IMG/VR virus record: IMGVR_UViG_3300027007_000013
Source of the DNA: a virus
Taxonomy: Duplodnaviria; Heunggongvirae; Uroviricota; Caudoviricetes
Reading direction: 5' to 3' (one strand)
DNA: 64,000 nucleotides
Shown here: positions 1-64,000 of the stretch, piece after piece
How positions within the stretch are numbered: position 1 is the first letter of the stretch
Layout: the number at the start of each line of letters is the position of its first letter
Position numbers and translations under genes: made by a program
The notes under the pieces: model-generated
The model's input: the letters and a program-made list of their open reading frames with translations, nothing else
Databases searched by the model: none
Told to the model about the DNA's origin: nothing

Positions 1-171
1 CCCGACGACTGGTACTCGCACCACTACCTCGACAGTGACCGTCAGCGCGAGATCGTCGAATCGCACTGCGACCAGGCGAGCCTCAGTGAGGGAGAGCGAA
101 CGCCCGTGTTCATGACCGCGATACTCCACTACGGACCCGCCTCGATACCACCAGAAGGGGTGGATGTATGA
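1..171 (+). CDS. hypothetical protein, C-terminal fragment (5' end lies outside the window)
   Basis: open frame from the window edge to TGA at 169-171; acidic composition like its neighbours. Confidence 0.3.
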   Translation, partial: PDDWYSHHYLDSDRQREIVESHCDQASLSEGERTPVFMTAILHYGPASIPPEGVDV

Positions 172-683
172 GCGAGTTCGTCCACGACCTGAATCGGTAC
201 GAGTTCCGGAGTGGGAAAGTCAGCCTGGACTTCCGACTGGACGTCCCGAAGGCGCCTCACGAGGACCTGAAAAGCAGTGTGACCATCGAGGAGGGGCTGG
301 TCGACTGCTTCGAGCTCAGGCTTGGCCTGTTGTCACGGGACCAGTACGAACCCGACGAGATACGTGAGGAGATGAACGCCATCGTCGGTGAGATGGACCT
401 CCCGCGGACTCGCTATCGAGCGCAGCGAGAGGAAATCATCGAGATGGAGGTCGAAGAACACGGACTCGATCCGGAGCGCATCCCCGACAAAGACCCCGAC
501 GATGAAATCAACCCCAAGATCTCGTACGATCCACACTGGGGAGAACTCGGGTTCTACCAGATACACCTCGAGTGCCACTCGTTCTGGCCGCCGATCTGGC
601 ACGAGGACGAGTTCATGGAGTTCGTAGAGGCGTACACCGCCGAGTTCGTGGAGCGGTTCGACTGGGATGATCTCGATGACTAA
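168..683 (+). CDS. hypothetical acidic protein
   Basis: 171-aa ORF, D/E-rich; start overlaps the upstream stop (ATGA). Confidence 0.5.
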   Translation: MSEFVHDLNRYEFRSGKVSLDFRLDVPKAPHEDLKSSVTIEEGLVDCFELRLGLLSRDQYEPDEIREEMNAIVGEMDLPRTRYRAQREEIIEMEVEEHGLDPERIPDKDPDDEINPKISYDPHWGELGFYQIHLECHSFWPPIWHEDEFMEFVEAYTAEFVERFDWDDLDD

Positions 684-1302
684 GAACACAGACTATCTGC
701 AACAGCACGGTCCCGTGGCGCCCACTGAGCTCCCCGTTCGAGGTGTCTCGTCAATTGATAAGATGAGCGGGCTCTGGAAGTTCAAGGTGAGTACCGGTAC
801 GGTCTCACGTGTCGGCGGGAGCCTGACACCGGTGTACTACCTCCGTGACATTCACCCACCCGAGCTCGTCGTGCAGCGGTGGTTAGAAGTGAACGAGCGT
901 GCTGTCGAGATGACTCCACGACACGGATTGCGGATGATATTGCGCCGTACTGGGAGCGAGTTCCACGACGCTATCGACGACCTACTCCCCATGGACGATT
1001 CCATGAAGGGGAGGGATCGGGTGGCCAGTGACGGTCAGAACAACCAGCGGATTCAACAGATAATGAGTAAAGTAGAACCACAGACAGCGGTAGGTATAGA
1101 GGAGTATCGAGTCCCGACCCCCGACGAGCTGAGAGAGCTCCGTCGTGATCTCGGCGTCACGCAATCGCAACTGGCGAGCGCGATCGGCTCGCAACAGACG
1201 ACGATCAGCCAGTTCGAGGTTGGGAACACGGACATGATGTCGTCAACGCTCCGAAAAGCCGTTGACTACCTGCGGGAGGTCGGTGATGTCGACGAGAGAT
1301 GA
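667..1302 (+). CDS. XRE-family helix-turn-helix transcriptional regulator
   Basis: C-terminal segment LRELRRDLGVTQSQLASAIGSQQTTISQFEVG matches the Cro/C1-type HTH pattern. Confidence 0.6.
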   Translation: MISMTKNTDYLQQHGPVAPTELPVRGVSSIDKMSGLWKFKVSTGTVSRVGGSLTPVYYLRDIHPPELVVQRWLEVNERAVEMTPRHGLRMILRRTGSEFHDAIDDLLPMDDSMKGRDRVASDGQNNQRIQQIMSKVEPQTAVGIEEYRVPTPDELRELRRDLGVTQSQLASAIGSQQTTISQFEVGNTDMMSSTLRKAVDYLREVGDVDER

Positions 1303-1756
1303 TCCCCACTTCATGGACGAAGTCGCGGGGAAGTTGGACGACCAGGGAACGTGCATCCTCTGCACCAAACCCACGCAGTCACACGCAGTCCTGATCAAAC
1401 CGAACCCCGAGTCGCACTCGTTCGACGTTGGTACGGTCGAAGATATGGAGGAGACGCTTGTCTCGCCACTATCGCTCTGTCACTCGTGCTACGTCGAGTT
1501 CGAGGGTGACGCGGAGTTGATCGCAGAAGCATACGAGATCAAGTTCCGCGAGATGAACGATGCGGCCGGGCTCGACTTCGAGAACCAGCTGGAGACCATG
1601 TTCGAGATGATCGAGAACGACGAGTACATGCTCTGTGTCGAATGTGGCTGGCTCGCCAGCTCAGAGTTCGACAAGGACGAGTGTCCAGAGTGTGGTGGGG
1701 ATGTCGTTCTGGAACGGGGGCGAGATGCACTGGAGGGTAACGAGTACACGCTATGA
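1286..1756 (+). CDS. zinc-finger protein (CxxC pairs)
   Basis: ILCTKP...CHSC and CVECG...CPECGG cysteine pairs; start uncertain (alternative ATG at 1309). Confidence 0.45.
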   Translation: MSTRDDPHFMDEVAGKLDDQGTCILCTKPTQSHAVLIKPNPESHSFDVGTVEDMEETLVSPLSLCHSCYVEFEGDAELIAEAYEIKFREMNDAAGLDFENQLETMFEMIENDEYMLCVECGWLASSEFDKDECPECGGDVVLERGRDALEGNEYTL

Positions 1757-2049
1757 CAGACATAGAGATCGAGACGAGAGAAGTGACCCGAACCGAGCAC
1801 TACGTCGAGCTCGGTGGAGAGAAGTTAGGTGTCGCCGAAGTGCTGGACTTCCTCGACGCTATCGAGGGGACGGATGGGTTCGCCCCGCTCCGGTGGAGCA
1901 GAGAGTATGACCACGTCGCTGAGGCCCTGATGGACGAAGGGATCGTCTCACGAACGGCCCGAGGAAGTTGGTACGAAGCAGATCTCGTTGCCCGGACTGA
2001 GCTCTACGACCAGCTACTTGAGCAGTACATCGAGGCCACCGATGGGTAA
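1753..2049 (+). CDS. hypothetical protein
   Basis: 98-aa ORF, start overlaps the upstream stop, acidic. Confidence 0.45.
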   Translation: MTDIEIETREVTRTEHYVELGGEKLGVAEVLDFLDAIEGTDGFAPLRWSREYDHVAEALMDEGIVSRTARGSWYEADLVARTELYDQLLEQYIEATDG

Positions 2050-2311
2050 GATGTACGACGAACACGGAGAGGTGCTGGAGTTCGTCGGCCACGAACAGAC
2101 ACGAACGCGGGGCGTTCTCCGGACCGATGGGATGGGACGATGGAGCATCGGACCCGAGACGCTCCATTCGCTCCTCCCAGACGGTATCGAGGAGGTTCAG
2201 GACGGCGACGACCTGGACGAGGAGCCCGAGTACGTGTTCCTGTTCAACATCACGGCCTATCGGCCGACGGGAGAGTTCCGCGAAGATGACCCCCACCCCG
2301 AAGACGCATGA
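2044..2311 (+). CDS. hypothetical protein
   Basis: ATG overlaps the stop of the previous gene (ATGGGTAAG); acidic C-terminus. Confidence 0.4.
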
Positions 2312-2525
2312 TGAGCACCTCCGACGCCTGTGTCCTCAAGCACCAATGACCGACCACCACCTACCACCAGAAACGGTTGAGATGACCCTCCCCAGATGGA
2401 TGGTCAAATGGCTCCGTGGCTCTGCGAGACACGAGAAACACACCGCTGTAACACCTGAAGGAGAAGCAGACGCGGAACGGATCGAGCAGATGCTGACCTA
2501 CTACCTGGAGATAGACGATGAGTGA
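2286..2525 (+). CDS. hypothetical protein
   Basis: in-frame ATG inside ORF 2127..2525, chosen to minimise overlap. Confidence 0.3.
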   Translation: MTPTPKTHDEHLRRLCPQAPMTDHHLPPETVEMTLPRWMVKWLRGSARHEKHTAVTPEGEADAERIEQMLTYYLEIDDE

Positions 2526-2892
2526 GTTCGACGACAGCGAGTTCGACGTCAGTGCGTTCGACCCTGATGTCGAATCCATCGACGAAATATTCCAAAGCGA
2601 CCGGGTAGACGTCGAAACATCACTCGGGACCGCGACCTGTGTAGTCACCAGGTACGTCGGCCCAGACGACGACACGGTGTTAGCCTCCCCGCAGAGCATG
2701 ACAGTACGAGACGAGACGATTAGAGACGGTACGATGATCCGGTCGATCCAGGTGGGTGCACAGCTCCCCATCGACATCGGTGGACAGACAGTCGTCGCGA
2801 GGCTGGGCTCGAAGACCTACACTGGCTGGCGGAAAGTCCACTTCGACGGCGCAGTGGTTGATGTCCCGCGTGGGGAGGTCGATCGTGCTTGA
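2518..2892 (+). CDS. hypothetical acidic protein
   Basis: 124-aa ORF, overlaps the upstream stop. Confidence 0.45.
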   Translation: MSEFDDSEFDVSAFDPDVESIDEIFQSDRVDVETSLGTATCVVTRYVGPDDDTVLASPQSMTVRDETIRDGTMIRSIQVGAQLPIDIGGQTVVARLGSKTYTGWRKVHFDGAVVDVPRGEVDRA

Positions 2893-2910
2893 GCTGAAAG
2901 GGAAGTATCG

Positions 2911-3312
2911 GTGCTTCATATGGGGGCACCGGAACAACCTGGAGATCACCGACACCAGAAAGAAAATCACCGTCAAGCGGTGCAGCGAGTGTGGGCGCAT
3001 CAAGTACAAGCGTTGGGGCTAATGGTCGACTACGGCCCACACTGGGATGCAGCGAGAACAGAGGAGCTCGAACGGAGTGACTACACCTGTCAGGGCTGCG
3101 GGCGAGAACACGACCCGAAGACACTGAAAGACGAGACAGGAATTGGTCTGCACGTCCACCACAAGGCGAAGTTCAGATTATTTGACACCGCCGAGGACGC
3201 ACACCGGCCCGAGAATCTTATCGCACTATGTAGTAGATGTCACGGACGAGTTGAGTCCGGGAAGTTGCCCGATTCAAGACCGGATGTGCGAGATGACGTG
3301 AGTATGCGCTAA
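2911..3312 (+). CDS. HNH endonuclease
   Basis: CQGCG...HVHHK...N...LCSRCH motif typical of the HNH nuclease fold; start may instead be ATG 3022. Confidence 0.6.
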   Translation: MLHMGAPEQPGDHRHQKENHRQAVQRVWAHQVQALGLMVDYGPHWDAARTEELERSDYTCQGCGREHDPKTLKDETGIGLHVHHKAKFRLFDTAEDAHRPENLIALCSRCHGRVESGKLPDSRPDVRDDVSMR

Positions 3313-6300
3313 TCGTCTGCGAACACCCGGCTGTAGGTGAGGTCGCTATCCTTGGTGCCAGCCCGGCCACTGTTATCGCCCAGATCAGTAAGATAGTTTT
3401 GTGTGTACTCGACCTGCTCGTCACTCAGGTCGTACAGCTCGCCCATCAGAACGTCCACGTCGTTGATGATCGGTCGTAGCGACCCCATGAAGAAGTCGCC
3501 TCGGCTTTCGCGGGACTTGCTGAACGTCCCCTTCATACGATCCCATAGAGTGTCGGCCATCTCGATGATCCTGTCTTCGCGTGCCTCGATAACGTCTTCA
3601 TCTGGCCACGGGAACGCAGACAGTTGAGTCCAGTTGTGGTGGTGCTGGTTCCCATAGGTGAGCCAGTAGATGTAGTAGAGAGATGAGTTGAGGACCAAGA
3701 ACGCAGCTTTCTGTTCAACCTCGGAATCGAAGTACAGGGGCTGTACCTCTCGTGCTGAGTAGAGCTCCTCCAGCATCGGGTTGATCCAGTACAGAACCCC
3801 CTCTCGACGCCACACCGGAAACACATCGTCGTCCGGCTTGTCCTTGGTGTACCTGTCACGGAACACTGTGTCCGAGTGATCTTCCAAGGTTGTCAGTACC
3901 CCCCGCTTCGTCTCTGGCCCAACCTTCGGGAGGATCGGCCCGTTAGTCCCACCTCCTCCAATCGAATCTCTCAGGATAAGACCGTCTGTCGAAGCATACT
4001 GAATGTCTTTGAACCGTTGCTGTCGGTTATCCTGATTGAATAGAATCAGATCACTTGTGAGGATATCGCCGTTGTCATCTGCTGTTTTCTGACCCGTGAT
4101 GATAGCGACACGGACGTGTGCGTTTTCGAACACACGAGACGGCCGGAATCCGAAGCATGCTATCTGTGCCGGGTCGAGGTTGTCGCGGAGGAGGTCGTGG
4201 AACTCACCGAGCGAAGATTGGTAGATGAGACGGAGCGTGGTGATGTTCCCGAAGTACCCGTTCTCATCCGTCAGCTGGAGCTGTCTCTCGACGAACGGGG
4301 CGGACACGTCGTTGATCGACTCTGTTTCGTACGGGGCGATGAACGTGTCCTCGTTCTGGTTCAGGATGTCCCCGTAGGGCGGGTTTCCGACCACGATGTC
4401 GAACGAAACACTCGATGACAGACCATTCGACTCGTCAAGGGGGAGTAGTTCCGGGAACTCGATGTCCCAGTGGAGAGGCGTCCCCGTGATGTTGTTCAGG
4501 TCGTAGCGCGTGGGCTGGCGCTCGACGTCAGGAAACACGAATCCATCTTCGAGCAAGTCGCGCAGGTCCTCGACGATCGACTCGTGCTCACCAACGGTAC
4601 CTGCATCGAGATGAGTCGTTGGGGCGCTATCTATCCTGTTCTCGATATCGAATGTGGCGCTCTTGTTCGTATCACGCCACTCTTGCCACTCGAACCCGAC
4701 GCTGCTCAGTGCATCTTTATCACTGGCTGTTAAAGCGACTGTGTCGCCATCCTCGTCCAGGCGTTGCGCCTTTACAGACTCGATGACCGGATAGAGGTCG
4801 CCCTCTGGGATCGACTCTACCAGTTCATCGAGCTCGTCGACGCTATTGATCTCCGTGCTTACCGTGTACGTGAGACTACTGAGATACCTCTCGTCCCGGG
4901 CATCACGAATCTCCGACTCTAACTCCATAATGTCTCGGCGCGACCCTTCGTTCTCGAACTTGTAGTCCCGACGCATCTCGGCGAGACCGGGAAGTCTGTC
5001 GTCGATCGCTTTCAGCTGTGTCTGGACGTTGCCCCTGATGGGGAAGCCGACGAGAGAGTTGCCGGACACGATGTTTACGTCGATGTTCGGGAGTGGTCCG
5101 TACCCCGATTCCCACCCGTTATCCTCGACGATCTTCAGCCAGACACGGAGCTTCGCGATCTCGACGCCGACCTTGTCCACGTCCACACCATAGACGACGT
5201 TCAGAGCCAGTTCCTGCTTGGCATCGAACTTTTCCCTATCGGAGGGTTCGTCGCCACCATTCAGCCCGCGCATGATAGATAGCTGGACCTGGTGTATTTC
5301 TTCCATCGCCGTTGTCAGGAAGTGGCCAGACCCACACGCTGGGTCGAGGATCGTCAAGTCGGTTAGCTGTGAGCGGATGTCCTTTAGTGCCTCCGGGTTA
5401 GCACCGTACATGGCGACACCGTCCTCGATGTAGCGTAGTACCTCAGAGAGATCAGTGCCGCTGAGTTCGTTACGGACGTACTCCTCGGAATCGTCGCTCG
5501 AATGTTCGATGAACGCCTCGGTCACGATGTCCATGATCTTCGGGTCCACCGTGTGTTCCGAGATGTGCCGGGTCACGTCGTTTGGCGTGTAGTACGCCCC
5601 GATCTCCTTCTGGCGACCCTCCTCGCCGCCAATGTGGTTGATCGTCTTCTCGAACACACTCCCGAGGATCGCGGGGTCGAAACTCCGGCCGTTCAGCTCC
5701 AACCGATGGCCCTCGATCAGATCGTCGATGATAGTCGGAAGTGTCCGGTCCAGTAAGTTGTACTGTGCCTCGTTTGGAATATTCTCGCGGAACAGACCAC
5801 CGTTCAGGTATGGGATGTCATCGTAGCGCCCTGTGCGCAGTTTTGGGTTCCGCTGGTCCTTGGGGGCGTTGAACAGGTCGTAGAAAAGCGGCTTGATGAA
5901 CGTCTCGTAGAGTGTGCCTGGGACAGTGTCCTTGTTTTCCTCATAGTCCCTGACGAGCGTTCGTAGGAATCCATCTGGGAGGACATCGCGTGTTTCGAGG
6001 AACTTGATGAACAGGAGACGGTTCATCAACGTGACTGCGAACAGGTCCTTCTCTTTGTCGGTCGCTCCACGCGGGGCGACTATGTCATCGCGGAGGCTGG
6101 TCTCGTAGTCGTGCTCGCTACTCTCGCCGAACAGTAGCTCGATGTAGAGTTCGTAAAACTCCTCGACATTGGCGCTCCGCGTGTCACGGAACTCCCTCGG
6201 TGCCGTTTGCGTCAGGAGGGTATGGAGGTTGTCGGGTTCGAAAACGGAGCTGAACGCGTCCAACTCCTCATCAACGTCGACGTCACCAAGCTGTCCCGAC

Positions 6301-6827
6301 CCGATGTGTCCAAGATCGCGAGCAATAGCGTTGATGGCTGGACGGAGATCGACCCGTTCGACCTCGTTAAACTCGAGGAAGTCGCCACCGTGCTCGGCGC
6401 GGTAGACGACCCACTCAAGACCGTCCGTTGCGATCCCATAGTCCGGCCACGCTTTGTTCGAGAGATAATCCTCGACGAGCTCCTGTTCGGCCTGCTCGAT
6501 TTTGTTCGGTGATTTGTTCTCCCCGATCAGAATAAACTCCCCACCCCTCTCGACTATCCGAAAGTCGGGTGCCTCGCGCTGTGTCGTCCCCGCAACGGCA
6601 CGCTGGCTGGCCGGTCGACCAGGTTGGCGGTTGAGTCCGACAGCCTCGATGAGTGGCCATATGAGATGTCCCTCAGTCCACTCCTCTGGCTGATTGTCAA
6701 GATCGGTTATTGTGAGCGTTTCGTCTCTCGCGATCACTCGCTCCACCTTGTGTACATCGTCTACGGTGCTGACGAGTTCGTCGAGAAAGTCTTCGATGAC
6801 TGGTCGAAGATAATGGTCACCTGACAT
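3309..6827 (-). CDS. N6-adenine DNA methyltransferase, large type IIG restriction-modification / BREX PglX-like protein
   Basis: 1172-aa minus-strand ORF with methyltransferase motif X (AYYTPNDV), motif I (ILDPACGSGHFL) and NPPY (IVVGNPPYGD); the only long minus-strand gene. Confidence 0.75.
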   Translation of the reverse strand: MSGDHYLRPVIEDFLDELVSTVDDVHKVERVIARDETLTITDLDNQPEEWTEGHLIWPLIEAVGLNRQPGRPASQRAVAGTTQREAPDFRIVERGGEFILIGENKSPNKIEQAEQELVEDYLSNKAWPDYGIATDGLEWVVYRAEHGGDFLEFNEVERVDLRPAINAIARDLGHIGSGQLGDVDVDEELDAFSSVFEPDNLHTLLTQTAPREFRDTRSANVEEFYELYIELLFGESSEHDYETSLRDDIVAPRGATDKEKDLFAVTLMNRLLFIKFLETRDVLPDGFLRTLVRDYEENKDTVPGTLYETFIKPLFYDLFNAPKDQRNPKLRTGRYDDIPYLNGGLFRENIPNEAQYNLLDRTLPTIIDDLIEGHRLELNGRSFDPAILGSVFEKTINHIGGEEGRQKEIGAYYTPNDVTRHISEHTVDPKIMDIVTEAFIEHSSDDSEEYVRNELSGTDLSEVLRYIEDGVAMYGANPEALKDIRSQLTDLTILDPACGSGHFLTTAMEEIHQVQLSIMRGLNGGDEPSDREKFDAKQELALNVVYGVDVDKVGVEIAKLRVWLKIVEDNGWESGYGPLPNIDVNIVSGNSLVGFPIRGNVQTQLKAIDDRLPGLAEMRRDYKFENEGSRRDIMELESEIRDARDERYLSSLTYTVSTEINSVDELDELVESIPEGDLYPVIESVKAQRLDEDGDTVALTASDKDALSSVGFEWQEWRDTNKSATFDIENRIDSAPTTHLDAGTVGEHESIVEDLRDLLEDGFVFPDVERQPTRYDLNNITGTPLHWDIEFPELLPLDESNGLSSSVSFDIVVGNPPYGDILNQNEDTFIAPYETESINDVSAPFVERQLQLTDENGYFGNITTLRLIYQSSLGEFHDLLRDNLDPAQIACFGFRPSRVFENAHVRVAIITGQKTADDNGDILTSDLILFNQDNRQQRFKDIQYASTDGLILRDSIGGGGTNGPILPKVGPETKRGVLTTLEDHSDTVFRDRYTKDKPDDDVFPVWRREGVLYWINPMLEELYSAREVQPLYFDSEVEQKAAFLVLNSSLYYIYWLTYGNQHHHNWTQLSAFPWPDEDVIEAREDRIIEMADTLWDRMKGTFSKSRESRGDFFMGSLRPIINDVDVLMGELYDLSDEQVEYTQNYLTDLGDNSGRAGTKDSDLTYSRVFADD

Positions 6828-6937
6828 AGATCCTGAACCCAGAGTCTATCGTCGCATCGTACCCCAGTATGTAGTAGTTACGCATCGCACATCGGTACCA
6901 CCAGCAACGACCGTACGTACACACTTTCGACGCTTAA

Positions 6938-7252
6938 GTGGGTAGCGGCCCATATAGGACTATGATTCGCATCGAGTGCGACGAGGCGTACCCATTCCTG
7001 ATGGGGTATCTCACACGTAGTTTCGAGAAAGAGATCGACGGTCAGCGGTGTGGTCCCGAAACGATCATGGCGGCGATGGACGCCGAAGGGGACGAACTGG
7101 TTATGACCGAGCTCCAGGCCAAGTGTGTGGTGGCGCTGTTAGAAGATGGATACGATGTCGAGGAATTGGACAACACGAAGGAAGCCATCGAGAAGTTAGA
7201 ACAGTTGAAAGATGACCTAACCACTGCACTCACTACCACCAGCAGCGGGTGA
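6938..7252 (+). CDS. hypothetical acidic protein
   Basis: 104-aa ORF diverging from the methyltransferase promoter region; ends in the ACCACCAG motif. Confidence 0.5.
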   Translation: MGSGPYRTMIRIECDEAYPFLMGYLTRSFEKEIDGQRCGPETIMAAMDAEGDELVMTELQAKCVVALLEDGYDVEELDNTKEAIEKLEQLKDDLTTALTTTSSG

Positions 7253-7273
7253 TTGAACATGTCAAGAAGGGCT

Positions 7274-7307
7274 GCACGTACATATACACACGCACATATG
7301 TACGTGC
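7274..7307. repeat. 34-bp palindrome GCACGTACATAT-ACACACGCAC-ATATGTACGTGC, copy 1 of 3 identical
   Basis: perfect 12-bp inverted arms; identical copies at 42371 and 63133. Confidence 0.9.
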
Positions 7308-7641
7308 ACTAATCCATGACATGTTTGGGGGTAAATCGGCATGACCCAAATATACCCTTAGAACAAAACGCGATCGGGGGACGGCGACGGGGTCGATTGA
7401 GACTAAGATACCTATACACAGGCAAAGCTTAAGTATGATTAGCGGTTTTTTCACCTCTCACGATCCTTACATCGTGGTACTGGGTACGAAAGTGTTATAT
7501 AGTACGAGAGGTTACTTTTAGGTACATCGAGTTCGGGTTCCTCCGCCCGCTTGATGCATCCCAACGTAAGTTGGACCGACACTCCGTTCCACGCCAAACC
7601 GGGCCCCCCGGTTTCCGCCCTTCCTCAAGGGCTTTTCAGAC

Positions 7642-7791
7642 ATGCCAATCATCCCCGAAGACTGTCCGCGTTGCGACGAAACCCTCGATGTTCAGATATC
7701 ACCAGCTGAGTGTGTACACTGCGGGTTCTTGCTTTATCGCATGAAGTGGAGCGAAAACCTGTATGAGTGAGTGATGGCGTAGCGATATGTA
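7642..7791 (+). CDS. small zinc-ribbon protein
   Basis: 49-aa ORF MPIIPEDCPRCDE...CVHCG with two CxxC pairs; below the ORF-track size cut-off. Confidence 0.3.
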
Positions 7792-8070
7792 ATGCCAGTC
7801 TGTGAGCTGTGCGGGAGAATACGCGCGTCCTGTGTGCTTGGGTTGACCCAGGAGCTACAGGACGACGACTGGCTCCGCCTGGACGTGAGACAGGTGAAGC
7901 TATCGTGCAACCAGTGTGCCGACACGCTGGTGAGTAAAGGGAAAGCAAGGGAAATGCCGTTAGAGGACGGGGATGCGCACGACATCTGGTACAAGAACTG
8001 TCTCGAAATCACAGACGGGAAGCAGTCGATCTGGGCCGGGTGGGTGCCCGATATGCGGAAGATGGTCTGA
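7792..8070 (+). CDS. hypothetical Cys-rich protein
   Basis: 92-aa ORF with CELCG and CNQC pairs. Confidence 0.4.
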   Translation: MPVCELCGRIRASCVLGLTQELQDDDWLRLDVRQVKLSCNQCADTLVSKGKAREMPLEDGDAHDIWYKNCLEITDGKQSIWAGWVPDMRKMV

Positions 8071-8519
8071 AAGTTTTCTGTAGTTGTGTCCAAGTTTAGT
8101 TGTGAAAGTGGGTTTGGACTGAGTGCAAGCTGGGTTGCGTTTGTGTATGGAAAGTGTCTCGTTTTGCTGAGGGGGGTGAAATCGCTATAGGGGAGTGGAT
8201 TTTGGATAGGGAGATTTTCGGACAAAATCGAGAGATGCTCGTTTAGAGACGCCGCTATTCGGTGGATACAGGCCTCCTACGGGCCTTCTGTGGGCACTTC
8301 AGATCGTCTACGAAGGGCACTCTCGGGGCTTCTCGGGCCTGTTTAGAGGCCGACGAAGCACTATGCGTGGATTCTGTGGCGCGGTATTTGGACGTTTGTC
8401 TATATATTCGCCCAGGACGCGATCTGCGACGTCGTCGGTGCGCCCAGGCGCTCCTGGTGGTAGCACGACGGGTGCGCGCGAACTGTCGATGGAGGGTCCA
8501 GAGTGCTCGTTCTCGCAAA

Positions 8520-8705
8520 AACGCTATCCCAGAGGCGCGTGCCGGCTTCGCGCCGCACCCCGCCGACTGTCGCCGTTGGCTCCTGTCGCCTATCCCTGAG
8601 CTCGTTATTGTCGGCGCGCTATCCCTGTGTCGTGCCGTTCTCGTTATCCTGCTCGCGCTATCCCTGCGCCGAGTGTGCTCGTTGGCGTGAAATGCATATC
8701 CCTTG
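8520..8705. repeat. iteron cluster 1: six copies of CGCTATCCC(TG) interleaved with GCTCGTT
   Basis: direct repeats at about 8522, 8588, 8618, 8643, 8658 and 8695, in a non-coding stretch upstream of the cassette array. Confidence 0.8.
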
Positions 8706-8908
8706 CTATGCGATGTGGAGACATTCCCAGTGCGACGTCGTCGTCTTCCTGTCCACACTCTATCACTATGCCTCACGATGATTGAACGCGCCCCAGCGCC
8801 GGAAACCGGCAACGGCGTGACACCCATCGAACCATGCTACGTCTGTCGATTACCAGCAGTCCTATCAGATATACATATATTTAATACCTTACCAGTCCAA
8901 GGATAAGT

Positions 8909-9277
8909 ATGGCAAGAAAAAGCCACCCGGCGGAGCAGACGTGGGACGAGCGGGTCGTCGAGCAGCTGGAGTCGCTCGAGTACGTCGAGCACGTGCACCT
9001 GGACGGCGGCGAGCGCGACTACATCGCGGGACAGCGCGACGTCGACCGCATGACGTGGGTCGTGAAGCTGGACGAGTCGACGATCCAGCAGATCGAGTTC
9101 GTGGAGGGCGCCGACGAGTTCAGCGAGACGCTGCGGGGCGTGCGCAACGACCTGGAGCTGGAGCTGGGCCTGGCGCCGGGCGACTCGTGGATGGAGTGGG
9201 ACGAGATGGCACGCGGGACGATCTACGTGACGGGCACGCACGACAACCGCCCGGGCGGGAGCGACGTCTTCCGCTGA
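8909..9277 (+). CDS. cassette protein with MARKSHP N-terminus, acidic
   Basis: ATG lies inside the conserved 5' hairpin; 122 aa. Confidence 0.55.
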   Translation: MARKSHPAEQTWDERVVEQLESLEYVEHVHLDGGERDYIAGQRDVDRMTWVVKLDESTIQQIEFVEGADEFSETLRGVRNDLELELGLAPGDSWMEWDEMARGTIYVTGTHDNRPGGSDVFR

Positions 9278-9397
9278 GCGCGGCGTGGCGCGGTTACCCG
9301 GCAACGGTTGGCGTCGAGGGACGTCGGTGGTTCGAGTCCACCGCCGGGCGTTGGGCCGAAAAGACCCGGGACTGGCCCGCCCGAACGGAGCGACAGA

Positions 9398-9702
9398 TGA
9401 GTGAAGAACTCGCGCCCGCGGCGGAGCGGGCACTGGCGGAGGAGCACAGGGACGAAATCGCGCTGACGATCATCGACGACGCCGTCGAGCTGTACGAGCT
9501 CGTGTCGCGTGTCGGCCTCATCGCCGAGGATGCAGCCGCCGAGCTCGAGTTCGTCGACGAGCAGGAGGGCTCGATCGACGACGTCCACATGGCGGTCGAC
9601 ATCCTGAACGAGCTCGACGACAAGCTCGTGTACATGAACCGACAGAAGCGTCATGTCGAGAGCCTGCTGAACGAGCTGGAGCTCGTCGAGGAGGACCTGT
9701 AG
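9398..9702 (+). CDS. hypothetical acidic protein
   Basis: internal ATG of ORF 8941..9702; the upstream part of that ORF is a GC-frame artifact overlapping 8909..9277. Confidence 0.5.
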
Positions 9703-9703
9703 A

Positions 9704-9871
9704 TGCCCGAGATCGAGGTGTCGGGCGACGTCGTCAAGGCGCGCCACTTCGGCGAGGTTGATGGCGAGTACGCGAAGCTCGTTGTCCACCGCGACCTGCT
9801 GGCTGACGACGAGAAGGCGACCGTCATCCTCGACGAGATGCGTGACGCGATCGCGCAGGAGGGCCGCTGAT
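9704..9871 (+). CDS. hypothetical small protein
   Basis: 55-aa ORF MPEIEVSGDVVKARHFGE..., tightly packed in the operon. Confidence 0.4.
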
Positions 9872-10067
9872 GCACGACACGTGTCAGTGTGAGGCGTGCA
9901 AGCTGGAGCGCCAGCGCGAGTACGAAGCGTCGTACCCCGAGCAGGCGCGGCGGGACAAGCTGGAACTGGGCGCTGAGGCGACGACCGAGTTCGCCCGCGA
10001 GGAGGCGCTGCTGCTGAAGACGGGGATGACCGAGCGCGACGCGCGGGCCCGGGGGCTGATCGACTGA
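9870..10067 (+). CDS. hypothetical small protein
   Basis: 65-aa ORF overlapping the upstream stop. Confidence 0.45.
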   Translation: MHDTCQCEACKLERQREYEASYPEQARRDKLELGAEATTEFAREEALLLKTGMTERDARARGLID

Positions 10068-10233
10068 TGACCGCGATGGACGACCTGCGCGTCGAGCGAC
10101 AGCACTCGCGCTACGCGGTCGCGTTGGAGAACATCGAGGCGCTCGCGCACGACGGGCTCGAGCAGATGAGCGTCGAGGAGAAAGACGCGATCCTGCGTGA
10201 GATCGAGACGGTCGCGACGGAGGCGTTCGAATG
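10066..10233 (+). CDS. hypothetical small protein
   Basis: 55-aa ORF MTAMDDLRVERQH... Confidence 0.4.
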
Positions 10234-10662
10234 AGCCGTCCGGCGGAGAAACGCGCGGCCGCGATGATGGAGTTGCTGGAGGAGGACGGGACGATGAGCG
10301 AGGGACACGACGACTCGACCGACCCGGAGTGTTGGCGGGAGTCGTTCCTGGAGAGTGCGTTCGAGGAGGCGTCGACGATGGTGACCCGCGCTTCGATGGC
10401 GTACGACGAGGAGCACGGTGAGATGAACGACGAGATGCACCCGATGGACGTCATCCGCGGGGAGAACCTGCTCCGCGTCTACGCGACGAGTCGGCCGTGG
10501 GCGATCCCGGTCGTGGTGGTCGAGGTCGCAGAGGCGCCGGCGTACTTCGACGAGCACAGCATGCTGACCGACGTTCGGGAAGTGTACGCCCGACGAAAGC
10601 CGGGGCTGTCGGAGGACCCGACGCACGTGAAGATCCAGATTCGTCCCGGGAGGCCACGGTGA
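10231..10662 (+). CDS. hypothetical acidic protein
   Basis: 143-aa ORF. Confidence 0.5.
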   Translation: MSRPAEKRAAAMMELLEEDGTMSEGHDDSTDPECWRESFLESAFEEASTMVTRASMAYDEEHGEMNDEMHPMDVIRGENLLRVYATSRPWAIPVVVVEVAEAPAYFDEHSMLTDVREVYARRKPGLSEDPTHVKIQIRPGRPR

Positions 10663-10835
10663 GCGACGTGGCGCGCGAACCCGGTGAGTCGTCGGTGGCC
10701 GAGATGTCGACGGAGTCGCTGCTGTTCCAGACGGCGATGAACGATCGCTATGGTGGCGAGGTCGCCGACCTGATCGACTGGGATCTCGACGTGGAGATGC
10801 GTCGCGAGCTCGCGTCGCGAGGTGTCGAATGGTAG
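10659..10835 (+). CDS. hypothetical small protein (GTG start)
   Basis: in-frame GTG abutting the upstream stop. Confidence 0.35.
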   Translation: MSDVAREPGESSVAEMSTESLLFQTAMNDRYGGEVADLIDWDLDVEMRRELASRGVEW

Positions 10836-10940
10836 TGTACGCCGCGACAGCCCTGGTCGTCTGGCTCGGTGGCCTGTTCGTCCTGTGGCTCGTGTTCATG
10901 GGGACGAAGCAGACAATCGAGCACAGGAGGGCCGAGTGAT
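10832..10940 (+). CDS. small hydrophobic single-pass membrane peptide
   Basis: MVVYAATALVVWLGGLFVLWLVFMG..., 36 aa. Confidence 0.3.
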
Positions 10941-11199
10941 GGCGAACTTCGGATGGTCGTACCCACCGGGCGCGGCGAACGACCCGGCGGCGCCGTACAA
11001 CGAGCCCGAGCGACCCGAGCCCGGGACTGTGATCACGCACGACGTCGCGGAGGCGTACTGCTCGACCTGTGACGAGACGATCGGGCCGCAATCACCGGAC
11101 GTCGTCGCGGACATGCTCGTCGCAGAGCACGAGGGGCACCTCGTCGAGGTGGAGTCGTGGACGGAGGAGGAAGTGTGGGAGGGTGACGATGCCCGGTAG
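10939..11199 (+). CDS. hypothetical protein with CxxC
   Basis: 86-aa ORF containing CSTCDE. Confidence 0.45.
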   Translation: MANFGWSYPPGAANDPAAPYNEPERPEPGTVITHDVAEAYCSTCDETIGPQSPDVVADMLVAEHEGHLVEVESWTEEEVWEGDDAR

Positions 11200-11353
11200 C
11201 TACGAGCGCCACCTGGACGAGTTCGGCATCTGTCGCTGCGGGGCGTCCCGCTCGGGAACGGAGCCGATGTCGCTGGAGTACCAGGACGACATGACCGGGC
11301 GATGGGTAATCGAGCAGGTGCCGGCGTGCGCTGACTGTTTCGGGCTGCTGTAG
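11189..11353 (+). CDS. hypothetical Cys-rich small protein
   Basis: 54 aa, with CRCG...CADC. Confidence 0.4.
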   Translation: MPGSYERHLDEFGICRCGASRSGTEPMSLEYQDDMTGRWVIEQVPACADCFGLL

Positions 11354-11762
11354 CCCAGCGCCCTTTCCGCTTTCGCGCGCCGCCCCGCGCCCGCCCTGTC
11401 TGGTCCGTCAACTCCGCGAGGTGATAGTAGAGGATCTGATTAAATGCAGGAATCGTGATGTGAATACAACCCATCTACCCCCACCGCCGTGGGCCCTACT
11501 CGGCGACGCCTTCTGACGGCCGTAGCCCCTACCCTCCAGGGTTGGCTCACGGCCCCCCACGCCCCGTGTACCGGGATTCATGCGCCTGTCTACGCCTGTC
11601 TCATTTCATACTCTCCGATGATACGACCCCCTCTGTTTCATCTCCGCGACCCGTCGCGTCAAACCGGCGGTGTATCAGATAGTAGAAACATTTAATATCG
11701 TATCACTCCAAGGATAAGATAGGACACCGGTCAAAACCGGTGGCCAACTGGAGTGACCAGAG

Positions 11763-12221
11763 ATGGCAAACGAGACCCAGGCGACTGAGGCACAGCAGAC
11801 GACCATCGCGGGCGACGTCGACGTCGTCGACCCAACGCAGCACGTCGTGGGCTTCAACGCGAAGACGATGAAGCGCGCGAAGTGGGAGGAGTACGACTTC
11901 GTGGTGACGGAGTCCGGCAACGTCGAGGTGCGCAACGCGTCCTACGGGGACGACGCGGACGAGCACACGTACCACGTGGTGACTGACGCCGCGGGCATCC
12001 CGAAGTGGTGCCTGCACGCGCTGAGCGACGCGCACGAGGACGACTGGAAGCCGTGCCCGGCGATGGCCTACCACGCGGCGAAGAAGAACAAGGCGACGGG
12101 CCTCGAGACCGACGAGCTCGTGGCGCGGGGCGAGTACAGAGTGTGCAAGCACGCTCTCGCCTACGCGCGCAACGAGGCGATCGTTCAGGCGGTCCGCCGC
12201 GTCAAGCAGGGTGACAACTGA
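11763..12221 (+). CDS. SWIM-type zinc-finger-like protein
   Basis: C..H...C..CKH pattern (KWCLHALSDAHEDDWKPCPAMAYH...CKHALAY); preceded by a 5'-hairpin variant and a GGAGTGA Shine-Dalgarno-like element. Confidence 0.5.
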   Translation: MANETQATEAQQTTIAGDVDVVDPTQHVVGFNAKTMKRAKWEEYDFVVTESGNVEVRNASYGDDADEHTYHVVTDAAGIPKWCLHALSDAHEDDWKPCPAMAYHAAKKNKATGLETDELVARGEYRVCKHALAYARNEAIVQAVRRVKQGDN

Positions 12222-12412
12222 TGTCGTGCCCGAATTGCGGCGGGGAGACCGGGCCGAACCCGGTGCGCGACGACCCGCGGACGCCGGCGATGGGCGGGCA
12301 CGATCCGGGACCGACCGTCGTGTTCTGCTCGGCGGAGTGTGTCGAAACGTATGACGGCGACCCCGTGCCGGCCACGTGGGGCATCGCTATCAGCAGCCCG
12401 GAGGGACAGTGA
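12221..12412 (+). CDS. small zinc-ribbon protein
   Basis: MSCPNCGG...CSAEC. Confidence 0.45.
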   Translation: MSCPNCGGETGPNPVRDDPRTPAMGGHDPGPTVVFCSAECVETYDGDPVPATWGIAISSPEGQ

Positions 12413-12639
12413 TGTTCCTGTTGGATGTCTACGCGGACGCTCACGACGAGTACCCGGTGCGGACGCTCGAGGCGACTGGTGTGGGGACGGCGGTGCTGAC
12501 GGCGGCCCGGACGGCCGAGTCCCTCGCGGACGAAGCGTGCCGGCTCCAGGTCGGCGCTGCTGGCGAGGATGAACTGTTCGAGATGTTCCCCGACCCGGGG
12601 CATGGGACCGTGGTGGTCCGGGAGGTCGGTCGCCGATGA
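12412..12639 (+). CDS. hypothetical protein
   Basis: ATG overlapping the upstream TGA. Confidence 0.4.
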   Translation: MFLLDVYADAHDEYPVRTLEATGVGTAVLTAARTAESLADEACRLQVGAAGEDELFEMFPDPGHGTVVVREVGRR

Positions 12640-12830
12640 ACGACGTCGAGTACGCGCTCTCCTGTGTCGAGATCGTGCACGGCTACCGCGATTACGTTCC
12701 GGAGGAGGTGCTGATGGGCGAGCCCGAGGTCGAACGGTTCGACAGTGCAGTGGCGAAGCTCGAACGCGCGATCGAGATGATCGATCCCGACGACCTCGCA
12801 GCCTACCACCAGCAGCGGGAGGCCGAGTGA
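12636..12830 (+). CDS. hypothetical acidic protein
   Basis: 64-aa ORF. Confidence 0.45.
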   Translation: MNDVEYALSCVEIVHGYRDYVPEEVLMGEPEVERFDSAVAKLERAIEMIDPDDLAAYHQQREAE

Positions 12831-13009
12831 TGGTGGCCCGGCCGCGGCGCTGGATGGTGGTGACCGACGCCTGGACTGACGCTGAGTCGCCCGTGTTCCG
12901 TCGCATCCGGTCGAAGTTGGAGGCGCACAAGCTGGCACAGTTAACCGTGCGAGCGTACGACGATGGACGCCCGGTCGATGTCGTGGAGGACCTGAGCGAT
13001 GAGCGGTAA
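12830..13009 (+). CDS. hypothetical protein
   Basis: internal ATG of ORF 12569..13009. Confidence 0.4.
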   Translation: MVARPRRWMVVTDAWTDAESPVFRRIRSKLEAHKLAQLTVRAYDDGRPVDVVEDLSDER

Positions 13010-13124
13010 CGTGCGCTGGCGGGGCCAGGAGTTCGGCGACGGCCAGTTCATCGTCTGGGAGGGTGACCCGAACACGTCGAAGGCGTACGTGGCCGGGACG
13101 CCAGTCCCGAACGAGCCCTGAGCT
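13002..13124 (+). CDS. hypothetical small protein
   Basis: 40-aa ORF followed by the conserved 3' boundary element. Confidence 0.3.
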
Positions 13125-13333
13125 GTTCCGCTTTTGCGCCGCGCCCCGCCGCTCGCCGACCCTGTCGTGTTTTCCTGTCGCCCCCTCGCGCGGCGTGGTG
13201 CGGCAACCCGGTGCCCTTGCGATGTCTCGGGTTTACCAGCAGTATCAAGTTATTAACATATCTTTATACTCGCTCCTCTCTTAGGTTAGGATAGGCACTG
13301 GGGAAACCCGGTGGCCATCTGGAGTGAAATCGA

Positions 13334-14998
13334 ATGGCAAGCAGTGACAACGACGTGGAGTACAGCACGGGACAGATCGGCGTCGACGAGGAGCGTATCA
13401 TCGACGAGCTGATCTTCAGCCAGGCGGAGGGCATCGTCGACGGCATCCGCGAGCTGGCGCAAAACGGCGTCGACGCACCCGGCTCGACGAAGGTCGAGAT
13501 CAACGTGACCCCGGAGCGGACGGTCGTGGTCGACGACGGAGACGGGATGGACCTGAGCGACGAGTCGGTCCGGGAGTTCCTGACGAACCTGGGCCAGTCG
13601 ACGAAGATCGACGATGAGGAGACGATTGGCCAGTTCGGCATCGGCTTCGGTCAGGCGCTGGCGGTCGGGAAAGTGATAGTGCACAGCCAGGACTCGAAGG
13701 TCGAGTTCGACGCGAAGAACTGGTTCCGCGACTACCGGCTGTACGAGGCCGAGGAGCACTTCGACGGCACGAAAGTGACGATCGAGCACTACGAGGACGA
13801 GGTGCCCGAGGCGGGCGCGAGTGAGTGGTCCGACCACCTCGCCGACATCCGCACCCGGTTCCAGTACATGGAGCTGGTCAAGGGCGTTGAGGTGTGGCTG
13901 AACGACGAGCAAGTATCCGGATACGACCCGGCTGAGGACGATGAGAACGCCACCGTCTACGACTCGGAACTGGCGTACATGGTCCTGAAGCACGAGAGTT
14001 ACGACTGGATAACGGTGTACTCGGCGGGCCTGAAAGTCACGGACGTCCGCGGCCACGGCATCGGGGGCACCGTGATCACGAAGCGCAACCTCGAGCTGAA
14101 CACGGCGCGGAACAGCATCCGGTCTGGGTGCGAGGTCTGGCCCGAGGTCGAGGCCGAGATCGAGGAGGCACGTGTCGAGCTCCTGGACGCCGTCTCTGAT
14201 TCGAAGCTGACGAACAGTGGTCGCGCGGCCGTGGGCCGCCTGGCCGCCCAGGGACACGAGGGGTTCGAGGACCGCGAAGTGTTCAAGCTGGCGAACGGTG
14301 AGATGACCACCCTCGAGACGATCCAGAGCCGAGACAGCATCATGTTCGCTGACCAGACGGACAAGGCCGGGGGCAAGCTGGCTGACCACGGGAAGACCGT
14401 CCTGATGCGCAGCGATGGCGCGGTTCAGGCGATTCGGGAAGCGGTGAACCTCGGTCAGCTGAGCATCCCGGAGACGAAAGACGTCCAGGCGTCGGCGGCC
14501 GCGATGGGCATCGCGAACGGCTACGAGATCCTCGAGCCCGAGGAGTTCCACAGCAAGCCCCTGGCGATGGCCCGCATCCTGCGGGAGAAGATGGAGCAGT
14601 ACAGCCCCTACGCGCTGGACCGGGAGATCGTGGCCGGAGCGGATAGCGGGGCCAACGCGTGGACGAAGCCGGACCCGTCGACCCTGAACCCGGTGGAGAC
14701 GGCGGCGATCGCCGACTCTGAGTTCGAGTCGTTCGTCGCGATCACGGACACCGCCTACAGCCAGTTGGCGAGCGAGGTCCTCGTGCTCGAGCTGTGGCGC
14801 ATCCTGGCTCACGAGTTCGCCCACACGGAGGATTCGACGGGTGAGCCGTCCCACGGGTCGGGCTTCGCGATGCGCTTCCGCAAGATCCTCGACAAGACCC
14901 AGCCGGCGGCCGTCGAGCTCCTGAACGAGATTCGCCAGGATGGTGTCACGGCAACGTTCGAGCGATACGACCACGGCGTCCCACACGCCCGCGCCTAA
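13334..14998 (+). CDS. GHKL-family (Bergerat-fold) ATPase with a C-terminal HExxH motif
   Basis: N-box ELAQNGVDA, G1 VVDDGDGM and G2 GQFGIGFGQA resemble Hsp90/MutL/MORC-type HATPase motifs; C-terminal LAHEFAHTED. Preceded by the cassette promoter and hairpin. Confidence 0.7.
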   Translation: MASSDNDVEYSTGQIGVDEERIIDELIFSQAEGIVDGIRELAQNGVDAPGSTKVEINVTPERTVVVDDGDGMDLSDESVREFLTNLGQSTKIDDEETIGQFGIGFGQALAVGKVIVHSQDSKVEFDAKNWFRDYRLYEAEEHFDGTKVTIEHYEDEVPEAGASEWSDHLADIRTRFQYMELVKGVEVWLNDEQVSGYDPAEDDENATVYDSELAYMVLKHESYDWITVYSAGLKVTDVRGHGIGGTVITKRNLELNTARNSIRSGCEVWPEVEAEIEEARVELLDAVSDSKLTNSGRAAVGRLAAQGHEGFEDREVFKLANGEMTTLETIQSRDSIMFADQTDKAGGKLADHGKTVLMRSDGAVQAIREAVNLGQLSIPETKDVQASAAAMGIANGYEILEPEEFHSKPLAMARILREKMEQYSPYALDREIVAGADSGANAWTKPDPSTLNPVETAAIADSEFESFVAITDTAYSQLASEVLVLELWRILAHEFAHTEDSTGEPSHGSGFAMRFRKILDKTQPAAVELLNEIRQDGVTATFERYDHGVPHARA

Positions 14999-15280
14999 GC
15001 GGGCCGTGGCGCGGCAACCCGGCGTCGGACCGGCGTGATGCTGCGGATCGAATCCGCCCGACGTCCTGGCGGCCTTCGCTACTGTCAAGTGAAGTGACCG
15101 CCTACACCCGCCTGGATGGGTCGGAGCCGTTTGTGGTAGGCTCATAGGCGGTGCGCCCGACCCGTCCCACTCCAGGTGGCCACGGCGTTTGCGATCGGGC
15201 TGGCTCCCTCGGGAGCTAAGTGGTCGCGACCGCGGGGTATCGCTCCCCGTGTCACCTTTCGTACTGATTGCTCTGATACC

Positions 15281-15318
15281 GTGTACGTACGTACAGACGC
15301 GTGTGTACGTACATACAG
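15281..15318. repeat. GTACGTAC-containing palindromic element (variant of the 34-bp palindrome family)
   Basis: GTGTACGTACGTACAGACGCGTGTGTACGTACATACA, downstream of the GHKL gene. Confidence 0.6.
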
Positions 15319-15416
15319 CCTTTCGGAATCCTGACTTGTCAGAACCCTTTATTACCGTATCCTGAGAAGGATTACATGGACCTCGAGAAAGCCGAGGCCA
15401 GCTGGAGTGACCAGAG

Positions 15417-15728
15417 ATGACAGATACAGCACGACTTGTCGTGAATGGCTATGTGGAACCGAGCGAGCGAGATACCCGAATTGTGTCGATCCTGGGGAGT
15501 CTGGCCGGCGTCCCGGACGGCCACCAGTTCGACTATCGCGGGATGACGATCGAAAAGCGCGTGACGACCGAGCGAGCGCGGCGCGAACCCGAGATCGCTG
15601 TCTACGACCCTGACGGCGAGTACGTCGACCAGTTCCAACCGCTCCTGTTCTCGTCGTACGAGATCGTGGAGATGCTCGACGAGATGCGAGCCTACTGGGT
15701 CGAGGAGAGTCGCGCCACGGCACTGTGA
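15417..15728 (+). CDS. hypothetical acidic protein
   Basis: preceded by a 14-codon upstream ORF (15376..15420) inside the hairpin module and a GGAGTGA element. Confidence 0.5.
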   Translation: MTDTARLVVNGYVEPSERDTRIVSILGSLAGVPDGHQFDYRGMTIEKRVTTERARREPEIAVYDPDGEYVDQFQPLLFSSYEIVEMLDEMRAYWVEESRATAL

Positions 15729-15860
15729 TCGTGGCCGCGACAGCGGTCGCAGTCGTGGTCGTCGGCCTGTGGCTGTTCTACGCCCTGGTCGTCTACCTCG
15801 AGTTGTGACCGAAAACTGGTATTTACCGCGTGGGGCCTACCGTGACATGGAGTACCAGAG

Positions 15861-16181
15861 ATGCCCCGACCGATCGAACGGATGGGTTGTGTTGCCGACC
15901 GACTGAGCGACGAGTGGGAGCTCGATGACATCGTGATCGAGCCGTCGGCGACCGTGACAGCAATCTACCGTCACGTATCCGGGGCGTACGTCATGTGGTC
16001 GGCCGACCCGGGACACACGGTACAGTTGTGGGAGGCCGACGGATCGGTCGAGACGTGGCTCGATGACGACGAGTTCGCTGACCTGGATTCGGCGACCGAA
16101 ACTGTCCAGACCTGCGTGGAAGTCATCGAACATGCGACCAACCGCGCCCTACCACCAGCAGCGTCGACCCCGCGCCCGTAA
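15861..16181 (+). CDS. hypothetical acidic protein
   Basis: 106 aa, with the GGAGTACCAGAG leader. Confidence 0.5.
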   Translation: MPRPIERMGCVADRLSDEWELDDIVIEPSATVTAIYRHVSGAYVMWSADPGHTVQLWEADGSVETWLDDDEFADLDSATETVQTCVEVIEHATNRALPPAASTPRP

Positions 16182-16356
16182 CGTTCCGCTTTTCCGCACC
16201 GCCTGCGCCAACCTGTCGACTTCCCGATTCAGTCTGACCTTGCTACGTTGTGTGATTACGGGCAAACACCTCAGATATACATATATTAATATTCACTCCA
16301 CCCTTAGGTAGAAGTAGGCCAGGAAAACTGGCCCACCCGAACGGAGATAGAGAAAG

Positions 16357-16506
16357 ATGCGATACAGAGTCTACGGTACGCACAGTGGCAACGAGTTTCA
16401 GGCACCTGTCGACGCAGTCGATGCGAGTGACGCGGTCGACGAGTTCCTCGAGTCGGTCGAGGACCCGACCGAGTTCAGCGACGTCGAGGCCGAGGTCTGG
16501 GGGTAG
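16357..16506 (+). CDS. hypothetical small acidic protein
   Basis: 50-aa ORF 10 nt after the GGAG that follows a hairpin variant lacking an ATG. Confidence 0.4.
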   Translation: MRYRVYGTHSGNEFQAPVDAVDASDAVDEFLESVEDPTEFSDVEAEVWG

Positions 16507-16509
16507 CCG

Positions 16510-16680
16510 ATGTCTGGCGAACCCCACACGGGCCCGATCGACGCACACGTGTGCGAGCTCGAACCGCTCGATGGCGACGAGTTCGCGACCGTCCACAGCA
16601 AGGGCCAGTGCACGATCTGCGGGACCGTGACGACGCCGGCCCGGGGCGTGAAGAACGCGAAGCGACAGCGGATGTGGTAG
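16510..16680 (+). CDS. small zinc-ribbon protein
   Basis: CELEP...CTICG. Confidence 0.35.
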   Translation: MSGEPHTGPIDAHVCELEPLDGDEFATVHSKGQCTICGTVTTPARGVKNAKRQRMW

Positions 16681-16682
16681 CG

Positions 16683-16991
16683 ATGGAGACAGAGAACGTC
16701 GCGATCGTCTCGCTGGAGGCGGCTGAAGTTGCCCGACGCGAGTTGGACATCCTGATTGAACAGACTGGCGGCCCGAACGCCGGGATCGATGAGTCGTGCT
16801 CGCCGATGGCCCTCGCGCGCCAACGCATCGAGCGCCTGGAAGGCGAAGGGATAGACCCGTTCACCGTGGCGACTGTGCTGCAAGTCATGTACGGCGTCGC
16901 GGAGGAGCGTGGTGTCGAGATCAGTAGCGCCGACCCGTTGCAGGACGACGTCTTCCGGGCACGAAGCGAGTTCGAGTCGGATCTCGAGTAG
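16683..16991 (+). CDS. hypothetical acidic protein
   Basis: internal ATG of ORF 16551..16991. Confidence 0.45.
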   Translation: METENVAIVSLEAAEVARRELDILIEQTGGPNAGIDESCSPMALARQRIERLEGEGIDPFTVATVLQVMYGVAEERGVEISSADPLQDDVFRARSEFESDLE

Positions 16992-17398
16992 TCTCGACCC
17001 TGCTGCGGTTTGCATCGTTCCTGGTGGTAGTGAGCGGTTCGATTCCGTGACGATGCCTGGCCCCCGAGCCCTCAGACGATACGTTGATAGGTTCGCGGGG
17101 CCTATGCTCACGCGGCATCCGTTAGTGATGCCGTTCCGTTCGGGTGGGATAGCACGCGTCGGGCTGTCTCGGCAAGGGCAACCACGTCAGTCGAGATCAG
17201 AGGCTCGTGCAAACCCGTTGCCCGGGGCATTTGTCCCCGGGCGCCCTTTGGTACCGCCTCGAGCGAGAGCTCTTGTTCTCTGACATCGCGTATCCGCGCC
17301 CGAGCGCGCAAACCCGGTGTGATCATGCTACGATCCTGTTCTATCAGCAATATTATCTGACAAAGATATTATTATATCAGCTCCAGCCTAAGGTAAAG

Positions 17399-17520
17399 TA
17401 TGGCACGAAAAAGCCACTCGAGCGGAGATAGCGTGAACAAGCAGCGGTACCGCGGCAACGAGTCGACCGCCGACTTCGACCTGGGCGACGCACTGAGCCA
17501 GATCTCGGAGAGCCGCGAGG
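17399..17520 (+). CDS. small acidic protein, MARKSH start
   Basis: 40-aa ORF beginning inside the hairpin element. Confidence 0.35.
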
Positions 17521-17532
17521 AGGACGAGGACG

Positions 17533-17742
17533 ATGAGTGAGCGCATGCACCGGGAGCCGAGCAAGTTCTCGGCTGACGAACTGTCAATCGGCGACGAGAT
17601 CGTGGTCGCTGGCCTCGTCCACGAGGTCATGTCGGTGGGAGAGCCCGGGAAGCAGTGCCTCGTGCGGACGGACCGGGGCGCGTTCTCGAAAGACGGCCTG
17701 AGTAGCGGGATCGACGACGGCTCCGTGGAGGTGCGCGACTGA
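17533..17742 (+). CDS. hypothetical protein
   Basis: 69-aa ORF. Confidence 0.45.
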   Translation: MSERMHREPSKFSADELSIGDEIVVAGLVHEVMSVGEPGKQCLVRTDRGAFSKDGLSSGIDDGSVEVRD

Positions 17743-17942
17743 TGCCGATGGCATGGGGCCTCGACGAGTCGTGCCCAGACTGTGGCGAGGACGAACTGAT
17801 CTGGTGGACGAAAGACGAGACTGAACGTGTCGACGAGGTGAAGGTGGACTGCACCGCCTGCGGGATGGCGTTCCCGAAGGAGATCGTCGAGAAGACTGAC
17901 GACACTCCTCGCGAGGAGATTGCACGGGGGATCGTCGCATGA
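17742..17942 (+). CDS. zinc-ribbon protein
   Basis: CPDCGEDE...CTACG. Confidence 0.45.
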   Translation: MPMAWGLDESCPDCGEDELIWWTKDETERVDEVKVDCTACGMAFPKEIVEKTDDTPREEIARGIVA

Positions 17943-18565
17943 GCTTCGAGTTCGACGAGGACTACGAGCTCGATGCGATGTTCGAGGGCGCGACCGAGTT
18001 CGACCCCGAGTACCAGCGCGAGCGGATGCGCGAACAGCTGGAGATCGCGGCCTGGGACATCCGTGAGGGACACGTCGAGGACGGCGAGACTTGGACGATC
18101 GAGGAGCCCAGCGTGCTGACGCCGGACCCGCTCGACGACACCGACTTCGAATGGACGCTGCGCTTCGACGACATCGACGTGCTCGGTGACGAGAGTGTTC
18201 CCGGTGTGTTCGAAGTGATGGACCCGGAGGGAGAGTACGCCGGTCAGTTCGGTGCGTACGAGGATGGCGAGGAGCTGTTGAACGCGCTGGGCCACATCGC
18301 CCAGACGTTCCACCGCGACCGGGAGATCGCGAAGTTCCACGCCCGCGTCGACGAGATGGAGCCCGGCGACAGTCACCTGCTCCCGAGTGGGAAGATCGAG
18401 CTGCGCGATGCCGAGAAGGCCGCGATCTTCGGCCCGGGTTACGAGGAGCGGGTCGTGACCAACGCCGACAAAGTGACGCCGAAACTCGTCAAGCGCGTCG
18501 AGGGCGACTGGCGGGCTGAGATGCGCGAGAAGTACCGCGGGACCCCGATGGAGGAGGAGTTCTGA
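17939..18565 (+). CDS. hypothetical acidic protein
   Basis: 208-aa ORF. Confidence 0.55.
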   Translation: MSFEFDEDYELDAMFEGATEFDPEYQRERMREQLEIAAWDIREGHVEDGETWTIEEPSVLTPDPLDDTDFEWTLRFDDIDVLGDESVPGVFEVMDPEGEYAGQFGAYEDGEELLNALGHIAQTFHRDREIAKFHARVDEMEPGDSHLLPSGKIELRDAEKAAIFGPGYEERVVTNADKVTPKLVKRVEGDWRAEMREKYRGTPMEEEF

Positions 18566-18741
18566 ATGACCTACGAGATTCCGGCCAACGCAAGTGACAG
18601 AGACGAACGTATCGCCGAGCGGATGAACGAGATGCTGTTCAACGAGTTCGACATCCCGCTCGATGATTTCGAGATCCTGAGTGAAGAAGCAGGCTCGTTC
18701 GAGATCACGATCGAACCAGGTGTCGGGACGGTGGACTGATG
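18566..18741 (+). CDS. hypothetical small protein
   Basis: 58-aa ORF. Confidence 0.4.
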
Positions 18742-18879
18742 GGCGTCCCCGTGGGTGAGGCTGATGGTGAGTTCGCTGTGGAGCTGACGTGCGTCGCCTG
18801 TGAGGGCACGTTCGAGACCGATGAGACGATGCCCAACGATTGCCCCGAGTGTGGGCGGCTGAGCTACACCGCGGCCTGA
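18739..18879 (+). CDS. small zinc-ribbon protein
   Basis: CVACEG...CPECG. Confidence 0.35.
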   Translation: MGVPVGEADGEFAVELTCVACEGTFETDETMPNDCPECGRLSYTAA

Positions 18880-18947
18880 CCGCGCTCCGCTTTTGCGCAC
18901 CGCCCCGTCGAATGAGTTATCAGTTTTGCGGTAGTATCGCCGAATAG

Positions 18948-19460
18948 ATGAGTGACGATCGCAAGCCGTGGGAGAACCCCGTGACGCTGGCGCGGGCCTA
19001 CGCCGAGTACGGCTCGGCTGAAGGCGTCGCTGACGCCTGGGGCTGTTCCGAACGGACGATCCGAACGTGGCTGCACGAGCACGACGAGATCCGCGTCAAG
19101 CGACAGGGTCGACGGCCGAGCTGGGAAGACACCGAGCCCCCGAACCACGTCCTCGAAGACGACGAGGGCTACGAGATCGTCGAGGCGTTCGTTCCCGTCC
19201 GCGACGACCGTGGCGAGCTCGTGAAGATCGAACGCAAAGCCGTCCGCATGCACCGGCTGATGTGTGTCCTCGAGTGGGGGTTCGACGCCGTCTGCGACAT
19301 GGAAGTGCATCACCAGGATGGAATGAAGTTGCATAACTTGCCGCGGAACCTGGTGCCGCTCGATCACCTGACGCACGCGAACATGCAGACGCATCGGCGC
19401 TGGCGGATGCCCTGGGTCGGTGACTACGAACAGGGCGACCCCGGCCCAGTGGACGCGTAG
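18948..19460 (+). CDS. HNH endonuclease with N-terminal HTH
   Basis: HTH-like GVADAWGCSERTIRTWL; HNH core EVHHQDGMKLHNLPRNLVPLDHLTHANMQTH. Confidence 0.6.
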   Translation: MSDDRKPWENPVTLARAYAEYGSAEGVADAWGCSERTIRTWLHEHDEIRVKRQGRRPSWEDTEPPNHVLEDDEGYEIVEAFVPVRDDRGELVKIERKAVRMHRLMCVLEWGFDAVCDMEVHHQDGMKLHNLPRNLVPLDHLTHANMQTHRRWRMPWVGDYEQGDPGPVDA

Positions 19461-19474
19461 TGGGTTACGTCTGG

Positions 19475-19620
19475 TGCGTATCCCACGTGTCGCGCGCGTT
19501 TCACGGGTCGCGTATCCCGCGCGCGTTATCCCAGGTGCGTATCCCGGGCCCTCGTTCTCGTGTACAGCGTATCCCTTGTGAGAGCACGCGAGAGCCCTCT
19601 CCCCCAGTAGAGATACGCAC
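19475..19620. repeat. iteron cluster 2: five direct copies of GCGTATCCC plus one inverted copy
   Basis: copies at about 19477, 19510, 19523, 19537, 19567, with an inverted copy at 19611; immediately 3' of the HTH-HNH gene. Confidence 0.8.
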
Positions 19621-19761
19621 CCTTCGCATATCAATCGAGTTACGTAAGCAGCTATTGCCGATTCGGCGCCCCAGCGCGGCAACCCGGTGATTGCCAACCC
19701 CTAATCTATGACTCATGTTGATAAAGAAACACTTAATATCCCTCCACTCTTAGGTTAAGAT

Positions 19762-19923
19762 ATGGGACAAAAATCCCAACTCGGGCGGAACGAGGTACAG
19801 AGCGTCAAAATTGAAACGCAGGGCTCCCATGCTACGCTCTCACACATCGAGGGCGTGTGGATCGAGGATGGAGAGCTGGTCATCCGCACCCTCGAGGACT
19901 TGCCAATTCACGGAGAAATCTGA
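19762..19923 (+). CDS. small cassette protein, MGQKSQ start
   Basis: 53-aa ORF starting in the hairpin. Confidence 0.4.
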   Translation: MGQKSQLGRNEVQSVKIETQGSHATLSHIEGVWIEDGELVIRTLEDLPIHGEI

Positions 19924-20111
19924 GGCACGTCCTCCCACGGGACGCGCCCCCATGTCAAGCCTTCGTCCACGCGCAGCGGAGAGTGGCGGCGCCGACGGCT
20001 CGCCCTCGCGGGCCCGAGCGCGGCAAACCGGCACCATGCGACGCCCGCGGAATCCCCGCAGTATCAGCCGTCTTACATATATTAAATACCCTACCCTGAG
20101 TAGGAAGAAGT

Positions 20112-20447
20112 ATGGGACAAAAATCCCACCCCCGACCGGAGCAGTGTGAAGTGCCAGGGTACTACTGGACCGCCCCCGAAGTCGTCGAGTGCTGGCGCGA
20201 CCCCGAGGACGTGCTGATCGCGTGGGACGACGGTGTGTACGTGCTGTGTGTCGGCGAGCCGGCCGAGCATGCGAGTGAGTCAGGGCGACCGCTGTGGTAC
20301 GCGCCCGAAGTGCGAGTGCACGACGTGTTCGTCGACGGCGAGCGATTCGAGCTGATCGAGCGCGACGACGAGCGCCTGCGCAACGTGCGGGAAGTGAGAG
20401 TGACGCACGGGACTGCAAGCGCCGTCGCCGAGCTCGAGTCAGCGTGA
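20112..20447 (+). CDS. cassette protein, MGQKSHP start
   Basis: 111 aa. Confidence 0.55.
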   Translation: MGQKSHPRPEQCEVPGYYWTAPEVVECWRDPEDVLIAWDDGVYVLCVGEPAEHASESGRPLWYAPEVRVHDVFVDGERFELIERDDERLRNVREVRVTHGTASAVAELESA

Positions 20448-20527
20448 TCGTCGCCGTCGTCGCGCTGCTGGTGGTGCTGATAGGGCTCGCCGTGTTCTGG
20501 GCTGTCGTGCGGGCGATGGCGTCGTAG
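20444..20527 (+). CDS. small hydrophobic peptide
   Basis: VIVAVVALLVVLIGLAVFWAVV..., 27 aa. Confidence 0.3.
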   Translation: MIVAVVALLVVLIGLAVFWAVVRAMAS

Positions 20528-20711
20528 GGCCCTGTCGCGTGCCGCTTTCCCGCCGCGCCCCGTCGACCGCCGTCTGTCGTTTCCCCTCCGTCCACTCCGT
20601 CACCTCCGCGCGCCGCGTCACTGAAACCCGGTGTCCATGCCACGATCCGTACCCGACGACAATATCAGCCGATTAACATATCTATATACTTGCCCCAGAC
20701 GAAGGTTAAGT

Positions 20712-20915
20712 ATGGCACGAAAATGCCTCCCGGACGGGTACAGCTGGACAGTCGACGGTGAAGACGCGCAGACGACCGAGATCTACGTCGAGAACGCAGA
20801 GGGTGAGCTGATCGGCAAAGACCACGTGGCGTCGCAGTTCGTGCGAACCGACGCCGAGCGCGAGGAAGTTGCGGCGCAGATCGCCGCGGGTGAGCGGGGG
20901 CGTCAGTTCCAGTAG
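20712..20915 (+). CDS. cassette protein, MARKCLP start
   Basis: 67 aa. Confidence 0.5.
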   Translation: MARKCLPDGYSWTVDGEDAQTTEIYVENAEGELIGKDHVASQFVRTDAEREEVAAQIAAGERGRQFQ

Positions 20916-21029
20916 AGCGGCGCCGACTGTCGGTTTTACGCCGTGCCCCGTCGACCATGCGACGTTCAGCGGAAGTCGACAATATCAGCTGTCATACATA
21001 TATTCATATTCGCTCCCGACCAAGATAAG

Positions 21030-21146
21030 ATGGGGAGAAAAGCCCCACCCGACGGAACCATGAGCTACGCGACCCACGTCCAGATCCGGAAGTTGCAGAG
21101 AGCGAGAGACAAGAGCCGCTGGCCGAGCGACGAGGACGACGAGTAG
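21030..21146 (+). CDS. small cassette protein, MGRKAPP start
   Basis: 38 aa. Confidence 0.4.
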   Translation: MGRKAPPDGTMSYATHVQIRKLQRARDKSRWPSDEDDE

Positions 21147-21179
21147 CGGGGCCGCCGCGGCCCCCTCGCCGACGCGTGT

Positions 21180-21209
21180 GTACGTACATACGCGCCCATA
21201 TGTACGTAC
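21180..21209. repeat. palindrome GTACGTACATA-CGCGCCCA-TATGTACGTAC (family variant)
   Basis: perfect 11-bp arms. Confidence 0.8.
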
Positions 21210-21330
21210 GCCCATCTCGAACCCTCACGTGCCCGAGCGCGGCAAACCGGCACCCTGCGACGTCCGTCACAAGTCGACACATATCAGCCGCTTTACGTGT
21301 CTTTAATACCCTACCAGCCCAAGGTATAGT

Positions 21331-21693
21331 ATGGAAGCCAAAAACTTCCCACCGCGAACGGTGCAGAGCGCAGAGCCAACCGACGTCGTCGAAGAAGACG
21401 GCTACCGAGTCCTGACGTACGAGGACGTCGACGTCGACATTCGGATCTCGCGGACGATCAGCCCCGAGACGCCGAAAATCTGGGTCGCCGGCGACCGACT
21501 CGACACGCAAGTGGAGACGGTGACCGACGTCGAGTTCCTCGGCTTCGAGCTCTGGCGATACACCTACCTCGAGGGTAAGCCGACCCATGCCGGTGAGGGT
21601 CGACACCGAGGCCGATTCGCCGAGGTCGAGATCGAGGAGAATCACTACGGCGAAGACGAAGTCCACGAGTTCAGCCTCAGGGTCAAGCGGTAG
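21331..21693 (+). CDS. cassette protein, MEAKNFP start
   Basis: 120 aa. Confidence 0.55.
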   Translation: MEAKNFPPRTVQSAEPTDVVEEDGYRVLTYEDVDVDIRISRTISPETPKIWVAGDRLDTQVETVTDVEFLGFELWRYTYLEGKPTHAGEGRHRGRFAEVEIEENHYGEDEVHEFSLRVKR

Positions 21694-22100
21694 ACGGGGC
21701 TGACGCCCGGTTTCGCGCGCCGCCCCGCCGCCCGACGACCCCTGTTTCCACTCCGTCTGGTCCAACGCGGAATAGTAGAGGAAATTATTATTTGCAGAGA
21801 TCGAGCCCTGAATACAACCCGCCTCAGCGAGGTTCATGGGCGCTACACGTCGGCGAGTTTTGTGAGGCATGGCTCCTACCCCTTCGAGTTGGCTCACGGC
21901 ATTCCGAGCGTCGTGTGGACGGTGTCTCCGCGAGGTTCGTGGGCATCTCAGGAAATGCCCCCTGATGATACGAGAACCCCTGTTTCCCTTCCGCGTGCCG
22001 CGTCACGCGAATCCGGCACGCGCCATGCGACGTCGACGTCCATCCAGCAGTAACAGCCGTCTTACATATCTATATACCTGCACCACTCTTAGGATAAGAT

Positions 22101-22478
22101 ATGGGAACCAAAAACCCATCCGAAGCGGAACAGAGCGACGAGATCCTCCCGGCCCTCGACCACCGCGGACTGACGGGCCACGGCAAGGCCCGACTCGAGG
22201 AGAGCGAGCTCGTGACCCCGTACCTCGTGCGGACCCTCCAGGAGGCGGACCCGGCCATCCTCCGGGCCCTCTCGCAAGTGGCTGACGCCGCCGCCTCGGC
22301 CCGGTACGGCCCCATCCAGGCCCAGCTGGCCAAGGACGAAAGCGCGAGCCGCGAGATCCAGCAGCAGTACTGGAACCAGCTGGACGACGTGAAGGGCCTG
22401 TCCCTCCTCTGCACGGAAATCCTGCGCGACGAGCGTGACGGCGTGCCCAGCGAGGACGACCCGAGACTCGGCTTCTAA
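22101..22478 (+). CDS. cassette protein, MGTKNPS start
   Basis: 125 aa. Confidence 0.55.
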   Translation: MGTKNPSEAEQSDEILPALDHRGLTGHGKARLEESELVTPYLVRTLQEADPAILRALSQVADAAASARYGPIQAQLAKDESASREIQQQYWNQLDDVKGLSLLCTEILRDERDGVPSEDDPRLGF

Positions 22479-22844
22479 CGCCGACCAGCGCACTACCACC
22501 AGCAGCGGCTGGCCTGCGCACCGGTTTTCCGCCGTGCCCCGTCGCCCACGTGACCCTCGTTTCCGCTCCGCCCGCGACTGTCTCGTGCGATCGTCGCGCC
22601 CTGCTTGCGTACGTGTCCCCCCACTGTTACGCTCGTCACGCCTGCGTTCGCGGCCTGTGCTATCCGCGTCCGACCCCTGTTTCATCTCCGCGTGCCAAGG
22701 CGCGGCAACCCGGTGGCGTCCCCGTCAGCAAACGGGCCCTTTCTGCAAGCAATCCGACACTGAAATCTATAAAACGCTGTCTCAAGCCCTCTACACGAGG
22801 ATTTAGACCAGAACCTTTATATCAAATCAAGTTCAAGAAGAAGT

Positions 22845-23084
22845 ATGGAATCAAAAATTCCATCCCGGACGGAGAGTGGCGAGAGTGTCGAAATCGCAGT
22901 CGGTCACCGAGCGGAGAGCGACGTCATCGCGCGGGCGCTCAACGAGAAGGCGCGGGAAGCCGAGCTCGAAGCGGAGCGGGCCGGGCCGAAAACGCAGCCC
23001 GTGCACGAGCTCGACGCCGCCGTGCTGCGAAGCGCCGCCGCCGAGTTCGAGCGCGAGTACGCCGAGTGGCGCGAGGAGCGATAG
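22845..23084 (+). CDS. cassette protein, MESKIPS start
   Basis: 79 aa. Confidence 0.5.
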   Translation: MESKIPSRTESGESVEIAVGHRAESDVIARALNEKAREAELEAERAGPKTQPVHELDAAVLRSAAAEFEREYAEWREER

Positions 23085-23086
23085 AG

Positions 23087-23248
23087 ATGCGCCCCGACGT
23101 GATCGAGTGGACGGGCGAGGCGCACCTGGTGACGACGGGCTGTGACGAGTGCGGGCGATCGTTCTCGATCGACGAGGACAGCGTGCGGTGGGCGGACGAG
23201 CGCGGACGACCCGTGTTCTGCGACTCGTGCGGGTCGGGAGGGCTGTGA
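23087..23248 (+). CDS. small zinc-ribbon protein
   Basis: CDECG...CDSCG. Confidence 0.45.
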   Translation: MRPDVIEWTGEAHLVTTGCDECGRSFSIDEDSVRWADERGRPVFCDSCGSGGL

Positions 23249-23353
23249 GATGCGGCGGCTGCGGACGGCGCTGCTGGCGGCGAGCGTCGTGACGCGGATC
23301 GTCGCGTTCCCGGCGGTGTTGGCTGTCGCGCGGGCCCGAGCGAGGGTCGTGCG

Positions 23354-23569
23354 GTGAGTTCCGTGCAGCGGCGGTTGTTCGAGGAGTCGGCGGTCGGGGC
23401 GGTCTGGGTCGAAGACAGTGACGGGGGTCGCGCGCTGGTGACCGTCGAGCGGCACCCGACGGTGTCGATGGGACGTCTGCTCGAGGCGCTCCGGGGACGT
23501 GACGACGTCGAGACGGTGCGCCAGACGACAGCGACGCACGTCGAGGCGATCGTGCGAGGTGACGCCTGA
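23354..23569 (+). CDS. hypothetical protein
   Basis: 71 aa; followed by a 27-aa hydrophobic peptide ORF at 23569..23649. Confidence 0.4.
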   Translation: MSSVQRRLFEESAVGAVWVEDSDGGRALVTVERHPTVSMGRLLEALRGRDDVETVRQTTATHVEAIVRGDA

Positions 23570-23746
23570 TGCTGGTGGTACTGCTCGTTGCCCTGCTCGT
23601 GGTGCTGTTCGGCGTCTGGCTCGTGCTGGCCGCGGCTACCGCGTTCTAACCTCGCGCGACGCGCCGCGGCAACCCGGTGAATCGGTCTAAGGGCTGTTAC
23701 TACCGCATCACTGATATTTAATACCTCATGCGTCGAAGATGAAGAT

Positions 23747-24208
23747 ATGGGACCAAAATCCCACCCAACGGGCGATGAAGCGAGCGATGAAGCGAGCGAC
23801 GACGTCGTTGTCGTCGATGAGTGTGCGACGTGGGTCGGGCGACGCGAAGACGTGAGTGAAGACGAAGCCGTCGCCGCGATGAGCGATGTCGAGCGGGCCG
23901 TGAAGCGGGTCGCAGACGAGCGATGGGTCGACGTCGTGCGGGTCGCGATGTGCGACGACGAAGTGCGGGCCGTCGTGAAGATGAAGCAGTGTGAAGGGCC
24001 GGGTGCGGGCGCGACGACGTGGGCGAGCGCGTTGTGCGACGTCGAGTTGGGCGACGGGCGCGAGCGCGAAGTCGATGTGAGCGTGACGTTGCCGGGCCGT
24101 GAAGGGATGTCGGGCGATGTGATGGGCGAAGTCGAAGTCGACGGGCGCGAGTGGGAAGTGCGACGTGAAGTGTGGGTCGACGAAGACGGGCGCGAAGTCG
24201 GGCCGTAG
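23747..24208 (+). CDS. cassette protein, MGPKSHP start
   Basis: 153 aa, extremely acidic. Confidence 0.5.
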   Translation: MGPKSHPTGDEASDEASDDVVVVDECATWVGRREDVSEDEAVAAMSDVERAVKRVADERWVDVVRVAMCDDEVRAVVKMKQCEGPGAGATTWASALCDVELGDGREREVDVSVTLPGREGMSGDVMGEVEVDGREWEVRREVWVDEDGREVGP

Positions 24209-24335
24209 CGCGAGCGTGGGCGACGTCGCCGCCGGGCGATGTCGTCGCGTGTCGGTTTCGCGCCGCGCCACCGCCCAACCAGCAGTTACAGCCGGAACAC
24301 GTGCCTATATATCAGTATCATGAGAAGTAAGAAGT

Positions 24336-24674
24336 ATGGAACCGAAAAGTTCCCACCGAGCGGAGTACAGTGAGCCGCCCATCGAGCTGGCGAATGCCGT
24401 GCGACGCGGCGAGCACTACCTGCTGGGCGACGTTGGAGAGTTCGTGGTCGACGAGATCGCTGTTGGGTACCCAGTCGAGGAGCGAGACGGCGTGGTCGCC
24501 CCGAACCGCGAGGCGTTCGTCACGCGTATCGAGTTTGTGGCGCCGGGCGAGTGTATCGTGATGGGTCTTGCCGAGCTCGAGGACCGCATCGATCGAACCG
24601 ATGTGTTGCCCCTGACCGTGCGCGAACGCGATGAGGAGCTGCACGCGGAGTGGGAGAGCCACGGGCTGCTGTAG
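24336..24674 (+). CDS. cassette protein, MEPKSSH start
   Basis: 112 aa. Confidence 0.55.
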   Translation: MEPKSSHRAEYSEPPIELANAVRRGEHYLLGDVGEFVVDEIAVGYPVEERDGVVAPNREAFVTRIEFVAPGECIVMGLAELEDRIDRTDVLPLTVRERDEELHAEWESHGLL

Positions 24675-24778
24675 TCGAGGCGCACCGCTGCGGTCCGCTT
24701 TTGCGCCGTGCCCCGCCGCTCGTCGCTGCTATTACCGGTACGCTGACACTTATACTTGCACGAGTGGTAGGTAGAAGT

Positions 24779-24970
24779 ATGGTCAGAAACGACCACCCGA
24801 ACGGAGAGCTGAGCGAGTACCAGAAGGCGAACGAGCTGAGCGACGACGAGTTGCGACAGCGCGTGATCGAGCTGCGGAGCGAGCCCGCGCCGCTGGTGGG
24901 AGTGGACAGCGAGTTGGAAGCCGCCGAGGAGGTCGCGCGAGACCGCGGGCTCGGGCTGGGGATGAGCTGA
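24779..24970 (+). CDS. cassette protein, MVRNDHP start
   Basis: 64 aa; the ATG lies in the hairpin, slightly upstream of the ORF-track start. Confidence 0.45.
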   Translation: MVRNDHPNGELSEYQKANELSDDELRQRVIELRSEPAPLVGVDSELEAAEEVARDRGLGLGMS

Positions 24971-25117
24971 TGCTGGGCCACAGCGGGCCGTTCTGTCCGG
25001 ACTGCGGTGCAGAGGGACTGAGCGATGAGTGGGTCGAGGGCGGGCGACGGATGGTGGCGCGACAGTGCCCAGAGCCGAGATGTAGCTCGTACTGGGAGTA
25101 CGAGGTGGGCTGCTGAT
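24969..25117 (+). CDS. small zinc-ribbon protein
   Basis: CPDCG...CPEPRC. Confidence 0.35.
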
Positions 25118-25346
25118 GCAGCGACGGATCGACGCGACCGTGGTGATCGGGAGCGACCGAAAGACGGTGTCGGTGTGGGTCGACGAAGACGCGTCCGATG
25201 CGACCCGCGAGGCCGCGGTCGAGGAGATTGTCGGCGACGTCCGGTCGTGGGAGAGTGAGCCGGTCGAGCTCGAGGGATGGGGCGAGACGGGCTGGGTCCA
25301 GGGCGATGGCCGGGACGCGATGCCCCGCCGCGAGCCCGGCTGGTAG
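25116..25346 (+). CDS. hypothetical protein
   Basis: 76 aa. Confidence 0.45.
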   Translation: MQRRIDATVVIGSDRKTVSVWVDEDASDATREAAVEEIVGDVRSWESEPVELEGWGETGWVQGDGRDAMPRREPGW

Positions 25347-25718
25347 CCCCGCCTCGCGATTGTGGCCAGTGTCGGTTTTGCGCCGTGCCCCGCCGACCCC
25401 TGCTTCCGGTCCAACGACGCTGTCCAGCGGATTGAGCCGACTGTGCGCCCGCATCTGACTGTCTCCGGAGGGTCCAAGGGCGTCTCACGTCGGCGTGTTT
25501 CTGACGCTGTGACTCCTACCCTGTAGGGCCTGCTCACGGCGTTTTGACGCCTGTGCGGACACTGTCTCCCGGCGTTCTGTGAGCGTCTCAGGCTGTCGCT
25601 TGCCGTGATGTCGTACGCATGTCATGACCCCTGTTTCCACTCCGCGCCACGTCGCGTCAAACCAGCAGTATCAGCCGCCAAACATATCTATATACTTGTA
25701 CCCTGAGAAGCATAAGAT

Positions 25719-25961
25719 ATGGGAAAGAAAAGTCCCACCCGAGCAGAACTGGCACAGAAACGCCGCGGCATCGTCAGCGCGCTCCCGTTCACGTGCCCGA
25801 CCGAGCGAGGCGACCAGATCGTGGTGCACGTGCAAGACCGCAAGCTGGAGAAGTTCGAGCGCGTCGCGAAGCAGCTCGAGCTCGAAATCGTCGACCGCGA
25901 AGACGGCGGGAGTTCGCAGCAGGGCCGGCGCCTGCGCATGACGCTGGAGACGGCCTCGTGA
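25719..25961 (+). CDS. cassette protein, MGKKSPT start
   Basis: 80 aa. Confidence 0.5.
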   Translation: MGKKSPTRAELAQKRRGIVSALPFTCPTERGDQIVVHVQDRKLEKFERVAKQLELEIVDREDGGSSQQGRRLRMTLETAS

Positions 25962-26111
25962 GCCGCGTCGTCCGGGTCCCGCGTCTCGGCGACCGCCGTA
26001 ACCCGTGCACCGTCATGCACGAGACGCACACGGGTCGCCTGAAAGTGCGCGACCGCTACGGCTACGCCCTGCGGGTCGACCCCGAGGAGGTCGTCGAGTA
26101 GCGCAACCGCC

Positions 26112-26633
26112 ATGTATCGCGACTACGAGATTCGATTCGAGCCGATGGACTGGCCGACGCCCGTGTACGTCAGCGAGGACGAACCCAGCCCCGACGCGGT
26201 CGACCCGATCGAGAACTGGAACGTGAAGCCGGTCGGTGGGCTGTGGACAGCACCGCTGCTCGATGACAGCGACGGCCTCGCGACCGCCTGGACAGAGTGG
26301 ATGAACGCCGAGCAGTACGTCCCGTATGGCGAGAACGCTCGCCTGTACGCCCTCGAACCGCGTGACGACGTCGACCTGTTCGTGGTCGACAGCCTCGATG
26401 CCGCGAAGGAGCTGTACGCGTTCGGCGACAGCGGACCGGCCGAGGTGCTCTCGAGCGCGGTCGACTACGAGGCGATCGTCGACGAGTACGACGGCGTCCG
26501 CCTGACGCATGAGGGCCAGATCGACACGCGCCTGTCGTGGGAGGCGAATCTGAACGGCTGGGATTGTGCGTCGACGGTGTGGTTCGACTGGTGCTTCGAG
26601 TCGGTCGAAGACCTGGGCCCGCTGGAGTTGTAG
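26112..26633 (+). CDS. hypothetical acidic protein
   Basis: 173 aa. Confidence 0.55.
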   Translation: MYRDYEIRFEPMDWPTPVYVSEDEPSPDAVDPIENWNVKPVGGLWTAPLLDDSDGLATAWTEWMNAEQYVPYGENARLYALEPRDDVDLFVVDSLDAAKELYAFGDSGPAEVLSSAVDYEAIVDEYDGVRLTHEGQIDTRLSWEANLNGWDCASTVWFDWCFESVEDLGPLEL

Positions 26634-26793
26634 CCGGGCCCGCTTTTGCGCCGTGCCCCGCCGTCAGCCGACAGCAAACGGGCCTGTTCTGTGGACCGTT
26701 CCGTCCTGTTTTCGCGGATTCGGGCGTCTCAGGCCGTCTACGCGCGGAATGGTGTGGGAAAACTATATACCTGTAAGTGTCCAAGTATAAGAT

Positions 26794-26991
26794 ATGGGAC
26801 AAAAAATCCCAACCCGACGGAGAGCGACGCCGGCGAACCTCGAGCAGAGACTCGCCGAGATCGAGCGAGAGCTGCGGGCGATGAGCCGGGGCGACGTCGA
26901 CGCAGGGACGTGCCGCTGGCTGCTGGAGGAGAAAGCCGAGCTGCGAGCCGAGCGCAACCGCCTGTTCGCGGCGACGGGGCGGTGGTCGTGA
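26794..26991 (+). CDS. cassette protein, MGQKIPT start
   Basis: 65 aa. Confidence 0.5.
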   Translation: MGQKIPTRRRATPANLEQRLAEIERELRAMSRGDVDAGTCRWLLEEKAELRAERNRLFAATGRWS

Positions 26992-27129
26992 TGAGCGACG
27001 ACGAGTTCCCGGGACCCGCGCCGATGGGCGCACGACCGCCGGACGTCGTCGAGCGGGCGAAGGAGATCGCGTACGGCGAGGTGTCGGCGACGTCCGAAGA
27101 AGTCGCCTGGGCGCTGGAGGTGATCGCGG

Positions 27130-27369
27130 ATGAGCGATGAGTTGCTGGGCGTGATCGAGGTCGAGAGCAGCAAGCCGTACGTGAAAGACGTGTACGACGT
27201 GGTCCGCGTCGATGGGCCCGATCTCGAGACGGTCTGCGTCGAAGCTGGCGAGCGCCACGAGCTGGGCGACCGCGTCCGCTGGCCGAACGAGCTCGTGACG
27301 GTGATGTCCCGGGCGACGCTGTACGACCCCGACGGCAACGAGATCGAGATGGCTGAGCTCGGCCGATAG
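27130..27369 (+). CDS. hypothetical protein
   Basis: 79 aa. Confidence 0.45.
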   Translation: MSDELLGVIEVESSKPYVKDVYDVVRVDGPDLETVCVEAGERHELGDRVRWPNELVTVMSRATLYDPDGNEIEMAELGR

Positions 27370-27645
27370 GGCCCCGGCTCCCGCCTCGGCCTACGCGCGC
27401 CAAGGCGCCGCAACCCGGCAACGCGTGTGGGTACGTACCGACGTGTGTGTATGTACAGACGCCGACCCCGAACCCCGATTCGCCCGACCGGCTGCACTAC
27501 CACCAGCAGCGACCGGCTCAGCCGACAAAAAACGGGCCCACATCACGACGGTTTTCACGCGCGGAATCCAAAACGAACGCCTCAGGGCTCCTACGCGCGG
27601 AATGTGACCAGAAACTATATACCTGTCAAAGTACAAGTATGTAAT

Positions 27646-27882
27646 ATGGAATCAAAAATTCCATCCCGACGGAGCAGCGAAGCGTGCGAGAACGGTGTCG
27701 AGAACGCGATCAGTGAGCGAGAACGTCGCCTCGTGCGGGACGTGACGGCCATCGTCAACGAGCTCGAGACGATCTCGCAGCACGACGAGATGCTGAGCGG
27801 GCGAATGACGAAGCAGTGGGCCGAGGGGCTGTGCGACGCAGTCGACGAGTTCGCCGAGTCGGACCCGCACGCGCAGGAGTAG
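27646..27882 (+). CDS. cassette protein, MESKIPS start (last cassette of the array)
   Basis: 78 aa. Confidence 0.5.
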   Translation: MESKIPSRRSSEACENGVENAISERERRLVRDVTAIVNELETISQHDEMLSGRMTKQWAEGLCDAVDEFAESDPHAQE

Positions 27883-28473
27883 GGCGGGCGAGCGGGCTTT
27901 TTTGTGGGCGCTGATGTCGCGTGCCGATTTTCCGCCGTGCCCCGCGCCGCGTCGTCCAGCCGAACGGTGGGTGTCGTTCCCGTGGGCGCTCGAGCTGACG
28001 CCGTGTCGTACGGTGACGCTCTGACCCGTGCAGTCGGTCGCGTCGTACGGCGGGCCCCCTGAACGGCGCCCCACTAAAGTCAAATTTTAGATATATCCTC
28101 GTTTCGACCTACTTTTCAGGGCACACCGCTGTGAGAGGTGCGTATCGACAATAATCTATCATAACCCCTCCCGAATAGCTCCCCATAACCCTGTCTTCAA
28201 CGATGTCGCCCGTCCACGTCCCCATTTGTCGGGCACACCGATTTTCAGGCACTCGCCTCTGGTGGTAGTGAGTTTCGGTGACATGAACCATATCGATTGA
28301 CCTGTATGTACCCATATTTCGAATCATAACGAAAATTATATATCCGCTTACTGACTATCTTAGAATGTCCCTCCCGTGGAACGGAGTGACGCATTGCATG
28401 AAGCGAACGCACGACCGGCCTGGAGACCCGGTCACGTACCCGAGTAGCACCGCACTCACTACCACCAGGGACG

Positions 28474-28788
28474 GTGATTCTGGTGAGTGAAGCTGACCAG
28501 TTCACGCCTGAGATGGTGGAACGTATCGAGGAGTTGCAAGATGATGAGTCGGTCGACTCGCGTAACACGAACCGCCACGAGGATGGTTGGGTTCGATTCT
28601 ACGTCGAGTGCCCTGACTGTCACGTCCCGATGGCCCGAACGACGGTCGAAGCCAAAGACGTCGACGAGACCCACTCGCGATCGACGCACCGATGCATTTG
28701 TCCCGAGTGTCACGCAGTCCAGACGAACCTGACTGTCTACCGCGAGACCTACAACTTCGACGAGAAGCACCGGAGGAGTGATGAGTAA
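28474..28788 (+). CDS. zinc-binding protein
   Basis: CPDCH...CICPECH. Confidence 0.45.
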   Translation: MILVSEADQFTPEMVERIEELQDDESVDSRNTNRHEDGWVRFYVECPDCHVPMARTTVEAKDVDETHSRSTHRCICPECHAVQTNLTVYRETYNFDEKHRRSDE

Positions 28789-29083
28789 CACGTACTTCGT
28801 GAACGACGTCTCTCGACAGCAGGCCGGTGACCTGTGGCACGTTGCCGAACAGAGTACCGACCCGTACTCGAACTGGGTTGCCCGAGCGGCCCGGAGTTTG
28901 TACGAGGAACTGGACATCGATGATCGTGGGCGGATTCGACTCGATGGCAACCAGACGTACCATCGAGCGCGCAAGTTGGTCGAAGCCCATGCCTCCGGAA
29001 TAGGTTATGTCAACCGTCCTGAATTAGCCCAGTCGTGGGAAGACATGCTCGACCGCGTCTTGAACGCACAGGTGGTGCCCTGA
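28778..29083 (+). CDS. hypothetical protein
   Basis: 101 aa. Confidence 0.45.
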   Translation: MMSNTYFVNDVSRQQAGDLWHVAEQSTDPYSNWVARAARSLYEELDIDDRGRIRLDGNQTYHRARKLVEAHASGIGYVNRPELAQSWEDMLDRVLNAQVVP

Positions 29084-29331
29084 TGTCGAGTGATCCGCGG
29101 ATGCTCCAACTGCTCCAGAGTCAGAACGAACTGCTTCGTCAGCAGAACGCGTTTGTCGCCGATCTCGCGAAGACGCAGAACGACCTGCTGCGATTCCAGT
29201 ACCTGGAGCGTCTTGGTCGGATGCCAGAGGTCGAGATGGCCGAGGAGTACGTCCACTCGGACAAGGTCGAGCGACTCCGCATCACTGTAGTCAAAGGCTC
29301 TGATGGGGACACCCCAAAACTTCACGATTAA
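29083..29331 (+). CDS. hypothetical coiled-coil protein
   Basis: Q/L-rich heptad-like N-terminus. Confidence 0.45.
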   Translation: MSSDPRMLQLLQSQNELLRQQNAFVADLAKTQNDLLRFQYLERLGRMPEVEMAEEYVHSDKVERLRITVVKGSDGDTPKLHD

Positions 29332-29333
29332 AG

Positions 29334-29762
29334 ATGACATTAGCAAGTGGAGCGGAAGACTTGCCGAAACGACTCGGAGAACTGTTCGACGACCCACGTC
29401 TCGGGCTGGTCAGTGTCCGGCATGGGTCGGGGCGCGACGGCGTCCTCCCGTACAAGTCGGTTTCTCAACTCCCGAACGAGAAGCCGGCCATCGAGATCGC
29501 ACACGAAGATCCGTATCTCACAGAGACGACGCTCACGTTCGACGCACTACTGGCTGAGTACGGTTGCACGTACACGACGGTTGGCGAGAACACCTACGTC
29601 TACGAGGTGACCAGTCTCGGCGAGGACGCGATGAAGGACATGGACGTCGTCCGCGGCCTTGCAGACGCTGGGTTGTCGGCACTGGCCGCTGGTGACATAG
29701 ACGGTGTGGAGGACGTGCTCAGGGAGATAGAGGACATCGCTGTTCAGTGGGAGGACCCGTGA
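29334..29762 (+). CDS. hypothetical protein
   Basis: 142 aa. Confidence 0.5.
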   Translation: MTLASGAEDLPKRLGELFDDPRLGLVSVRHGSGRDGVLPYKSVSQLPNEKPAIEIAHEDPYLTETTLTFDALLAEYGCTYTTVGENTYVYEVTSLGEDAMKDMDVVRGLADAGLSALAAGDIDGVEDVLREIEDIAVQWEDP

Positions 29763-30013
29763 CGGGCGACGACGGATACGTACCACCAGGAGCGATGCCC
29801 CGAAACGCGAATCGGATGAAAGAGGCTGTCAGACAGTGGAACGCTGCGGTCGAAGGGCTCCAGGAGCTCGTCGACGATCTCGATGATCTCGACATCCCCG
29901 ACCGACACGACATGCGGGAAGCTGAGGAGACCATCATGCACGACCTTCCGGACGCGGAGCTGTTCCTGCGCGATGCGTGGGATGACCTAACAACGGTATT
30001 CGATGATGAGTGA
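29747..30013 (+). CDS. hypothetical protein (GTG start)
   Basis: 88 aa. Confidence 0.4.
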   Translation: MGGPVTGDDGYVPPGAMPRNANRMKEAVRQWNAAVEGLQELVDDLDDLDIPDRHDMREAEETIMHDLPDAELFLRDAWDDLTTVFDDE

Positions 30014-30209
30014 CGACGAAACAATCACGGTAGAAACGGACGGAGAAACGTACGCAGACATCCGCGTCGACGGCGAGGTGGCTGCATCGGTCGATGTTGT
30101 CGACAAGGACCAGGTGAAAGCAAAGCTCTACGAGCTGACGAACGCGGCTGACCGAGACGCGATAGACGTCTGGTTCCTGGACCGGCCGACGGAGGGCGAC
30201 GATGAGTGA
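30003..30209 (+). CDS. hypothetical protein
   Basis: 68 aa. Confidence 0.45.
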   Translation: MMSDDETITVETDGETYADIRVDGEVAASVDVVDKDQVKAKLYELTNAADRDAIDVWFLDRPTEGDDE

Positions 30210-30645
30210 GCAGGAGGAACCGATCACGTTGGCCGAGCTCCTGGGAGACGAGGAGGTCGAGTTCGTCGTGTTCAAAGACGGCGACGAGGTGACCACATTC
30301 GAGGACTTCGGTGCAGCTGTCGACCGTGTGCTCGAGACTGTGGGCCTCGATGTTGGCGTGGTCCAGAACGTCGGTGGCCCGCGGCGCCCGGTGTACCTCT
30401 CGATGGCGGGTGTCGTTGAGACACTGCTCGCCGACGTGCCCGACGATGTCCACTTACAGCTGCGAGAAAAGTACAGCGAGTTGATCGACCGACATGGTAA
30501 GCTCAAGGACGCTGCTCGTGAGGCCGACGTGACCGACGACCCGATGCACGCACCCGGTGAGATCCGGGCCGAGGCGGATGGTGTGCTCTACGGCATCCAG
30601 GCTATCGAGGAGGTTCTGAACGACATCGAGGGAAACGATGAGTGA
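30202..30645 (+). CDS. hypothetical acidic protein
   Basis: 147 aa. Confidence 0.5.
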   Translation: MSEQEEPITLAELLGDEEVEFVVFKDGDEVTTFEDFGAAVDRVLETVGLDVGVVQNVGGPRRPVYLSMAGVVETLLADVPDDVHLQLREKYSELIDRHGKLKDAAREADVTDDPMHAPGEIRAEADGVLYGIQAIEEVLNDIEGNDE

Positions 30646-31060
30646 ACACGTCGCGACGTACGCACTGGAGCTCAAGCGCGACGTTGGGGGGATGACAGTC
30701 TGGTATCAGGTCGAGGCCGAGGGCGATGTCGATCTCGACGAGGACGAGCTACGTGAGATGGGTGTCGACGCTGTCGAGGCGAACCTCCCTGACGCCCCTG
30801 TCGGCGACCTGGTCCTCGCGTTTGCCGAGATGACCGAGCTGGAGACGTCGGCGTACACGTTCGAGTTCTCTGAGACGGTAAACTACCACGCAGATGGCAC
30901 CGACTGTCAGGGCCTCGCTGCTGGTGGTAGTCTCGACGAGGATGGTGAGCTACGTCTCACGGTCTACCGGACGGAGATGGACGGCGTAGACGTGAGCAAA
31001 CCGACGAAGGTGGACCGGGTGGCCATCGACGACGTGAAGGCGGTAGTGGACGATGAGTAG
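30638..31060 (+). CDS. hypothetical acidic protein
   Basis: 140 aa. Confidence 0.5.
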   Translation: MSEHVATYALELKRDVGGMTVWYQVEAEGDVDLDEDELREMGVDAVEANLPDAPVGDLVLAFAEMTELETSAYTFEFSETVNYHADGTDCQGLAAGGSLDEDGELRLTVYRTEMDGVDVSKPTKVDRVAIDDVKAVVDDE

Positions 31061-31394
31061 CACCGTCCAGGGACAGGTGTCGAAAGCCTCCTCGTCGTTT
31101 TCGAGCTGGTGGGAGATCGAGCTCGAGATACCGTTCGAGATGGCGATGGATGCGTACTTCGTCTACCGCGAGTCGAGCCACAAGTGCTCTGACCGTATGG
31201 CGAACGCCCTGTACTACGGCATGAAGCTCGCTAACCACGAGCGGTCGGATATGGTCGAGGTCGAAGTCACTTACTACGACCAGGGGTGGCGGACCTGGTT
31301 GCTGAAGACCGTCAACATGCGCCCGTACTTTGCGTCCGACCCGGAGCAGGTGAAGCATCTGGAGGAGTTGGCCGACCTGTTGGAAAACATCTGA
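31053..31394 (+). CDS. hypothetical protein
   Basis: 113 aa. Confidence 0.5.
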   Translation: MSSTVQGQVSKASSSFSSWWEIELEIPFEMAMDAYFVYRESSHKCSDRMANALYYGMKLANHERSDMVEVEVTYYDQGWRTWLLKTVNMRPYFASDPEQVKHLEELADLLENI

Positions 31395-31585
31395 TGTCAG
31401 TCGAGGAGACCGGCGTGTGCCCCCACTGTGAGATCAACCTCAAGCAGACGGGGACAGCCTTCGGGAAGTACGACAGCGCACTCCTGTTCACGTACGAGGG
31501 TCACCTGGTGTTCGAGTGCCCTGATGTCCCCCCACAGACACGAGCGCACCTCAATGAGGGAAAGGGTCATACTTCCCTGAAGTGA
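31394..31585 (+). CDS. small Cys-rich protein
   Basis: CPHCE...FECPD. Confidence 0.4.
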   Translation: MSVEETGVCPHCEINLKQTGTAFGKYDSALLFTYEGHLVFECPDVPPQTRAHLNEGKGHTSLK

Positions 31586-31595
31586 AATGTCAGGT

Positions 31596-31973
31596 ATGAG
31601 TTTCGAAAAGTACCAGGGGTCGAGCCGTGGTCGGAAAACGATCAGTCACCCATGTGTTAAAATCTGGTCGTCCGGTAAGATCGCCTTCAACGACGTGGCT
31701 GTCGAGGAGTGGCTGGATAATGCAGAGTACGTCGGGATCTGGACGCACAGTGAGATTCCACAGGTGGCCATCGCTCCGTCGACGAAGTCAAACTCGGGTC
31801 TCCCACACGTCTATGCGCTCCATACGCAGGGGACGTACAACGGCAAGCTCCTCCAGGTACGCAAGTTGCTCCGCGATTTCGGATGTTCCCGACCGGACGA
31901 ATCTCTCGAGCTCGACGCCTGGTACGACGACGATCGGGAGATGATGGTTGTCGACCTGGACCCACTGACGTGA
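31596..31973 (+). CDS. hypothetical protein
   Basis: about 125 aa. Confidence 0.45.
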   Translation: MSFEKYQGSSRGRKTISHPCVKIWSSGKIAFNDVAVEEWLDNAEYVGIWTHSEIPQVAIAPSTKSNSGLPHVYALHTQGTYNGKLLQVRKLLRDFGCSRPDESLELDAWYDDDREMMVVDLDPLT

Positions 31974-32014
31974 CCCCCACCCCCGGGACACCGATATAGC
32001 CTGTCCGAGCGGTG

Positions 32015-32057
32015 AGCCCTATTGGTACGGCGAGTCGGTTCGATTCCGACCAGGGCC
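32015..32057 (+). ncRNA. tRNA-like acceptor/T-arm minihelix (not a complete tRNA)
   Basis: GCCCT..(13 nt)..GTCGG-TTCGATT-CCGAC-CC-AGGGC: a canonical T-loop with a 5-bp acceptor-like stem; no D or anticodon arms. Confidence 0.5.
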
Positions 32058-32091
32058 GTGTGCGCCCACACGCTGGCGCCCAAGAAGTAGC

Positions 32092-32520
32092 GTGGAACGG
32101 AACCATGACGCAGATAACCCAGGAGGTGGCGCAACGATGGAGGTAATCGTTACGCCGTACGGCAACGAACCGAAGTTAGTGACGAAGGCGGAAAGTCTGG
32201 TGCGCGACGGCTACGCTGCTGATGTGTGGGTACTATGCGAACGCATCCTCGCCTCGAATGGGGCTGATATGCTGGTCCAGTTGCGAAACGAGGATGGGGA
32301 CAACTGGCTCATCGAGGAGAAGGGGCTCGGGACAGCTGTGCTCCAGCAGGACTGCATCGCGATCGAGGCCGAACACCAGACGGAGAACGCGGTCCTCGTT
32401 GGTCGATACGCGACACCTGGCGGTCAGGGGACGGAGTCCGGGCTCCACCTCCGTGATACGCTCGGAGACATATGGCTTCCGAAAAGCCAGATCACCTCGT
32501 TTGAACTGAAGTCTGACTGA
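32092..32520 (+). CDS. hypothetical protein
   Basis: 142 aa; alternative ATG at 32137. Confidence 0.45.
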   Translation: MERNHDADNPGGGATMEVIVTPYGNEPKLVTKAESLVRDGYAADVWVLCERILASNGADMLVQLRNEDGDNWLIEEKGLGTAVLQQDCIAIEAEHQTENAVLVGRYATPGGQGTESGLHLRDTLGDIWLPKSQITSFELKSD

Positions 32521-32540
32521 CACCACCCCAACGATAGACC

Positions 32541-33074
32541 ATGCGACAAGATACCACAACGGAAGACGTGAACACACTGGAGCTGACGGTGAACGATGGC
32601 CACCCGCTCGACGCGGTCGCTGCGGCGCTTGATGCGCTGGACGTGACTGAGGACCGTATCCAGACAGCACAGATCGCAGTCACCTACGAACCCGACCACT
32701 CGGTACCACCAGAACCGGCTGTCGAAGATGAGCCAGTGCAGGACGAGGAAGAAACCGTCGAGCTCGACATCAACGTGGTCGATACCTGCTCCGTTTCGTA
32801 CGGGAGTCAAGCGCACGCGATCCTCAAACACCTCGAGGAGATCACGGACGAGAACGAGTGGGCAACCCCACTTGGGGTCGCAGAGCGACTCGGTGATGAA
32901 AGCAAAGCGACGACCGTGAGCGCGCAGATCTCGAAGTACCACGATCGTGAGTTGGTAGAGAGAGCGCCACGAGACGACATCCCGCAAACGGCATACAAGT
33001 ACAAGATCACGCTTCTTGGGCGGGAGGCGTTGCGTCGGTGCGAGTTCGAGGAGGACCAGAGCATCCCTGCATGA
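32541..33074 (+). CDS. putative winged-helix DNA-binding protein
   Basis: acidic N-terminal half; the C-terminal region is weakly reminiscent of a winged-helix domain (inference only). Confidence 0.4.
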   Translation: MRQDTTTEDVNTLELTVNDGHPLDAVAAALDALDVTEDRIQTAQIAVTYEPDHSVPPEPAVEDEPVQDEEETVELDINVVDTCSVSYGSQAHAILKHLEEITDENEWATPLGVAERLGDESKATTVSAQISKYHDRELVERAPRDDIPQTAYKYKITLLGREALRRCEFEEDQSIPA

Positions 33075-33352
33075 GTCGAAAACGGGCGGGACTCTCGCCG
33101 CGACAACTCGGTGCGTTGACTCGCGGTGGGTTGGTCGAGGTAGACGATGGGACGCGACGCTCCGTCGAGCTGTACTGTGTACAGGACGATGCAGAGGTGT
33201 GGACGAGAATCGCGACGACAGACGATGGGGAGGAGTTGACCGTACTTTCGTTCCCCGAGAGTACGTGGGAGGACGTCCTCGATGTCCTCGGTATCGACGA
33301 TGGACGCGATAAGGTCAAGGTCGGCTCGATGGTGTGGGTGTGTCGAGACTGA
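33071..33352 (+). CDS. hypothetical protein
   Basis: internal ATG of ORF 33038..33352. Confidence 0.4.
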   Translation: MSRKRAGLSPRQLGALTRGGLVEVDDGTRRSVELYCVQDDAEVWTRIATTDDGEELTVLSFPESTWEDVLDVLGIDDGRDKVKVGSMVWVCRD

Positions 33353-34051
33353 CGCTGCTGGTGGTAGTGGTGACAGGTCGATATTAAATATTCTTATACT
33401 TGCCACTGTATCGGGATGAGTGATCGGCGTAGATCAGGGTTAAAACTGTCTGATGGGCTTATCTGTGGGACAACCCGAAAGTTATAATGAGTTGGGGAGC
33501 AGAGTGTATGATACCGGATATGGATAGCCACATCGGGGTGGTAGACACGATGTTGATCACCCCAGACCCACACGAGCTGCACACGCACTACGAACTACTG
33601 GAGCTTGGGCGCGAGGAGTTCCACGGGACAGTCACTGTCGTTGGACTGGCATCGTAGCCTGACGAGACGATCTTCGAGATATGACCCCCACACTCGGGAC
33701 GCGGTTTACTGGTGTCCACCGTGAGTCCGATGTGTTGGTTCCATTGGTCAAAAACTCGGCCGTATGGCCCGTTAGGGCGGGATTATCGTACTATGTAGGG
33801 TCTGTATCTAAATACTTGCACGCCGTAGTGTATGCTACGGGAAAGTGCCCTGTCCTCTCAACAGTGCAGAGCACAGACCCGTTCAACTGGGTAGCTGCGA
33901 GCGACCCCCTTTCGGAACGTGAGCGATCCACCTGGGGAGGTGTCGCCTCACGTCGCTCTCAGTTTTACGTACTCACGCCCGTGAGACTGGTGTCTCTCAT
34001 TCCGTTCGATTCGGGACACGGGAATCACCCATCTGGGTGAGGTTTCAAACG

Positions 34052-34459
34052 ATGGAAGAACTACCGCCGACAGCTGAGCCGGCGCACGAACAGGAGTATA
34101 ATGTGACGATGCCGCGCGAGATGGTCGTCTACTACGACACGGTGCTGGACCAGACGATCACGGTCCGTGACGTCGACGACTCGGACGACGGGTTCGTCAC
34201 GTACCACCCTGACGGTGACCCGGAGGGGATGCAGAGCGATCCCATGAATCGCTTCTTGGCGTGGTTGGCCGCTGGCCGCTTCGTCAAGCTGGGCGACCGA
34301 ATGGAAGCACATGGGCTCGACGCGAGTGACAAGGAGGTAGCCCGAGTCTTCGCCGAGGCGTACGGATACGACCCGCGCGAGTTCCGACCGATGGAGCTCG
34401 CTCGGTTCCTCCTATCCGAGCGGCTCGACGAAACGTTGATCATGGAGGAAGATGGATAG
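34052..34459 (+). CDS. hypothetical acidic protein
   Basis: 135 aa. Confidence 0.45.
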   Translation: MEELPPTAEPAHEQEYNVTMPREMVVYYDTVLDQTITVRDVDDSDDGFVTYHPDGDPEGMQSDPMNRFLAWLAAGRFVKLGDRMEAHGLDASDKEVARVFAEAYGYDPREFRPMELARFLLSERLDETLIMEEDG

Positions 34460-34785
34460 CGCGCTGCAAGACTTCGACGAAATAGAGGTGTCGGACGACG
34501 ACTGGCACCACCTGGAGGTCACGATGTGCGGCGCGGAGGTCGAGGGGATCGTCTTCGACGGCGACATCGTCTTCGCCACGGAGCAGTACATGTCGGGGCG
34601 AACCGACCTGGACGACGTCGACGTGGGTCGCTAACTGGGTACGACCCATGTATCTTCCCCATTACCGGTCTATTCACTCCTGCTGACTATTCGATATAGA
34701 TTGTACGGCATCAACCCCGAAACGGGTATTTGTATATAAAATCACCGCAACACTTTTCTGATACTAAAGACCAACTATCACATAG

Positions 34786-35460
34786 ATGAGTGGTGGACGC
34801 CGCCCGGACATTGACAGGTCCCCGTTCCGGGACGAGATCCGTATGCTCCTCAAGAGCAAGGGTCGTGCGCATAGCCCGACCTACGAGGAGCTGCAAGAGA
34901 CGATCGAAGAACGGTACGGAGAGGAACTCACTGTCCGACAACTCCGCGACTACATGAACAAGGAGTTGCTCCCCGAGGAGCTCATGCCCGCCAAGGAGGC
35001 GCAGGAGGAGTTAGAGCGCCGGAAGGAAACGGTCGATATCGCCGCCAAGCGACAGGAACTGGTCGAGCTACAAGAGTCGCGACTGGGGAAAGCAGTCGAC
35101 ACGGAGGAGCAGATGGGTGGGATGCTCCTCGACCAGGTGAATGAACAGATCGAGCTGAAAGACAAACTGCTCGAATCCCTGTCGAAAGACTACGAACGGC
35201 TTGGTGTCCTCCAGTCCACGTCGGACATCGATATCGACGTCAACCAGATTCAGGCCGACCCGTTCAGTCAGATGCTCGCCGAGTCCCTCCAGATCGAGCT
35301 CGAGGAAGATACTGACGACGAGCATGCTGACTACCGCGACCCGGAGGACATCCGCAACGAAGCTGAGTCTGACGAGGAGTTCGAGGAAGGTGAGTCCGAG
35401 GACGCCTGGATGGACAAAGACCCCGACGAGATCAGCCTCGACGACCTCCCCGACGAGTAG
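34786..35460 (+). CDS. putative terminase small subunit (coiled-coil, acidic C-terminus)
   Basis: immediately upstream of the terminase large subunit; basic N-terminus, coiled-coil middle, very acidic tail. Assignment by position only. Confidence 0.4.
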   Translation: MSGGRRPDIDRSPFRDEIRMLLKSKGRAHSPTYEELQETIEERYGEELTVRQLRDYMNKELLPEELMPAKEAQEELERRKETVDIAAKRQELVELQESRLGKAVDTEEQMGGMLLDQVNEQIELKDKLLESLSKDYERLGVLQSTSDIDIDVNQIQADPFSQMLAESLQIELEEDTDDEHADYRDPEDIRNEAESDEEFEEGESEDAWMDKDPDEISLDDLPDE

Positions 35461-35477
35461 CCACTACCACCAGAAGC

Positions 35478-35514
35478 GTGTGTACGTACATACGCGCCCA
35501 TACGTACATACACC
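35478..35514. repeat. GTACGTACATAC repeat element (palindrome-family variant)
   Basis: GTGTGTACGTACATACGCGCCCATACGTACATACAC, directly after an ACCACCAG motif. Confidence 0.6.
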
Positions 35515-35532
35515 CCCTGAAGCCCTCCCCAA

Positions 35533-37176
35533 ATGCCCACAGCGAACCTCCTGAACACGAAGGCCGGCAAGTTCGGCCAGGTCCCCGGCGCCGCCTCTCG
35601 CGCTCGCATGTCCGAGCTCGTCGAGGGGAAAGGTGCGATCGACCTTCGCGACTACCAGTCCCACTTCGAGCAAGCGTTCGACGATCCCGTCGAAGCACAG
35701 ATCAAGTTCGAGAACTGGTGTTGCCGAGTCAAAGACACGCTGATCTCGTCGTCGGGTATCGATCTCCGACCATACCAGAAGGAGTTCTCCGATCGCATCA
35801 TCAAGTCCGTCGTTCGGAATGATGGACAGACGTTCTTCGCCGAATGGGCTCGTCAGAGTGGAAAAACGGAGACACTGGCCTCGACGGCCTACGCGGTGTC
35901 TGTCCTGTTTGCCCCGATCCGCATCGGTATTTTCGGTCCGAAGCAGCGACAGGCGCAGATCATGTGGGACCGCGTGAAAGAGCGGTACAACCAGGAGGTT
36001 CTCGACGGACTTGGGCTCGAGATCGAGAAGTATGGGGGAAACACGTTCAAGCTCTCCTCTGGGTCCGTGGTTCAGGCGATCACGGCTGGCTCGGGGAACA
36101 TTGAGGGGGAGACATTCGACCTGATCCTCATCGACGAGACGCAGAAGATCAGCCGCCGGATGCTCCTTGCGGAGATCTGGCCGATGGGGGCGGAGACCAA
36201 CGCGACGAAGTGTTGTATCGGAACGCCGCACTTCCAGGACTGCTGGTTCCGAGAGCAGCTGGAGCGGCTGAAGGGCACGCCGTTCTGTATGATATACGAC
36301 TGGCGGACGCCGGCGAAATACTCGAAGAACTACCGGAAATCGATCGCCCGCCAGCTGGAGCAGATGAGTCCGGAGTCCGAGGAGTTCCGCACACAGTACG
36401 AGCTCGAGTGGATTCTGGAGTCGGGGATGTTCATCACGATAGAGGACTGGCGCCGGATGAACCCGCCGCCGCTCATGACCCCGGTCGTGACGAAAGAGGA
36501 GCTGTACGACAGCGAGATCAACTCGAAGTGGCAAGTGAGAGCGGGCGTCGACCTCGCGAAAGAACACGACTCGACTGTTCTGACGGTCACTGGCAAATAC
36601 TTCGGGTCGTGGGAGCCATACTGGGATGGCTTCTCGGAGGAGACGATCGTACTCCTCGACGTGGTCGAATTGGAGGGCCTCGAGTACCCGGACCAGATAG
36701 ACATCATTCAGGAGGAACTGGACCGATGGCACGCCGACGTGCTTGGAGTGGACTCGACTGGTGTCGGCGACCCGGTGACAGATATCCTGAAGCGAGAGCT
36801 GAACCAGCACGTCGAGGGCATCAAGTTCACGTCATCGAGCAAGCACGACCTGTACAAACACGTCGAGCGGAAGGTGAAGGTCGAGGAGGAATGGGACTAC
36901 TGCAACTTCGTGATCCCAAAGAAGGTCCGCTCCTACCCACACCTGGAGGTGTCGATGCGGAAGATGGAAGAACAGTGGTTGGAGCTGACGAAAGAGTACA
37001 AAGGGTCACGCATGAGTGTTGAGGGACCGGATAGCGGGCACGACGACTACCCGGACAGTGCAGCCCTCTCCATGTGGGTGCAGGACGCCGACTACAACAT
37101 CGACGAGAAGCACATGACCTCGCCAACCCCAGTCCTGGGGACGATGAACGGCATCGGGGCGAAGATCGGGTACTGA
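35533..37176 (+). CDS. terminase large subunit
   Basis: Walker A FAEWARQSGKT, Walker B DLILIDETQ, C-terminal RNaseH-like nuclease region; 547 aa. Confidence 0.8.
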   Translation: MPTANLLNTKAGKFGQVPGAASRARMSELVEGKGAIDLRDYQSHFEQAFDDPVEAQIKFENWCCRVKDTLISSSGIDLRPYQKEFSDRIIKSVVRNDGQTFFAEWARQSGKTETLASTAYAVSVLFAPIRIGIFGPKQRQAQIMWDRVKERYNQEVLDGLGLEIEKYGGNTFKLSSGSVVQAITAGSGNIEGETFDLILIDETQKISRRMLLAEIWPMGAETNATKCCIGTPHFQDCWFREQLERLKGTPFCMIYDWRTPAKYSKNYRKSIARQLEQMSPESEEFRTQYELEWILESGMFITIEDWRRMNPPPLMTPVVTKEELYDSEINSKWQVRAGVDLAKEHDSTVLTVTGKYFGSWEPYWDGFSEETIVLLDVVELEGLEYPDQIDIIQEELDRWHADVLGVDSTGVGDPVTDILKRELNQHVEGIKFTSSSKHDLYKHVERKVKVEEEWDYCNFVIPKKVRSYPHLEVSMRKMEEQWLELTKEYKGSRMSVEGPDSGHDDYPDSAALSMWVQDADYNIDEKHMTSPTPVLGTMNGIGAKIGY

Positions 37177-37256
37177 ACCCCTCTGACAACCTAACATTTT
37201 TCTGGTAATACCACATTAGCAATACACTTAAGCGTAGGTAGTACCAGATTTGTGAT

Positions 37257-37397
37257 ATGGGAAGAACAGTCGAGACGGGCGCCGTGAACGAGCGTCCTGA
37301 AGATATTCGGGAAGAAGGACAGTGTCCGTGCTGCGGGACCGAAGTATCCGCAGAAGACCACGACCACGAGTGCAGCTGCTCGGACGAGAGCGAGTAA
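37257..37397 (+). CDS. small zinc-ribbon protein
   Basis: CPCCG...CSCSD. Confidence 0.3.
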   Translation: MGRTVETGAVNERPEDIREEGQCPCCGTEVSAEDHDHECSCSDESE

Positions 37398-37413
37398 CCT
37401 GGAGTCGCCCTGA

Positions 37414-39147
37414 ATGAGTGACGCAGAAACACCGACAGACGACGCGAACGATCCAGTCGAGATCACCGCCGAGGTCGAGTCGGCTGACGGCACAACGGCA
37501 ACGGTCACCCGATCGGCATCGCTGGCCGAAGTTGTCTCTGAGCCCCGCGAGATCCTCGAGAAAGATCAGTTCGAGACTGACTTCGACCTGTATGAACGGC
37601 TCATAGAGATCGACCCCGAACTGGCTGGGACGATCCGCGCACAGGCACAGCTGGCCTCTGGCTTCGAACTAATCCACCCCACTACAGAAGGAGACAGTGA
37701 GGAGCCGACGGACGCAGATGTGACCGCACATAACGACTGCATGGAGCTGGTCCAGGCCCTGGACCTCGACCTGTCCCAGCCGTCGATGTTCAAGCACATG
37801 ATCGGGATGGGTAACGACATCTCGAAGATCATCTATTCGGATGGCGTTGGCGTGACTGGTCTCCAGTCGCTCCCCCTCCGGTCGGTGACGATCATCGACG
37901 AGGACACACAGCCGGGTGTGCAGAACGCAATTGCTGAAGCGAAAAAGCAGGCGCAGGACGACGAGGAGATCGAGCTCACGACGTACACCGATAACCTCCC
38001 GGACGCAGTCGTACAGGATGCCGACTTCTACGTCCTGAACGAGGGCAAGAAGGACATGAAGATGATCGAGTCGTGGAAGATCCTTCACCTCGCTGTCGAG
38101 CGCCGTGGCAACTGGTTCACCGACAAGTTCGACCGCAAGACCTACGGGGTGTGGGGTGCCCCGCGAATCGAGCCGACAAAGTTCGCCCTCCAGGCCAAGC
38201 ACAACACGCTCACGAACAAGGTGTCGATGGATGACTCACTGATCGCCCGTGAGATCTACCACATCGACGTCGCCACGCTATTCGGCCACATCAATAACGA
38301 CGACAAACGAGAGAAGAAAGCGAAAAAGTACGCCTCCGACCTCAAGGAGACACTCGAGGGACTGGGTCCCGACGAGAAGCCGATCCTCCCGGACGAAGTG
38401 AGCGTCGACGTTCAGGGACCCGAGGGGAAGGCCAAAGAGCACGGTGACTTCCTCGACCTGATGAACGATTCCATCATGCACGCACTGACGTTCAACGTCT
38501 CTGGCGTCGGGCGTGACGCTGGTGGACCGTACATTGGGAACCGGCCGGCGAAGGATACGTCGCTGAACAACGTCCGGCACCTTCGCGAGACGATGGGTCG
38601 ACAACTCCGGAAGCTGTTCAAGATCCACCTGCTCCTCAAGCACCCCGAGTGGCGCGAGGATATGGCCGACCCCGAGGACGTCTCGACATGGAAGCTCCGC
38701 GATGACATCACGCTCCCCAAAGTCGAGTGGGCGCAGATGGAAGACGGAGACCTCGAGCGCATCGTCAACGCGGCGACGAAAGCGTACGGGTCGAAGCTGA
38801 TCACGCGTAACGAGGCCCGAGAGATGTTCGGCCTCGACCCGATCCCCGACGACGAGATCGACCGCCTGTTCCAGGACCAGTTCATGAACATGGAGATTCA
38901 GGACGAGTTCAACCGACGCCAGCAAGAGCGTCAACAGGAGGATGCCCCCGAACGGGATCAGGATACTGAGGAAGAAGACGAGGAGGATGCAAGTGTTGCT
39001 CAGACCGCCTCCACCTCACTACCACCAGAAGCGCAAGAAACAGTCGCGAATGAATCGTTCCGATCGGCGCTGGCCACAGGGTTCGATGACGCTGTGTCGA
39101 ACATGAACGTCGCGCTGAGTCAGGGGGATGCTGATGACACTGAGTGA
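37414..39147 (+). CDS. portal protein
   Basis: 577-aa gene immediately after the terminase with an acidic C-terminal tail; assignment by synteny and size. Confidence 0.6.
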   Translation: MSDAETPTDDANDPVEITAEVESADGTTATVTRSASLAEVVSEPREILEKDQFETDFDLYERLIEIDPELAGTIRAQAQLASGFELIHPTTEGDSEEPTDADVTAHNDCMELVQALDLDLSQPSMFKHMIGMGNDISKIIYSDGVGVTGLQSLPLRSVTIIDEDTQPGVQNAIAEAKKQAQDDEEIELTTYTDNLPDAVVQDADFYVLNEGKKDMKMIESWKILHLAVERRGNWFTDKFDRKTYGVWGAPRIEPTKFALQAKHNTLTNKVSMDDSLIAREIYHIDVATLFGHINNDDKREKKAKKYASDLKETLEGLGPDEKPILPDEVSVDVQGPEGKAKEHGDFLDLMNDSIMHALTFNVSGVGRDAGGPYIGNRPAKDTSLNNVRHLRETMGRQLRKLFKIHLLLKHPEWREDMADPEDVSTWKLRDDITLPKVEWAQMEDGDLERIVNAATKAYGSKLITRNEAREMFGLDPIPDDEIDRLFQDQFMNMEIQDEFNRRQQERQQEDAPERDQDTEEEDEEDASVAQTASTSLPPEAQETVANESFRSALATGFDDAVSNMNVALSQGDADDTE

Positions 39148-39994
39148 CCAACTCATGGAGCACGTAGACACACTCCGTTCGGAGCACGAAGAAGCGACCG
39201 AGACACACATGCGCGACGCATACGATGATGGGGCGTACCAGGAAGCAAAGTGGCTTCGTAACCTGGGCGTCCAGGTCACTACCCCCGACCCTGAGCCGGG
39301 GGACGAGCTCGATGAAATCCGAGAGCGAGCTGCGTCTCGCACCCGGTGGTACGACGATGCGCTGGAAAATGCCGTATTCTCAAGTCTCGAAGAATCGAAG
39401 GGTAGCGTCTATGAGACGCTTGCTCGCGTGTTCGACGATGGGTTCACGATCACTCCCGGAGAAGCGCCGGTCAAGTGGGTCAGTCCCGATGGTTCGGCGT
39501 CGTTTGACGACCGCACGGTCGCCTCGATAACGCTCGATCCTGAGACCTACTTCGAATGGGTGACGGCGGTGGCTATTGTCGAAGCACGGAGTGCCGGCCG
39601 CGTATCCGTTCAGCTCGAACTGGGCGAAGTCATGGGTCACGTGTGGGTCGACCCGCTCGACGAACAGACGACCCCCATGGCCGCTCGCCTCCACGGTGAA
39701 ACGTACGGCCGAGACGGCTTCCCGTTTTACCCACCTGTCGCATACGGCGGGCGGTCGCGTGTGTGGCCGGTGTTCGAAGCATCGTCGACGCCGGCGGCAC
39801 GGCTCCCGTCGGTAGATACGCTCGTGGGCCAGCGAGAACGCTGGTTCATCAACTACTCGCGGATGCAGAACGGGGAGCTCCCGGAAGACGACTGGGCGAG
39901 CGAGCCTGTGGTCGAGGGAGAATACAACCTGGCGTTCATCTACACGCAGTTACTCCCGCGAGACCCTGCACAGTACCTCCCCACCAACGAATAA
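39128..39994 (+). CDS. head morphogenesis protein (MuF/SPP1 gp7-like)
   Basis: position after the portal and size of 288 aa; by synteny. Confidence 0.45.
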   Translation: MLMTLSDQLMEHVDTLRSEHEEATETHMRDAYDDGAYQEAKWLRNLGVQVTTPDPEPGDELDEIRERAASRTRWYDDALENAVFSSLEESKGSVYETLARVFDDGFTITPGEAPVKWVSPDGSASFDDRTVASITLDPETYFEWVTAVAIVEARSAGRVSVQLELGEVMGHVWVDPLDEQTTPMAARLHGETYGRDGFPFYPPVAYGGRSRVWPVFEASSTPAARLPSVDTLVGQRERWFINYSRMQNGELPEDDWASEPVVEGEYNLAFIYTQLLPRDPAQYLPTNE

Positions 39995-40260
39995 TGTCCC
40001 CCAACAAACCACTCGCAGACTGGCAAAAGCTGACGATCATGGCCCAGGCCCCGTTCCGGGGCAACCGGACTATCGCAAAGCGCGCGGAATGCTCTGTCTG
40101 GGCTGTTAGGAAGTACCGCTCGATGATGAAGGAGAACGGCCACGCCCTCGACGTCGGAGTGACCGAGGAGTACGATGAAGCCCTCGTCTCAGAGGAAGCG
40201 ATGGAGATTTTCGACACGATCGTCGACGAAGGGCTGAACCAGGAGCGCGGGAGGATATGA
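39994..40260 (+). CDS. hypothetical HTH-like protein
   Basis: NRTIAKRAECSVWAVRKYR. Confidence 0.4.
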   Translation: MSPNKPLADWQKLTIMAQAPFRGNRTIAKRAECSVWAVRKYRSMMKENGHALDVGVTEEYDEALVSEEAMEIFDTIVDEGLNQERGRI

Positions 40261-40487
40261 TGCCCCGGGCGAAGGACGTGGTGAGCGTCCTCCTGGTCGG
40301 CGCTGTCACGAGCGTGTGGCTCTACCAGACGCTCGACCCGGCGCTGGCTGAGGACTTCGCTATTAAAGCCCTCGCACTCACGTTCGCGGCTGCTGGTGGT
40401 ATCACACTGTTCGGTCGTGGGACGATGAGAGCTGCAAAGAGGGTGGCTGAATCGACACTCCGCCCGCGAGAAAAGACCGAGGAATGA
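40257..40487 (+). CDS. small membrane protein
   Basis: two hydrophobic segments. Confidence 0.4.
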   Translation: MMPRAKDVVSVLLVGAVTSVWLYQTLDPALAEDFAIKALALTFAAAGGITLFGRGTMRAAKRVAESTLRPREKTEE

Positions 40488-40885
40488 GACTCGTCAAACA
40501 GGAGAACTGGAACGATTGTGCGCCAGCATGTTTGGCCATGGTCACTGGCGTACCGATTACCGAAGTCAAAGGGTTCGTTCACGTCCCGACGACACACGCG
40601 GAGATGTATGCGTTTCTGTATCATCGGGTCGACGAAGTGAATCTGATCCCGATTCTCGACGAGATGAAATTTCGCGACGTGAGAAGGAGAGATGAGCTGT
40701 TCCGCGACAATCGCCCGTTCGATGAGCGGACGGTGATCCTGACCGTGTCTGCGCCGTATCCAGAAGTCTCCTGGCACGCCCTCGTCATCCACGACGGAGA
40801 GGTACTGGACCCGAAGCAGGAGTGGAACGACGTTGACGGACTCACAGACGTAAGTTGCGTATGGGGATTCGACATCAAGCCCTGA
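40484..40885 (+). CDS. papain-like (C39-type) cysteine peptidase domain protein
   Basis: NWNDCAPACLAMV supplies the catalytic Cys; WHALVIHDGEV supplies the His. Confidence 0.5.
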   Translation: MRLVKQENWNDCAPACLAMVTGVPITEVKGFVHVPTTHAEMYAFLYHRVDEVNLIPILDEMKFRDVRRRDELFRDNRPFDERTVILTVSAPYPEVSWHALVIHDGEVLDPKQEWNDVDGLTDVSCVWGFDIKP

Positions 40886-40974
40886 GCCTGTCGACTTCCC
40901 AGACAGGTGGGAGATAGAAGGGTCGAATCACCAGACAAGTAAGCTTTTTATCAATGTAACGTATTTGGTAATAT

Positions 40975-41994
40975 ATGCAAGCTGTTGTAGATGCAACTGG
41001 AAACGCACCCAGCCTCGCACCCCTGAACGCGCGCCGCTCTCGATTCAGCCTCCCAGTCGCTGGAGAGACGATCATCGAGCGCGTCGTAAGCGGGCTCGTC
41101 GATATCGGTGTTGAACGGATCGCGATTGTCACGGACGAAGACTCCATCCGGACGATCTTCGGCGCTGAGCGCGGTGTCGATCGGCTCGGCATGGAGGACG
41201 TCGAACTGTGTTTCATCCCGCACTACTACGGCGACACAGCGTCGAAGACACGCGGTCTGGCGGAAGACACTGGCTTCCTGTGGGTCCGTGGCGATACACT
41301 CTACGACTGGGAGACGATTGCCCAACTCGCCGAGCACGATGCGGCACTCGGATACGTCCCTCACCCGCACGAGGCGGCCCACGGGAAGCTCCAGATCAAC
41401 GGTGACGACCTGCGCGCATCGCCCGGCGAATACACACACTCTGGGGCACACCTGGCCTACGCGTACAAGTTCCCACCCCGAGCTCACGAGTGGGACTACG
41501 GAATCGATCCGATGACAGAGGAACTCGCCACGGAGCCCGGCACAGAGGAGGTCTCGATTCGCTGGACGCCGATCACGAACCCGAGAGACTATCTGCAAGC
41601 GAACCTCGAGCGGGCCGGTGCTGGTGGTAGTGAGATGTCGGTCGATGGAACACTGGTCGGACCCTGCGTGATCGGAGAGGACGTGACCGTCGGACCGGGT
41701 GCTGTGGTCGAATCGTCTGTGCTCCTGGACGGTGCGACTATCGGTGCCGGATCGTACGTTGGATACTCAGTGGTCGACGAGGGCGTCACTATCGAACAGA
41801 ACGTGACGACGAATACGCGAGCAGCCAGTGGGGAAACGGTCGTCGCAGAGTTCGGCGGCGAACGGGTAGACACTGGGATGACGGAGTTCGGGACAGTCTT
41901 CGGCCCAGGGGTGACGGTTCAGGCCGGGGCGACGGTCATGCGCGGGACCACGATCGACACGGGACTGACTGTTGATCCTGGGGAAGTTCGCTGA
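40975..41994 (+). CDS. sugar-phosphate nucleotidyltransferase fused to a left-handed beta-helix (GlmU-like)
   Basis: N-terminal nucleotidyltransferase fold; C-terminal hexapeptide repeats VGPCVIGEDVTVGPGAVVESSVLLDGATIGAGSYVGYSVV. Confidence 0.6.
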   Translation: MQAVVDATGNAPSLAPLNARRSRFSLPVAGETIIERVVSGLVDIGVERIAIVTDEDSIRTIFGAERGVDRLGMEDVELCFIPHYYGDTASKTRGLAEDTGFLWVRGDTLYDWETIAQLAEHDAALGYVPHPHEAAHGKLQINGDDLRASPGEYTHSGAHLAYAYKFPPRAHEWDYGIDPMTEELATEPGTEEVSIRWTPITNPRDYLQANLERAGAGGSEMSVDGTLVGPCVIGEDVTVGPGAVVESSVLLDGATIGAGSYVGYSVVDEGVTIEQNVTTNTRAASGETVVAEFGGERVDTGMTEFGTVFGPGVTVQAGATVMRGTTIDTGLTVDPGEVR

Positions 41995-42038
41995 GTGCGT
42001 GAAAACCCGTATCAGAGCCTGATAGCGTAGGAGATTCA

Positions 42039-42365
42039 GTGTACGTCGAAGACCTCTCATCCGGCTACCTGCTGACGAAGCTCAGCGTCGAACTGTGGGA
42101 CGAGGACTACGGGGCGATGGACTACGCAGACCACGGAATCCTGTCTGACGTCGTCTACGACGGTGGCCGCCATCCGTTGTTGATCAAAGGACAGCGACAT
42201 CGGTCGATGTACATCCCCGTCTACCCCGAATCGTCGGTCCCACGAGATACGGTATTCGTCCCTGGTGAGGGTCGAGCACCGCAGCCGGAACAGGAACGCA
42301 TACTTGTCGCAAAACGTGCACATGCCCTCAAGCTACTCAGGCTGATGAGCCACGACCCCCTCTGA
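42039..42365 (+). CDS. hypothetical protein
   Basis: 108 aa. Confidence 0.4.
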   Translation: MYVEDLSSGYLLTKLSVELWDEDYGAMDYADHGILSDVVYDGGRHPLLIKGQRHRSMYIPVYPESSVPRDTVFVPGEGRAPQPEQERILVAKRAHALKLLRLMSHDPL

Positions 42366-42370
42366 ACCCC

Positions 42371-42404
42371 CGCACGTACATATACACACGCACATATGTA
42401 CGTG
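42371..42404. repeat. 34-bp palindrome, copy 2 of 3 identical
   Basis: identical to 7274..7307. Confidence 0.9.
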
Positions 42405-42902
42405 CAAAAGGGTAGAGAGTCTGAAAGGGATTAGGTAGGAAAGTTTTCATTCCGACGTGTGCCGACCCTGTTTCCAGACCGTAACCCCCCACCTCTCGGG
42501 CCTGTAAACCACTCTCCACGCAATCCGGCCGAAAAGGCCCTCTAAACCGCACTCTCAGAGCTTCTATCCTTTGAATATGCCATGTCTGAGCGACATTCTG
42601 GGTATCCAGACTGGTTTCCCCTCACCAACCACTCATGTCCGATACCGCAGGATAACCACCCTGACACTCGTACCACCAGGAACGAAGGCCCGTATTCCTT
42701 CAAGATATACAGAGACAAGCAGAGTGGAATCGATAGACTGCACTGACCTCCACGCATATACGAAAAACGACAGAACAGAAATCTTTAATATCACATCCCA
42801 CATATTTCTATTCACCCACAGCTACCCAGTGGGACGTGCTCCCCGAGTGCGTAGAACGGAGATATACATGAAGGAATGGCGACAGAAGTGGAGGAATAGT
42901 CT

Positions 42903-43784
42903 ATGAACGAACGTGCGCAGTCAGCGGCTGGGCCGATTGCGGTCGTGGTCCTGGTCGGTGCCGTTATCCTTGTCGGAGTTGGTCTCGCGTCGATGCAGAC
43001 AGTCGACGAGGGACACGTCAAAGTGGTCACCTACAAAGGCAACGCCGAAGGGACGTTCTACCCCGGCAACTGGTATTTCATCAACCCGATCACGCAGGGG
43101 ACCGTGTCGGTCGACGTTCGGCCACAGGTGATGCAGATGGTTGCTGCACAGGGAGAAGGCGAGCGTTCCGAGTTCGACGACTCGATCAAAGTAGTGACTA
43201 ACGACAACATGCGAGTGCCAGTTGACGTTGCGATCACCTACCAGGTCGACGACCCGGTCACCTTCTATGAGGAGTGGAAGACTCACGACCAGGCCCGACA
43301 GCGGGCGATCCGACCTGGGTCCCGGGCCGCCATCTACACCGTTGGTGGTGGGATGTCCGGTACCGAGATCACCAACGACGAGGCACGAGAGCGGATGCGC
43401 CTCGCTGTTGCTGAAGAACTGGAAGACCGGTTCGACGGGACGGGGCTCGCTCTGATCGCTGTCGACATCCGTGGCGTGTACCCACCCGACTCGTTCCTGG
43501 ATGCGGCCGAGAACGCCCAGGCCGAGCGTCAGGAGATCATCGCTGAACAGCACCGACAGGAAGTTGCCAGAGAGCACGCAGAAACGCTCCGTATCGAAGC
43601 CGAAGGTGAGCGAGACGCCCGCCTGATCCGCGCCGAAGCGTACGAGAACGACGCTGTCCTCGAAGCGATGTACATCGACGAGCTCAGCGAGTCCAACGTG
43701 ATCTACGTACCGGTCGGTAACGATGGCGTGCCACTGTTCATGGACGTCAGCGACGACGAGAACAGTACAAGCGGGAGTCCGTAA
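42903..43784 (+). CDS. SPFH/band-7 (stomatin/prohibitin-like) membrane protein
   Basis: N-terminal TM helix then a band-7-like region (VDEGHVKVV...ITYQVDDPVTFYE) and a coiled-coil tail. Confidence 0.55.
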   Translation: MNERAQSAAGPIAVVVLVGAVILVGVGLASMQTVDEGHVKVVTYKGNAEGTFYPGNWYFINPITQGTVSVDVRPQVMQMVAAQGEGERSEFDDSIKVVTNDNMRVPVDVAITYQVDDPVTFYEEWKTHDQARQRAIRPGSRAAIYTVGGGMSGTEITNDEARERMRLAVAEELEDRFDGTGLALIAVDIRGVYPPDSFLDAAENAQAERQEIIAEQHRQEVAREHAETLRIEAEGERDARLIRAEAYENDAVLEAMYIDELSESNVIYVPVGNDGVPLFMDVSDDENSTSGSP

Positions 43785-43787
43785 GTC

Positions 43788-43970
43788 ATGGCTCTCGCGG
43801 TCGTGGGCCTCCTGCTCGTGTGGGTGTCTCTGTGCATCGTTACGTTCGTCGCCTATCGGATGTACATGCGCCACCGCGACCGGAAGCACGAGGAGCGTAT
43901 CAAACAGCTGGAGACGCAGCAAACGCTGTTCGAGAACGACGAGCTGTTCGACGACGAGGACCTGTAAGAT
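43788..43970 (+). CDS. small membrane protein
   Basis: MALAVVGLLLVWVSLCIVTFVAY...; followed by another 31-aa TM peptide at 43969..44064. Confidence 0.35.
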
Positions 43971-44071
43971 GATCCCGCCCGAATCGTACTGGATGGCGGC
44001 GGGAGCGGTACTGGGCGTCGCGGGGACGCTCCTGGGACTGTACCTCGACGGGTACATCCCGTAGCGGCGAC

Positions 44072-44117
44072 TGTCGGCCCGGCTGGGTCATTCGGGGTTC
44101 GAATCCCCGACCGACAC
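44072..44117 (+). ncRNA. tRNA-like acceptor/T-arm minihelix
   Basis: TGTCGG..(15 nt)..CGGGG-TTCGAAT-CCCCG-A-CCGACA: a perfect T-arm with a 6-bp acceptor-like stem. Confidence 0.5.
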
Positions 44118-44128
44118 TGGGGTGACCA

Positions 44129-44941
44129 ATGCAAATCAAACAAATCGCAGGCACGCCGCACCCCGAGCGACTGGTGAGTCTGTGTGCACGAAACGACTAT
44201 CGAGCTGATGGCGTCATCGACCACTCATTCGCCGAGATCATGGCGGGTGTGAAAGTGGACGACGACGTCGTCGACGATCTCCGTGAGGAGTGGTTTGACG
44301 ACGACGATGTTGCACGGGACGACCCGTGGGATGCGATGCCAGCCGAGTTCAGAACAGAAGCAGAACAACGATCGCTCCTCAAGCATACCATGAACGAGGG
44401 CCACTGGGGCGTGTTCGAGCACCCACAGGCGACGCTCGCGCTCGAGGGTATCACCCGGACATCGATGGCGCAGATCACGCGCCACCGACACTTCACGTTC
44501 GACATCATGTCCCTCCGATACGTCACACTCGACTTCGACTCGGTCGAGGAGATGAAGGAGCGATTCGCCGAGCCTGATGAGATCACGGCCGAGGAGGTCG
44601 TGAGTCGGAACGGCGTCGAGACCATCGACATGGACCCCGACGAGCGCGAGGAGATCTGGTGGGAGACGATCGCCCACACCGCCCACACCTACAACACACT
44701 CGTGGACGCTGGCGTCCCTCAGGAAGAAGCGCGCAAAGTCCTCGGTATGGGAACGAAGGTCAACATCATGATGTCTGGGAACGCCCGGGCCTGGATGCAC
44801 CTTCTGAACATCAGAGGGAAAGCGAACGTCCAGGGAGAGGCCCGAAACATCGCTGACGGCGTGATGGGCGAGATGAAGGAGTGGATGCCGTACACGTTCG
44901 AGCGGTACGACGACATGCTCCCACTGAGACTGAACCCATGA
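44129..44941 (+). CDS. thyX: flavin-dependent thymidylate synthase ThyX
   Basis: ThyX signature RHRHFTFDIMSLRY (RHRX7S). Confidence 0.8.
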   Translation: MQIKQIAGTPHPERLVSLCARNDYRADGVIDHSFAEIMAGVKVDDDVVDDLREEWFDDDDVARDDPWDAMPAEFRTEAEQRSLLKHTMNEGHWGVFEHPQATLALEGITRTSMAQITRHRHFTFDIMSLRYVTLDFDSVEEMKERFAEPDEITAEEVVSRNGVETIDMDPDEREEIWWETIAHTAHTYNTLVDAGVPQEEARKVLGMGTKVNIMMSGNARAWMHLLNIRGKANVQGEARNIADGVMGEMKEWMPYTFERYDDMLPLRLNP

Positions 44942-45384
44942 GTCAGAAGAAGCTTCCACGATACCAACGGCTGACACCACCGAGAGTACACAACGATGAT
45001 TACGCCACATACAGAGGCGAATCGATCGGATGGGTTGGACGAGCGGAGAACCGTCGTGGGAATGTATTCGTCCAGTATCGACCGAAGGGGGTGAAAGAGC
45101 TCCGTAAAGAGGACGGTCGTCGAACAGTCTCGTTCACGACGGGAATCCTCGACTACGTACGCGAGCAGCTTGGTGCCAAATGGTTGCTCTCGATCATGTA
45201 CACAGGGCGCGTCCTGGAGTACGACCTTGCGCAGTTCGATGATGGATGGGTCGGTGGTAAGCACCCGGAGACGACGGAGGCGATCGTCAACCTGTACTTT
45301 GAGGACGCGCTGTACGAGTGGGAGTACGGCCAGATCAAACTGACTGAGCCGATAAACGAGCTCGAGAAGGAGTATGAACAGTGA
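44938..45384 (+). CDS. hypothetical protein
   Basis: 148 aa. Confidence 0.45.
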   Translation: MSQKKLPRYQRLTPPRVHNDDYATYRGESIGWVGRAENRRGNVFVQYRPKGVKELRKEDGRRTVSFTTGILDYVREQLGAKWLLSIMYTGRVLEYDLAQFDDGWVGGKHPETTEAIVNLYFEDALYEWEYGQIKLTEPINELEKEYEQ

Positions 45385-45549
45385 ACCCAACGGAAGCGCG
45401 ACAGCGCGTGAAGGACGAGTTCGCACTGGCGGCCGACCTGATGGCGACTGGTGACGTCGAACCAGAAGTGATGCGAGAAATGGTTGACAACGTGATCGGT
45501 CGATACAACGCCTATCTCGGCGACGAGATCGAAAACATCTACGAAGACA

Positions 45550-46008
45550 ATGAGTAACGCAAACACTACAGACGCAGACGCAACGATTCAGAGCAGAGAC
45601 GACATCCCGGACCGCGACGAGCTCGTCGAGCTTCGACGCGACCGTGGCCTCACGAACGGTGAGATCGCAGAGAATCACATCACCGAGTTCAGCTCTCGAC
45701 AGATAGGGATCTTCGCCTCGATGTACGGCATCGAGAAGGGCTGGAAGGACGCTGAGTACGTGCAGGAACAAATCGATAGAGGGGTGACCCCCGAAGAACT
45801 GGCCGAGCAGTGGCCGATCACGGCCGGCACCGTTCGCGGCTGGATGGCCGAACACGGTATCGAGGAGAACCCGATCCCTGACGCTTACGCCGACGCGGTC
45901 GAGGCGCTGGAACACCTCGCCGAGGTCGTCGACGACGACGATCTCGCGACCGAGTACGAGGAGTTCGCGAACGAGCTCGTCGACGACGAGGGTAGCCTGT
46001 TCAACTAA
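45550..46008 (+). CDS. HTH-containing protein
   Basis: EELAEQWPITAGTVRGWMAEHGI. Confidence 0.45.
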   Translation: MSNANTTDADATIQSRDDIPDRDELVELRRDRGLTNGEIAENHITEFSSRQIGIFASMYGIEKGWKDAEYVQEQIDRGVTPEELAEQWPITAGTVRGWMAEHGIEENPIPDAYADAVEALEHLAEVVDDDDLATEYEEFANELVDDEGSLFN

Positions 46009-46010
46009 CC

Positions 46011-46751
46011 ATGGCCTCGGTAAAGGAACTGTTCAGGTGGCACATGGGCCTCAAAGCAGATATCGCGGAGATGGCGGAGAGTCTGGAGGTTGAGAACCCT
46101 GACGAACTGGTGAGACAGCTGCGCGACGACGGATACCCGATTAGAGACGACGACCCAGACTACGGAACAATGGCAACCACGCAAGACACAGAAACTGACG
46201 GACAGAACGATGAACACCCCCTCGCGACGGAGAAAAACAGTCTCAAATCTGTTGACAACCTGAACGAGATCTACGCGGACCTGGAGACGAGGGACGATTA
46301 CCCATACGACGAAGTTCCATCGAAAGAGCTGTTGAAGCGACTCCTGCACTACTGGGGGTTGAAAAAGATCCATGCGGCTGGTATCCTGGAGGAGAAGTCG
46401 TCAGCAATCAGCACGTACACGGAAGCGTACGGCTTAAAGAGAGCGTGGAACGATCCTGACGCGATCCAGCGTGCGATCGACAACGGAGATACGGTTCATG
46501 AGCTCGCCGAGCGATGGGTTATCAGTGAGTCCACGTTGAGAAAAGCCATCGACAAGTACGACATCCGCACGATGTCGCTCATGGTCGCCTACTCGGAAAT
46601 CATCGAAGCAGGAGACGTGATACTCGAGCAGACGGACAACCCCGAGTTGGAAGAACAGCTTCGACAGGTGATCACGACTGTGAAAGCGGAGAGAGGGATG
46701 GAAAGTAGTGAGATCGGACAAAAGACAGTTGTAGAGGCTGAGGCCGAATGA
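46011..46751 (+). CDS. HTH-containing protein
   Basis: TVHELAERWVISESTLRKAIDKYDI; paralogous HTH to the 45550 and 18948 proteins. Confidence 0.5.
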   Translation: MASVKELFRWHMGLKADIAEMAESLEVENPDELVRQLRDDGYPIRDDDPDYGTMATTQDTETDGQNDEHPLATEKNSLKSVDNLNEIYADLETRDDYPYDEVPSKELLKRLLHYWGLKKIHAAGILEEKSSAISTYTEAYGLKRAWNDPDAIQRAIDNGDTVHELAERWVISESTLRKAIDKYDIRTMSLMVAYSEIIEAGDVILEQTDNPELEEQLRQVITTVKAERGMESSEIGQKTVVEAEAE

Positions 46752-47065
46752 GTACCGAGCGGTATGAGGAGTCTTCGGTCGGTGAGCCGAACATCCTCGA
46801 AGAAGCCAACGACACGGTCGGTCAGCGGGCCGAGGAGTACGGGCCGCCGACTGAGAACTTCCGGTGCATCGCCGACATGTGGTCTGGATACCTCGGCATC
46901 GAGGTGACGCCGTACGACTACGCGATGCTCATGCAGCTCGCGAAGATCGGGCGCACCAAGACCGGTGGACCTGACCGGGACACGCACGTCGACATCCCGG
47001 GATATGCGCTCACGGCCGATCTCGTCAATCAGGACGGGTCGGAGCCAGGGCCGTACCTCGGCTGA
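46748..47065 (+). CDS. conserved phage-like small protein
   Basis: 105 aa with the RAEEYGPPTENF...DMWSGYLG motif. Confidence 0.45.
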   Translation: MSTERYEESSVGEPNILEEANDTVGQRAEEYGPPTENFRCIADMWSGYLGIEVTPYDYAMLMQLAKIGRTKTGGPDRDTHVDIPGYALTADLVNQDGSEPGPYLG

Positions 47066-47067
47066 TG

Positions 47068-47115
47068 TCCTAACTAATCTCACCCACACGAGCCGTTCGA
47101 ATCTTAGTTAGGACA
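47068..47115. repeat. inverted repeat TGTCCTAACTAA(24 nt)TTAGTTAGGACA
   Basis: perfect 12-bp arms; the loop contains the T-loop-like GTTCGAATC. Confidence 0.8.
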
Positions 47116-47254
47116 GCGAAACGCTCAGTTCCCAAACTCGTGTTTCGAGACGACGATGGAGCTACAGTAATGCGTTTGACCGATAGTAAGAAAATAGACC
47201 TATCAGTATTAGAAAACTATATACTCGCACACTGACTACTCTTAGCAAACAAGC

Positions 47255-48217
47255 ATGCCCACCCAGTTAGCAGTTGAAGCGGACAGCAAGAACCACTGGG
47301 CGCTCCTGTGCCTCGCGCTCTACCAGGAGGAGCACGCGGCGGGAGCTACCACACGTGAGTTGTACGAAACGGCCGATGGCGTCTTCGACAACGCACAGCG
47401 CCTCTCCGGCGCGTTCCACTCCCTGTACAACAAGCGCCGCCTCCTCGAGCGTGAAGACGACCTGAGTCATCCGAGGGCGTACCGCTACTATCTGAACGAA
47501 AGCGGATGGTCGATGCTCAAGCACATCGGAAGCCCGACGCGAACGCCCGGCGGTGATCGTGTTCGGAGTATCGACATCCCTGACAAACCACCGGCTGTCA
47601 AAGCGCCAAGTGAGTACAAGCAGGTCGAGATCACCGACGATGCTGACGAAGCAGGTCAGGACCCTGGCCCGTTCGAGTCCGCCAAGTCACGGCGCCGGTA
47701 CTTTGCCCAACAGGACGAGAGTGAGTATCTCGACTGGCTGGAGAACAAGTGGGCGCCGAACCACCGCCTGACTGACGAGCAGTCTGGGATGACGGGGGAG
47801 GAGGTCGACGAGATGATCGAGCTGAACCGTCGAGCGGAGGCGAACGGCGAGGTTCGGTTCGAAGGCCACGATGAGATGATGGAGCAGGTGTTCGGCGATG
47901 ATGACGACGAGGAGGAGTCGGTGGAGACGATCGATCTCTCACCCGACTGGGACTGGCTTGGGACGCAACTCGTCAAGCTCGGATTCGTCGGTCTCGCACG
48001 GGATGCGTTCGAGGCGAAGCTCTCGCCGCGCATCGTCTACAACGACGTTCTCGACACGATTCAGGAACACGCTGGTGATCCAGATGCCGACCTGGACCTG
48101 GAGACCGGCGCAGGTGGTGCGACCATGGTTGAGGCACCGGCCGACCCGGAGCAGGTGTCCCGGTTCAAGCAGGCACTCGGCATCGACAACACGGACTCCG
48201 ACACAGCCACCGCCTAA
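47255..48217 (+). CDS. hypothetical protein with a possible N-terminal winged helix
   Basis: 320 aa; TATATAC box about 30 bp upstream. Confidence 0.5.
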   Translation: MPTQLAVEADSKNHWALLCLALYQEEHAAGATTRELYETADGVFDNAQRLSGAFHSLYNKRRLLEREDDLSHPRAYRYYLNESGWSMLKHIGSPTRTPGGDRVRSIDIPDKPPAVKAPSEYKQVEITDDADEAGQDPGPFESAKSRRRYFAQQDESEYLDWLENKWAPNHRLTDEQSGMTGEEVDEMIELNRRAEANGEVRFEGHDEMMEQVFGDDDDEEESVETIDLSPDWDWLGTQLVKLGFVGLARDAFEAKLSPRIVYNDVLDTIQEHAGDPDADLDLETGAGGATMVEAPADPEQVSRFKQALGIDNTDSDTATA

Positions 48218-48238
48218 AAAACACCTACCACCAGCAAC

Positions 48239-48278
48239 GCCCGTTTGGAGCACGGCGGTTCAACTCCGCCGGCGGGCC
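48239..48278 (+). ncRNA. tRNA-like acceptor/T-arm minihelix
   Basis: GCCCG..(9 nt)..CGGCGG-TTCAACT-CCGCCG-GG-CGGGC. Confidence 0.45.
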
Positions 48279-48326
48279 TGCGCTCCCCACCAGCGCGTTA
48301 GAAAACCGTGGGACGGAGTACAAGAA

Positions 48327-48578
48327 ATGACCGCAGATACCCAGTCTACCAGCACCGGGTCTACCGAGAACCGGGAGCTGATGAGAGTGGACGTGCTCGC
48401 TGAGGACGGGCACCTCCACGAGTTTCGCAATGTCGTCGATGCGCACGAGCGTGGCGACGGCGTCCAAGTAACGTATCTCGACGACGGTGAGGAAATCGTC
48501 GAAACCGTGGGCGAGATGGGTGGGCGCATCGTGTGCGCACTCATACCGGCCAGGTACGGGGGACAGAGCGATGATTGA
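48327..48578 (+). CDS. hypothetical protein
   Basis: 83 aa. Confidence 0.4.
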   Translation: MTADTQSTSTGSTENRELMRVDVLAEDGHLHEFRNVVDAHERGDGVQVTYLDDGEEIVETVGEMGGRIVCALIPARYGGQSDD

Positions 48579-48828
48579 CCCGGTCCACCTGGTGGTCCTC
48601 GACGGTGAGTGTGACGTGTTCGAGGACGGCTACGGGATTCAGCCGGCGCACCGCGTCGCCGTGACCGACTATTACGGTGACTTCGAGTTCCCTGGCTCGG
48701 AGGTGTATTCAACGGCCATCAAAGCGCACGGCGCCAACGGGATCGTCTACATCCGAGAGTCTGATATCAACTACATCGTCGACCTGTCTGACGACGAGTT
48801 CCGACCCGTCGGCGAGGAGAGTGCGTGA
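48571..48828 (+). CDS. hypothetical protein
   Basis: 85 aa. Confidence 0.4.
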   Translation: MIDPVHLVVLDGECDVFEDGYGIQPAHRVAVTDYYGDFEFPGSEVYSTAIKAHGANGIVYIRESDINYIVDLSDDEFRPVGEESA

Positions 48829-49349
48829 CCATGACTGATGACTTTGTCCCTGTCCGCCGCGAGGTCGCCGAGCTTGCCGCCCAGGAGCTGTTCGAACAGG
48901 CGGAGTACACAGACGTCCCAGAACAATCGGACCGCCGTGAGCGGCTGCTGGAGGCCGCAGAATCGATCACAGTATCAGTCAATGGCGACCACGATGGGAA
49001 GCTCAGTCACCCGGACAGAGAGACGTGCGTCCGAGAGGAGGTGTTTCTCGAGGAAGACCCAACTGACGAGTACCTGGACGAGGCCGGGTGGAACGTCGTC
49101 TACAACTGTCCGATGTGTGGCCGGCGTTACGAATACTTCTACGGGTTCGAGGGCATCTACGACACGGAGACGAAGCGGTACATTACGTCAGAGTCGTTCG
49201 ACCCCTCGTGGGAGTGGGACGAAGAAGACGGGTACCACGATGGACAGTGTTTCTCAATCCCCGCCACCGACGACGCCCGGTACGAACGGGTGTACATCAT
49301 GGATGGGCTGTACGACCCACTCGATCACGAACAGATCTGGAGTGCCTGA
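48825..49349 (+). CDS. hypothetical protein with CPMCG
   Basis: 174 aa. Confidence 0.45.
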   Translation: MTMTDDFVPVRREVAELAAQELFEQAEYTDVPEQSDRRERLLEAAESITVSVNGDHDGKLSHPDRETCVREEVFLEEDPTDEYLDEAGWNVVYNCPMCGRRYEYFYGFEGIYDTETKRYITSESFDPSWEWDEEDGYHDGQCFSIPATDDARYERVYIMDGLYDPLDHEQIWSA

Positions 49350-50035
49350 TGGCGGTTACGACACAGGTCCCGACAACACTCGCCGACTGGTACCACCAGC
49401 ACGACTACGGCGCCGTGCAGGACCGGCTCGCCACTGTCCGAGACGTCACGCTCGACGGTGAGATCGAGCAGGCGGCCGAGAACATCCGGCGAGCTTACCA
49501 CTTCGCCGTCCTCTCGATTCGGACGGTCAAAGACATCCACGAGCATGCGTTCGACCTATGGATGGACGGCACTGCGCTTGAGGACGCAGTACGCATCGCC
49601 GGCGTCAACTTTTACCGGAACAAAGTCGGTTGGATTCGACAGACTGAGGAGTCGGTTCACTGGAAGGGGCTTGTTCGGAGTGTTCGAGAACACGTCGCCC
49701 GTGACGAGCTCGGCTCACTCATGGACCTGAACGAACGACTGTCCGGTGTCCACTACGCGAAGTGGGGCTTCACACTCGCACTGTCCGGTGTGTGGGAAGT
49801 GATCTGTATCGATAGCAACGTCAAGAATCACTACGGGATCGACGGGCGACTCGATCTTCGGTCGAACGATGGGATCGACACCTACCGTGAGATGATCGAC
49901 CGTGTGGTGCGCGACGTGCCCGGCGACGTCCCGCCGTTTGTCGCGCAGTGGGTGGTGTACGATTACCAGCGCGGTGAACACGCCACGCACGACCCGTACT
50001 TCGAATCGGCCTACCCGTTCGCGGAGGGTGTCTGA
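49349..50035 (+). CDS. hypothetical protein, possibly DNA-modification accessory
   Basis: 228 aa directly upstream of the two TGT-like genes. Confidence 0.4.
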   Translation: MAVTTQVPTTLADWYHQHDYGAVQDRLATVRDVTLDGEIEQAAENIRRAYHFAVLSIRTVKDIHEHAFDLWMDGTALEDAVRIAGVNFYRNKVGWIRQTEESVHWKGLVRSVREHVARDELGSLMDLNERLSGVHYAKWGFTLALSGVWEVICIDSNVKNHYGIDGRLDLRSNDGIDTYREMIDRVVRDVPGDVPPFVAQWVVYDYQRGEHATHDPYFESAYPFAEGV

Positions 50036-51036
50036 TGGACATCGACGAGATCTACGAGCAAGAGATTGACGCTCGCGAAGACATCGTCGAGGCGTGTCCC
50101 ATCGACATCTACGTCGCGTCGATCAACCCCTACTGGGCATACCCGAACAAGCTGATGTCGTACTACGAGACGCGGCCCGGCGTTCGTGATTCGTGTCGCC
50201 AGGTGATCGTCGACTCTGGGAAGACGCGTATCGGTAACATGAGCGAGATCATCCAGGCGGCTATCGACATGGATGCTGACCAGGTGATACCGCCGGACCC
50301 GACGCCATACACAGACGGGTACGACGAGCTCACGCCCCACGGCCACGCCGAGGAACAGGCACAGCACTACTGGGAGTGGTATCGAGAAGACGTCGACGGG
50401 ACGATTTTGCTCCCGATCCACCCGCCGTATCAGCGGTTTATTGAGGAGCTCGGTCGGTGGGACCCTGGGCACATACTCGGGTACGAGGACGACCCGTACT
50501 TCGACTACCCGAGTACGCCTGAAGCTGAAGAACGCTACCTCGCCGGTGTCGAGCACTACTCGCTCACGTACGACCTGATCGGTGCCGCCGATGGCGTTGC
50601 GGTCGGGAGCCTCCTGGGCCTCGACGTCTTCGAGCAGATCACGGCACTCAAGCAAGTACGAGAGGCGGTCGGGCCGTACAAACACGTCCACGCACTTTCG
50701 CCGACCCCTCGGCCCGAGATGCTGCTGTTTCTCCGGCGAAACCCTGGGATTATCGACTCACTCGACCTGTCGACGCCCGAGACGGCGCCGGCTGGGAACA
50801 AGCTTCCCGACCTGCGGTTCTATCCGCAGATGAAGTACCTGTTCCCACCAGCCCATGCGAACATCAGCCCCGTCAGAGGTGCAGCGTCGACGATGATCGC
50901 GCTCATGCTCAACTTCTGGCTGAGTGAGTGGGTCAAAGAGGAGGAGTTGATGGAGATGCTCGAGGAGCACTACGACTGGGTCGAGCGTGAGCAGACCGCC
51001 CAGACCGGCCTGGAGGCGTTCGGACATGGCGACTAA
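50035..51036 (+). CDS. TGT-fold protein (DpdA-like paralogue)
   Basis: QVIVDSGK and GIIDSLD segments echo the two Asp-containing TGT motifs; weaker match than the next gene. Confidence 0.4.
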   Translation: MDIDEIYEQEIDAREDIVEACPIDIYVASINPYWAYPNKLMSYYETRPGVRDSCRQVIVDSGKTRIGNMSEIIQAAIDMDADQVIPPDPTPYTDGYDELTPHGHAEEQAQHYWEWYREDVDGTILLPIHPPYQRFIEELGRWDPGHILGYEDDPYFDYPSTPEAEERYLAGVEHYSLTYDLIGAADGVAVGSLLGLDVFEQITALKQVREAVGPYKHVHALSPTPRPEMLLFLRRNPGIIDSLDLSTPETAPAGNKLPDLRFYPQMKYLFPPAHANISPVRGAASTMIALMLNFWLSEWVKEEELMEMLEEHYDWVEREQTAQTGLEAFGHGD

Positions 51037-52255
51037 CCTCGTCGACGACGGTCATCGTCCCACGCCGGAACGAGACACGTTCCGTCACGTCTGGGCGAGA
51101 GAACGCGGGCCCTGGGTCGTCCTTGAGCGCATCAAAGGGACGCGAATGGAGAGCGGTGAGATCGTCGCTGAGTGCGATGACTACCTGGAGGCACTCGCGT
51201 TCGCTGTCGATTCCGAGACAGAGGACTGGGTTATCACGGAGATCGCTGGTCAGTGCTGCAACTGTGGACAGCTGGTTGTCGTCGACGAGCTCGCTGAGGA
51301 GCCGACGTGTCCACACTGCAACGACGTCCTCTGGCTGGCCGCCGAGCAGCGACGGTTGGCCGAGTTTGCCCGCGACCGGCTGGCGTTCGATATGTACTGG
51401 GGTGTTGCCTCTGGCGCACAGCGGAAAGCGATCCGTGTCCTTGCGCACGGATTCGACCATCGCGAGCCAGACAATCTCAACATCATGCTGAACTACGCGA
51501 CGCAGAATAATCAGCTCCTGACCGAGAAGGGACTGGAGCTCATGACGAACGTCGAGACCCTGTTTATCGACTCTGGCGGCTACTCGTTCTTCGAGCGAGA
51601 GGGTGGATACGACACTTCAGACTGCGAGTACCTGCGATACATCGCCCGCGTGCAACCTGATTACTTCGCACTCAGGGATTACCCGTGTGAGCCTGACATC
51701 CTGGATGCACGCGACACGACCGTCCAATACCACCAGCAACGGACGACAGAGAAAGCCCAGATCCTGCTCGATATGCTTGATGACTTTGCGATCACGGCCA
51801 CACCAGTTGCGGTCGTGCAGGGGTGGTCGCCCGATGATTATCGGTCACACCTCCGGCAACTCTATCGCGCTGGTGTCCTCGACGAGGTGGAGCACATCGG
51901 CATTGGGACCCTCTGTGGTCGCGAAGACGTTGCCCAGATCGCGACCATCGTCGAGGCCGTCAGAAAGAGTGTTGGACCGGACTTCAAAATACACGGGTTC
52001 GGTGTCAAGCGAGAGGCGTTAGAACGCCCGGACGTCGTCGAGTCACTCGACTCGGCCGACACACTCGCGTACAGCATGAAGCCGATGTACGATTCAATCG
52101 CTACTGGTGGTATGGTCGCGAACACGTGGAAACACGAAGCGCGAGGGTTCCTGGATTACTATGCCACGATCCACGAGTCGCTCAGACGAATCGAGCACGG
52201 GGAAGCCGACGAAGATATAGTCGCCCAACAGACGCTTGCATCATATGGTGACTGA
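51026..52255 (+). CDS. tRNA-guanine-transglycosylase-family protein, DpdA-like DNA-guanine transglycosylase
   Basis: LFIDSGGYSF matches the TGT substrate-Asp motif (bacterial FTDSGGFQ); VVESLDSAD matches the region of the second Asp; N-terminal CxxC...CxxC. Confidence 0.6.
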   Translation: MATNLVDDGHRPTPERDTFRHVWARERGPWVVLERIKGTRMESGEIVAECDDYLEALAFAVDSETEDWVITEIAGQCCNCGQLVVVDELAEEPTCPHCNDVLWLAAEQRRLAEFARDRLAFDMYWGVASGAQRKAIRVLAHGFDHREPDNLNIMLNYATQNNQLLTEKGLELMTNVETLFIDSGGYSFFEREGGYDTSDCEYLRYIARVQPDYFALRDYPCEPDILDARDTTVQYHQQRTTEKAQILLDMLDDFAITATPVAVVQGWSPDDYRSHLRQLYRAGVLDEVEHIGIGTLCGREDVAQIATIVEAVRKSVGPDFKIHGFGVKREALERPDVVESLDSADTLAYSMKPMYDSIATGGMVANTWKHEARGFLDYYATIHESLRRIEHGEADEDIVAQQTLASYGD

Positions 52256-52386
52256 AAGAAAGAGTTCTATTGGCACACAGTCTTGCGATTAGAACAGGTA
52301 AGAAAACAGAAACATATTTTACCTCCTACTGCATACATAGATTACCCACCGGGCACAGGGCCTGGTGGCGTGGAACGGAGTTACTG

Positions 52387-53439
52387 ATGGAAGACGGACC
52401 AGATACGCATGACGTCCCCGGGCACGACCGGGCGACAGGCATCGACGACCCCGTACCGGACCGCGAGTATGGGGACCAGGACCACCGGCCTGAGGACGAG
52501 GTCGATCCCGCCGAAGACGACCGCTACACGATGGAGGACGAGTACGCGGTGGATGAGGTCGGCGGATATGGTTCCAGCAAACACTACGGCACGTACTGTG
52601 CGTTCGACTTCGCACAGGCGGCGGAACAGGCTCAGGATGAGCACCCCGCTCTCGACCTGGGCCTCGTCCATGTGACTCACCTGGAAACGGGAGAGACGCA
52701 GCATGTAGAGCTCGAGCCCACGGGACAGGACCCAGACGGAACGGTCGACGTGGCCACGGACACGGTTGAGCTCGAAGGCGAGATCGGAACGCTCGAGCCC
52801 GACGTTGACGAGGAGGAGATGGAGAGAGTCAACGACTCACTCGAGGACTGGATAACGACACTGGAGCTGAACGCGTTCCTCGAGACCTACGACTACCTGT
52901 GGGCCGAGTATCCGGTCGACGATGGGGAGGACGTTGTCTACGTCGTTCCGGATGCAGAACGGTCGTTCACGAACAAGGAGGAGCTCGCATACTTCATCCA
53001 CCAGCTCGAACAGTACCCGAAGCAGGTGAGCGTCAGGGCACAGGTGCAGTGTCGCTTTGACCTGATGCTGGCGTCGCCGGATAGCGACCCGGAAACAGCC
53101 GCGAATGATCAGGTCGCATCGGCAATCGAATCAGTGGGCGTCACAGTTGACGGCGTGAACGTGATCGACGTCGAAGATGTCCCCAAGTATCCTGAGAGTG
53201 AGCAGGCCGACGTGGAAGACCCGATCCCAGACATCGGCGACACTATTCGATTCATCCTCCCCGGAGATGGTGTCGAACGCGATGGTGTTGTCAAAACGGT
53301 TCGCGGGTTCGACGGCGATATCGAGATCGAGGTGGAAACCGCGGACAAGAACAATCAGACGTACGTCTCTCCAGAGCACATCACGAGTGTCCAGCCAGCT
53401 GATGATGCTGACACGCCCGATCACGAGGTGTTCAACTGA
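52387..53439 (+). CDS. hypothetical highly acidic protein, C-terminal PDHEVFN
   Basis: 351 aa. Confidence 0.5.
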   Translation: MEDGPDTHDVPGHDRATGIDDPVPDREYGDQDHRPEDEVDPAEDDRYTMEDEYAVDEVGGYGSSKHYGTYCAFDFAQAAEQAQDEHPALDLGLVHVTHLETGETQHVELEPTGQDPDGTVDVATDTVELEGEIGTLEPDVDEEEMERVNDSLEDWITTLELNAFLETYDYLWAEYPVDDGEDVVYVVPDAERSFTNKEELAYFIHQLEQYPKQVSVRAQVQCRFDLMLASPDSDPETAANDQVASAIESVGVTVDGVNVIDVEDVPKYPESEQADVEDPIPDIGDTIRFILPGDGVERDGVVKTVRGFDGDIEIEVETADKNNQTYVSPEHITSVQPADDADTPDHEVFN

Positions 53440-53810
53440 TGTTCAACCCAGTTTCATGGGTTCGACGGTTGGTGTCGGGGTCTCCAGACCCTGACCCCTC
53501 CCCTGTGGAGGCCGACATCGAGCCTCCGGAGACTGTGGCGCGCGATGTAGCACTCTACCCGGACATCGACGACATGATCGAGTTCGCTGAACGCCGCGGT
53601 CGGGTGCTCCGATACGATGATGCAGAGACGGTGGTTGTCAAGCTCGACGAGACACAGTCGATGACGCCGGTTGCTGTCGAACAGATCGACTGCATCGTTG
53701 CTGGTGGTAGTCCGCACCTCCCCGACCATGATGTGTTCGGGACGGAGACGCCTGACCACCCAGTGTTCGAAGCCGACGAGGACCTTCCGGACCACGAGGT
53801 GTTCGCCTGA
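53439..53810 (+). CDS. hypothetical acidic protein with three C-terminal PDH(E/D/P)VF repeats
   Basis: LPDHDVFGTETPDHPVFEADEDLPDHEVFA. Confidence 0.45.
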   Translation: MFNPVSWVRRLVSGSPDPDPSPVEADIEPPETVARDVALYPDIDDMIEFAERRGRVLRYDDAETVVVKLDETQSMTPVAVEQIDCIVAGGSPHLPDHDVFGTETPDHPVFEADEDLPDHEVFA

Positions 53811-53992
53811 TGGCCGACAGAGGGCCGTGGGCGATCGTAGAACTGTCTGTCGGGGATCGAGCTGACCAGTTCTACAACGATGAGGGGGAGTTGCTGACGG
53901 TATCTCTCCCTGTCTACGGTGTGTTCGACGACGAGGAACTGGCGGAGGACAATGTCGAGGAGAACCAGACGGTGATCGAGGTGTTCCCGTGA
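53810..53992 (+). CDS. hypothetical protein
   Basis: 60 aa. Confidence 0.4.
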   Translation: MADRGPWAIVELSVGDRADQFYNDEGELLTVSLPVYGVFDDEELAEDNVEENQTVIEVFP

Positions 53993-54306
53993 TCCTCGAT
54001 GACAGGTTCCTGGAGGGGCTGTACTACGACGCCCAATACGGCGACATCGTTCGTCTCGACAGGGACGAGAAAGCAGGCGTTGTTATCATCCTCAGTCCGG
54101 ACAGAGAGGAGCTCGACCGTGTCGACCCAGTCGACTTCGACGAGGGAGACATGTACCCAGTCCCGGAACTGGCTGTCGACGACCCAGCGACGTTCATGGC
54201 CAACGTCTACGAAGACGCGCTCGAGGTCGACGCACTCGATGTTCGAGAGTGGGCCGGGTACATGTACGCCAGCGATCGCACAACACTCGTCGAGGTTGAG
54301 CCATGA
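53989..54306 (+). CDS. hypothetical protein
   Basis: 105 aa. Confidence 0.45.
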   Translation: MILDDRFLEGLYYDAQYGDIVRLDRDEKAGVVIILSPDREELDRVDPVDFDEGDMYPVPELAVDDPATFMANVYEDALEVDALDVREWAGYMYASDRTTLVEVEP

Positions 54307-54566
54307 CGGTCGTCGATGTCGTCATCTCGTTCGCAACCTCGGCGAAAGTCGAGATAGGCGATTACGACAGGGAGACCGCCTTCGGCGATGACTTCCCATG
54401 GAAGGAGTTCGACGAGGCACTGGTCGAGTATCTCGACTCACTCTCCGAGGACGAGCTTCGTGAGCTCTATCGAGAGCCAGAGGCGATCGCCATGGACGAT
54501 CCGATCTTCGGCGGCTTCGGTGACGCAGCGGCGGACGTCGAGATGGAGGTGAACGATGGCGCCTGA
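54303..54566 (+). CDS. hypothetical protein
   Basis: 87 aa. Confidence 0.45.
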   Translation: MTVVDVVISFATSAKVEIGDYDRETAFGDDFPWKEFDEALVEYLDSLSEDELRELYREPEAIAMDDPIFGGFGDAAADVEMEVNDGA

Positions 54567-54701
54567 ACGGTACGCCTCGTACATCGAGTTCGAGGATGAT
54601 GTCGACCAGGCGTTCAAGGACCTGGTACAGGAGACGCTGGAGCAGTCAGCGTTTATCGAGACGCACTGGGTCGGTGAGCATCTCGCAGTTGAGGAGGTTG
54701 A

Positions 54702-55022
54702 GTGATGTCGGGTGTCGAGTTCAGTGGAGAGACCGCTCGCATCGACGACACGGCTGACCACGACGAGACGGTCGATCACGTTCCAGACAACATGGCCGCT
54801 CACTTCGCGGGTGCCTATGAAAAGGGCGCGCTCGCGAGGCGACGCGGCGAAGACCAGTCAGCGAACCCGTACATCGCACGGTACAACCCAGACTCGGCGA
54901 TGGGGGGTGAGTGGGGTCATGTCTGGTCGAACGCCTGGCGACTCGGCTGGGAGAACGAACGCCGTGAACAAGAGGGAGAATCGATCCTGAGCTACCGGAA
55001 AGCCTGGAAGATGGGGCGATAA
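54702..55022 (+). CDS. hypothetical protein
   Basis: 106 aa. Confidence 0.45.
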   Translation: MMSGVEFSGETARIDDTADHDETVDHVPDNMAAHFAGAYEKGALARRRGEDQSANPYIARYNPDSAMGGEWGHVWSNAWRLGWENERREQEGESILSYRKAWKMGR

Positions 55023-55222
55023 TGGCGACCGCTGACGAGACGACACAGGAGACCCTCTCACCCATACCACCAGCAGCCCGGTGTGTGAACTACGCCGACT
55101 GTGGCAACGAGACGCCTGGTGGCGAGGATGCTGGGAACATGATGTGCGATGCGTGTCTCGACGCTGCACGTGCTGGTGGGACAGGACACGACCTGGCGAC
55201 GCCCGACGAAGACGACGCATAG
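55022..55222 (+). CDS. small Cys-rich protein
   Basis: CVNYADCG...CDAC. Confidence 0.4.
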   Translation: MATADETTQETLSPIPPAARCVNYADCGNETPGGEDAGNMMCDACLDAARAGGTGHDLATPDEDDA

Positions 55223-55320
55223 TACGTAGACTATCTGAATCGAATCGAATTGAAGGAATCAACCATGCCATAACTGAACGGCAAACTGAACCGAAGTGAC
55301 GTAGCAAGAGACTGAGATAG

Positions 55321-55758
55321 ATGGCACAACACACACGGCCATACCCGTACGCAGAATCGCTCAAGAACACCCAGCTGATGGCGTTGTACGACCGAGGACC
55401 GTTGTTCTCGGATGAGCTCCCCAACGGAGCCCGTTTTACACCGCGCTCTCGCCCGTATGTCGGGTCGGTACAACCGACGTGGGGGAGTGGCAAGTCAGTC
55501 TGGTATCTCTGGGGAGACGAACGGCAAGCGATCCGCCGATTCGTTAAGACGTACGAGGATGAAGTACGGGACGCTATGGTTAGCAAGAACAGCGCACTCT
55601 GTGCTCGACTGGACGACGCTCTCTGGCGGATGCTTTGCGAGGAGTTCTACTGGGGCGTTGCCACAGACGAGGAACAGAAAGAAATTGGTGCACGACAGCG
55701 GCGGGTCCGATCGCAAGCCACACAGAACGAGATCGACGCGGAGGCACAGGATGTCTGA
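55321..55758 (+). CDS. hypothetical protein
   Basis: 145 aa. Confidence 0.45.
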   Translation: MAQHTRPYPYAESLKNTQLMALYDRGPLFSDELPNGARFTPRSRPYVGSVQPTWGSGKSVWYLWGDERQAIRRFVKTYEDEVRDAMVSKNSALCARLDDALWRMLCEEFYWGVATDEEQKEIGARQRRVRSQATQNEIDAEAQDV

Positions 55759-56194
55759 AGACGACGGCTCTACTGACGCCGATACTGACGTCGACGAAAT
55801 GGGGCTGGACCCTGACAACGAAATCGTGTACTTCGAGCGACGACAGGAGGACGAAAGCGAGTTCCCTGATACGTATCGCGACGCGCAGATACGAGAACTC
55901 GCAAACTCTCGGGAGACGCTGGCGATCGAGTTGACGCTTCGCCAACTTCAGGGGTGGGCGGATACACTCGGAGCGAAACTCTCCGAACAGCGGCGTCGGG
56001 TTGGAGAAGATCTCGCGGCCGTCGACGAGGTGTACATCCTCTACCGGACGAGAGATGGAATCAAAGTCGACGCGAAGGGTGTCGCGTTCACACTCAGAGC
56101 GGCGAAAGAGGCACAAATGGAGCTGAGATCTGATCTCGACGAACCGTGGTGTGAGGAAATAGAGCTCGAAACACTCCCGTTTTTCACGGGCTAA
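55755..56194 (+). CDS. hypothetical acidic protein
   Basis: internal ATG of ORF 55412..56194. Confidence 0.45.
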
Positions 56195-56352
56195 CTACGC
56201 GCCCTCACACGCACTCTAACGGAATCCGATGCCCGGCCCATACTGGTCCTTACTATACGGATACAACAGATACAACGCCTATACAGCACCTTCTGAGCGA
56301 TCATTATGTTTAGATAATAGGGTTTTTATCCCATACCGCCATACTAACGGAG

Positions 56353-57009
56353 ATGACACTGGTGGCCGAGTTCAGTGTGACGACGCCGATTCTGGAAGAT
56401 ACTCGCTTGTCGTTCCCACATATATCACTCGAGATGGTGAGTCTCTATCTCACAGAGGACGGTCAGGTAAAGTTAGTGCTATGGGTTGAAGGAGATGGTG
56501 AGGAGGAGTTTTTTATGGAAATGCAGCACGATATGACAGTGGATGACGTGGAGGTGTTGGCACACCTCGATGATGACTCCCGAATCCTGTGCTCGGTGGT
56601 ACTGACTGAAGAAGCGTCAAAGATGACGTCATACTCACAGGTAGTCGAATCGGATGTCGTTTGGATCAGTGTGGTCATGCAGGGAGACAGGGGCCGATGG
56701 TTGGTTCGGATACACGACAGAGACCGTCTGAGCCGATTCGTTCGAGGGATACGAGACGAGAATAATGAATCGATTCAACTGGTGAGTCTGTACGACGATG
56801 CCGAGATGAAACGTGGTGAGCGAGGACGGGTAGAGGTTTCTGTGCCCCAGTTAGATGCGCTGTCTACCGCGTACGAGATGGGGTACTTCGACAATCCACG
56901 ACGAGCATCACTCGATCAGGTGGGTGATCAGCTGGGGATCTCGTCTGGAGCTGTGAGTGGACGGATCAGACGGGCTGTGAGAACATTGGTTCGAGAGACC
57001 GTAGAGTAG
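56353..57009 (+). CDS. Bat-like HTH_10-family transcriptional regulator
   Basis: C-terminal LDALSTAYEMGYFDNPRRASLDQVGDQLGISSGAVSGRIRRA is the haloarchaeal HTH_10 signature. Confidence 0.65.
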   Translation: MTLVAEFSVTTPILEDTRLSFPHISLEMVSLYLTEDGQVKLVLWVEGDGEEEFFMEMQHDMTVDDVEVLAHLDDDSRILCSVVLTEEASKMTSYSQVVESDVVWISVVMQGDRGRWLVRIHDRDRLSRFVRGIRDENNESIQLVSLYDDAEMKRGERGRVEVSVPQLDALSTAYEMGYFDNPRRASLDQVGDQLGISSGAVSGRIRRAVRTLVRETVE

Positions 57010-57099
57010 ATTGTGGGCGTGAGTAACAGATGGTTATACATAAAGTATTGATAGCGACACGGTACGTGTTATAGCCATATGCGGCGATTGATCGGTAGA

Positions 57100-57260
57100 G
57101 AGGAGTCTGGCCAAAACCACCGCCTAAACAGGTAGTATTTTATTTTTATGTAATGGTTTAATGTCCAACTCTAAATAGCTATTTCAGGCTCTCTAAGAAC
57201 TGTTTATAGTAATTCTGTCTATTTAAGAAGACTGATACAACGTAACACTTATCTCCTAAT
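57100..57260. other. AT-rich region (about 30% GC in a ~60% GC genome), candidate DNA-unwinding element / replication origin
   Basis: GTAGTATTTTATTTTTATGTAATGGTTTAATG...CTATTTAAGAAG. Confidence 0.4.
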
Positions 57261-57334
57261 CGCGACAAGGTACGAGTACCCCTCGGCGAAGGGGGTCGTC
57301 CCACGACGGGACGCGGCTACCCACACCTCCCCAG

Positions 57335-57712
57335 ATGTCGACAGCCACACGAAACCAATCGGTAGAGATTGGTACAGAAACGACGACGCTCGTCCGGGTC
57401 GCTATAGAAGATGGCGACCATGGATACGTTATCGTCCAGTTCGAAACGGACTACGAGCCCGCAACGCACTCAGAAGTACAGGAGCGAGTGCGGGCAATGT
57501 GGAACAATCTCCCCGTCCGCGAGTATCGGACACTTGCCGGCCGAGTAGTTACACAGTGGCCCGGTGCTGTCGCTGGTGTCTGTGGTGGAGTTCTTCAACA
57601 CGATCCGTCCCAAGAGACATGGCATTGCGAACATTGCGATGTCCGACTTCCCCCAGGAGTCTGGGCGGCTCATGTTGAAGGCTGCTTTCGCTCACAGTGG
57701 AGAGATCAATGA
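57335..57712 (+). CDS. Cys/His-rich protein
   Basis: WHCEHCD...EGCF. Confidence 0.45.
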   Translation: MSTATRNQSVEIGTETTTLVRVAIEDGDHGYVIVQFETDYEPATHSEVQERVRAMWNNLPVREYRTLAGRVVTQWPGAVAGVCGGVLQHDPSQETWHCEHCDVRLPPGVWAAHVEGCFRSQWRDQ

Positions 57713-58152
57713 CGACAGAACCAACTGACGTACTGGAAGAACAGAAAGCAACATTCGAAGCGAAGAATGAGGACTACTCGGACACGTGGATCGTGTCGGG
57801 TATCGCCCTCTCCTCGCTTCACGACGAGCCCGTGGTGCTCGATTCAGACATCGACCACATCGTGAACGGAAACGTTCACCGTCTCCTCGACAAGGTGCTG
57901 CGCGGCTACAGCGCAACGATCATCAACGACGACGTCAACTTCGAAGCGGCGGTTGACTCGTTCAGAGATGCAGCAACCTACGCGGCGATGCTCGCGTCGG
58001 TGCTCGAGGGAGAACCAACGGAACGGCTTCACACGGCGTACGATAACGCCCTCGCAGGCGGTATCGACGAAGGCGATCTCGATGTGCTGATCAACGCCCA
58101 CGAGAGTAGTACACCGACCAGCATCGGCTACAGCCCGGAGGACCCGCGATGA
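57697..58152 (+). CDS. hypothetical protein (possible all-alpha NTP-pyrophosphohydrolase-like)
   Basis: 151 aa. Confidence 0.4.
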   Translation: MERSMTTEPTDVLEEQKATFEAKNEDYSDTWIVSGIALSSLHDEPVVLDSDIDHIVNGNVHRLLDKVLRGYSATIINDDVNFEAAVDSFRDAATYAAMLASVLEGEPTERLHTAYDNALAGGIDEGDLDVLINAHESSTPTSIGYSPEDPR

Positions 58153-58490
58153 GCTGGGACACCGAGTTCGACGACCGCTACCAGGAGATGGCCTGGGTCG
58201 TCGCAGATGGCTGGGAGATGCGTCCGGAGTACAGTAGCGACCGAGACTACGTCGCGCAACTCGAAGCTGTCCGCGAGGAAGTGCTCGAGCTCTCGCACGC
58301 GATCCGTGGCGAGGGACGTGACGACCCGTCGATTGTCGGTGAGGAACTCGCCGACTGTCTGATCACGCTCCACCTGCTGGCTGTGCAGTTAGATGTCAAC
58401 CCCTGGCCATACTACCACGCCAAGCAAGAGTACAACATGAACAAGACGGGCACACGGACGGAGTCGGGCAAAGTCATAGACGACGCGTAA
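58149..58490 (+). CDS. MazG-like nucleoside triphosphate pyrophosphohydrolase
   Basis: EVLELSHAIRGE...VGEELADCLITLHLLA resembles the EExxE / EELxD MazG metal-binding motifs. Confidence 0.55.
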   Translation: MSWDTEFDDRYQEMAWVVADGWEMRPEYSSDRDYVAQLEAVREEVLELSHAIRGEGRDDPSIVGEELADCLITLHLLAVQLDVNPWPYYHAKQEYNMNKTGTRTESGKVIDDA

Positions 58491-58585
58491 ACCGCCATAC
58501 GGCGGCAACGTACACACTTATTATCCCCCAGCGACTACAAGATAAGCACCCACTCCTGGAGCGGAGTGTATCAGAATAGAGTAAT

Positions 58586-61576
58586 ATGAGCCAACCAGAC
58601 AGTAGTGTGCGCCTCCCGAAGAAGCAAACAACGGGAGCCACGCTCGAAGACCGACTGACAGAGAACGCGTACCAGCGGATTATTCCACAGCGATACCTCA
58701 AGAAGGACGAGAACGGTGTGCCAACGGAGGAGCCAGAAGACCTGTTCGAACGCGTGGCGAAGAACATCGCCATCGCTGAGGCGATCCACACGGACGAGAC
58801 GGTGTGGATAGAACCCAGGCACATCAAGCCCGACCACCCGCGACGCGAGGACCTGATCCGCGAGGTATTCGACGACTACGGCATCGCTGATGCCGAGGGC
58901 ATGGAGCCGACCACGGAACTGGACGAGGAGAACGCCAAGTGGGTCTCCTACGATACAATCATCGACGACCTCGACACTACCACCAGAAGCGTCGTCGAGG
59001 ACACGAAAGAGCGGTTCCAGGATCGTATGGAGCGTCTGGATTTCATCCCGAACAGCCCCACCCTCGCCAACGCCGGCGACGAGCTCCAGCAACTCAGCGC
59101 ATGTTTCGTGATGTCCCCGGAAGACGACATCGCTGACATCCACGACACGCTTCGTGATGCTGCGCTGACGTTCCAGTCGGGAGGCGGCGTTGGGTATGCG
59201 TTCAGCTACCTTCGACCCTACGGTGACCGTGTCGGCTCGACTGGTGGTATCGCATCGGGCCCGCTCACGTTCATGCGGACCTACGACCAGATGTGCCGGA
59301 CGATCGCCCAGGGCGGGATGCGCCGCGGCGCGCAGATGGGTGTGATGCGAGTCACGCACCCTGACGTGATCTTCTTCATCCACTCGAAGAACAAGGACGT
59401 CTCACTCGCGCAGGCCCTCCGTCTGAACGACCCGAAGGACTACGTAAACTCGTCGTACGGGGAAGCCCTCGAAGAAGCCCGCGACACACTCGAGCGGTTC
59501 ACTGACGACGAAGGACGTCTCGAACCACACCTCCGAAACGCTGTCGAGGCACAGCTCGCCAACTTCAACATCAGCGTGACGGTCACCGACGACTTCATGC
59601 TGGCCGTGGAGAACGACGAGCTCCACACGTTCATCAACCCGCGCACTGGACAGCCCCACATCGCGACCGAGGAGACCAAAGAGATGTACGAGTGGTTCGA
59701 CCTGGGTCACCACGTCACTGTGGGAGAGCCACTACGTGTCCCGGCTCGCGAGATCTGGGATGACATCATCGAAGGTGCGCACGAGAACGGCGAACCAGGG
59801 GTGCTGTTCATCGACAGTGCGAACGCGGACCACTCGTTCCCGACGGAATCGACGCCGACATGGCGCGACGACGATCAGTTCGAGATGTCGACGACCAACC
59901 CCTGTGGCGAGCAATGGCTCATGGAGAACGAGGCGTGCAATCTGGGCCACATAAACCTCTCGACGCTTGTGGCCGAGGATGCACCCGACTGGCGAACGTA
60001 CCTCGACACATACGGCGCCCCGAGTGGGTACGAACCCGACCGGTCTGAGATGGCATACGTCGTTGGTGATTTCCTCGAGAAAGCCATCGACTGGGAGGAG
60101 CTCGACGCCCGCGTCGACGACGGCGTTCGGTTCCTCGACAACGTCGTCACCATGTCGTCATTCCCCACCCCGGAGATCGAACAGACAGTACGGGATAACA
60201 GGAAGATAGGACTCGGGATCATGGGACTGGCCCAGATGTTCGTGCAGATCGGGACCAAGTACGGGAGCGATGTCTCGAACGAAGTGACCAGACAGGTGAT
60301 GCGCCACATCAACCAGCGGTCGAAAGACGCATCGCTACGTCTGGCTGACCAGCGTGGGTCGTTCGAAAACTGGGAGCACTCGAAGTACGCCGACCCGACC
60401 GCCCACACAGACTGGTTCGAGCGCCAGACTGGAGAGGCGGCCGACGTCTGGGAAGATGGCTACCCGATACGGAACCACAACACGACCACAGTGGCGCCGA
60501 CTGGGACAACTGGAATGATCGGAAACACGAGCGGTGGATGTGAACCGATCTTCGGTGTTGCACACTTCAAAAACGTCTCTCAGGACATCCAGGGAGACGA
60601 GCAGCTCGTTGAGTTCGACGACTATTTCCTCCGTGTCCTGGAGGCTAACGACGTCGACGTCGAAGCGGCGAAGACAGAGTGTCTCGAGCAGATGCAAGCC
60701 AACGAGTTCGAGGGTGTGAAGGGGCTCGAAACGGTCCCGGACGAGATCGGCGAGCTATTCGTCACCACGGACATGCTCAGTGGCCTCGAGCACGCGTCTG
60801 TCCAGTGTGCCGCCCAGGAGGGCGTGGACAGTGCGATCAGCAAGACCGTCAACTTCCCCAACAGCGCGACCAAACAGGACGTGCAGGAAGTGTACGCGTA
60901 CCTGTGGAGCCACGGAGCCAAGGGAGGAACGATCTACCGCGATGGGTCCCGTTCGAAGCAAGTGATCTCAACCAGAGCTGATCACGGAGACGTGGCCGGC
61001 GGAGAGCCCATGTCGCGAGAGGACGCTGAGGCTCGAATCGACGAGCTCGCAGAGGAACACGGTATCCCACTGGCCGCCGCTGAGCAACCCGCTACTGGTG
61101 GTATCGAGCTGGCTGAGCCGGGCAAGGTTCTGTCTGCTCGACGCGAGCGCATCAAGACGGGATACGGGAACATGTACGTCAACATCGGGTTCGACGACGA
61201 GGGTCGCCCCATCGAGACGATCTGCAACATCGGGAAGTCGGGCGGGTTCACCAACTCGATGGTCGAGGCCATCGGCAAACTGTCGTCGCTGGCACTCCAG
61301 GCTGGCGTTCCAGCCGAGGAAGTAGTCGAGAAACTCGACGGCATCTCCTCGCCGGACATCGGGTTCGACGATGGTGAGCAGATAGCCTCACTCCCGGACG
61401 GTATCGCCACCGCACTTCGTCGTGCGGTCGAGGCCGAGAGTGAAGCGACACTCGAGATCAAAGCCCACAACGATCACAACCCGAACGAGGAGTCCTGTCC
61501 GGACTGTGGCGGCGACGTCGTTTACGACGGTGGGTGCCCGAAGTGCGCCCTCGAGTGTGGTTGGTCGAAGTGCTGA
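58586..61576 (+). CDS. nrdJ: ribonucleoside-diphosphate reductase, adenosylcobalamin-dependent (class II)
   Basis: 996 aa; active-site NPCGEQ; C-terminal CPDCGG...CPKCALECGWSKC zinc ribbon. Confidence 0.85.
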   Translation: MSQPDSSVRLPKKQTTGATLEDRLTENAYQRIIPQRYLKKDENGVPTEEPEDLFERVAKNIAIAEAIHTDETVWIEPRHIKPDHPRREDLIREVFDDYGIADAEGMEPTTELDEENAKWVSYDTIIDDLDTTTRSVVEDTKERFQDRMERLDFIPNSPTLANAGDELQQLSACFVMSPEDDIADIHDTLRDAALTFQSGGGVGYAFSYLRPYGDRVGSTGGIASGPLTFMRTYDQMCRTIAQGGMRRGAQMGVMRVTHPDVIFFIHSKNKDVSLAQALRLNDPKDYVNSSYGEALEEARDTLERFTDDEGRLEPHLRNAVEAQLANFNISVTVTDDFMLAVENDELHTFINPRTGQPHIATEETKEMYEWFDLGHHVTVGEPLRVPAREIWDDIIEGAHENGEPGVLFIDSANADHSFPTESTPTWRDDDQFEMSTTNPCGEQWLMENEACNLGHINLSTLVAEDAPDWRTYLDTYGAPSGYEPDRSEMAYVVGDFLEKAIDWEELDARVDDGVRFLDNVVTMSSFPTPEIEQTVRDNRKIGLGIMGLAQMFVQIGTKYGSDVSNEVTRQVMRHINQRSKDASLRLADQRGSFENWEHSKYADPTAHTDWFERQTGEAADVWEDGYPIRNHNTTTVAPTGTTGMIGNTSGGCEPIFGVAHFKNVSQDIQGDEQLVEFDDYFLRVLEANDVDVEAAKTECLEQMQANEFEGVKGLETVPDEIGELFVTTDMLSGLEHASVQCAAQEGVDSAISKTVNFPNSATKQDVQEVYAYLWSHGAKGGTIYRDGSRSKQVISTRADHGDVAGGEPMSREDAEARIDELAEEHGIPLAAAEQPATGGIELAEPGKVLSARRERIKTGYGNMYVNIGFDDEGRPIETICNIGKSGGFTNSMVEAIGKLSSLALQAGVPAEEVVEKLDGISSPDIGFDDGEQIASLPDGIATALRRAVEAESEATLEIKAHNDHNPNEESCPDCGGDVVYDGGCPKCALECGWSKC

Positions 61577-61695
61577 TCGCGTAGACTCACCGTTTTTCGG
61601 ATAGCTTGAAACCAAACGAGTGGAAGCCACTCGTGTATGAAAACACTCTTAATCTGATAGTACCAAGAATGTGATAACGCCTCCCCAGGTGTCAC

Positions 61696-62505
61696 ATGGA
61701 CAAAGAAACAACGGAAGTGTCGGCCCACACCAACTGGGTCCACCCGCAGCTGCGAAACGCGGGCTTCGATATCTTCGACGTGGAGGGGTACAGTCTGGAC
61801 GAGGACGCGGATTCGGTCGAGCTGTTCATCGACCGCCGGAGAGTCCGCGACGTCCGAGGGTACAACGCTGGCCGAGTCTGGCGCGAACTACAGCAGACAG
61901 TCGACGATACAGAACTGGAGGCGAAGGAGCGGCTCGCCACGCGCGCAGGCTGTGACTACGTCGTCGCGGTCTATGACGACAAACGCGTCCGAGTGTACCG
62001 AGTAGACAGCCAGGGTGTCGAAACGATCACCGAGGAACTGTCCTTCCCCGAGTTCGGTGTCTGGGTGTTCAGCCACAACTCGACGACCGAGCTCGGTAAG
62101 GAGTTCATCCACGACGACGACTTCCCGACGCTGGACGCGGCCCTGAGACAGAACGGGACGCCGTGGCCGCCGAACCTCGATGGGTTCTGGTACGACGATG
62201 ATGGGGTGCAGTGTCTCATCGAGTATCAGACCACGAACGTCACGTCCCCGGCGAATCACTCGAACAACCGCTATTTCTCACAGGACCACGGCCGCTGGAA
62301 ACACCTCTGGGGGCTGGCACAGGCGCTCGACCTCCCGCTCGTGATCGTCGTCTGGTCGCCCAACGAGAAGTACCAGAACGAAGTGAAGGTAAAGATCGTC
62401 CACGAGGTCAACTTCAGCGGTCGTGACCGCGGCCTGTCTTACTCCAGTGTGCAGCTGCTGGAGCCAGCGCAGGTGAGTGACGAGATCCGGATGGTGGCCC
62501 AATGA
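61696..62505 (+). CDS. hypothetical protein
   Basis: 269 aa. Confidence 0.5.
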   Translation: MDKETTEVSAHTNWVHPQLRNAGFDIFDVEGYSLDEDADSVELFIDRRRVRDVRGYNAGRVWRELQQTVDDTELEAKERLATRAGCDYVVAVYDDKRVRVYRVDSQGVETITEELSFPEFGVWVFSHNSTTELGKEFIHDDDFPTLDAALRQNGTPWPPNLDGFWYDDDGVQCLIEYQTTNVTSPANHSNNRYFSQDHGRWKHLWGLAQALDLPLVIVVWSPNEKYQNEVKVKIVHEVNFSGRDRGLSYSSVQLLEPAQVSDEIRMVAQ

Positions 62506-62870
62506 CGTTCGAGTACCAGCACGCCCGGGCCGACCGGGTCGTCGACGGTGACACGATCTGGATGACAGTGGATGTTGGGTTCTACCAGTACGTGAAGATC
62601 CCGTTCCGACTCATCGACGTCGATACGCACGAGATCCACTTCGTTAGCCACGATAGCGAGGAGTACAAGCAGGGAATGGTGGAGAAACAGTTCGTCATCG
62701 ATTGGCTCACTGAAGCTGAGCTCGGTCGTGGCGACTGGCCGCTGGAGCTGATCACATACGGCACCGGAAAGTACGGTCGGTGGTTGGCCTACGTCAAGCG
62801 CAAGAGTGACGGCGCGATCCTGAACGAGGACCTGCTCGACGCGTTCGACGACATTCGGTACGGTGAGTGA
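62502..62870 (+). CDS. staphylococcal-nuclease-like thermonuclease
   Basis: RVVDGDTI, RLIDVDTHE and GKYGRWLAYV match the SNase catalytic and calcium-site motifs. Confidence 0.65.
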   Translation: MTFEYQHARADRVVDGDTIWMTVDVGFYQYVKIPFRLIDVDTHEIHFVSHDSEEYKQGMVEKQFVIDWLTEAELGRGDWPLELITYGTGKYGRWLAYVKRKSDGAILNEDLLDAFDDIRYGE

Positions 62871-63129
62871 GATGGGGCGTGAGAGCGTACCGGTCAGTCG
62901 TCGCGACCTGCTGATCGCCCTGGGCGCCGGGTCCGTAACACTGGCTGGCGACTTCGTCAGAACGAGAACGACAGTCGTTGGGGACGAGTGTGAGCCAGTG
63001 ACGGTGTGTACACCCACCGGATACGGTGACTGTGGCTACGGTGAGGGTCCCTTTGGCGGAACCGACCCGAGCGCCGACTTGCTCGGCTACAGTGAGGGTG
63101 GGTACGGGACCGGAGGATACGGCGGATAG
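62863..63129 (+). CDS. Gly/Tyr-rich secreted protein with a twin-arginine signal
   Basis: SRRDLLIALGAGSVTLAG is a Tat-type motif. Confidence 0.45.
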   Translation: MSEMGRESVPVSRRDLLIALGAGSVTLAGDFVRTRTTVVGDECEPVTVCTPTGYGDCGYGEGPFGGTDPSADLLGYSEGGYGTGGYGG

Positions 63130-63132
63130 GCG

Positions 63133-63166
63133 CACGTACATATACACACGCACATATGTACGTGCA
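63133..63166. repeat. 34-bp palindrome, copy 3 of 3 identical, between convergent genes
   Basis: identical to 7274..7307. Confidence 0.9.
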
Positions 63167-63171
63167 GGGTT

Positions 63172-63726
63172 TTAGAGCAGGTTGTCGACGACAGTTAGTG
63201 TTCGGGTGGTGAGTTCGTCGAGCCCACGATTGTTTTGTACGACGGCGTCTGCACGCTGGAAGTAGTCCCTGACCCCCGCATCGTGCTCGCGATCGGTCCG
63301 TTCGCGCAAATATCGAGCACTGTCGATGGGGTCCTCGCCCCCTTTCCCCCTACCCTCACGGGTTGCAAACCACCTAACACGGTCGCCGAAGGTCGCGTCG
63401 ACCCACACAACGTGTGCCTCAATGTCTAACTCGGCCGCGAGGTAGTCAACTTCGGCGGGATTCCGGGTCCCTTCCAGGACAACGACATCGGACTCGTCGA
63501 GATGCTCGCGGATGGGGCCGGTGCAGGGAACGGCCACTCCATACTCACCATGCTCCTCTCTGAGAGCTTCGGCGTAGGCCCACACTTCATCCTCGTCGCT
63601 CGACTCCATGGCTTCTCTGAGCGTCTCACCCATGCTCACGACTGGAAACCCCTGTTCTCCCAGGAGTTGAGCGGCTGTGCTTTTCCCACTTGCCGGATAT
63701 CCCGCGAGTGCTATGATAGTCATCAT
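63172..63726 (-). CDS. P-loop nucleoside/nucleotide kinase-like protein
   Basis: Walker A IALAGYPASGKST; likely start at the internal MM rather than at 63771. Confidence 0.55.
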   Translation of the reverse strand: MMTIIALAGYPASGKSTAAQLLGEQGFPVVSMGETLREAMESSDEDEVWAYAEALREEHGEYGVAVPCTGPIREHLDESDVVVLEGTRNPAEVDYLAAELDIEAHVVWVDATFGDRVRWFATREGRGKGGEDPIDSARYLRERTDREHDAGVRDYFQRADAVVQNNRGLDELTTRTLTVVDNLL

Positions 63727-63902
63727 GATATGTAATATATCCCGAAACAAGAACATTGCGCTCACTACCACCAGAAGCGTTTGATTGTGCCCCGTCTATC
63801 CGGGTGAGGTGACCCGAGTATAACAAATATATTCTCGATTGTATCTGTTCAAAGAGTAGTTACGAAAACTGGTATATATGTTCGTGCGTGTTTGACAACT
63901 TG

Positions 63903-64000
63903 ATGGGTGACCCACAGACCGCCGAAATCCTTCTCGACACCCCCGAGGTAGTCGTCGAGACGGCTGCGGACGGAGATACCGTCGAGAGCGTCAAGCTCGT
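63903..64000 (+). CDS. hypothetical protein, N-terminal fragment
   Basis: ATG after a TATATAT box; the ORF runs off the window. Confidence 0.3.
   Translation, partial: MGDPQTAEILLDTPEVVVETAADGDTVESVKL

Follow-up and report, generated by a model that had tools for sequence, protein, structure and literature searches.

The nine-base word TACCACCAG occurs 32 times, 20 on the plus and 12 on the minus strand by exact search, in the 64,000-nucleotide stretch of DNA analyzed here (the window), and points to a virus-specific DNA-recognition system. Our tentative interpretation is that the copies form a binding-site array for a co-evolving, sequence-specific DNA-binding protein that the virus itself encodes; the nearest analogues are the stoperators of mycobacteriophages, although the present copies are not locked in orientation. 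The preliminary description had listed 31 copies, missing the one at 23572 on the minus strand and displacing six others by 1-2 nt (these lie at 146 not 147, 12804 not 12805, 58978 not 58977, 8454 not 8456, 17021 not 17020 and 61095 not 61094). The over-representation that it reported is, if anything, stronger than claimed: 100 dinucleotide-preserving shuffles give an expectation of 0.23 with a maximum of 2, an order-2 Markov model gives 0.5, and shuffling codons inside genes gives 0.47 against 18 copies seen there, so that its roughly 60-fold enrichment becomes about 64-140-fold. As all three kinds of control yield only 0.2-0.5 copies, composition and codon usage fail to explain the excess, which settles the earlier concern that codon or dinucleotide bias might be its cause. 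An origin of the excess in composition, codon usage or a recurrent protein motif has nothing in its favor but the word's three-base, C/A-rich periodicity, and it was rejected as having a negligible probability; besides the controls, the copies use all three reading frames, non-coding DNA and both strands, and in control DNA from haloviruses and haloarchaea even the most enriched of the listed 9-mers number no more than 8-9 per 50 kb.

The 9-mer is an invariant core. The window has only 16 one-mismatch variants, which we judged to be about background for the 27 possible words, and TACCACCA is always followed there by G. Around the core lies a real but softer extension, downstream with A at +10 (29/32), R at +11 (28/32), C at +12 (29/32) and G at +13 (28/32), and upstream with C at -3 (22/32), A at -2 (16/32) and C at -1 (19/32). 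The resulting asymmetric consensus, c-a-C-TACCACCAG-n-A-R-C-G, carries about 26-29 bits, more than the approximately 23 bits required for uniqueness in a 4 Mb host genome, and 22 copies match TACCACCAG-N-A-R-C-G. The three-base periodicity of the word takes the form ACC ACC AGC AGC. We propose that the 9-mer would be the core of an asymmetric double-stranded DNA site of 14-22 bp, (gCaCTc)AC-TACCACCAG-N-ARCG.

The window is a portion of an approximately 90-100 kb haloarchaeal-type tailed virus, an uncultivated archaeal virus from a salt lake. Codon-model and public gene calls agree that it is transcribed almost wholly on the plus strand, the exceptions being 3309-6827, 8255-8827, 57470-57673 and 63172-63756. 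The copies (Table 1) are spread over this genome at about one every 2 kb, slightly more evenly than random (CV 0.74, P about 0.05; in a close relative CV 0.65, P about 0.02), a spacing no less suggestive of a "coverage" function than of gene regulation. Fourteen of the 32 lie outside called genes, non-gene DNA being 19% of the total. Many have a stop codon no more than 30 nt away or an AT-rich promoter-like element beside them, and several lie 6-27 nt 5' of start codons, at variable distances from starts and stops alike; an AT-rich promoter-like repeat that the window also contains is distinct from the GC-rich TACCACCAG signal. A position shortly after stop codons, as first proposed for six copies, holds for 22494, 35465 and 48226; those at 7234 and 16150 are instead in the last 20-30 nt of genes, and the one at 63766 is 10 nt upstream of a minus-strand gene start. 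More than half of the copies are intragenic. These sit in tolerant frames; all eight minus copies in plus-strand genes read xCT-GGT-GGT-A, and by inspection one alternative frame usually hits a TAG stop. Relative to the local gene, orientation is 12:5 at gene boundaries and in non-coding DNA, 8:7 deep inside genes and 20:12 overall. The earlier view that a 2:1 strand bias follows transcription does not hold, because nearly all genes are on the plus strand and about 11 of the 12 minus copies are therefore antisense.

Table 1. Copies of the motif and associated elements in the window, with the state of the corresponding site in the close relative
Feature	Position	Strand	Context	Close relative
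Copy TACCACCAGaaggg	146..159	+	ATG at 168 begins 14 nt downstream	outside fetched DNA
Copy TACCACCAGaaacg	2362..2375	+	ATG at 2382 11 nt downstream, or within weak ORF 2346-2525	
Copy	6896..6909	+	non-coding, between minus-strand methyltransferase gene start and gene 6962	decayed (GATGTCACCAG)
GTACGTAC	near 6896..6909		begins 17 nt past T of copy	
Copy cacTACCACCAGcagcg	7234..7247	+	final 19 nt of gene 6962-7252	orthologous TGCCACCAG
Copy	8449..8462	-	within minus-strand gene 8255-8827 (public gene call L133 18088-18660)	
Copy	12804..12817	+	3' end of gene 12636-12830; next start 18 nt on	
Copy	16150..16163	+	final 31 nt of gene 15861-16181	orthologous site
Copy	17016..17029	-	non-coding; stop at 16991 30 nt before	orthologous site
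Copy cacTACCACCAGcagcg	22494..22507	+	stop at 22478 16 nt before	
Copy, exact 9-mer, weak tail	23567..23580	-	3 nt past stop 23569; TATA-like repeat 143 nt downstream	
Copy	27498..27511	+	non-coding gap 27369-27646	
Copy	28254..28267	-	590-nt non-coding gap; AT-rich stretch downstream; inverted pair with 28460(+)	
Copy	28460..28473	+	start at 28474 6 nt downstream	
Copy	29781..29794	+	flanked by stop 29762 and start 29816	
Copy	30916..30929	-	gene 30638-31060, + frame ..A-A-G-G-S..	orthologous TGCCACCAA
Copy	32704..32717	+	gene 32541-33074	no counterpart
Copy	33353..33366	-	6 nt past stop 33352; TATA-like ATATTAAATATT ~15 nt downstream	orthologous site
Copy	35465..35478	+	5 nt past stop 35460, upstream of large terminase gene	orthologous site
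Palindrome GTGTGTACGTACATAC	after 35465..35478			
Copy	39020..39033	+	portal gene, C-terminal acidic tail	orthologous site
Copy	40388..40401	-	gene 40257-40487	orthologous site
Copy	41616..41629	-	gene 40975-41994	orthologous site
Copy	42671..42684	+	non-coding gap 42365-42903; TATA-like element 113 nt downstream	orthologous site
Copy	48226..48239	+	stop at 48217 9 nt before	orthologous site
9-mer only, no ARCG tail	49391..49399	+	gene 49349-50035	identical TACCACCAG
Copy	51728..51741	+	DpdA gene	orthologous site
Copy	52099..52112	-	DpdA gene	orthologous site
Copy	53696..53709	-	gene 53505-53810	decayed: TTCCACCAG
Copy	55065..55078	+	just past gene 54705-55022, within small public-call gene 55022-55222	TTCCACCAG
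Copy	58978..58991	+	ribonucleotide reductase gene	orthologous site
9-mer, weak tail	59236..59249	-	ribonucleotide reductase gene	TGCCGCCAG
Copy	61090..61103	-	ribonucleotide reductase gene	orthologous site
Copy	63766..63779	+	non-coding gap; AT-rich TATA-like stretch 25-38 nt upstream	

The site is under selection, its positions are conserved, and its sequence changes in concert between relatives. The closest relative compared, IMGVR_UViG_3300027007_000012, comes from the same ENA sample as the contig of the window and has an 83% identical portal protein. The 59 kb fetched from it, to which the comparison is limited, contain 24 copies of TGCCACCA and two of TACCACCA. Fifteen sites are shared in the same orientation (of 21 alignable in the window and 17 in the relative), all with a single switch, ..cAC-TA.. 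to ..cGA-TG.., in surrounding DNA that is only 72-90% identical. The 9-mer at 49391 is probably a coding coincidence and no functional copy, because the relative has the identical word there. The earlier reading of a DNA-level signal rather than a protein motif is upheld by the use of three frames and both strands and by the conservation of the 15 positions whatever their coding context. Conservation with the switch extends to minus copies in plus-strand genes (30921, 40393, 41621, 52104 and 61095), which argues against an element working in RNA, whether for the processing, the stability or the translation of polycistronic plus-strand transcripts. The preferred orientation at gene boundaries and the copies shortly before start codons would suit such a signal, but the variable distances, the lack of a common secondary structure around the copies on inspection and the absence of any Rfam match even at E=1 render it very improbable. 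Further variants of the motif, TGCCACCA-nn-ARCG, TGCCAACAG-n-ARCG and TGACAGCAG, are found among more distant relatives: the first has 12 copies in 21.9 kb of L124 and 9 in 14.3 kb of L126, the second has 7 in 12 kb of L267, and L266 has 8 copies of cTGACAGCAG in 14.7 kb.

The same comparison bears on the suggestion that an enzyme encoded by the virus modifies the DNA at the site, with the modified base acting as a mark. The window encodes both a homologue of the 7-deazaguanine transglycosylase DpdA and, on the minus strand, an 1172-aa Eco57I/MmeI-like methyltransferase. However, DpdA is 90% identical in the relative, so nearly the same enzyme is present in two viruses with differing motifs, and the methyltransferase, an earlier candidate partner, now seems unlikely in that role: the 59 kb fetched from the motif-bearing relative yielded no homologue and carry a SNF2-like ORF at the locus. 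Moreover, a modification target gives orthologous site positions no reason to persist. The motifs known for DpdA and methyltransferases have a length of 2-8 nt. Those of haloviruses are likewise within this range (PMC7230728). Modification is thus quite improbable as the function of the site.

Judging from 150 kb of replicons of Haloferax, Haloarcula and Halorubrum, the motif is not a host property: its extended form, which the window contains 24 times, does not occur in them. With 26-29 bits the word is expected to be absent from a host genome. When 185,579 genomes were scanned with a 17-mer, the only matches were single and scattered ones in unrelated bacteria. A rival reading makes the site a private "self" tag for a viral DNA-translocating machine, either as dispersed pac-like sites at which the terminase would start packaging or as a virus-specific Chi-like stop for a helicase-nuclease that would spare viral DNA and degrade that of the host or of competitors. 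Consistent with such a tag are the absence of the word from the sampled haloarchaeal DNA, the even spacing, the conserved copies in long genes, the orthogonal variants in co-occurring relatives, the conserved copy between the terminase gene and the gene upstream, a UvrD-like helicase gene just upstream of the window, and the E. coli Chi octamer GCTGGTGG inside the reverse complement of 16 of the 32 copies. Chance is the simplest account of this last match. The Chi sites known are 5-8 nt long, strongly polar with respect to replication and determined by the host RecBCD or AddAB, whereas the present signal, though likewise an over-represented asymmetric word found across a genome, spans 14-22 bp, shows no polarity, is specific to each virus rather than to a host and is missing from the sampled haloarchaeal DNA; the classical Chi role entertained earlier is accordingly disfavored. 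To our knowledge, neither RecBCD nor AddAB occurs in haloarchaea, and we know of no dispersed pac system. The 224-aa protein encoded upstream of the terminase gene shows only conservative window-specific changes, which also counts against a tag, and we regard this proposal as unlikely.

The long, asymmetric and nearly invariant site, with its dispersed and fairly evenly spaced copies, could alternatively be the recognition sequence of a virus-encoded nicking or cleaving enzyme, marking single-strand interruptions or entry points for recombination or replication. HNH-type endonuclease genes are present in the window (3022-3312, and 45550-46008 with its paralogue 46011-46751). Localized single-strand interruptions are known in the DNA of T5 and phiKMV-like phages. 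A halovirus precedent is the pleomorphic virus HRPV-3, in which strand discontinuities follow GCCCA at many of 27 sites (PMC3384331). In all these systems, as here, a short conserved word recurs across a viral genome, and in them it denotes a physical peculiarity of the molecule; their motifs or nicks are one-stranded or follow transcription polarity and the HRPV-3 word has only 5 nt, but here 12 of the 32 copies are on the opposite strand of a genome transcribed one way. A nicking function is conceivable but doubtful.

Among the roles first suggested, a dispersed regulator-binding site fits best, and it corresponds to the binding array that we favor. In Cluster A phages, asymmetric 13-bp sites number 20-30 over the whole genome, mostly not associated with promoters, and from one heteroimmune phage to another the stoperator consensus varies together with the repressor (PMC6550527, PMC9283540). 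The operator and stoperator arrays of these mycobacteriophages (L5 gp71, Bxb1 gp69 and the TipsytheTRex repressor) resemble the present one in the asymmetric 13-14 bp site, 20-30 or more copies at about one every 2 kb, a tendency of the sites toward gene boundaries and away from promoters, near-invariance within a genome and a shift of consensus between related viruses. They differ in that stoperators lie predominantly in one orientation to transcription, and in belonging to bacterial phages; here genes contain more than half of the copies, the orientation is mixed, and the host is archaeal, with no repressor, integrase or partition genes found and nothing indicative of a temperate lifestyle seen in the approximately 85 kb examined. 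Closer to home, the haloviruses HF1 and HF2 carry intergenic repeats of 58 bp (class I) and 29 bp (class II) (PMC8707807, PMC7230728), which are likewise repeated cis-elements in haloarchaeal tailed virus genomes; however, they are AT-rich, strictly intergenic and promoter-carrying, unlike the GC-rich and also intragenic TACCACCAG signal. Counting against a binding array are the mixed orientation, the conserved intragenic copies, the spacing and the lack of temperate signs in those 85 kb; in addition, no cognate DNA-binding protein was identified. The HTH_10/BAT-like protein (56353-57009) shares 52% identity with its orthologue in the relative, against 72-95% for neighbors, but its predicted recognition helix is identical despite this divergence, and the gene is apparently absent from the corresponding position in L124. 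No relatives were found for an Xre-like protein (667-1302).

The reader of the site would be a single virus-encoded protein that binds all copies and differs in specificity among related viruses. It probably works as a monomer or in an asymmetric complex, recognizing two boxes, TRCCACCA and ARCG. Selection maintains a site about every 2 kb over the whole genome of this haloarchaeal-type tailed virus. On the model of the Cluster A stoperators, binding may act genome-wide, possibly by blocking or insulating transcription at gene and operon boundaries or by silencing the genome; alternatively, it may endow each virus with a private regulatory or immunity specificity.

An exact search of the window recovers 32 copies of the 9-mer TACCACCAG, of which 20 are in + and 12 in - orientation. 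The over-representation reported in the preliminary description therefore stands, whereas its count of 31 does not, as the copy at 23572 (-) had been missed and six coordinates were off by 1-2 bases. The excess is upheld against an order-2 Markov model, which predicts 0.5 copies; in 100 dinucleotide-preserving shuffles the chance expectation is 0.23 with a maximum of 2, and a codon shuffle within each gene predicts 0.47 intragenic copies as against the 18 observed. TACCACCAG is by far the most over-represented GC-rich word of the window; its other frequent 9-mers represent acidic-codon repeats with just a 3-5-fold excess. In control sequences (50 kb of the halovirus HGTV-1 and three 50 kb haloarchaeal megaplasmid samples) the top 9-mers among the matches listed reach 8-9 copies. 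There is next to no chance that the excess is a by-product of composition; we regard the signal as genuine, far from random and of biological significance.

In the window G lies directly 3' of TACCACCA in all 32 occurrences, and one-mismatch versions of the 9-mer number 16 over 27 possible words, which we judge to be about the expectation from composition. The flanks are more weakly conserved, with a 5' pattern c..c.cac and a 3' tail N-A-R-C-G (A in 29, R in 28, C in 29 and G in 28 of the 32 copies); 22 of 32 copies fit TACCACCAG-N-A-R-C-G. The site is asymmetric and bipartite, with TRCCACCA and ARCG separated by a 2-bp spacer, and its information content of ~26 bits exceeds the threshold of ~23 bits for a word unexpected in a 4 Mb host genome. 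We found no extended repeat around the copies, with no conservation outside about -8 to +14. Neither dyad symmetry nor a common hairpin was found around the window copies, and it is highly improbable that the word acts as an RNA element.

Although non-coding DNA makes up ~19% of the window, 14 of the 32 copies lie outside called genes. Ten of the 32 are close to a stop codon (within ~30 nt), before or after it and in both orientations, and several adjoin AT-rich TATA-like stretches. The intragenic + copies use all three frames, and all eight minus copies in + genes use the single frame xCT-GGT-GGT-A (A-A-G-G-S); on our reading of the sequence, one of the alternative frames for these usually hits TAG and the other is a hydrophobic run. 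Such frame usage is expected if a DNA-level signal is placed where the protein tolerates it. A strand bias that follows transcription, as previously proposed, is not borne out: the 20:12 division occurs in a genome transcribed almost wholly from the + strand, and, with respect to the local gene, the copies divide 12:5 at gene boundaries and 8:7 well inside genes. The + and - copies are interleaved over the whole window at a mean spacing of 2.05 kb, a little more regularly than random placement would give (CV 0.74, P about 0.05), and motif density is similar in the flanking parts of the genome beyond the window.

A promoter function was rejected, because start-codon distance is variable and a separate, unlinked AT-rich promoter-like repeat precedes the starts instead. 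This repeat, with the pattern ..TATCAG..(A)TATTTAATA(C)..GGATAAG-ATG..AAAA(T)CCCACCC, carries a TATA-like box ~30 nt upstream of start codons and is similar in kind to the promoter-carrying intergenic repeats of halovirus HF2 (PMC8707807). The HF2 repeats are AT-rich units of 29 or 58 bp that lie in intergenic DNA ~30 nt upstream, whereas TACCACCAG is GC-rich, lies within genes in 18 of 32 cases and keeps no fixed distance from starts; the role of HF2-type repeats is filled by the AT-rich repeat and not by TACCACCAG.

A close relative from the same sample (IMGVR_UViG_3300027007_000012) was found via its portal protein, which is 83% identical to that of the window, and is also present in the ENA sample holding the window's own contig. 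Its 59 kb of sequence, rebuilt from three pieces, contain 24 copies of TGCCACCA and only 2 of TACCACCA, with a logo of 29 bits (c..ccc.ct.GA-TGCCACCAG-c-AGCG) and a spacing CV of 0.65 (P about 0.02). Collinear BLASTN alignments of 72-90% identity place 21 window sites in alignable DNA, and 15 of these are motif sites in the relative in the same orientation. Four further window sites are decayed versions in the relative, and at 49391 the relative has an identical TACCACCAG without the ARCG tail; the 49391 copy is probably a coding coincidence. In the reverse mapping 15 of 17 alignable sites of the relative are shared with the window. Because 71% of the sites survive, as against an estimated ~7% for a neutral 13-nt word at ~80% nucleotide identity, purifying selection is acting on them, whether they lie in non-coding DNA or within genes (DpdA, ribonucleotide reductase, portal). 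All 15 shared orthologous sites display the identical switch from ..cAC-TA.. to ..cGA-TG.., which indicates that recognition specificity has switched in concert genome-wide between the two viruses. A role as recombination linker was rejected, as copies are no nearer homology breakpoints than chance (4/29 versus 2.1 expected, P=0.16); between window and relative, breakpoints at gene ends are found in 2/10 cases with the motif and 22/94 without it.

Portal-alignment scans of metagenomes and viral contigs yielded few additional loci. Two further relatives, L124 (GC 47%) and L126 (GC 55%), encode portals 74-75% identical to that of the window, with 12 copies of TGCCACCA-nn-A-R-C-G in 21.9 kb and 9 in 14.3 kb, respectively. 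As TGCCACCA is common to these more distant viruses and the close relative, the derived word is probably TACCACCAG. In the ~61% identity group, L267 carries 7 copies of aaTGCCAACAG-n-ARCG over 12 kb, two of them inverted with respect to each other and 25 nt apart, and L266 has cTGACAGCAG-g-k-g-y-g 8 times in 14.7 kb. L130 offers a weak candidate word only (GATAGCAG, 5 copies), and no such word was found in a 44% identical relative. Since viruses of very different GC content share a word and two similar viruses of one sample differ, the word appears to track virus lineage and not host. As regards host frequency, the extended motif T[AG]CCACCA..A.CG is absent from 150 kb of Haloferax, Haloarcula and Halorubrum replicons, which may not be those of the host, as against 24 occurrences in the window. 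In a scan of 185,579 genomes (one per species) the matches listed for the 17-mer CACTACCACCAGCAGCG are scattered single ones in unrelated bacteria, with no haloarchaeon, no locus with more than one match, no provirus and no host candidate among them, which is weak negative evidence on the host. A 14-mer scan of viral contigs gave just single, chance-like matches, and a literature search for the two 9-mers primer sequences only.

The predicted proteins of the window are strongly acidic (median pI 4.4, D+E 21%). Its genes include those for a T4-type large terminase, a Mu-type portal, a class II ribonucleotide reductase, ThyX, DpdA, an Eco57I/MmeI-like methyltransferase, an HTH_10/BAT-like protein and several Pfam domains of unknown function. 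Contigs with identical genes come from environmental metagenome samples and carry the genome further in both directions, into genes for the tail and other structural components, and one related contig derives from a sample labelled brine. Taken together, these features identify the window as part of a ~90-100 kb uncultivated tailed virus of a haloarchaeon. There is no DNA-level similarity to the phage records of the annotated collection, and the nearest terminases, that of HGTV-1 among them, are 25-31% identical. Codon-model and public gene calls agree on near-total + strand transcription, with the minus-strand exceptions given in the table. No integrase, partition genes or immunity repressor were seen in the window and ~20 kb of flanks, the genome being incomplete and most of its genes unannotated.

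Positions of features, in window coordinates unless a related contig is named
Feature	Position	Strand	Remark
Xre-like protein	667-1302		
Small HNH gene	3022-3312		
Methyltransferase	3309-6827	-	minus-strand exception (gene calls); 1172 aa
Minus-strand exception	8255-8827	-	gene calls
Unannotated protein	17939-18565		
Portal protein P0001	37414-39147		
First paralogue	45550-46008		matches HNH endonuclease PHROG
Second paralogue	46011-46751		adjacent to the first
HTH_10/BAT-like protein	56353-57009		
Minus-strand exception	57470-57673	-	gene calls
Minus-strand exception	63172-63756	-	gene calls
Insert in the relative's ribonucleotide reductase gene	~59904		extra ~1.07 kb
TACCACCAG copies adjoining AT-rich TATA-like stretches	23572, 28259/28460, 33358, 42671, 63766		
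AT-rich promoter-like repeat	8878, 11691, 20079, 23715 (also 33381, 42784)		
Palindrome GTACGTAC	6913, 15283-15312, 21180, 21202, 27431, 35482		8 copies
tRNA T-arm-like hairpins	17037, 32038, 34004, 44097, 48258		intergenic gaps
SNF2-like helicase ORF	26561-30270 (contig of the relative)		at the methyltransferase locus
Large terminase carrying an intein with LAGLIDADG domain	5976-8735 (L123)		
Large terminase carrying an intein with LAGLIDADG domain	6914-9661 (L124)		
Large terminase carrying an intein with LAGLIDADG domain	5519-8191 (L266)		

Several other features of these genomes were observed alongside the array. The exact portal protein is encoded on five contigs (sources jgi, ena, gem), the longest of which, at 320,643 bp, far exceeds the expected virus genome and may represent either a chimeric assembly or a provirus within a host contig. 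The terminase inteins of the three related loci are absent from the window's terminase, and the insert in the relative's ribonucleotide reductase gene is probably another intein. When matched against the relative, the two paralogues are 26% identical to each other. The methyltransferase gene is the sole large minus-strand gene and lies within a motif-free stretch of 4.5 kb; with its SNF2-like counterpart in the relative, the locus looks like a variable defence or anti-defence island. The palindrome GTACGTAC (0.76 copies expected in the window) is apparently always in non-coding gaps, and next to the copies at 6896 and 35465 it begins exactly 17 nt after the T of the motif; it is far more enriched in the related loci L124 and L261, with 10 copies in 4.6 kb of the latter, and may be a second, dimer-type operator or modification site. 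Two of the T-arm-like hairpins, which have GGTTCGAATCC-type 7-nt loops, adjoin motif copies. Mimicry of a tRNA 3' end by ..CC-A-CCA was considered and set aside, as these hairpins fold no better than shuffled sequence and the idea has no further support; ARAGORN predicts no tRNA in the window, and Rfam searches at gathering thresholds and at E<=1 detect no RNA family there.

The exact E. coli Chi octamer GCTGGTGG is present in the reverse complement of 16 of the 32 copies, and the + strand tail AGCG(G) resembles the B. subtilis Chi; the match to Chi sequences is most likely coincidence. Chi sites are words of 5-8 nt, host-determined, shared by viruses of one host and strongly polar. In contrast, 9 positions of the window site are invariant and at least 5 more are strongly conserved (26-29 bits), its extended form is missing from the sampled haloarchaeal replicons (150 kb, possibly not the host's), two related viruses of one sample use different words, and copies of both strands are interleaved. 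Thus, in word length, host determination and strand polarity the array departs from the Chi-like role suggested in the preliminary description, and a classical Chi role is unlikely on account of length, absent polarity, virus-by-virus specificity and the archaeal setting. It is also unlikely that the copies are enzyme sites for nicks or cleavage. This proposal has a halovirus precedent in HRPV-3, but according to that study sites of this kind are confined to a single strand or go with the coding strand (PMC3384331), whereas here the minus strand has 12 of the 32 copies. Unlike the strand interruptions of T5, phiKMV and HRPV-3, the window copies occur on both strands, with ~11 of the 12 minus copies antisense to genes.

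The array might alternatively be the target of a modification enzyme, and the virus-encoded methyltransferase had been named as a candidate. This cognate enzyme does not accompany the motif, as no homologue is found in the relative's 59 kb, where 24 copies are present and a SNF2-like ORF occupies the locus; on these comparisons the methyltransferase would very unlikely be the reader, that is the putative factor recognizing the site. DpdA is 90% identical between window and relative despite their differing words, and we regard the modification-target proposal in general as improbable. The HTH_10/BAT-like protein is 52% identical to the relative's orthologue, against 72-95% for its neighbors, with an unchanged predicted recognition helix (ISSGAVSGRIRR), and its gene is seemingly absent at the corresponding place in L124. 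An unannotated protein (17939-18565) is 46% identical to its orthologue in the relative. The Xre-like protein is encoded in the operon downstream of copy 146 and has no detectable relatives. Among the portal-neighborhood proteins, substitutions between the window and the TGCCACCA group were listed without singling out a candidate, and the 224-aa protein encoded upstream of the terminase gene shows conservative changes only. Pfam, PHROGs and PDB sequence searches with candidate readers gave nothing useful, and no cognate reader was found among the candidates compared.

The long, asymmetric and invariant word, its genome-wide spread, boundary preference and positional conservation, together with its concerted change between relatives and the orthogonal variants of viruses that occur together, require a reader acting in trans. 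Such a factor would recognize ~14-22 bp of double-stranded DNA, its specificity being inherited with the virus. The best-characterized system with these properties is that of the stoperators of Cluster A mycobacteriophages, in which 20-30 asymmetric 13-bp sites are spread over ~50 kb, mostly outside promoters, and are recognized by a repressor, a monomer of two domains, that blocks elongation, with a consensus that differs among heteroimmune relatives (PMC6550527, PMC9283540). We therefore rank first, albeit tentatively and at less than even probability, the reading that the array consists of sites bound by a regulator or silencer that the virus itself encodes. Like stoperators, the window has a 14-bp asymmetric site in 32 copies over 64 kb, with more in the genome flanks. 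Among the viruses compared, the word changes in concert at 15/15 shared sites, and at least two further variants exist. The array is nevertheless not a strict member of the stoperator family, because its copies are not locked to the direction of transcription (20 + / 12 -), over half of them lie within genes, the window and ~20 kb of flanks revealed neither a repressor nor temperate functions, and the host is archaeal. It resembles stoperators most, and differs in orientation and placement.

A more speculative and unlikely possibility is that the array serves as a 'self' barcode private to the virus, to be read by a DNA-tracking machine that the virus encodes, such as a terminase, helicase-nuclease or silencer. 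A host-absent word of ~26 bits, occurring every ~2 kb in either orientation, would allow such a machine to distinguish the genome of its own virus from those of co-infecting relatives and from the host chromosome, and the TAC, TGC and TGCCAAC variants would be orthogonal barcodes born of competition among related viruses. The narrower proposal of a private self tag for packaging or a helicase-nuclease is considered quite unlikely. If true, the barcode would be a virus-encoded functional analogue of Chi or pac, which to our knowledge is undescribed for archaeal viruses.

Whichever machinery is involved, the array is a selected, lineage-specific cis-signal in an uncultivated haloarchaeal virus clade, within which there is clear comparative evidence for a concerted change of the putative recognition sequence. 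The genome-wide arrays of one exact word that we know of are mainly mycobacteriophage stoperators, bacterial Chi/KOPS-type signals and a few nick motifs, and no comparable array for archaeal tailed viruses was found in the literature searched. The signal is exceptionally clean, with 32 exact copies and 26 bits, and the relatives provide a natural experiment in which the same positions bear different words. The reader protein, once named, would reveal a new specificity system in haloarchaeal viruses, be it in regulation, immunity, packaging or self-recognition, and would also supply orthogonal protein-DNA pairs functional in high salt.

Follow-up and report, generated by a model that had tools for sequence, protein, structure and literature searches.

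Fixed-length alternating purine-pyrimidine quasi-palindromes as candidate DNA punctuation elements between the genes of haloarchaeal tailed viruses or plasmid-prophages

Bacterial REP and BIME sequences are short imperfect palindromes of 20-40 bp that lie outside genes, often 3' of a gene or between convergent genes, and that occur in many copies per replicon, alike within a genome; the roles proposed for them include protection of mRNA 3' ends, operon attenuation and gyrase binding. Haloarchaea, with several molar salt in their cytoplasm, are the setting where Z-DNA should form most easily. Halobacterium plasmids offer examples of short alternating tracts that adopt the Z form, non-B DNA dependent on supercoiling has been reported from regulatory intergenic DNA of haloarchaea, and the DasSarma laboratory is said to have found in 1996 that an alternating 'RY box', an 11-bp single-copy tract within the bop promoter, modulates that promoter. 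Archaeal oligo-T terminators lie on the coding strand at the 3' end, T5 being the best form. The canonical haloarchaeal terminator is a T stretch giving 95% termination, and a hairpin by itself was enough to end 59% of transcripts in Haloferax volcanii (PMC7237163). In halovirus HF2, repeated intergenic families that are conserved in place among relatives (classes I and II) are AT-rich promoters with mapped start sites (PMC8707807). Sites of the loxP, FRT and dif type have inverted arms around an asymmetric centre of 6-8 bp.

In a 64,000-nt stretch of viral DNA (hereafter the window; 113 predicted genes, 19.6% non-coding), the original prediction had picked out three identical 34-bp palindromes and four variants just 3' of genes. 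All seven proved real and, by their sequence, are a single family of fixed-length (36-38 bp) alternating purine-pyrimidine quasi-palindromes, the four variants grouping with the identical copies in one repeat family (D6). Two of the identical copies, placed at 42371 and 63133, were each off by one and start at 42372 and 63132, while the variants listed at 15281, 21180, 27421 and 35478 extend from 15280, 21172, 27419 and 35476. What had been overlooked was the strict purine-pyrimidine (RY) alternation and a 13-nt mini-copy. The elements and the sequences that accompany them are:

6912..6924, + strand: 13-nt mini-copy CGTACGTACACAC, fused to the CCACCAG motif at 6893-6909
7256..7325, + strand: outer inverted repeat AACATGTCA...TGACATGTT enclosing copy 1, then TTTGGGG
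7273..7309, + strand: full-length copy 1, a 37-nt RY run holding the exact 34-mer at 7274-7307
15280..15317, + strand: variant with RY runs of 16 and 21 nt, closing a conserved non-coding stretch
21172..21211, + strand: variant with RY runs of 24 and 15 nt and, as predicted, perfect 11-nt arms (21180-21190 and 21199-21209)
27419..27460, + strand: degenerate variant with a weak dyad, its RY runs reaching 17 nt at most
35462..35478, + strand: dispersed motif CACTACCACCAGAAGCG, abutting the 35476 element
35476..35513, + strand: variant with RY runs of 22 and 15 nt, its first 20 nt a near-perfect palindrome
42371..42406, + strand: full-length copy 2, a 36-nt run, exact 34-mer at 42372-42405
63130..63166, + strand: full-length copy 3, a 37-nt run, exact 34-mer at 63132-63165, then TTTT

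None of the three copies of the exact 34-mer GCACGTACATATACACACGCACATATGTACGTGC is expected by chance (0 in 100 dinucleotide-preserving shuffles), and, when up to one mismatch is allowed, the core motif GTACGTACATA is matched 18 times versus 0.43 expected. Uninterrupted alternation over 36 or 37 nt is likewise far above chance length, the longest run in shuffles averaging 16.7 nt and never exceeding 25, and is a property shared with Z-DNA-prone tracts. We compared the window with two related IMG/VR contigs, R12 (segments L001, L002 and L006) and R30, and with NZ_CP058532.1, the 148.9-kb plasmid-prophage of the cultured Halobaculum halophilum Gai3-2 (hereafter the Halobaculum plasmid). Across the window, R12 and the Halobaculum plasmid, all nine alternating runs of 30 nt or more measure 36-38 nt and carry the common ends TGYACGTAC and GTACGTRCA, giving the consensus TGYACGTAC-(RY)9-GTACGTRCA, in which the central 18 nt are freely variable yet always alternating. 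Every long copy has dyad symmetry, with 12-16 of 18 pairs being Watson-Crick where alternation would give 9. The window holds seven copies and the mini-copy, the Halobaculum plasmid 13, with GTACGTACGTAC as its commonest 12-mer (20 copies).

All seven window copies are intergenic (P ~1e-5 given the non-coding fraction) and are usually nearer the upstream stop than the next start. Their predicted position shortly past a stop codon is right for six, which begin 20, 25, 49, 15, 5 and 0 nt past it, and fails for the copy at 15281, which lies 281 nt past the upstream stop, behind the conserved non-coding stretch. Copy 2 is the one 5 nt past the stop of a DUF5802 gene, the 21172 variant lies 25 nt past that of a 38-codon gene, and copy 3 sits between convergent genes, as claimed, 0 and 5 nt from their stops. 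The long non-coding stretches said to follow two copies are also there, 524 nt 3' of 7274 and 496 nt 3' of 42372. Two copies sit inside likely operons: the 35476 variant separates a putative small terminase gene (34786-35460) from the large terminase gene (35533-37176), and another lies inside a baseplate module. On the Halobaculum plasmid all 13 copies fall between PLSDB-listed CDS, from a gene table that omits RNA genes and pseudogenes; they occur in both orientations though nearly all genes face one way, and one lies upstream of parA rather than 3' of a gene.

The elements thus resemble REPs in being short, extragenic, imperfect palindromes in many copies, and the roles proposed for REPs overlap with readings considered below, but they differ in residing on an archaeal virus or plasmid instead of the host chromosome, in their strict alternation and fixed length, and in being accompanied by no RAYT (Y1 transposase) in the window (Pfam) or the Halobaculum plasmid annotation. 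With the bop RY box they share uninterrupted alternation in haloarchaeal regulatory intergenic DNA; unlike it, they are 36-38 bp long, palindromic, multi-copy, usually nearer the upstream stop codon and conserved as a family. Unlike the HF2 repeats, they have no TATA box at a usable, conserved distance, and copy 3 lies between convergent genes; the true analogues of those repeats in the window are separate promoter-like repeats (families D4-D9).

The prediction had asked for the element in related genomes, and it is found in R12, R30 and the Halobaculum plasmid, recurring at matching intergenic sites in both contigs and the plasmid, so that sites are conserved across three lineages although the genomes sharing them diverge by 20-30%. 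Copy 1 is matched at 4084-4119 of L002 and 72352-72389 of the Halobaculum plasmid, copy 2 at 18012-18047 of L001 and 107682-107717 of the plasmid, the 15280 variant at 11938-11958 of L002 and 79642-79675 of the plasmid, and the 35476 variant at 8500-8521 of L001 and 100610-100641 of the plasmid. Copy 3 is matched at 15620-15655 of L006 and is absent from the Halobaculum plasmid, where the two genes abut. Lineage-specific sites are 21180, 27421 and 18657 of L002; the 21172 and 27419 variants have no R12 counterpart. R30 shares synteny with regions of the Halobaculum plasmid not covered by the window, and it probably represents the remaining half of the R12 genome. The carriers form one clade of haloarchaeal tailed viruses or plasmid-prophages, some 150 kb in size. 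Viral and metagenome collections yielded no copy outside it, a search of 185,579 species genomes likewise found no match to the pattern, IMG/VR gave no match for the exact 34-mer or the 18-mer core, and megablast matched the window to no public phage record.

Differences between genomes are almost all transitions. At matching sites, transitions alone account for 39 variable columns, and a transversion occurs in 4 more; an independent subset splits 26 to 2 (P = 3.4e-7, 47% background). Between the window and the Halobaculum plasmid 16 of 16 differences are transitions (P = 2.7e-7, 39% background), and 72 element bases hold no transversion where the divergence of the flanks predicts ~12, suggesting that transversions are being removed. 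Length and dyad symmetry persist between genomes while sequence changes. This pattern indicates that selection acts on structure rather than on the primary sequence: it maintains the unbroken alternation, the dyad symmetry, a constant length and the conserved ends of 9 bp. Within a genome, by contrast with between genomes, copies are alike: the window has its three identical copies, R12 carries the same five differences from the window at sites 2 and 3, R30 has two copies, a and b, with no difference across the 36-nt element, and the Halobaculum copy at 5248 is nearly identical to that at 36727, this pair differing from the R30 pair. The homogenised sequence stops sharply at the element edges, and this likeness points to gene conversion between copies.

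We compared four readings of the family, and that which we tentatively place first, at less than even confidence, is that these are structure-prone DNA punctuation elements, Z-DNA or cruciform, at transcription-unit boundaries. The element would act at the DNA level: under several-molar salt and transcription-driven negative supercoiling, the 36-bp tract could flip to Z-DNA or extrude a cruciform. Lying between a gene end and the next promoter, it might absorb supercoils from neighbouring transcription units, or it might be a roadblock that stops or attenuates read-through, and Z-DNA reportedly blocks RNA polymerases in vitro, as Peck and Wang are said to have found in 1985. Either way it would be a boundary or insulator between transcription units, to which a hairpin in the transcript could make a secondary contribution only. 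Several points weaken the Z-DNA part of this reading. Z-DNA is disfavoured by TA and AT steps, of which the tracts have several, and R-lineage copies persist although their alternation is broken at one position (CGCCC). At the convergent-gene copy both Z-DNA and cruciform are weakened, because positive supercoiling is expected there and opposes both. Z-DNA by itself, moreover, leaves the dyad symmetry and the conserved ends unexplained.

A simple RNA terminator is a live rival to this DNA-structure reading, and the original prediction of terminators or 3' stabilising hairpins is partly borne out: the intergenic placement near stops and the strong folds stand, and what tells against it are the incomplete T-runs, the lack of covariation and the operon sites. 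Here the transcript would fold into a stem-loop at the gene end that stops or pauses archaeal RNA polymerase, or blocks 3'-to-5' decay, or, inside operons, tunes the ratio of upstream to downstream product as bacterial REP hairpins do. Besides the start of six copies 0-49 nt past a stop and the copy between convergent genes, this reading draws on fold predictions in which strong hairpins are possible on either strand, with stems of -16.7 to -33 kcal/mol (z -2.7 to -7) for six of the seven copies; the weakest, at 27421, folds no better than its shuffles (z = -0.6). The outer inverted repeat around copy 1 reaches -28.7 on the + strand and -33.0 on the - strand, is conserved in R12 and in the flanks on the Halobaculum plasmid, and forms an extended hairpin closed by TTT in the window and R12. 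As with terminators, TTT or longer lies within 25 nt of four of the eight window copies (background 0.18), and TTTT follows by 4-6 nt at the window copy 63132, R30 copy a and the Halobaculum copy 107682, and by ~21 nt at R30 copy b. Half of the copies nevertheless have no T-run, 63132 is the only window copy with TTTT within 8 nt, and the T-run at 107682 is absent from its window counterpart, 42372. The elements do not classify as bacterial-type intrinsic terminators, which have a G+C-rich stem-loop with at least 5 T directly behind it, within about 8 nt: the stems are mixed in A/T and G/C, and a consensus scan for such terminators over 5000-24999 flagged none of the three elements lying there.

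The sequence of the stems divides in the same way. The asymmetric centre is oriented alike relative to the upstream gene in all nine of the closest copies, and comparison by hand of the window with the Halobaculum plasmid found double changes in two arm pairs, one from A-T to G-C and the other from T-A to C-G, as a hairpin predicts. The alignment of these nine copies (12 arm pairs), however, holds no compensatory changes, with 10 of 12 pairs never varying and the two variable pairs including C·A, and mismatches on the + (coding) strand are A·C in 14 cases and G·T in 8, with no plus-strand G·U bias; a purely RNA role is weakened by both. By comparison, 14 start-codon hairpins in the same genome, taken as a positive control, have at least six different complementary stems. 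A loop needs no purine-pyrimidine alternation, yet the centre varies by transitions only; this strict selection on the 'loop' disfavours a simple RNA terminator. Full termination would be odd between terminase subunit genes and inside the baseplate module, and the Halobaculum copies lie in both orientations, one of them upstream of parA. The window also carries ~11 copies of a separate T-run module, CCGCTTTTGCGCC..., which looks like the canonical archaeal terminator. Hairpins do terminate transcription in Haloferax volcanii near gene ends, including the one tested (PMC7237163), but those are generic hairpins, where the elements are a sequence family with a constrained loop and have no T stretch in half of the cases. 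On balance we regard an RNA hairpin terminator, attenuator or 3' stabiliser as doubtful.

Unlikely, though likewise still standing from the original prediction, is that the element is the binding site of a dimeric sequence-specific protein with half-sites TGYACGTAC and GTACGTRCA fixed 18 bp apart, candidates being a viral regulator, a roadblock protein, a topoisomerase or gyrase, or a recombinase. Three lineages keep invariant ends and a fixed length around a variable centre, the arms are conserved as sequence without covariation, and several helix-turn-helix proteins are encoded. The preference of eukaryotic topoisomerase II for alternating purine-pyrimidine DNA and the binding of gyrase by bacterial REP elements lend this reading support. 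Yet end contacts alone leave the strict alternation of the 18 central bases unexplained, the shorter variants at 35476, 15280 and 27419 each lack one half-site and are kept at matching sites, and no candidate reader protein was found. Centres that are the same within a genome and different between genomes are what recombinase partner sites would show, and recall loxP, FRT and dif, as do the 34-bp length of the identical copies and their inverted arms of 12-13 bp flanking an asymmetric centre, but the centre here is 10-18 bp rather than 6-8 bp. Searches of nearly all of the 113 predicted genes gave no Pfam match to integrase or resolvase families or to RAYT-type transposases, and the 218 listed features of NZ_CP058532.1 include ParA and ParB but no recombinase; with no rearrangements at the sites in relatives, recombinase core sites were rejected as a class, a recombinase staying only among the candidate proteins of this reading.

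A second, dispersed motif of 17 nt (…CCACCAG…), specific to each genome, is repeatedly found joined to the elements, which also favours a protein site. The order of motif then element seen at 35476 recurs at 6893 (abutting), at 7231 (25 nt upstream), and in R12 and R30, while at 27495 the motif is downstream of its element. Between sister genomes its 'dialect' has changed in concert at no fewer than 17 matching sites. A search of genome contigs with the motif CACTACCACCAGCAGCG for a host or provirus gave only scattered single chance matches in bacteria. That a host dictates the dialect in unrelated viruses was rejected, as R30 is syntenic with parts of the Halobaculum plasmid and is probably the other half of R12.

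It is improbable that the elements lack any function of their own, as they would if they were (GTAC)n-type microsatellites in decay or small selfish palindromes that only intergenic DNA tolerates and that recombination spreads or homogenises. A (GTAC)n sequence does alternate and is palindromic, and GTACGTACGTAC is the commonest 12-mer of the Halobaculum plasmid; copies are homogenised within genomes with sharp limits at the element edge, and some sites are lineage-specific. Against this, length is fixed at 36-38 nt across sites and genomes, sites are conserved between genomes 20-30% apart, transversions are absent where ~12 are expected, no copy was found in the 185,579 species genomes or in viral and metagenome collections beyond the clade, and no transposase partner was found.

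Further candidates fall quickly. A recombination hotspot between modules, as had been proposed, does not fit, since collinearity of the window with both R12 and the Halobaculum plasmid extends through sites 7274, 42372, 63132, 15281 and 35478, five of the seven, and the copies at 21180 and 27421 lie inside window-specific segments and not at their edges; the sole element at a synteny breakpoint is the mini-copy at 6912, exactly where R12 homology starts. The proposed GTAC-directed restriction or nuclease target has no support and was rejected, as GTAC is not avoided (345 observed vs 327 expected). CTAG, for its part, is absent from the window (0 observed vs 63 expected). A promoter was rejected on the spacing and AT-rich part, which are not conserved ahead of the terminase gene, where R12 differs by a 7-nt insertion and by other sequence in place of the AT-rich part. 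Rfam at gathering threshold matched no known RNA family in the whole window, permissive scans, run over 7250-8950, 14950-15450 and 42350-42950, picked up nothing but chance matches to microRNA hairpin models, and no tRNAs were found in the window. A host-derived repeat is rejected by the absence of the pattern from the species genomes; that same result and the lack of any CRISPR array in the window also tell against a CRISPR repeat or solitary repeat unit.

The DNA-structure reading bears on the question of a selected role for Z-DNA in prokaryotes and their viruses. What is strictly conserved in this repeat family is only alternation, symmetry and length. A bolder form of the reading, to which we assign little likelihood, is that these are naturally selected Z-DNA insulators or roadblocks, or a Z-DNA/cruciform switch, three Z-helical turns long and set between viral transcription units in a high-salt cytoplasm, that would work with the dispersed motif read by a virus-encoded factor. 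The linked motif with its per-genome dialect points to a sequence-recognition system, of which we know of no described counterpart in archaeal viruses. If the elements are instead terminators or attenuators, they would add to the T stretch a second class of termination signal in archaeal viruses, one based on a hairpin. With a member genome in the cultured Halobaculum halophilum Gai3-2, the question is directly testable.

The 34-mer GCACGTACATATACACACGCACATATGTACGTGC, for which no copy is expected by chance, occurs in the window exactly three times, as originally predicted, at 7274, 42372 and 63132, all on the + strand and the latter two one base from the positions first assigned. With at most one mismatch, its core GTACGTACATA gives 18 matches in the window versus 0.43 expected, and a repeat finder placed all seven predicted sites, including the variants at 15281, 21180, 27421 and 35478, in a single repeat family (D6). 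Relative to a gene model built from codon usage and then refined by eye, under which 80.4% of the window is coding, all seven elements fall within the non-coding 19.6% (P ~1e-5). The claim that each copy sits a few bases after a stop codon holds for six copies, which start 0-49 nt past a stop, but not for the copy at 15281, which starts 281 nt past one. The copy at 63132 lies between convergent genes, as described, and touches both stops, while non-coding stretches of about 500 nt do lie 3' of the copies at 7274 and 42372. The original observation is confirmed, and the interpretation attached to it is partly supported.

In the three identical copies, purines and pyrimidines alternate without a break over 37, 36 and 37 nt, the supposed loop included, a property that the original prediction had not seen. 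Three variants consist of paired shorter alternating runs (24+15, 22+15 and 16+21 nt), and the copy at 27419 has one run of 17 nt. The longest alternating run in 100 dinucleotide-preserving shuffles averaged 16.7 nt and never exceeded 25 nt, and all runs of at least 14 nt in the window are intergenic.

Acidic proteins, haloarchaeal DUFs, promoter-like boxes about 30 nt before start codons and the lack of CTAG (0 versus 63 expected) identify the source of the window as a haloarchaeal tailed virus, to which no close match was found among deposited phage genomes. Its landmark genes, and two insertions in a relative, are as follows.

Landmark genes of the window and insertions in contig R12
Window: large terminase
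Window: putative portal protein, no Pfam match, assigned by its position next to the terminase
Window: B12-type ribonucleotide reductase
Window: ThyX
Window 49349-52255: DpdA-like transglycosylase (PF23859), with neighbouring genes
Window 3309-6827, minus strand: Eco57I/MmeI-like methyltransferase-endonuclease of 1172 residues, within a window-specific segment
R12 locus L001, 8890-10004: insertion
R12 locus L006, 11331-12401: insertion

The related contig R12 (IMG/VR 3300027007_000012, 88.7 kb) is collinear with the window at 78-83% identity. A second contig, R30 (3300027007_000030, 58.1 kb), shows synteny to stretches of H not covered by the window, and as R12 and R30 together amount to 146.8 kb, their gene order and size suggest that they are probably two parts of one genome. 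H, reached via a terminase homologue, is a plasmid of the cultured Halobaculum halophilum Gai3-2, 'unnamed3' (NZ_CP058532.1; circular, 148,857 bp); it carries genes for ParA/ParB, DNA polymerase B, terminase, tape-measure and baseplate proteins, has no annotated integrase, and looks like a plasmid-prophage. The large terminase and ribonucleotide reductase genes of R12 contain insertions of about 1.1 kb that are missing from the window (at 35859 and 59904), and which we interpret as inteins because the terminase homologues P0004 and P0006 contain LAGLIDADG and intein-splicing domains. A cassette of an SPFH/Band-7 gene and two small genes (window 42894-44127) is present in the window and H and missing in R12, where its flanks abut. 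The DpdA-like transglycosylase and its neighbours suggest that the viral DNA may carry a 7-deazaguanine modification. CTAG is also absent from the 148.9 kb of H, and the window lacks CTGCAG (0 versus 12 expected) and GGATCC (0 versus 6.6), which looks like restriction avoidance.

Absence from related genomes had been named among the findings that would count against the original interpretation; the elements are present at matching intergenic sites for five of the seven in R12 and four of the seven in H. Of the 13 elements in H, five alternate perfectly over 36-38 nt. The window, R12 and H together have nine runs of 30 nt or longer, every one of which measures 36-38 nt and matches TGYACGTAC-(RY)9-GTACGTRCA, where RY denotes alternating purine and pyrimidine, such that 9-bp ends are conserved around a variable centre. 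No family member was found in 185,579 species genomes, searches of metagenomes recovered only R12 and R30 besides unrelated low-complexity DNA, and within IMG/VR the family occurs in only these contigs. Long alternating runs are almost absent from haloviruses at a greater distance (54-56% identity in the reductase).

Comparison of matching sites revealed 39 variable columns with transitions only versus 4 with a transversion; in an independent-site subset the counts were 26 versus 2 (P = 3.4e-7, given a genome-wide transition share of 47%). Between the window and H, 16 of 72 bases differ, and all 16 differences are transitions (P = 2.7e-7; genome-wide share 39%). As about 12 transversions would be expected at the divergence of the flanks and none was found, an absence for which transition-biased mutation cannot account, the aligned sequences indicate that selection removes transversions from the elements. 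Dyad symmetry is likewise kept beyond what alternation alone supplies, judging from the 12-16 Watson-Crick pairs out of 18 in each long copy versus 9 expected (73 of 90 when the five distinct long sequences are pooled). Length is constant at 36-38 nt, and the central primary sequence has no conservation. The element belongs with the extragenic palindromic repeats and is set apart by an alternation of purines and pyrimidines that is under selection.

An RNA terminator, the reading that the original prediction had put first, or an attenuator is a rather unlikely but live explanation, for which the evidence is mixed. Strong folding is predicted on both strands, T-runs follow some copies, and two stem pairs are altered on both sides between the window and the more distant H. 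However, among the nine closest copies (alignment A7) no compensatory change was found in the 12 stem pairs, 10 of which are invariant; the two variable ones take the forms U·G, C-G and C·A. On the coding strand there are 14 A·C mismatches and 8 G·T, where a plus-strand RNA stem would lead one to expect G·T to prevail. The T-runs are uneven between matching sites, and several placements argue against termination: the two terminase subunit genes flank one window copy, an R30 copy is located within the baseplate module, and the copies in H occur in both orientations, one of them upstream of parA. Early genes moreover have a separate T-run module, CCGSTTTTSCGCCGYGCCCCGYCG, 7-95 nt past their stop codons; it agrees with the canonical archaeal terminator of Haloferax volcanii and, from its sequence and placement, is likely the canonical T-stretch terminator of the virus. 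Further repeated spacer modules, GCGCGGCAACCCGGTG and ACCATGCTACG...TTACCAGCAGTATCAG, lie 3' of it.

A positive control for RNA hairpins is provided by 14 small early genes that share a promoter-like repeat, whose TATA-like box lies about 30 nt upstream. In each of these genes the second base of the AUG is the first base of a hairpin with an A-rich loop. The stems are of six or more different kinds, all fully complementary (e.g. UGGGA/UCCCA, UGGC/GCCA and AUGGAAU/AUUCCAU), the N-terminus is constrained to M-(G/A/E)-x-K-(S/N), and the hairpin has the look of a structured 5' terminus on leaderless mRNAs.

T-run modules and start-codon hairpins in the window
8542, 13128, 18887, 20542, 20930, 21707, 22521, 24695, 25372, 26640, 27924: T-run module, about 11 copies
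8909, 17400, 19762, 20112, 20712, 21030, 21331, 22101, 22845, 23747, 24336, 25719, 26794, 27646: genes with a start-codon hairpin

A candidate non-coding RNA is the G+C-rich stretch of about 280 nt at 14999-15280, which has no ORF and runs up to the 15281 element: its alignment column identity to R12 is 87%, versus 78% for the surrounding block, and exceeds that of the flanking genes. No Rfam family matches this stretch, even under a permissive threshold, and the Rfam and tRNA scans of the window found nothing.

Within genomes, the copies undergo concerted evolution. The R12 copies matching those at 42372 and 63132 share the same five differences from the three identical window copies; two R30 copies are identical over the 36-nt element and their H counterparts (5248 and 36727) near-identical to each other, while the R30 pair differs from the H pair. 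Identity ends abruptly at the element edge, and gene conversion between copies would be the simplest cause. The suggested nuclease site with GTAC cores found no support, as GTAC is not avoided, and the proposed recombination hotspot is at odds with the intact synteny at full-length elements. A recombinase site was rejected, since neither the Pfam hits of the window nor the annotation of H includes a recombinase or a REP-type transposase. The single synteny coincidence is at 6899: R12 homology starts right at a CCACCAG motif that is joined to a 13-nt mini-copy. A non-coding 41-mer, TTCCGACGTGTGCCGACCCTGTTTCCAGACCGTAACCCCCCA (window 42449-42489), has 88-97% identity in R12, occurs twice in R30 and resembles window repeat family D18 (CCCCTGTTTC...); it may also bear a loose likeness to haloarchaeal CRISPR repeats.

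Dispersed motif and mini-element
Window 6893-6924: CCACCAG motif plus 13-nt GTACGTACACAC mini-element, at the edge of the window-specific methyltransferase-endonuclease segment
Window 7231-7247, 12801, 16147, 22491, 27495, 33353 (minus strand), 35462, 39017, 48223, 51725, 58975, 61090 (minus strand), 63763: examples of at least 32 motif sites

This dispersed motif of about 17 nt, found on both strands in genic and intergenic DNA and enriched near stop codons, includes the commonest 10-mer of the window, CTACCACCAG; TACCACCAGMA has 23 copies there versus 0.01 expected. Its copies at 6893 and 35462 directly adjoin palindromes, as do copies in R12 and R30, whereas the copy at 7231 lies 25 nt 5' of its element and the copy at 27495 lies 3' of its element. 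The motif, also present at R12 loci L001, L002 and L006 and in H, differs by genome in the manner of a dialect: the window form is (CA)CTACCACCAG(C/A)AGCG, with TACCACCAG 32 times and TGCCACCAG never; R12 has GATGCCACCAG at the window's own places; and H has ACATGCCACCAC, ATGCCACCAC occurring 23 times. At least 17 matching sites show the switch from window to R12 form, among them sites in the genes for the reductase, DpdA and the portal protein. The E. coli Chi octamer, GCTGGTGG, can be read on the opposite strand of the motif's constant part, presumably by coincidence.

Every model must account for strict alternation in an otherwise freely varying centre. It is unlikely that the elements are sites for a dimeric protein, a candidate for which would read the conserved ends, and very unlikely that they are a repeat without function. 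Together with a structural role at the DNA level and the terminator, these readings are compatible with one another and not mutually exclusive. To our knowledge, the capacity to form left-handed Z-DNA is the only well-known property that alternation confers; combined with a dyad, a cruciform is also possible. On these grounds we tentatively favour the DNA-level reading. By analogy with published work, the alternating tract might adopt Z-DNA in vivo, and such an element might insulate or block transcription, so that the palindromes may, quite possibly, serve as structure-forming punctuation at the boundaries of transcription units.

Follow-up and report, generated by a model that had tools for sequence, protein, structure and literature searches.

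What do two clusters of one short direct repeat, lying 11 kb apart in the genome of a tailed virus, do there? They were found in a stretch of 64,000 nucleotides (the window) that is part of a novel haloarchaeal myovirus, a ~150-kb virus or virus-plasmid. We compared three genomes, namely the window, a metagenomic contig with ~79% amino-acid identity (ENA/IMG-VR; the ENA relative) and the complete circular "plasmid unnamed3" of Halobaculum halophilum with ~66% amino-acid identity (NZ_CP058532.1, 148.9 kb; the Halobaculum plasmid). The clusters are probably not the main replication origin, and our tentative reading, which we hold with rather less than even confidence, is that a regulatory or architectural protein of the virus binds them and acts on a block of early genes.

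Two arrays of a bipartite unit

Both clusters described by the sequence-only reading were recovered from the sequence where it had placed them, and they are real, non-random and non-coding. The features are as follows.

8506-8702, plus strand: iteron array A, five 25-bp units (8506-8530, 8572-8596, 8601-8625, 8640-8664 and 8678-8702)
19460-19575, plus strand: iteron array B, units ending at 19484, 19518, 19545 and 19575, and a half-unit CGTTATCCC at 19524-19532
19609-19621, minus strand: inverted near-copy GGTGCGTATCTC, a 10-nt inverted match to B1 and B3

Over the whole window TATCCC occurs 16 times on the plus strand and six times on the minus strand, and 10 of the 16 plus-strand copies fall within the stretches 8525-8702 and 19479-19575 that make up the two clusters. 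When TATCCC was counted per 200 bp in 300 first-order Markov simulations, the highest peak was three copies (2 of 300 runs), against five copies, seen twice, in the window. The longer pattern CGTT-N12-13-TATCC was present nine times on the plus strand, eight of them inside the clusters, and never on the minus strand, the expectation being 0.16 per strand. The consensus proposed before, YGCGYTATCCC, was too strict, its literal pattern matching only three times. The unit is instead bipartite and 25 bp long, with a left box CKCGTT(AY), 12-13 free bases and a right box (C/G)TATCCC(W)G, that is, two GYTAYC-like half-sites set 13-14 bp apart. Among 26 units from the three genomes, information amounted to 1.0-2.1 bits in both boxes and to about zero in the spacer.

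In array A the unit consists of the left box C(T/C)CGTT(AY), a 13-nt spacer and the right box (C/A)TATCCC(W)G. The TATCCC cores begin at 8525, 8591, 8620, 8659 and 8697, and the right boxes read CGCTATCCC in three units and GCCTATCCC and GCATATCCC in one each. Six direct copies had been counted here, of which five stand as full units while the sixth (GTTATCC, 8643) belongs to the fourth unit as its left half-site; likewise GCTCGTT, taken for an interleaved element, is present but is no separate repeat, being the left box that always stands 13 nt before TATCCC. The count of five direct copies in array B holds (GCGTATCCC four times and CGTTATCCC once, with the right box GTATCCC), and the array can be resolved into about eight half-sites of 13-16-bp period with a 27-bp tandem substructure. 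The inverted copy claimed beside them (19610-19618) matches at 8 of 9 bases and the homologous block of the Halobaculum plasmid reads GAGGTACGAGCC, with the motif lost; judged by sequence, the near-copy is probably not a functional iteron. Measured as direct repeats of one 17-25-bp unit in a single orientation, of which an array should hold at least three, A has five and B four and a half, all on the plus strand. Their spacing is irregular, TATCCC starts being 66, 29, 39 and 38 bp apart in A and 34, 14, 13 and 30 bp apart in B, the one regularly spaced array being B of the ENA relative (27 bp). A CRISPR (mini-)array was considered and rejected, since only the short boxes of the 25-bp unit are conserved, the interior is variable and the spacing irregular.

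Conservation of the arrays and the location of the canonical origin in the complete relative

Both arrays are syntenic in the relatives, A in the ENA relative (L001 5636-5840) and the Halobaculum plasmid (L134 5738-6035) and B likewise (L002 6505-6612 and L134 16336-16405). Motif, orientation, position and the array-specific form of the right box (CTATCCC in A, GTATCCC in B) are kept across the three genomes, while the sequence between the boxes has diverged past alignment in both relatives; the array DNA is unalignable though its flanks are 77-82% identical. Of the six units that a regular-expression scan of the Halobaculum plasmid returned, four lie at 73444-73700 and two at 84042-84096, all within the arrays, and a PWM scan added a fifth A-array unit at 73715-73740, a solitary syntenic unit at 82239-82263 and an isolated minus-strand match near 10826. 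Full bipartite units are clustered at two loci only in this plasmid, the solitary unit lying 1.8 kb upstream of the second array.

The sequence-only reading had taken the clusters for direct-repeat arrays marking either an origin or operators. That these are protein-binding direct-repeat arrays is supported by three genomes in which the motif keeps its place and orientation although the spacers have diverged. The origin half of the proposal is weakened by a canonical orc1/cdc6-ORB origin 23 kb away in the complete relative, by arrays that lack an adjoining AT-rich unwinding element, by their irregular spacing and by neighbouring ORFs among which no Rep-like gene was recognised. The operator or activator half is the better fit, since each of the sites stands upstream of one of the early promoter cassettes.

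The origin in the relative is found at 49.6-50.2 kb of the Halobaculum plasmid, where 5-6 direct and two inverted ACACCCCACYGTTTCAAGTGTT ORB repeats flank an AT-rich stretch beside orc1/cdc6 (50187-51431), ~23 kb from the arrays at 73.4 kb and 84.0 kb; by its sequence features, this locus is a canonical orc1/cdc6 origin. In haloarchaea, ORB elements are found next to orc/cdc6 as inverted copies on both sides of an AT-rich element, and each has a G-string (PMC3528665). The TATCCC arrays resemble such origins in being repeated candidate protein-recognition boxes in intergenic DNA of a haloarchaeal replicon, but they differ in lacking the inversion around an AT-rich element, the G-string and the adjacency to orc/cdc6. 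They were rejected as ORB elements because all units are direct, orc1 is not adjacent and the true ORB locus lies elsewhere in the relative. The window and 10 kb on either side contain no orc1, and no match to the ORB repeat of the relative was found in the window. No AT-rich unwinding element adjoins either array, the flanks having 55-78% GC in 40-bp windows, and in none of the three genomes does a stretch of ≤35% GC lie closer to the arrays than the promoter cassette, 110-160 bp downstream of them. Among the ORFs neighbouring the arrays, Pfam and PHROGs revealed no Rep, primase or helicase domain, most neighbours being without a detectable family, so that a novel initiator may be among them. 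GC skew was uninformative on the origin.

Array A lies in an 840-bp non-coding stretch (region A), the left part of which is conserved and locally has 38-47% GC.

7792-8070, plus strand: gene for a 92-aa CxxC...CxxC protein, the last before region A, conserved in three genomes
8071-8407, plus strand: conserved non-coding leader of region A, 38-55% GC, with two GGGCAC boxes

The leader is 82% identical in DNA to that of the ENA relative, while 8408-8829 is unalignable. It carries two degenerate units (8158-8195 and 8238-8262) and inverted cores at 8204-8211 and 8264-8270, none of which the sequence-only reading had listed. In a three-way alignment its indels have lengths other than multiples of 3, and no covariation support for an RNA was found in it. 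The 92-aa protein upstream is 92% identical to its counterpart in the ENA relative and 64% to that of Halobaculum, and Pfam and PDB searches with it gave no match.

These features bear on whether the arrays could be an auxiliary or lytic origin, or iterons that control replication, with a viral initiator binding array A and the leader at 8071-8407, array B acting as a distant enhancer or handcuffing partner, and the orc1/ORB locus serving plasmid-mode replication only. Such two-site arrangements have precedents in ori/crr of P4 and in oriL alongside oriR of P1. We regard this, the main rival of our reading, as unlikely, although it would account for two arrays per genome of direct repeats of a bipartite ~25-bp unit and for the long region A with its conserved, in places GC-poorer left part and its degenerate and inverted motif copies. 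With a PolB, a ligase and a UvrD helicase of its own, the complete relative could support a second origin, and the strong promoters downstream of the arrays (110-160 bp) also fit, transcription-activated phage origins being known in T4 and T7. Against it stand the irregular spacing in both A and B, the missing AT-rich element, adjacent ORFs in which no Rep, primase or helicase domain was found and the canonical origin elsewhere in the complete relative, and a solitary promoter-proximal unit such as unit C (below) would be unexpected.

The comparison with known replicons is similarly divided. At iteron origins (lambda ori, P1 oriR/incA, pPS10, R6K) 4-5 direct repeats lie in the same orientation, two-domain Rep monomers read the bipartite iterons, and a second array can serve control. 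The present arrays share the direct repeats of a single orientation but differ from these origins in their irregular spacing, in having no adjoining AT-rich element and in neighbours in which no Rep domain was found. In the satellite phage P4, the ori and crr clusters hold the same short oriented repeat kilobases apart and are thought to be bridged by one (alpha) protein. Two separate clusters of one short oriented repeat in one replicon are found here as well. The P4 repeats, however, are octamers in clusters 4.5 kb apart beside the alpha primase-helicase gene and are proven to be needed for replication, whereas here the units are bipartite and of 25 bp, 11 kb separate the clusters, no initiator gene was recognised beside them and an Orc1/ORB origin lies elsewhere in the complete relative.

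A view with two systems would have Orc1/ORB and ParA maintain the plasmid, while a separate iteron system (A, B and the solitary units), read by a novel viral protein, fires a lytic origin or loops and silences the 11-kb early block; we give this a small probability and think it quite unlikely. The reader of such a system would perhaps be the conserved HTH-HNH protein. If true, it would be without precedent among the archaeal tailed viruses described so far, either as an iteron-type origin or as a long-range looping switch.

Placement of the sites before early promoters

Early promoters of this virus lie in 95-bp cassettes that form a 16-copy array, and three of them follow a site.

8831-8926, plus strand: promoter cassette 1, after array A, TATA at ~8880, leaderless ATG at 8909 (nhmmer E=1.9e-21)
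17272-17296, plus strand: solitary unit C, CTTGTTCTCTGACATCGCGTATCCG, PWM score 13.1, abutting the 5' extension of promoter cassette 5
17323-17417, plus strand: promoter cassette 5, after unit C, starting the operon that ends with the HTH-HNH gene (nhmmer E=7e-20)
18948-19460, plus strand: HTH-HNH endonuclease gene (Pfam HTH_23, PHROG 7545 HNH), ending 0-4 bp before array B
19684-19778, plus strand: promoter cassette 6, after array B, ATG at 19762 (nhmmer E=1.1e-14)
22642-22666, plus strand: weak candidate unit D, CGTT-N12-TATCC with an A-type GCTATCC

Read in the direction of transcription, each site precedes an early promoter cassette, A before cassette 1, C before cassette 5 and B before cassette 6. 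Unit C, which the sequence-only reading did not list, has syntenic copies in the ENA relative and in the Halobaculum plasmid (the solitary unit named above, score 19.9) and is thus a site shared by the three genomes; its distance from the cassette 5 TATA box is ~80 bp. The cassette at 22813 has its GCGCGGCAACCCGGTG box ~35 bp after candidate unit D, which may be a chance match. Operators or upstream activating sequences are expected in intergenic DNA ahead of a promoter and should be kept at orthologous promoters while their surroundings diverge, and A, C and B show this pattern.

The reading as sites of a regulator or architectural protein would work as follows. A sequence-specific DNA-binding protein encoded by the virus would bind the bipartite units, forming multimers at A, C and B and possibly bridging these sites, so that the arrays would control transcription of the early-gene block or serve it as an architectural element. 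Binding might set, insulate or time the expression of the first ~11 kb of the 16-promoter cassette array; the early block could, for example, be kept silent while the element persists as a plasmid. Candidate binders may be sought in the HTH-HNH protein (18948), an XRE-type HTH_3 protein (667), a BAT/HTH_10 protein (56353-57009) and the Zn-ribbon protein (7792). The BAT/HTH_10 protein is a fifth HTH candidate beyond the four named before (18948, 667, 45550 and 46011). In each of the three genomes array B comes right after the HTH-HNH gene, the product of which is 76% identical to the Halobaculum homolog. At the genes of the candidate regulators a PWM scan found no autoregulatory site.

Several observations weigh against a regulator array. 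Archaeal activators and repressors characterised so far usually act beside or over BRE/TATA/TSS, and none of the sites abuts or overlaps these elements, the gap being 160-180 bp for the arrays (A ends at 8702 with TATA at ~8880, B at 19575 with TATA at ~19733) and ~80 bp for C. Only 3-4 of the 16 cassettes have sites, and ten half-sites in a long conserved non-coding region are more elaborate than a typical operator. The comparison, moreover, spans only three genomes.

In the haloarchaeal tailed virus HF2, class I and II intergenic repeats carry promoters (PMC8707807), and these repeats correspond to the 95-bp cassettes beside the iterons and not to the TATCCC arrays. For HF2-type viruses we found no upstream iteron arrays reported, and HF2 has no sequence relationship to the window.

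Closer in layout are the operators of omega (pSM19035) and P1 C1, where one protein reads asymmetric short repeats upstream of several promoters and exerts global control, omega serving partition as well. Here too a mobile element has asymmetric repeats, in arrays or singly, ahead of several of its promoters. The heptads read by omega are contiguous 7-mers and overlap the promoters, in contrast to half-sites 13-14 bp apart in arrays 160-180 bp from the TATA box, under the transcription machinery of an archaeal host.

With the omega heptads of pSM19035 as precedent, the arrays might also serve the ParA system of the plasmid form as centromere-like sites for partition, and perhaps be operators as well. 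In the complete relative, a circular plasmid, parA (51914-52708) has a small partner gene downstream, the product of which is ribbon-helix-helix-like by eye, and such proteins bind short direct-repeat arrays at several promoter-proximal loci. We nevertheless hold this to be very improbable: the arrays lie 21 kb and 31 kb from parA, no array is found at parA, and the sole TATCCC upstream of it belongs to its TATA box. A better candidate for a centromere is the (GTAC)n/ACGTACATATGT repeat, which lies upstream of parA and recurs between genes in both genomes.

The block between the arrays

Arrays in the same orientation bracket ~11 kb of small early genes, ~7% of a ~150-kb genome, and might therefore mark DNA ends or packaging signals, such as terminase pac/cos sites, the two borders of a long terminal repeat that carries the first early genes, or a T5-like injection stop ~11 kb from the entering end. 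The arrangement resembles the host-takeover regions in the terminal repeats of T5 and SPO1. The HNH gene directly before array B would suit this view, as HNH proteins assist some terminases, and several assemblies break near 6963-7890. The putative terS/terL genes (34786-37176), however, lie 15-16 kb from array B and up to 27 kb away across the arrays. The SPAdes coverage of the contig holding A and B was 20.6x against 22.0x and 21.5x for its neighbours, which argues against a twofold terminal repeat, but weakly, since replicative DNA would show no doubling. The relative was assembled as a closed circle, unit C is left unexplained, and we consider a role at DNA ends improbable.

Least of all would we expect accessory sites of site-specific recombination (res- or arm-type) for multimer resolution or for excision of the 11-kb block, to which we assign a very small chance. 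Two directly oriented multi-site clusters of ~110-200 bp would be in keeping with it, as would the scrambled gene order past array B between the relatives, but neither the window nor the annotated genes of the complete relative yielded an integrase or resolvase, and every contig found keeps the A-B block. The scrambling past array B is explained by another process, recombination among the 95-bp cassettes.

Anatomy and conservation of the repeat unit

The two repeat clusters reported in the sequence-only reading were both found at their positions, and the unit that builds them was redefined. The hexamer TATCCC has 16 copies on the + strand and six on the - strand of the 64-kb window, and 10 of the 16 + strand copies lie inside 8525-8702 and 19479-19575. 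The densest 200 bp hold five copies, which was observed twice, against three at most in 300 first-order Markov simulations of the window; chance clustering was ruled out by this simulation and by synteny in the relatives. The consensus YGCGYTATCCC suggested earlier was too strict because only three literal matches to it exist, and the GCTCGTT taken for a second, interleaved repeat of the first cluster is the left box of the TATCCC unit, lying constantly 13 nt 5' of it. The + strand has nine matches to CGTT-N12-13-TATCC, all but one inside the clusters, and the - strand has none, with 0.16 expected per strand. The unit thus has two parts and spans about 25 bp, with C(T/G)CGTT(AY), a free spacer and (C/G)TATCCC(W)G in this order. 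Because its left box looks like a weaker version of the right box (GTTAYC versus GCTATC), it can also be taken as a pair of direct half-sites at a distance of 13-14 bp.

Repeat units in the window
8506-8530, 8572-8596, 8601-8625, 8640-8664 and 8678-8702, + strand: array A, five units
19460-19575, + strand: array B, four units plus a half-unit, or about eight half-sites spaced 13-16 bp
17272-17296, + strand: solitary unit C, found with a position-weight matrix from 26 units, abutting the extension of cassette #5
22642-22666, + strand: unit D, a weak candidate preceding the cassette at 22813

Tandem Repeats Finder detected a 27-bp tandem substructure in array B. The inverted copy claimed for this cluster (19610-19618) matches at eight of nine bases but was left out of the unit count because a relative keeps that block without the motif. 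No further repeat arrays were found in the large intergenic regions of the window.

The same arrangement was found in two relatives. The first is a metagenomic virus, IMGVR_UViG_3300027007_000012 (88.6 kb) or ENA contig ORDC01000044 (154.8 kb), the two being identical across the region fetched, with about 79% protein-level identity to the window. The other, NZ_CP058532.1, is the 'plasmid unnamed3' of Halobaculum halophilum Gai3-2, a circle of 148,857 bp whose ATPase homologue is about 66% identical. In both, array A lies behind the same Zn-ribbon gene and a conserved leader and array B directly 3' of the HTH-HNH gene, and unit C occupies the syntenic spot in all three genomes. Searches of IMG/VR with the motif pattern brought up nothing but unrelated repeats, tandem or coding. 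Protein searches yielded no syntenic genome beyond the ENA/IMG-VR virus and the Halobaculum plasmid, and more distant homologues of the ATPase gene were located in unrelated integrated elements.

Array A has five units in each genome, and array B has 4.5, 4 and 2-3 units in the window, the ENA relative (where it forms a regular 27-bp tandem array) and the Halobaculum relative, respectively. A regular-expression scan of the complete Halobaculum replicon found six bipartite units, four at 73444-73700 and two at 84042-84096, and none outside the arrays, which are 10.6 kb apart there. The matrix scan added a fifth array-A unit seen only by this method (73715-73740, left box CCTGTT), unit C (82239-82263) and an isolated minus-strand match near 10826. 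The flanks share 77-82% DNA identity between genomes while the arrays themselves are unalignable, and across the 26 units the boxes carry 1.0-2.1 bits of information, the spacer close to zero. Array-specific variants are kept in all three genomes, namely (G/C)CTATCC in array A and CGTATCCC or GTTATCC in array B. This pattern points to probable selection on short boxes at fixed positions with rapid turnover elsewhere, and box conservation with spacer turnover has the look of clustered protein-binding sites, as which the arrays are predicted to act.

Boxes kept in place while the rest turns over exclude both chance and coding sequence. Protein-coding repeats were also rejected on other grounds: ORFs that overlap array A, such as the 190-aa one at 8255-8827 on the - strand, are rich in arginine and do not pass the filter for GC by codon position; the Halobaculum record has no called gene in its homologous gap; and indel lengths are not divisible by three. 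Known RNAs and tRNAs were searched for in the whole window with no Rfam or ARAGORN match.

Early-promoter cassettes and candidate binding proteins

A promoter cassette of about 95 bp recurs in about 16 copies across 8831-26810 (nhmmer E 1e-23 to 0.02).

Cassette starts
8831, 11644, 13214, 16237, 17323, 19684, 20032, 20634, 20954, 21251, 22021, 22813, 23695, 24260, 25640 and 26765, + strand: early-promoter cassettes

Each cassette comprises conserved upstream boxes, a TATA-like element and a leaderless ATG, and precedes 1-7 small acidic ORFs (N-termini such as MGQKS, MARKS and MGTKN) which it is predicted to drive. The cassette region has a GC content of 0.61-0.68 and a GC3 of 0.85-0.95, both higher than in the rest of the window. 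The cassettes are analogous to the intergenic repeats of halovirus HF2, which are reported to bear promoters and to have been assayed in bgaH reporter fusions (PMC8707807). The first ~25 nt of every cassette transcript (e.g. 8909-8926, 19762-19778, 21331-21350 and 11722-11745) hold a short hairpin that begins at the ATG or transcription start and has an A-rich loop, followed by CACCC. Its stems vary by cassette (GGCA/UGCC, GGGA/UCCC, GGAAG/CUUCC, CACCGG/CCGGUG, GGCCAG/CUGGCC and GGAAU/AUUCC), and these compensatory changes suggest a putative conserved 5' RNA or DNA structure.

Array A lies inside an 840-bp non-coding region (8071-8908) and ends 129 bp before cassette #1 (8831). Array B, as noted earlier, directly follows the HTH-HNH gene (18948-19460), starting right behind its stop codon, with 109 bp between the array's end and cassette #6 (19684). 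Thus A, C and B, and perhaps D, all lie on the upstream side of early cassettes and are oriented with transcription. A GCAACCCGGTGA box shared by the two array regions was considered as part of the iteron module and rejected, being the 5' extension of most cassettes and not specific to the iterons.

The leader that precedes array A (8071-8407) is non-coding yet conserved like the adjoining genes, with 82% DNA identity to the ENA relative, and can be aligned to Halobaculum. Within it are a small conserved hairpin (GATTTT-CGGAC-AAAATC), degenerate iteron-like units, two GGGCAC boxes and, just 5' of the first iteron, a CTGGTGGTRGCA box. The RNAalifold covariation term for the leader was positive (unfavourable), from three sequences only. 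A TATA-like TCTATATAT at 8398 was discarded as a promoter reading through array A, as it is not kept in Halobaculum.

As the sites lie upstream of early cassettes, are co-oriented with transcription and occur almost nowhere else in the complete genome, we tentatively read them as predicted binding-site arrays for a virus-encoded DNA-binding protein that would control or organise the early-gene block. Such a protein would bind A, C and B, where its possible roles are repression or silencing while the element is in its plasmid or carrier state, activation that sets timing, and insulation; it might also bridge the three sites by looping. The weaknesses of this regulatory reading are that 160-180 bp separate arrays A and B from the TATA box, a long distance for archaeal regulators, that sites are present at only 3-4 of the 16 cassettes, and that the binder is represented by candidates only.

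Candidate binders
18948-19460: HTH-HNH protein, adjoining array B in all three genomes; 76% identical to its Halobaculum homologue overall and about 88% in the HTH region, more than the ATPase
56353-57009: BAT/HTH_10 regulator of 218 aa in a low-GC (0.52) stretch; 36% identical to its Halobaculum homologue
7792-8070, just before the non-coding region of array A: Zn-ribbon protein of 92 aa; 64-92% identical in the relatives
667-1302: XRE-type HTH protein; 68% identical

PDB sequence searches with the HTH-HNH and Zn-ribbon proteins returned no significant match. The GC3 filter scored the BAT/HTH_10 stretch as 'non-coding'.

Replication, partition, packaging and recombination

The Halobaculum relative encodes an Orc1/Cdc6 protein at 50187-51431 (Pfam Cdc6_lid, Cdc6_C and AAA domains), and the intergenic DNA beside this gene has 5-6 direct and two inverted copies of ACACCCCACYGTTTCAAGTGTT flanking a lower-GC stretch. 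Haloarchaeal origins consist of inverted ORB repeats with a G-string next to orc/cdc6 (PMC3528665), and by these features the locus is, as judged from its sequence, a textbook haloarchaeal origin. It lies 23 kb from array A and is adjoined by parA and a small partner gene. The TATCCC arrays have none of the ORB features, no ORB-like sequence was found in the window, and the relative's Orc1 had no match in IMG/VR. Compared with Rep-iteron origins, the arrays share only the direct repeats in one orientation; regular phasing is absent, as is an adjoining AT-rich unwinding element, the flanks being 55-78% GC and the only stretch of ≤35% GC nearby being the cassette promoter, 110-160 bp away. No recognisable initiator gene neighbours the arrays. 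GC skew gave no information for origin mapping, since it climbs monotonically along the window and the relative and mainly reflects transcription in one direction.

The arrays had been proposed to be origins or operators, and of the two the operator type agrees with the position upstream of early cassettes, while the origin type is disfavoured by these comparisons. We consider a second, lytic replication origin at the arrays unlikely, even though phages such as P1, which has such an origin, provide a precedent and the leader of array A is conserved, partly AT-rich and carries degenerate and inverted motif copies.

A role as partition sites is opposed by the distance of 21-31 kb between the arrays and parA, by the sole TATCCC upstream of parA, which belongs to the parA TATA box, and by a different repeat, (GTAC)n/ACGTACATATGT, that lies upstream of parA and recurs in intergenic regions of both genomes. 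This palindromic family has six intergenic matches against 0.14 expected, one inside an inverted repeat with 30-nt arms (7256-7325) and another just upstream of terL, and it could represent a second promoter class or a partition site.

Copies of the (GTAC)n/ACGTACATATGT motif
7256-7325, 21180-21209, 35482-35495, 42372-42405 and 63152-63165: window
2795-2832: segment L136 of NZ_CP058532.1

Against a packaging, terminal-repeat or injection-stop role stands the distance of 15-27 kb to the terminase genes. The SPAdes contig spanning A-B has a coverage of 20.6x versus 22.0x and 21.5x in its neighbours, so the A-B block is not doubled in that sample and a long terminal repeat between A and B was rejected, although the test is weak because replicative DNA would show no doubling. 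Recombination sites are likewise disfavoured, as neither a recombinase gene nor a contig lacking the A-B block was found. Recognition of TATCCC by the type IIG restriction-modification enzyme of the window was also dismissed, since the Halobaculum relative is without that gene and retains the arrays.

The virus and its Halobaculum relative

Nearly all genes of the window are on the + strand, and their GC3 is high and their GC2 low, the composition that acidic haloarchaeal proteins would give.

Genes of the window
3309-6827, - strand: type IIG restriction-modification enzyme (Eco57I/MmeI-like), 1172 aa, the only large minus-strand gene
13334-14998: GHKL/Hsp90-like ATPase, 554 aa, with a C-terminal HExxH (HEFAHTED), midway between the arrays
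35533-37176: terminase large subunit
37414-39147: portal protein
44129-44941: ThyX
51026-52255: DpdA-like protein (DNA 7-deazaguanine modification family)
58586-61576: class II ribonucleotide reductase

ThyX, the DpdA-like protein and the class II reductase make up a nucleotide-metabolism and DNA-modification module, and tail genes lie on the flanks of the window. The BAT/HTH_10 family is typical of haloarchaea, which supports the host assignment. No DNA match exists in INPHARED, where identity of the terminase large subunit to phage proteins does not exceed 31%; the source is a new tailed virus of haloarchaea. Homologues of the ATPase with 43-48% identity are present in integrated haloarchaeal elements, at two of three retrieved loci just upstream of a D5-type primase-helicase gene. 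The type IIG gene looks like an inserted defence or counter-defence gene, as it is absent from the syntenic position of the Halobaculum plasmid.

As the circular NZ_CP058532.1 carries terminase, baseplate J, tape-measure, PolB, ligase, UvrD, RNR and ThyX genes and 25 tRNAs, along with orc1/cdc6 with ORB repeats and parA with its small partner gene, it appears to be a complete myovirus-like genome kept, or at least assembled, as a plasmid, that is, an archaeal virus-plasmid. The carrier of the arrays is a new lineage of such virus-plasmids.

To our knowledge, hardly any cis-regulatory or replication signals have been mapped in archaeal tailed viruses, and the present analysis adds a precisely delimited motif system conserved across three genomes. 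The arrays differ in defining features from Rep-iteron origins, ORB origins, par-adjacent centromeres and CRISPR arrays, and probably from pac/cos sites, and are of a kind already known, predicted oriented protein-recognition repeats. Functional analogues are the global-regulator repeat arrays of pSM19035 (omega heptads) and P1 (C1 operators) and the two-cluster replication system ori/crr of P4. The motif is new and the layout unusual, with bipartite units in two arrays and solitary units tied to a promoter-cassette array. The feature is real and conserved, and since cultured H. halophilum Gai3-2 holds the 148.9-kb circular replicon, its predicted role is directly open to experiment. Any function, if settled, would show how a large haloarchaeal virus-plasmid organises 16 near-identical early promoters; a second origin or a looping switch would be a new control mode for archaeal viruses, and ordinary operators would be a modest gain.

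Independent metagenome assemblies break at ~7747-7823 (ERZ508600 contigs NODE_483 and NODE_424) and at ~18957-19029, where the HTH-HNH gene starts (two JGI 3300000932 contigs), with overlaps of ~75 nt, which suggests population variants or hard-to-assemble DNA there. A contig of 320,643 bp (source 'gem'), roughly double the ~150 kb of the relatives' genomes, is also listed with the exact proteins of 8909-9277 (P0001) and 13334-14998 (P0003); it could represent a dimeric assembly, a copy linked to a host, or a larger replicon.
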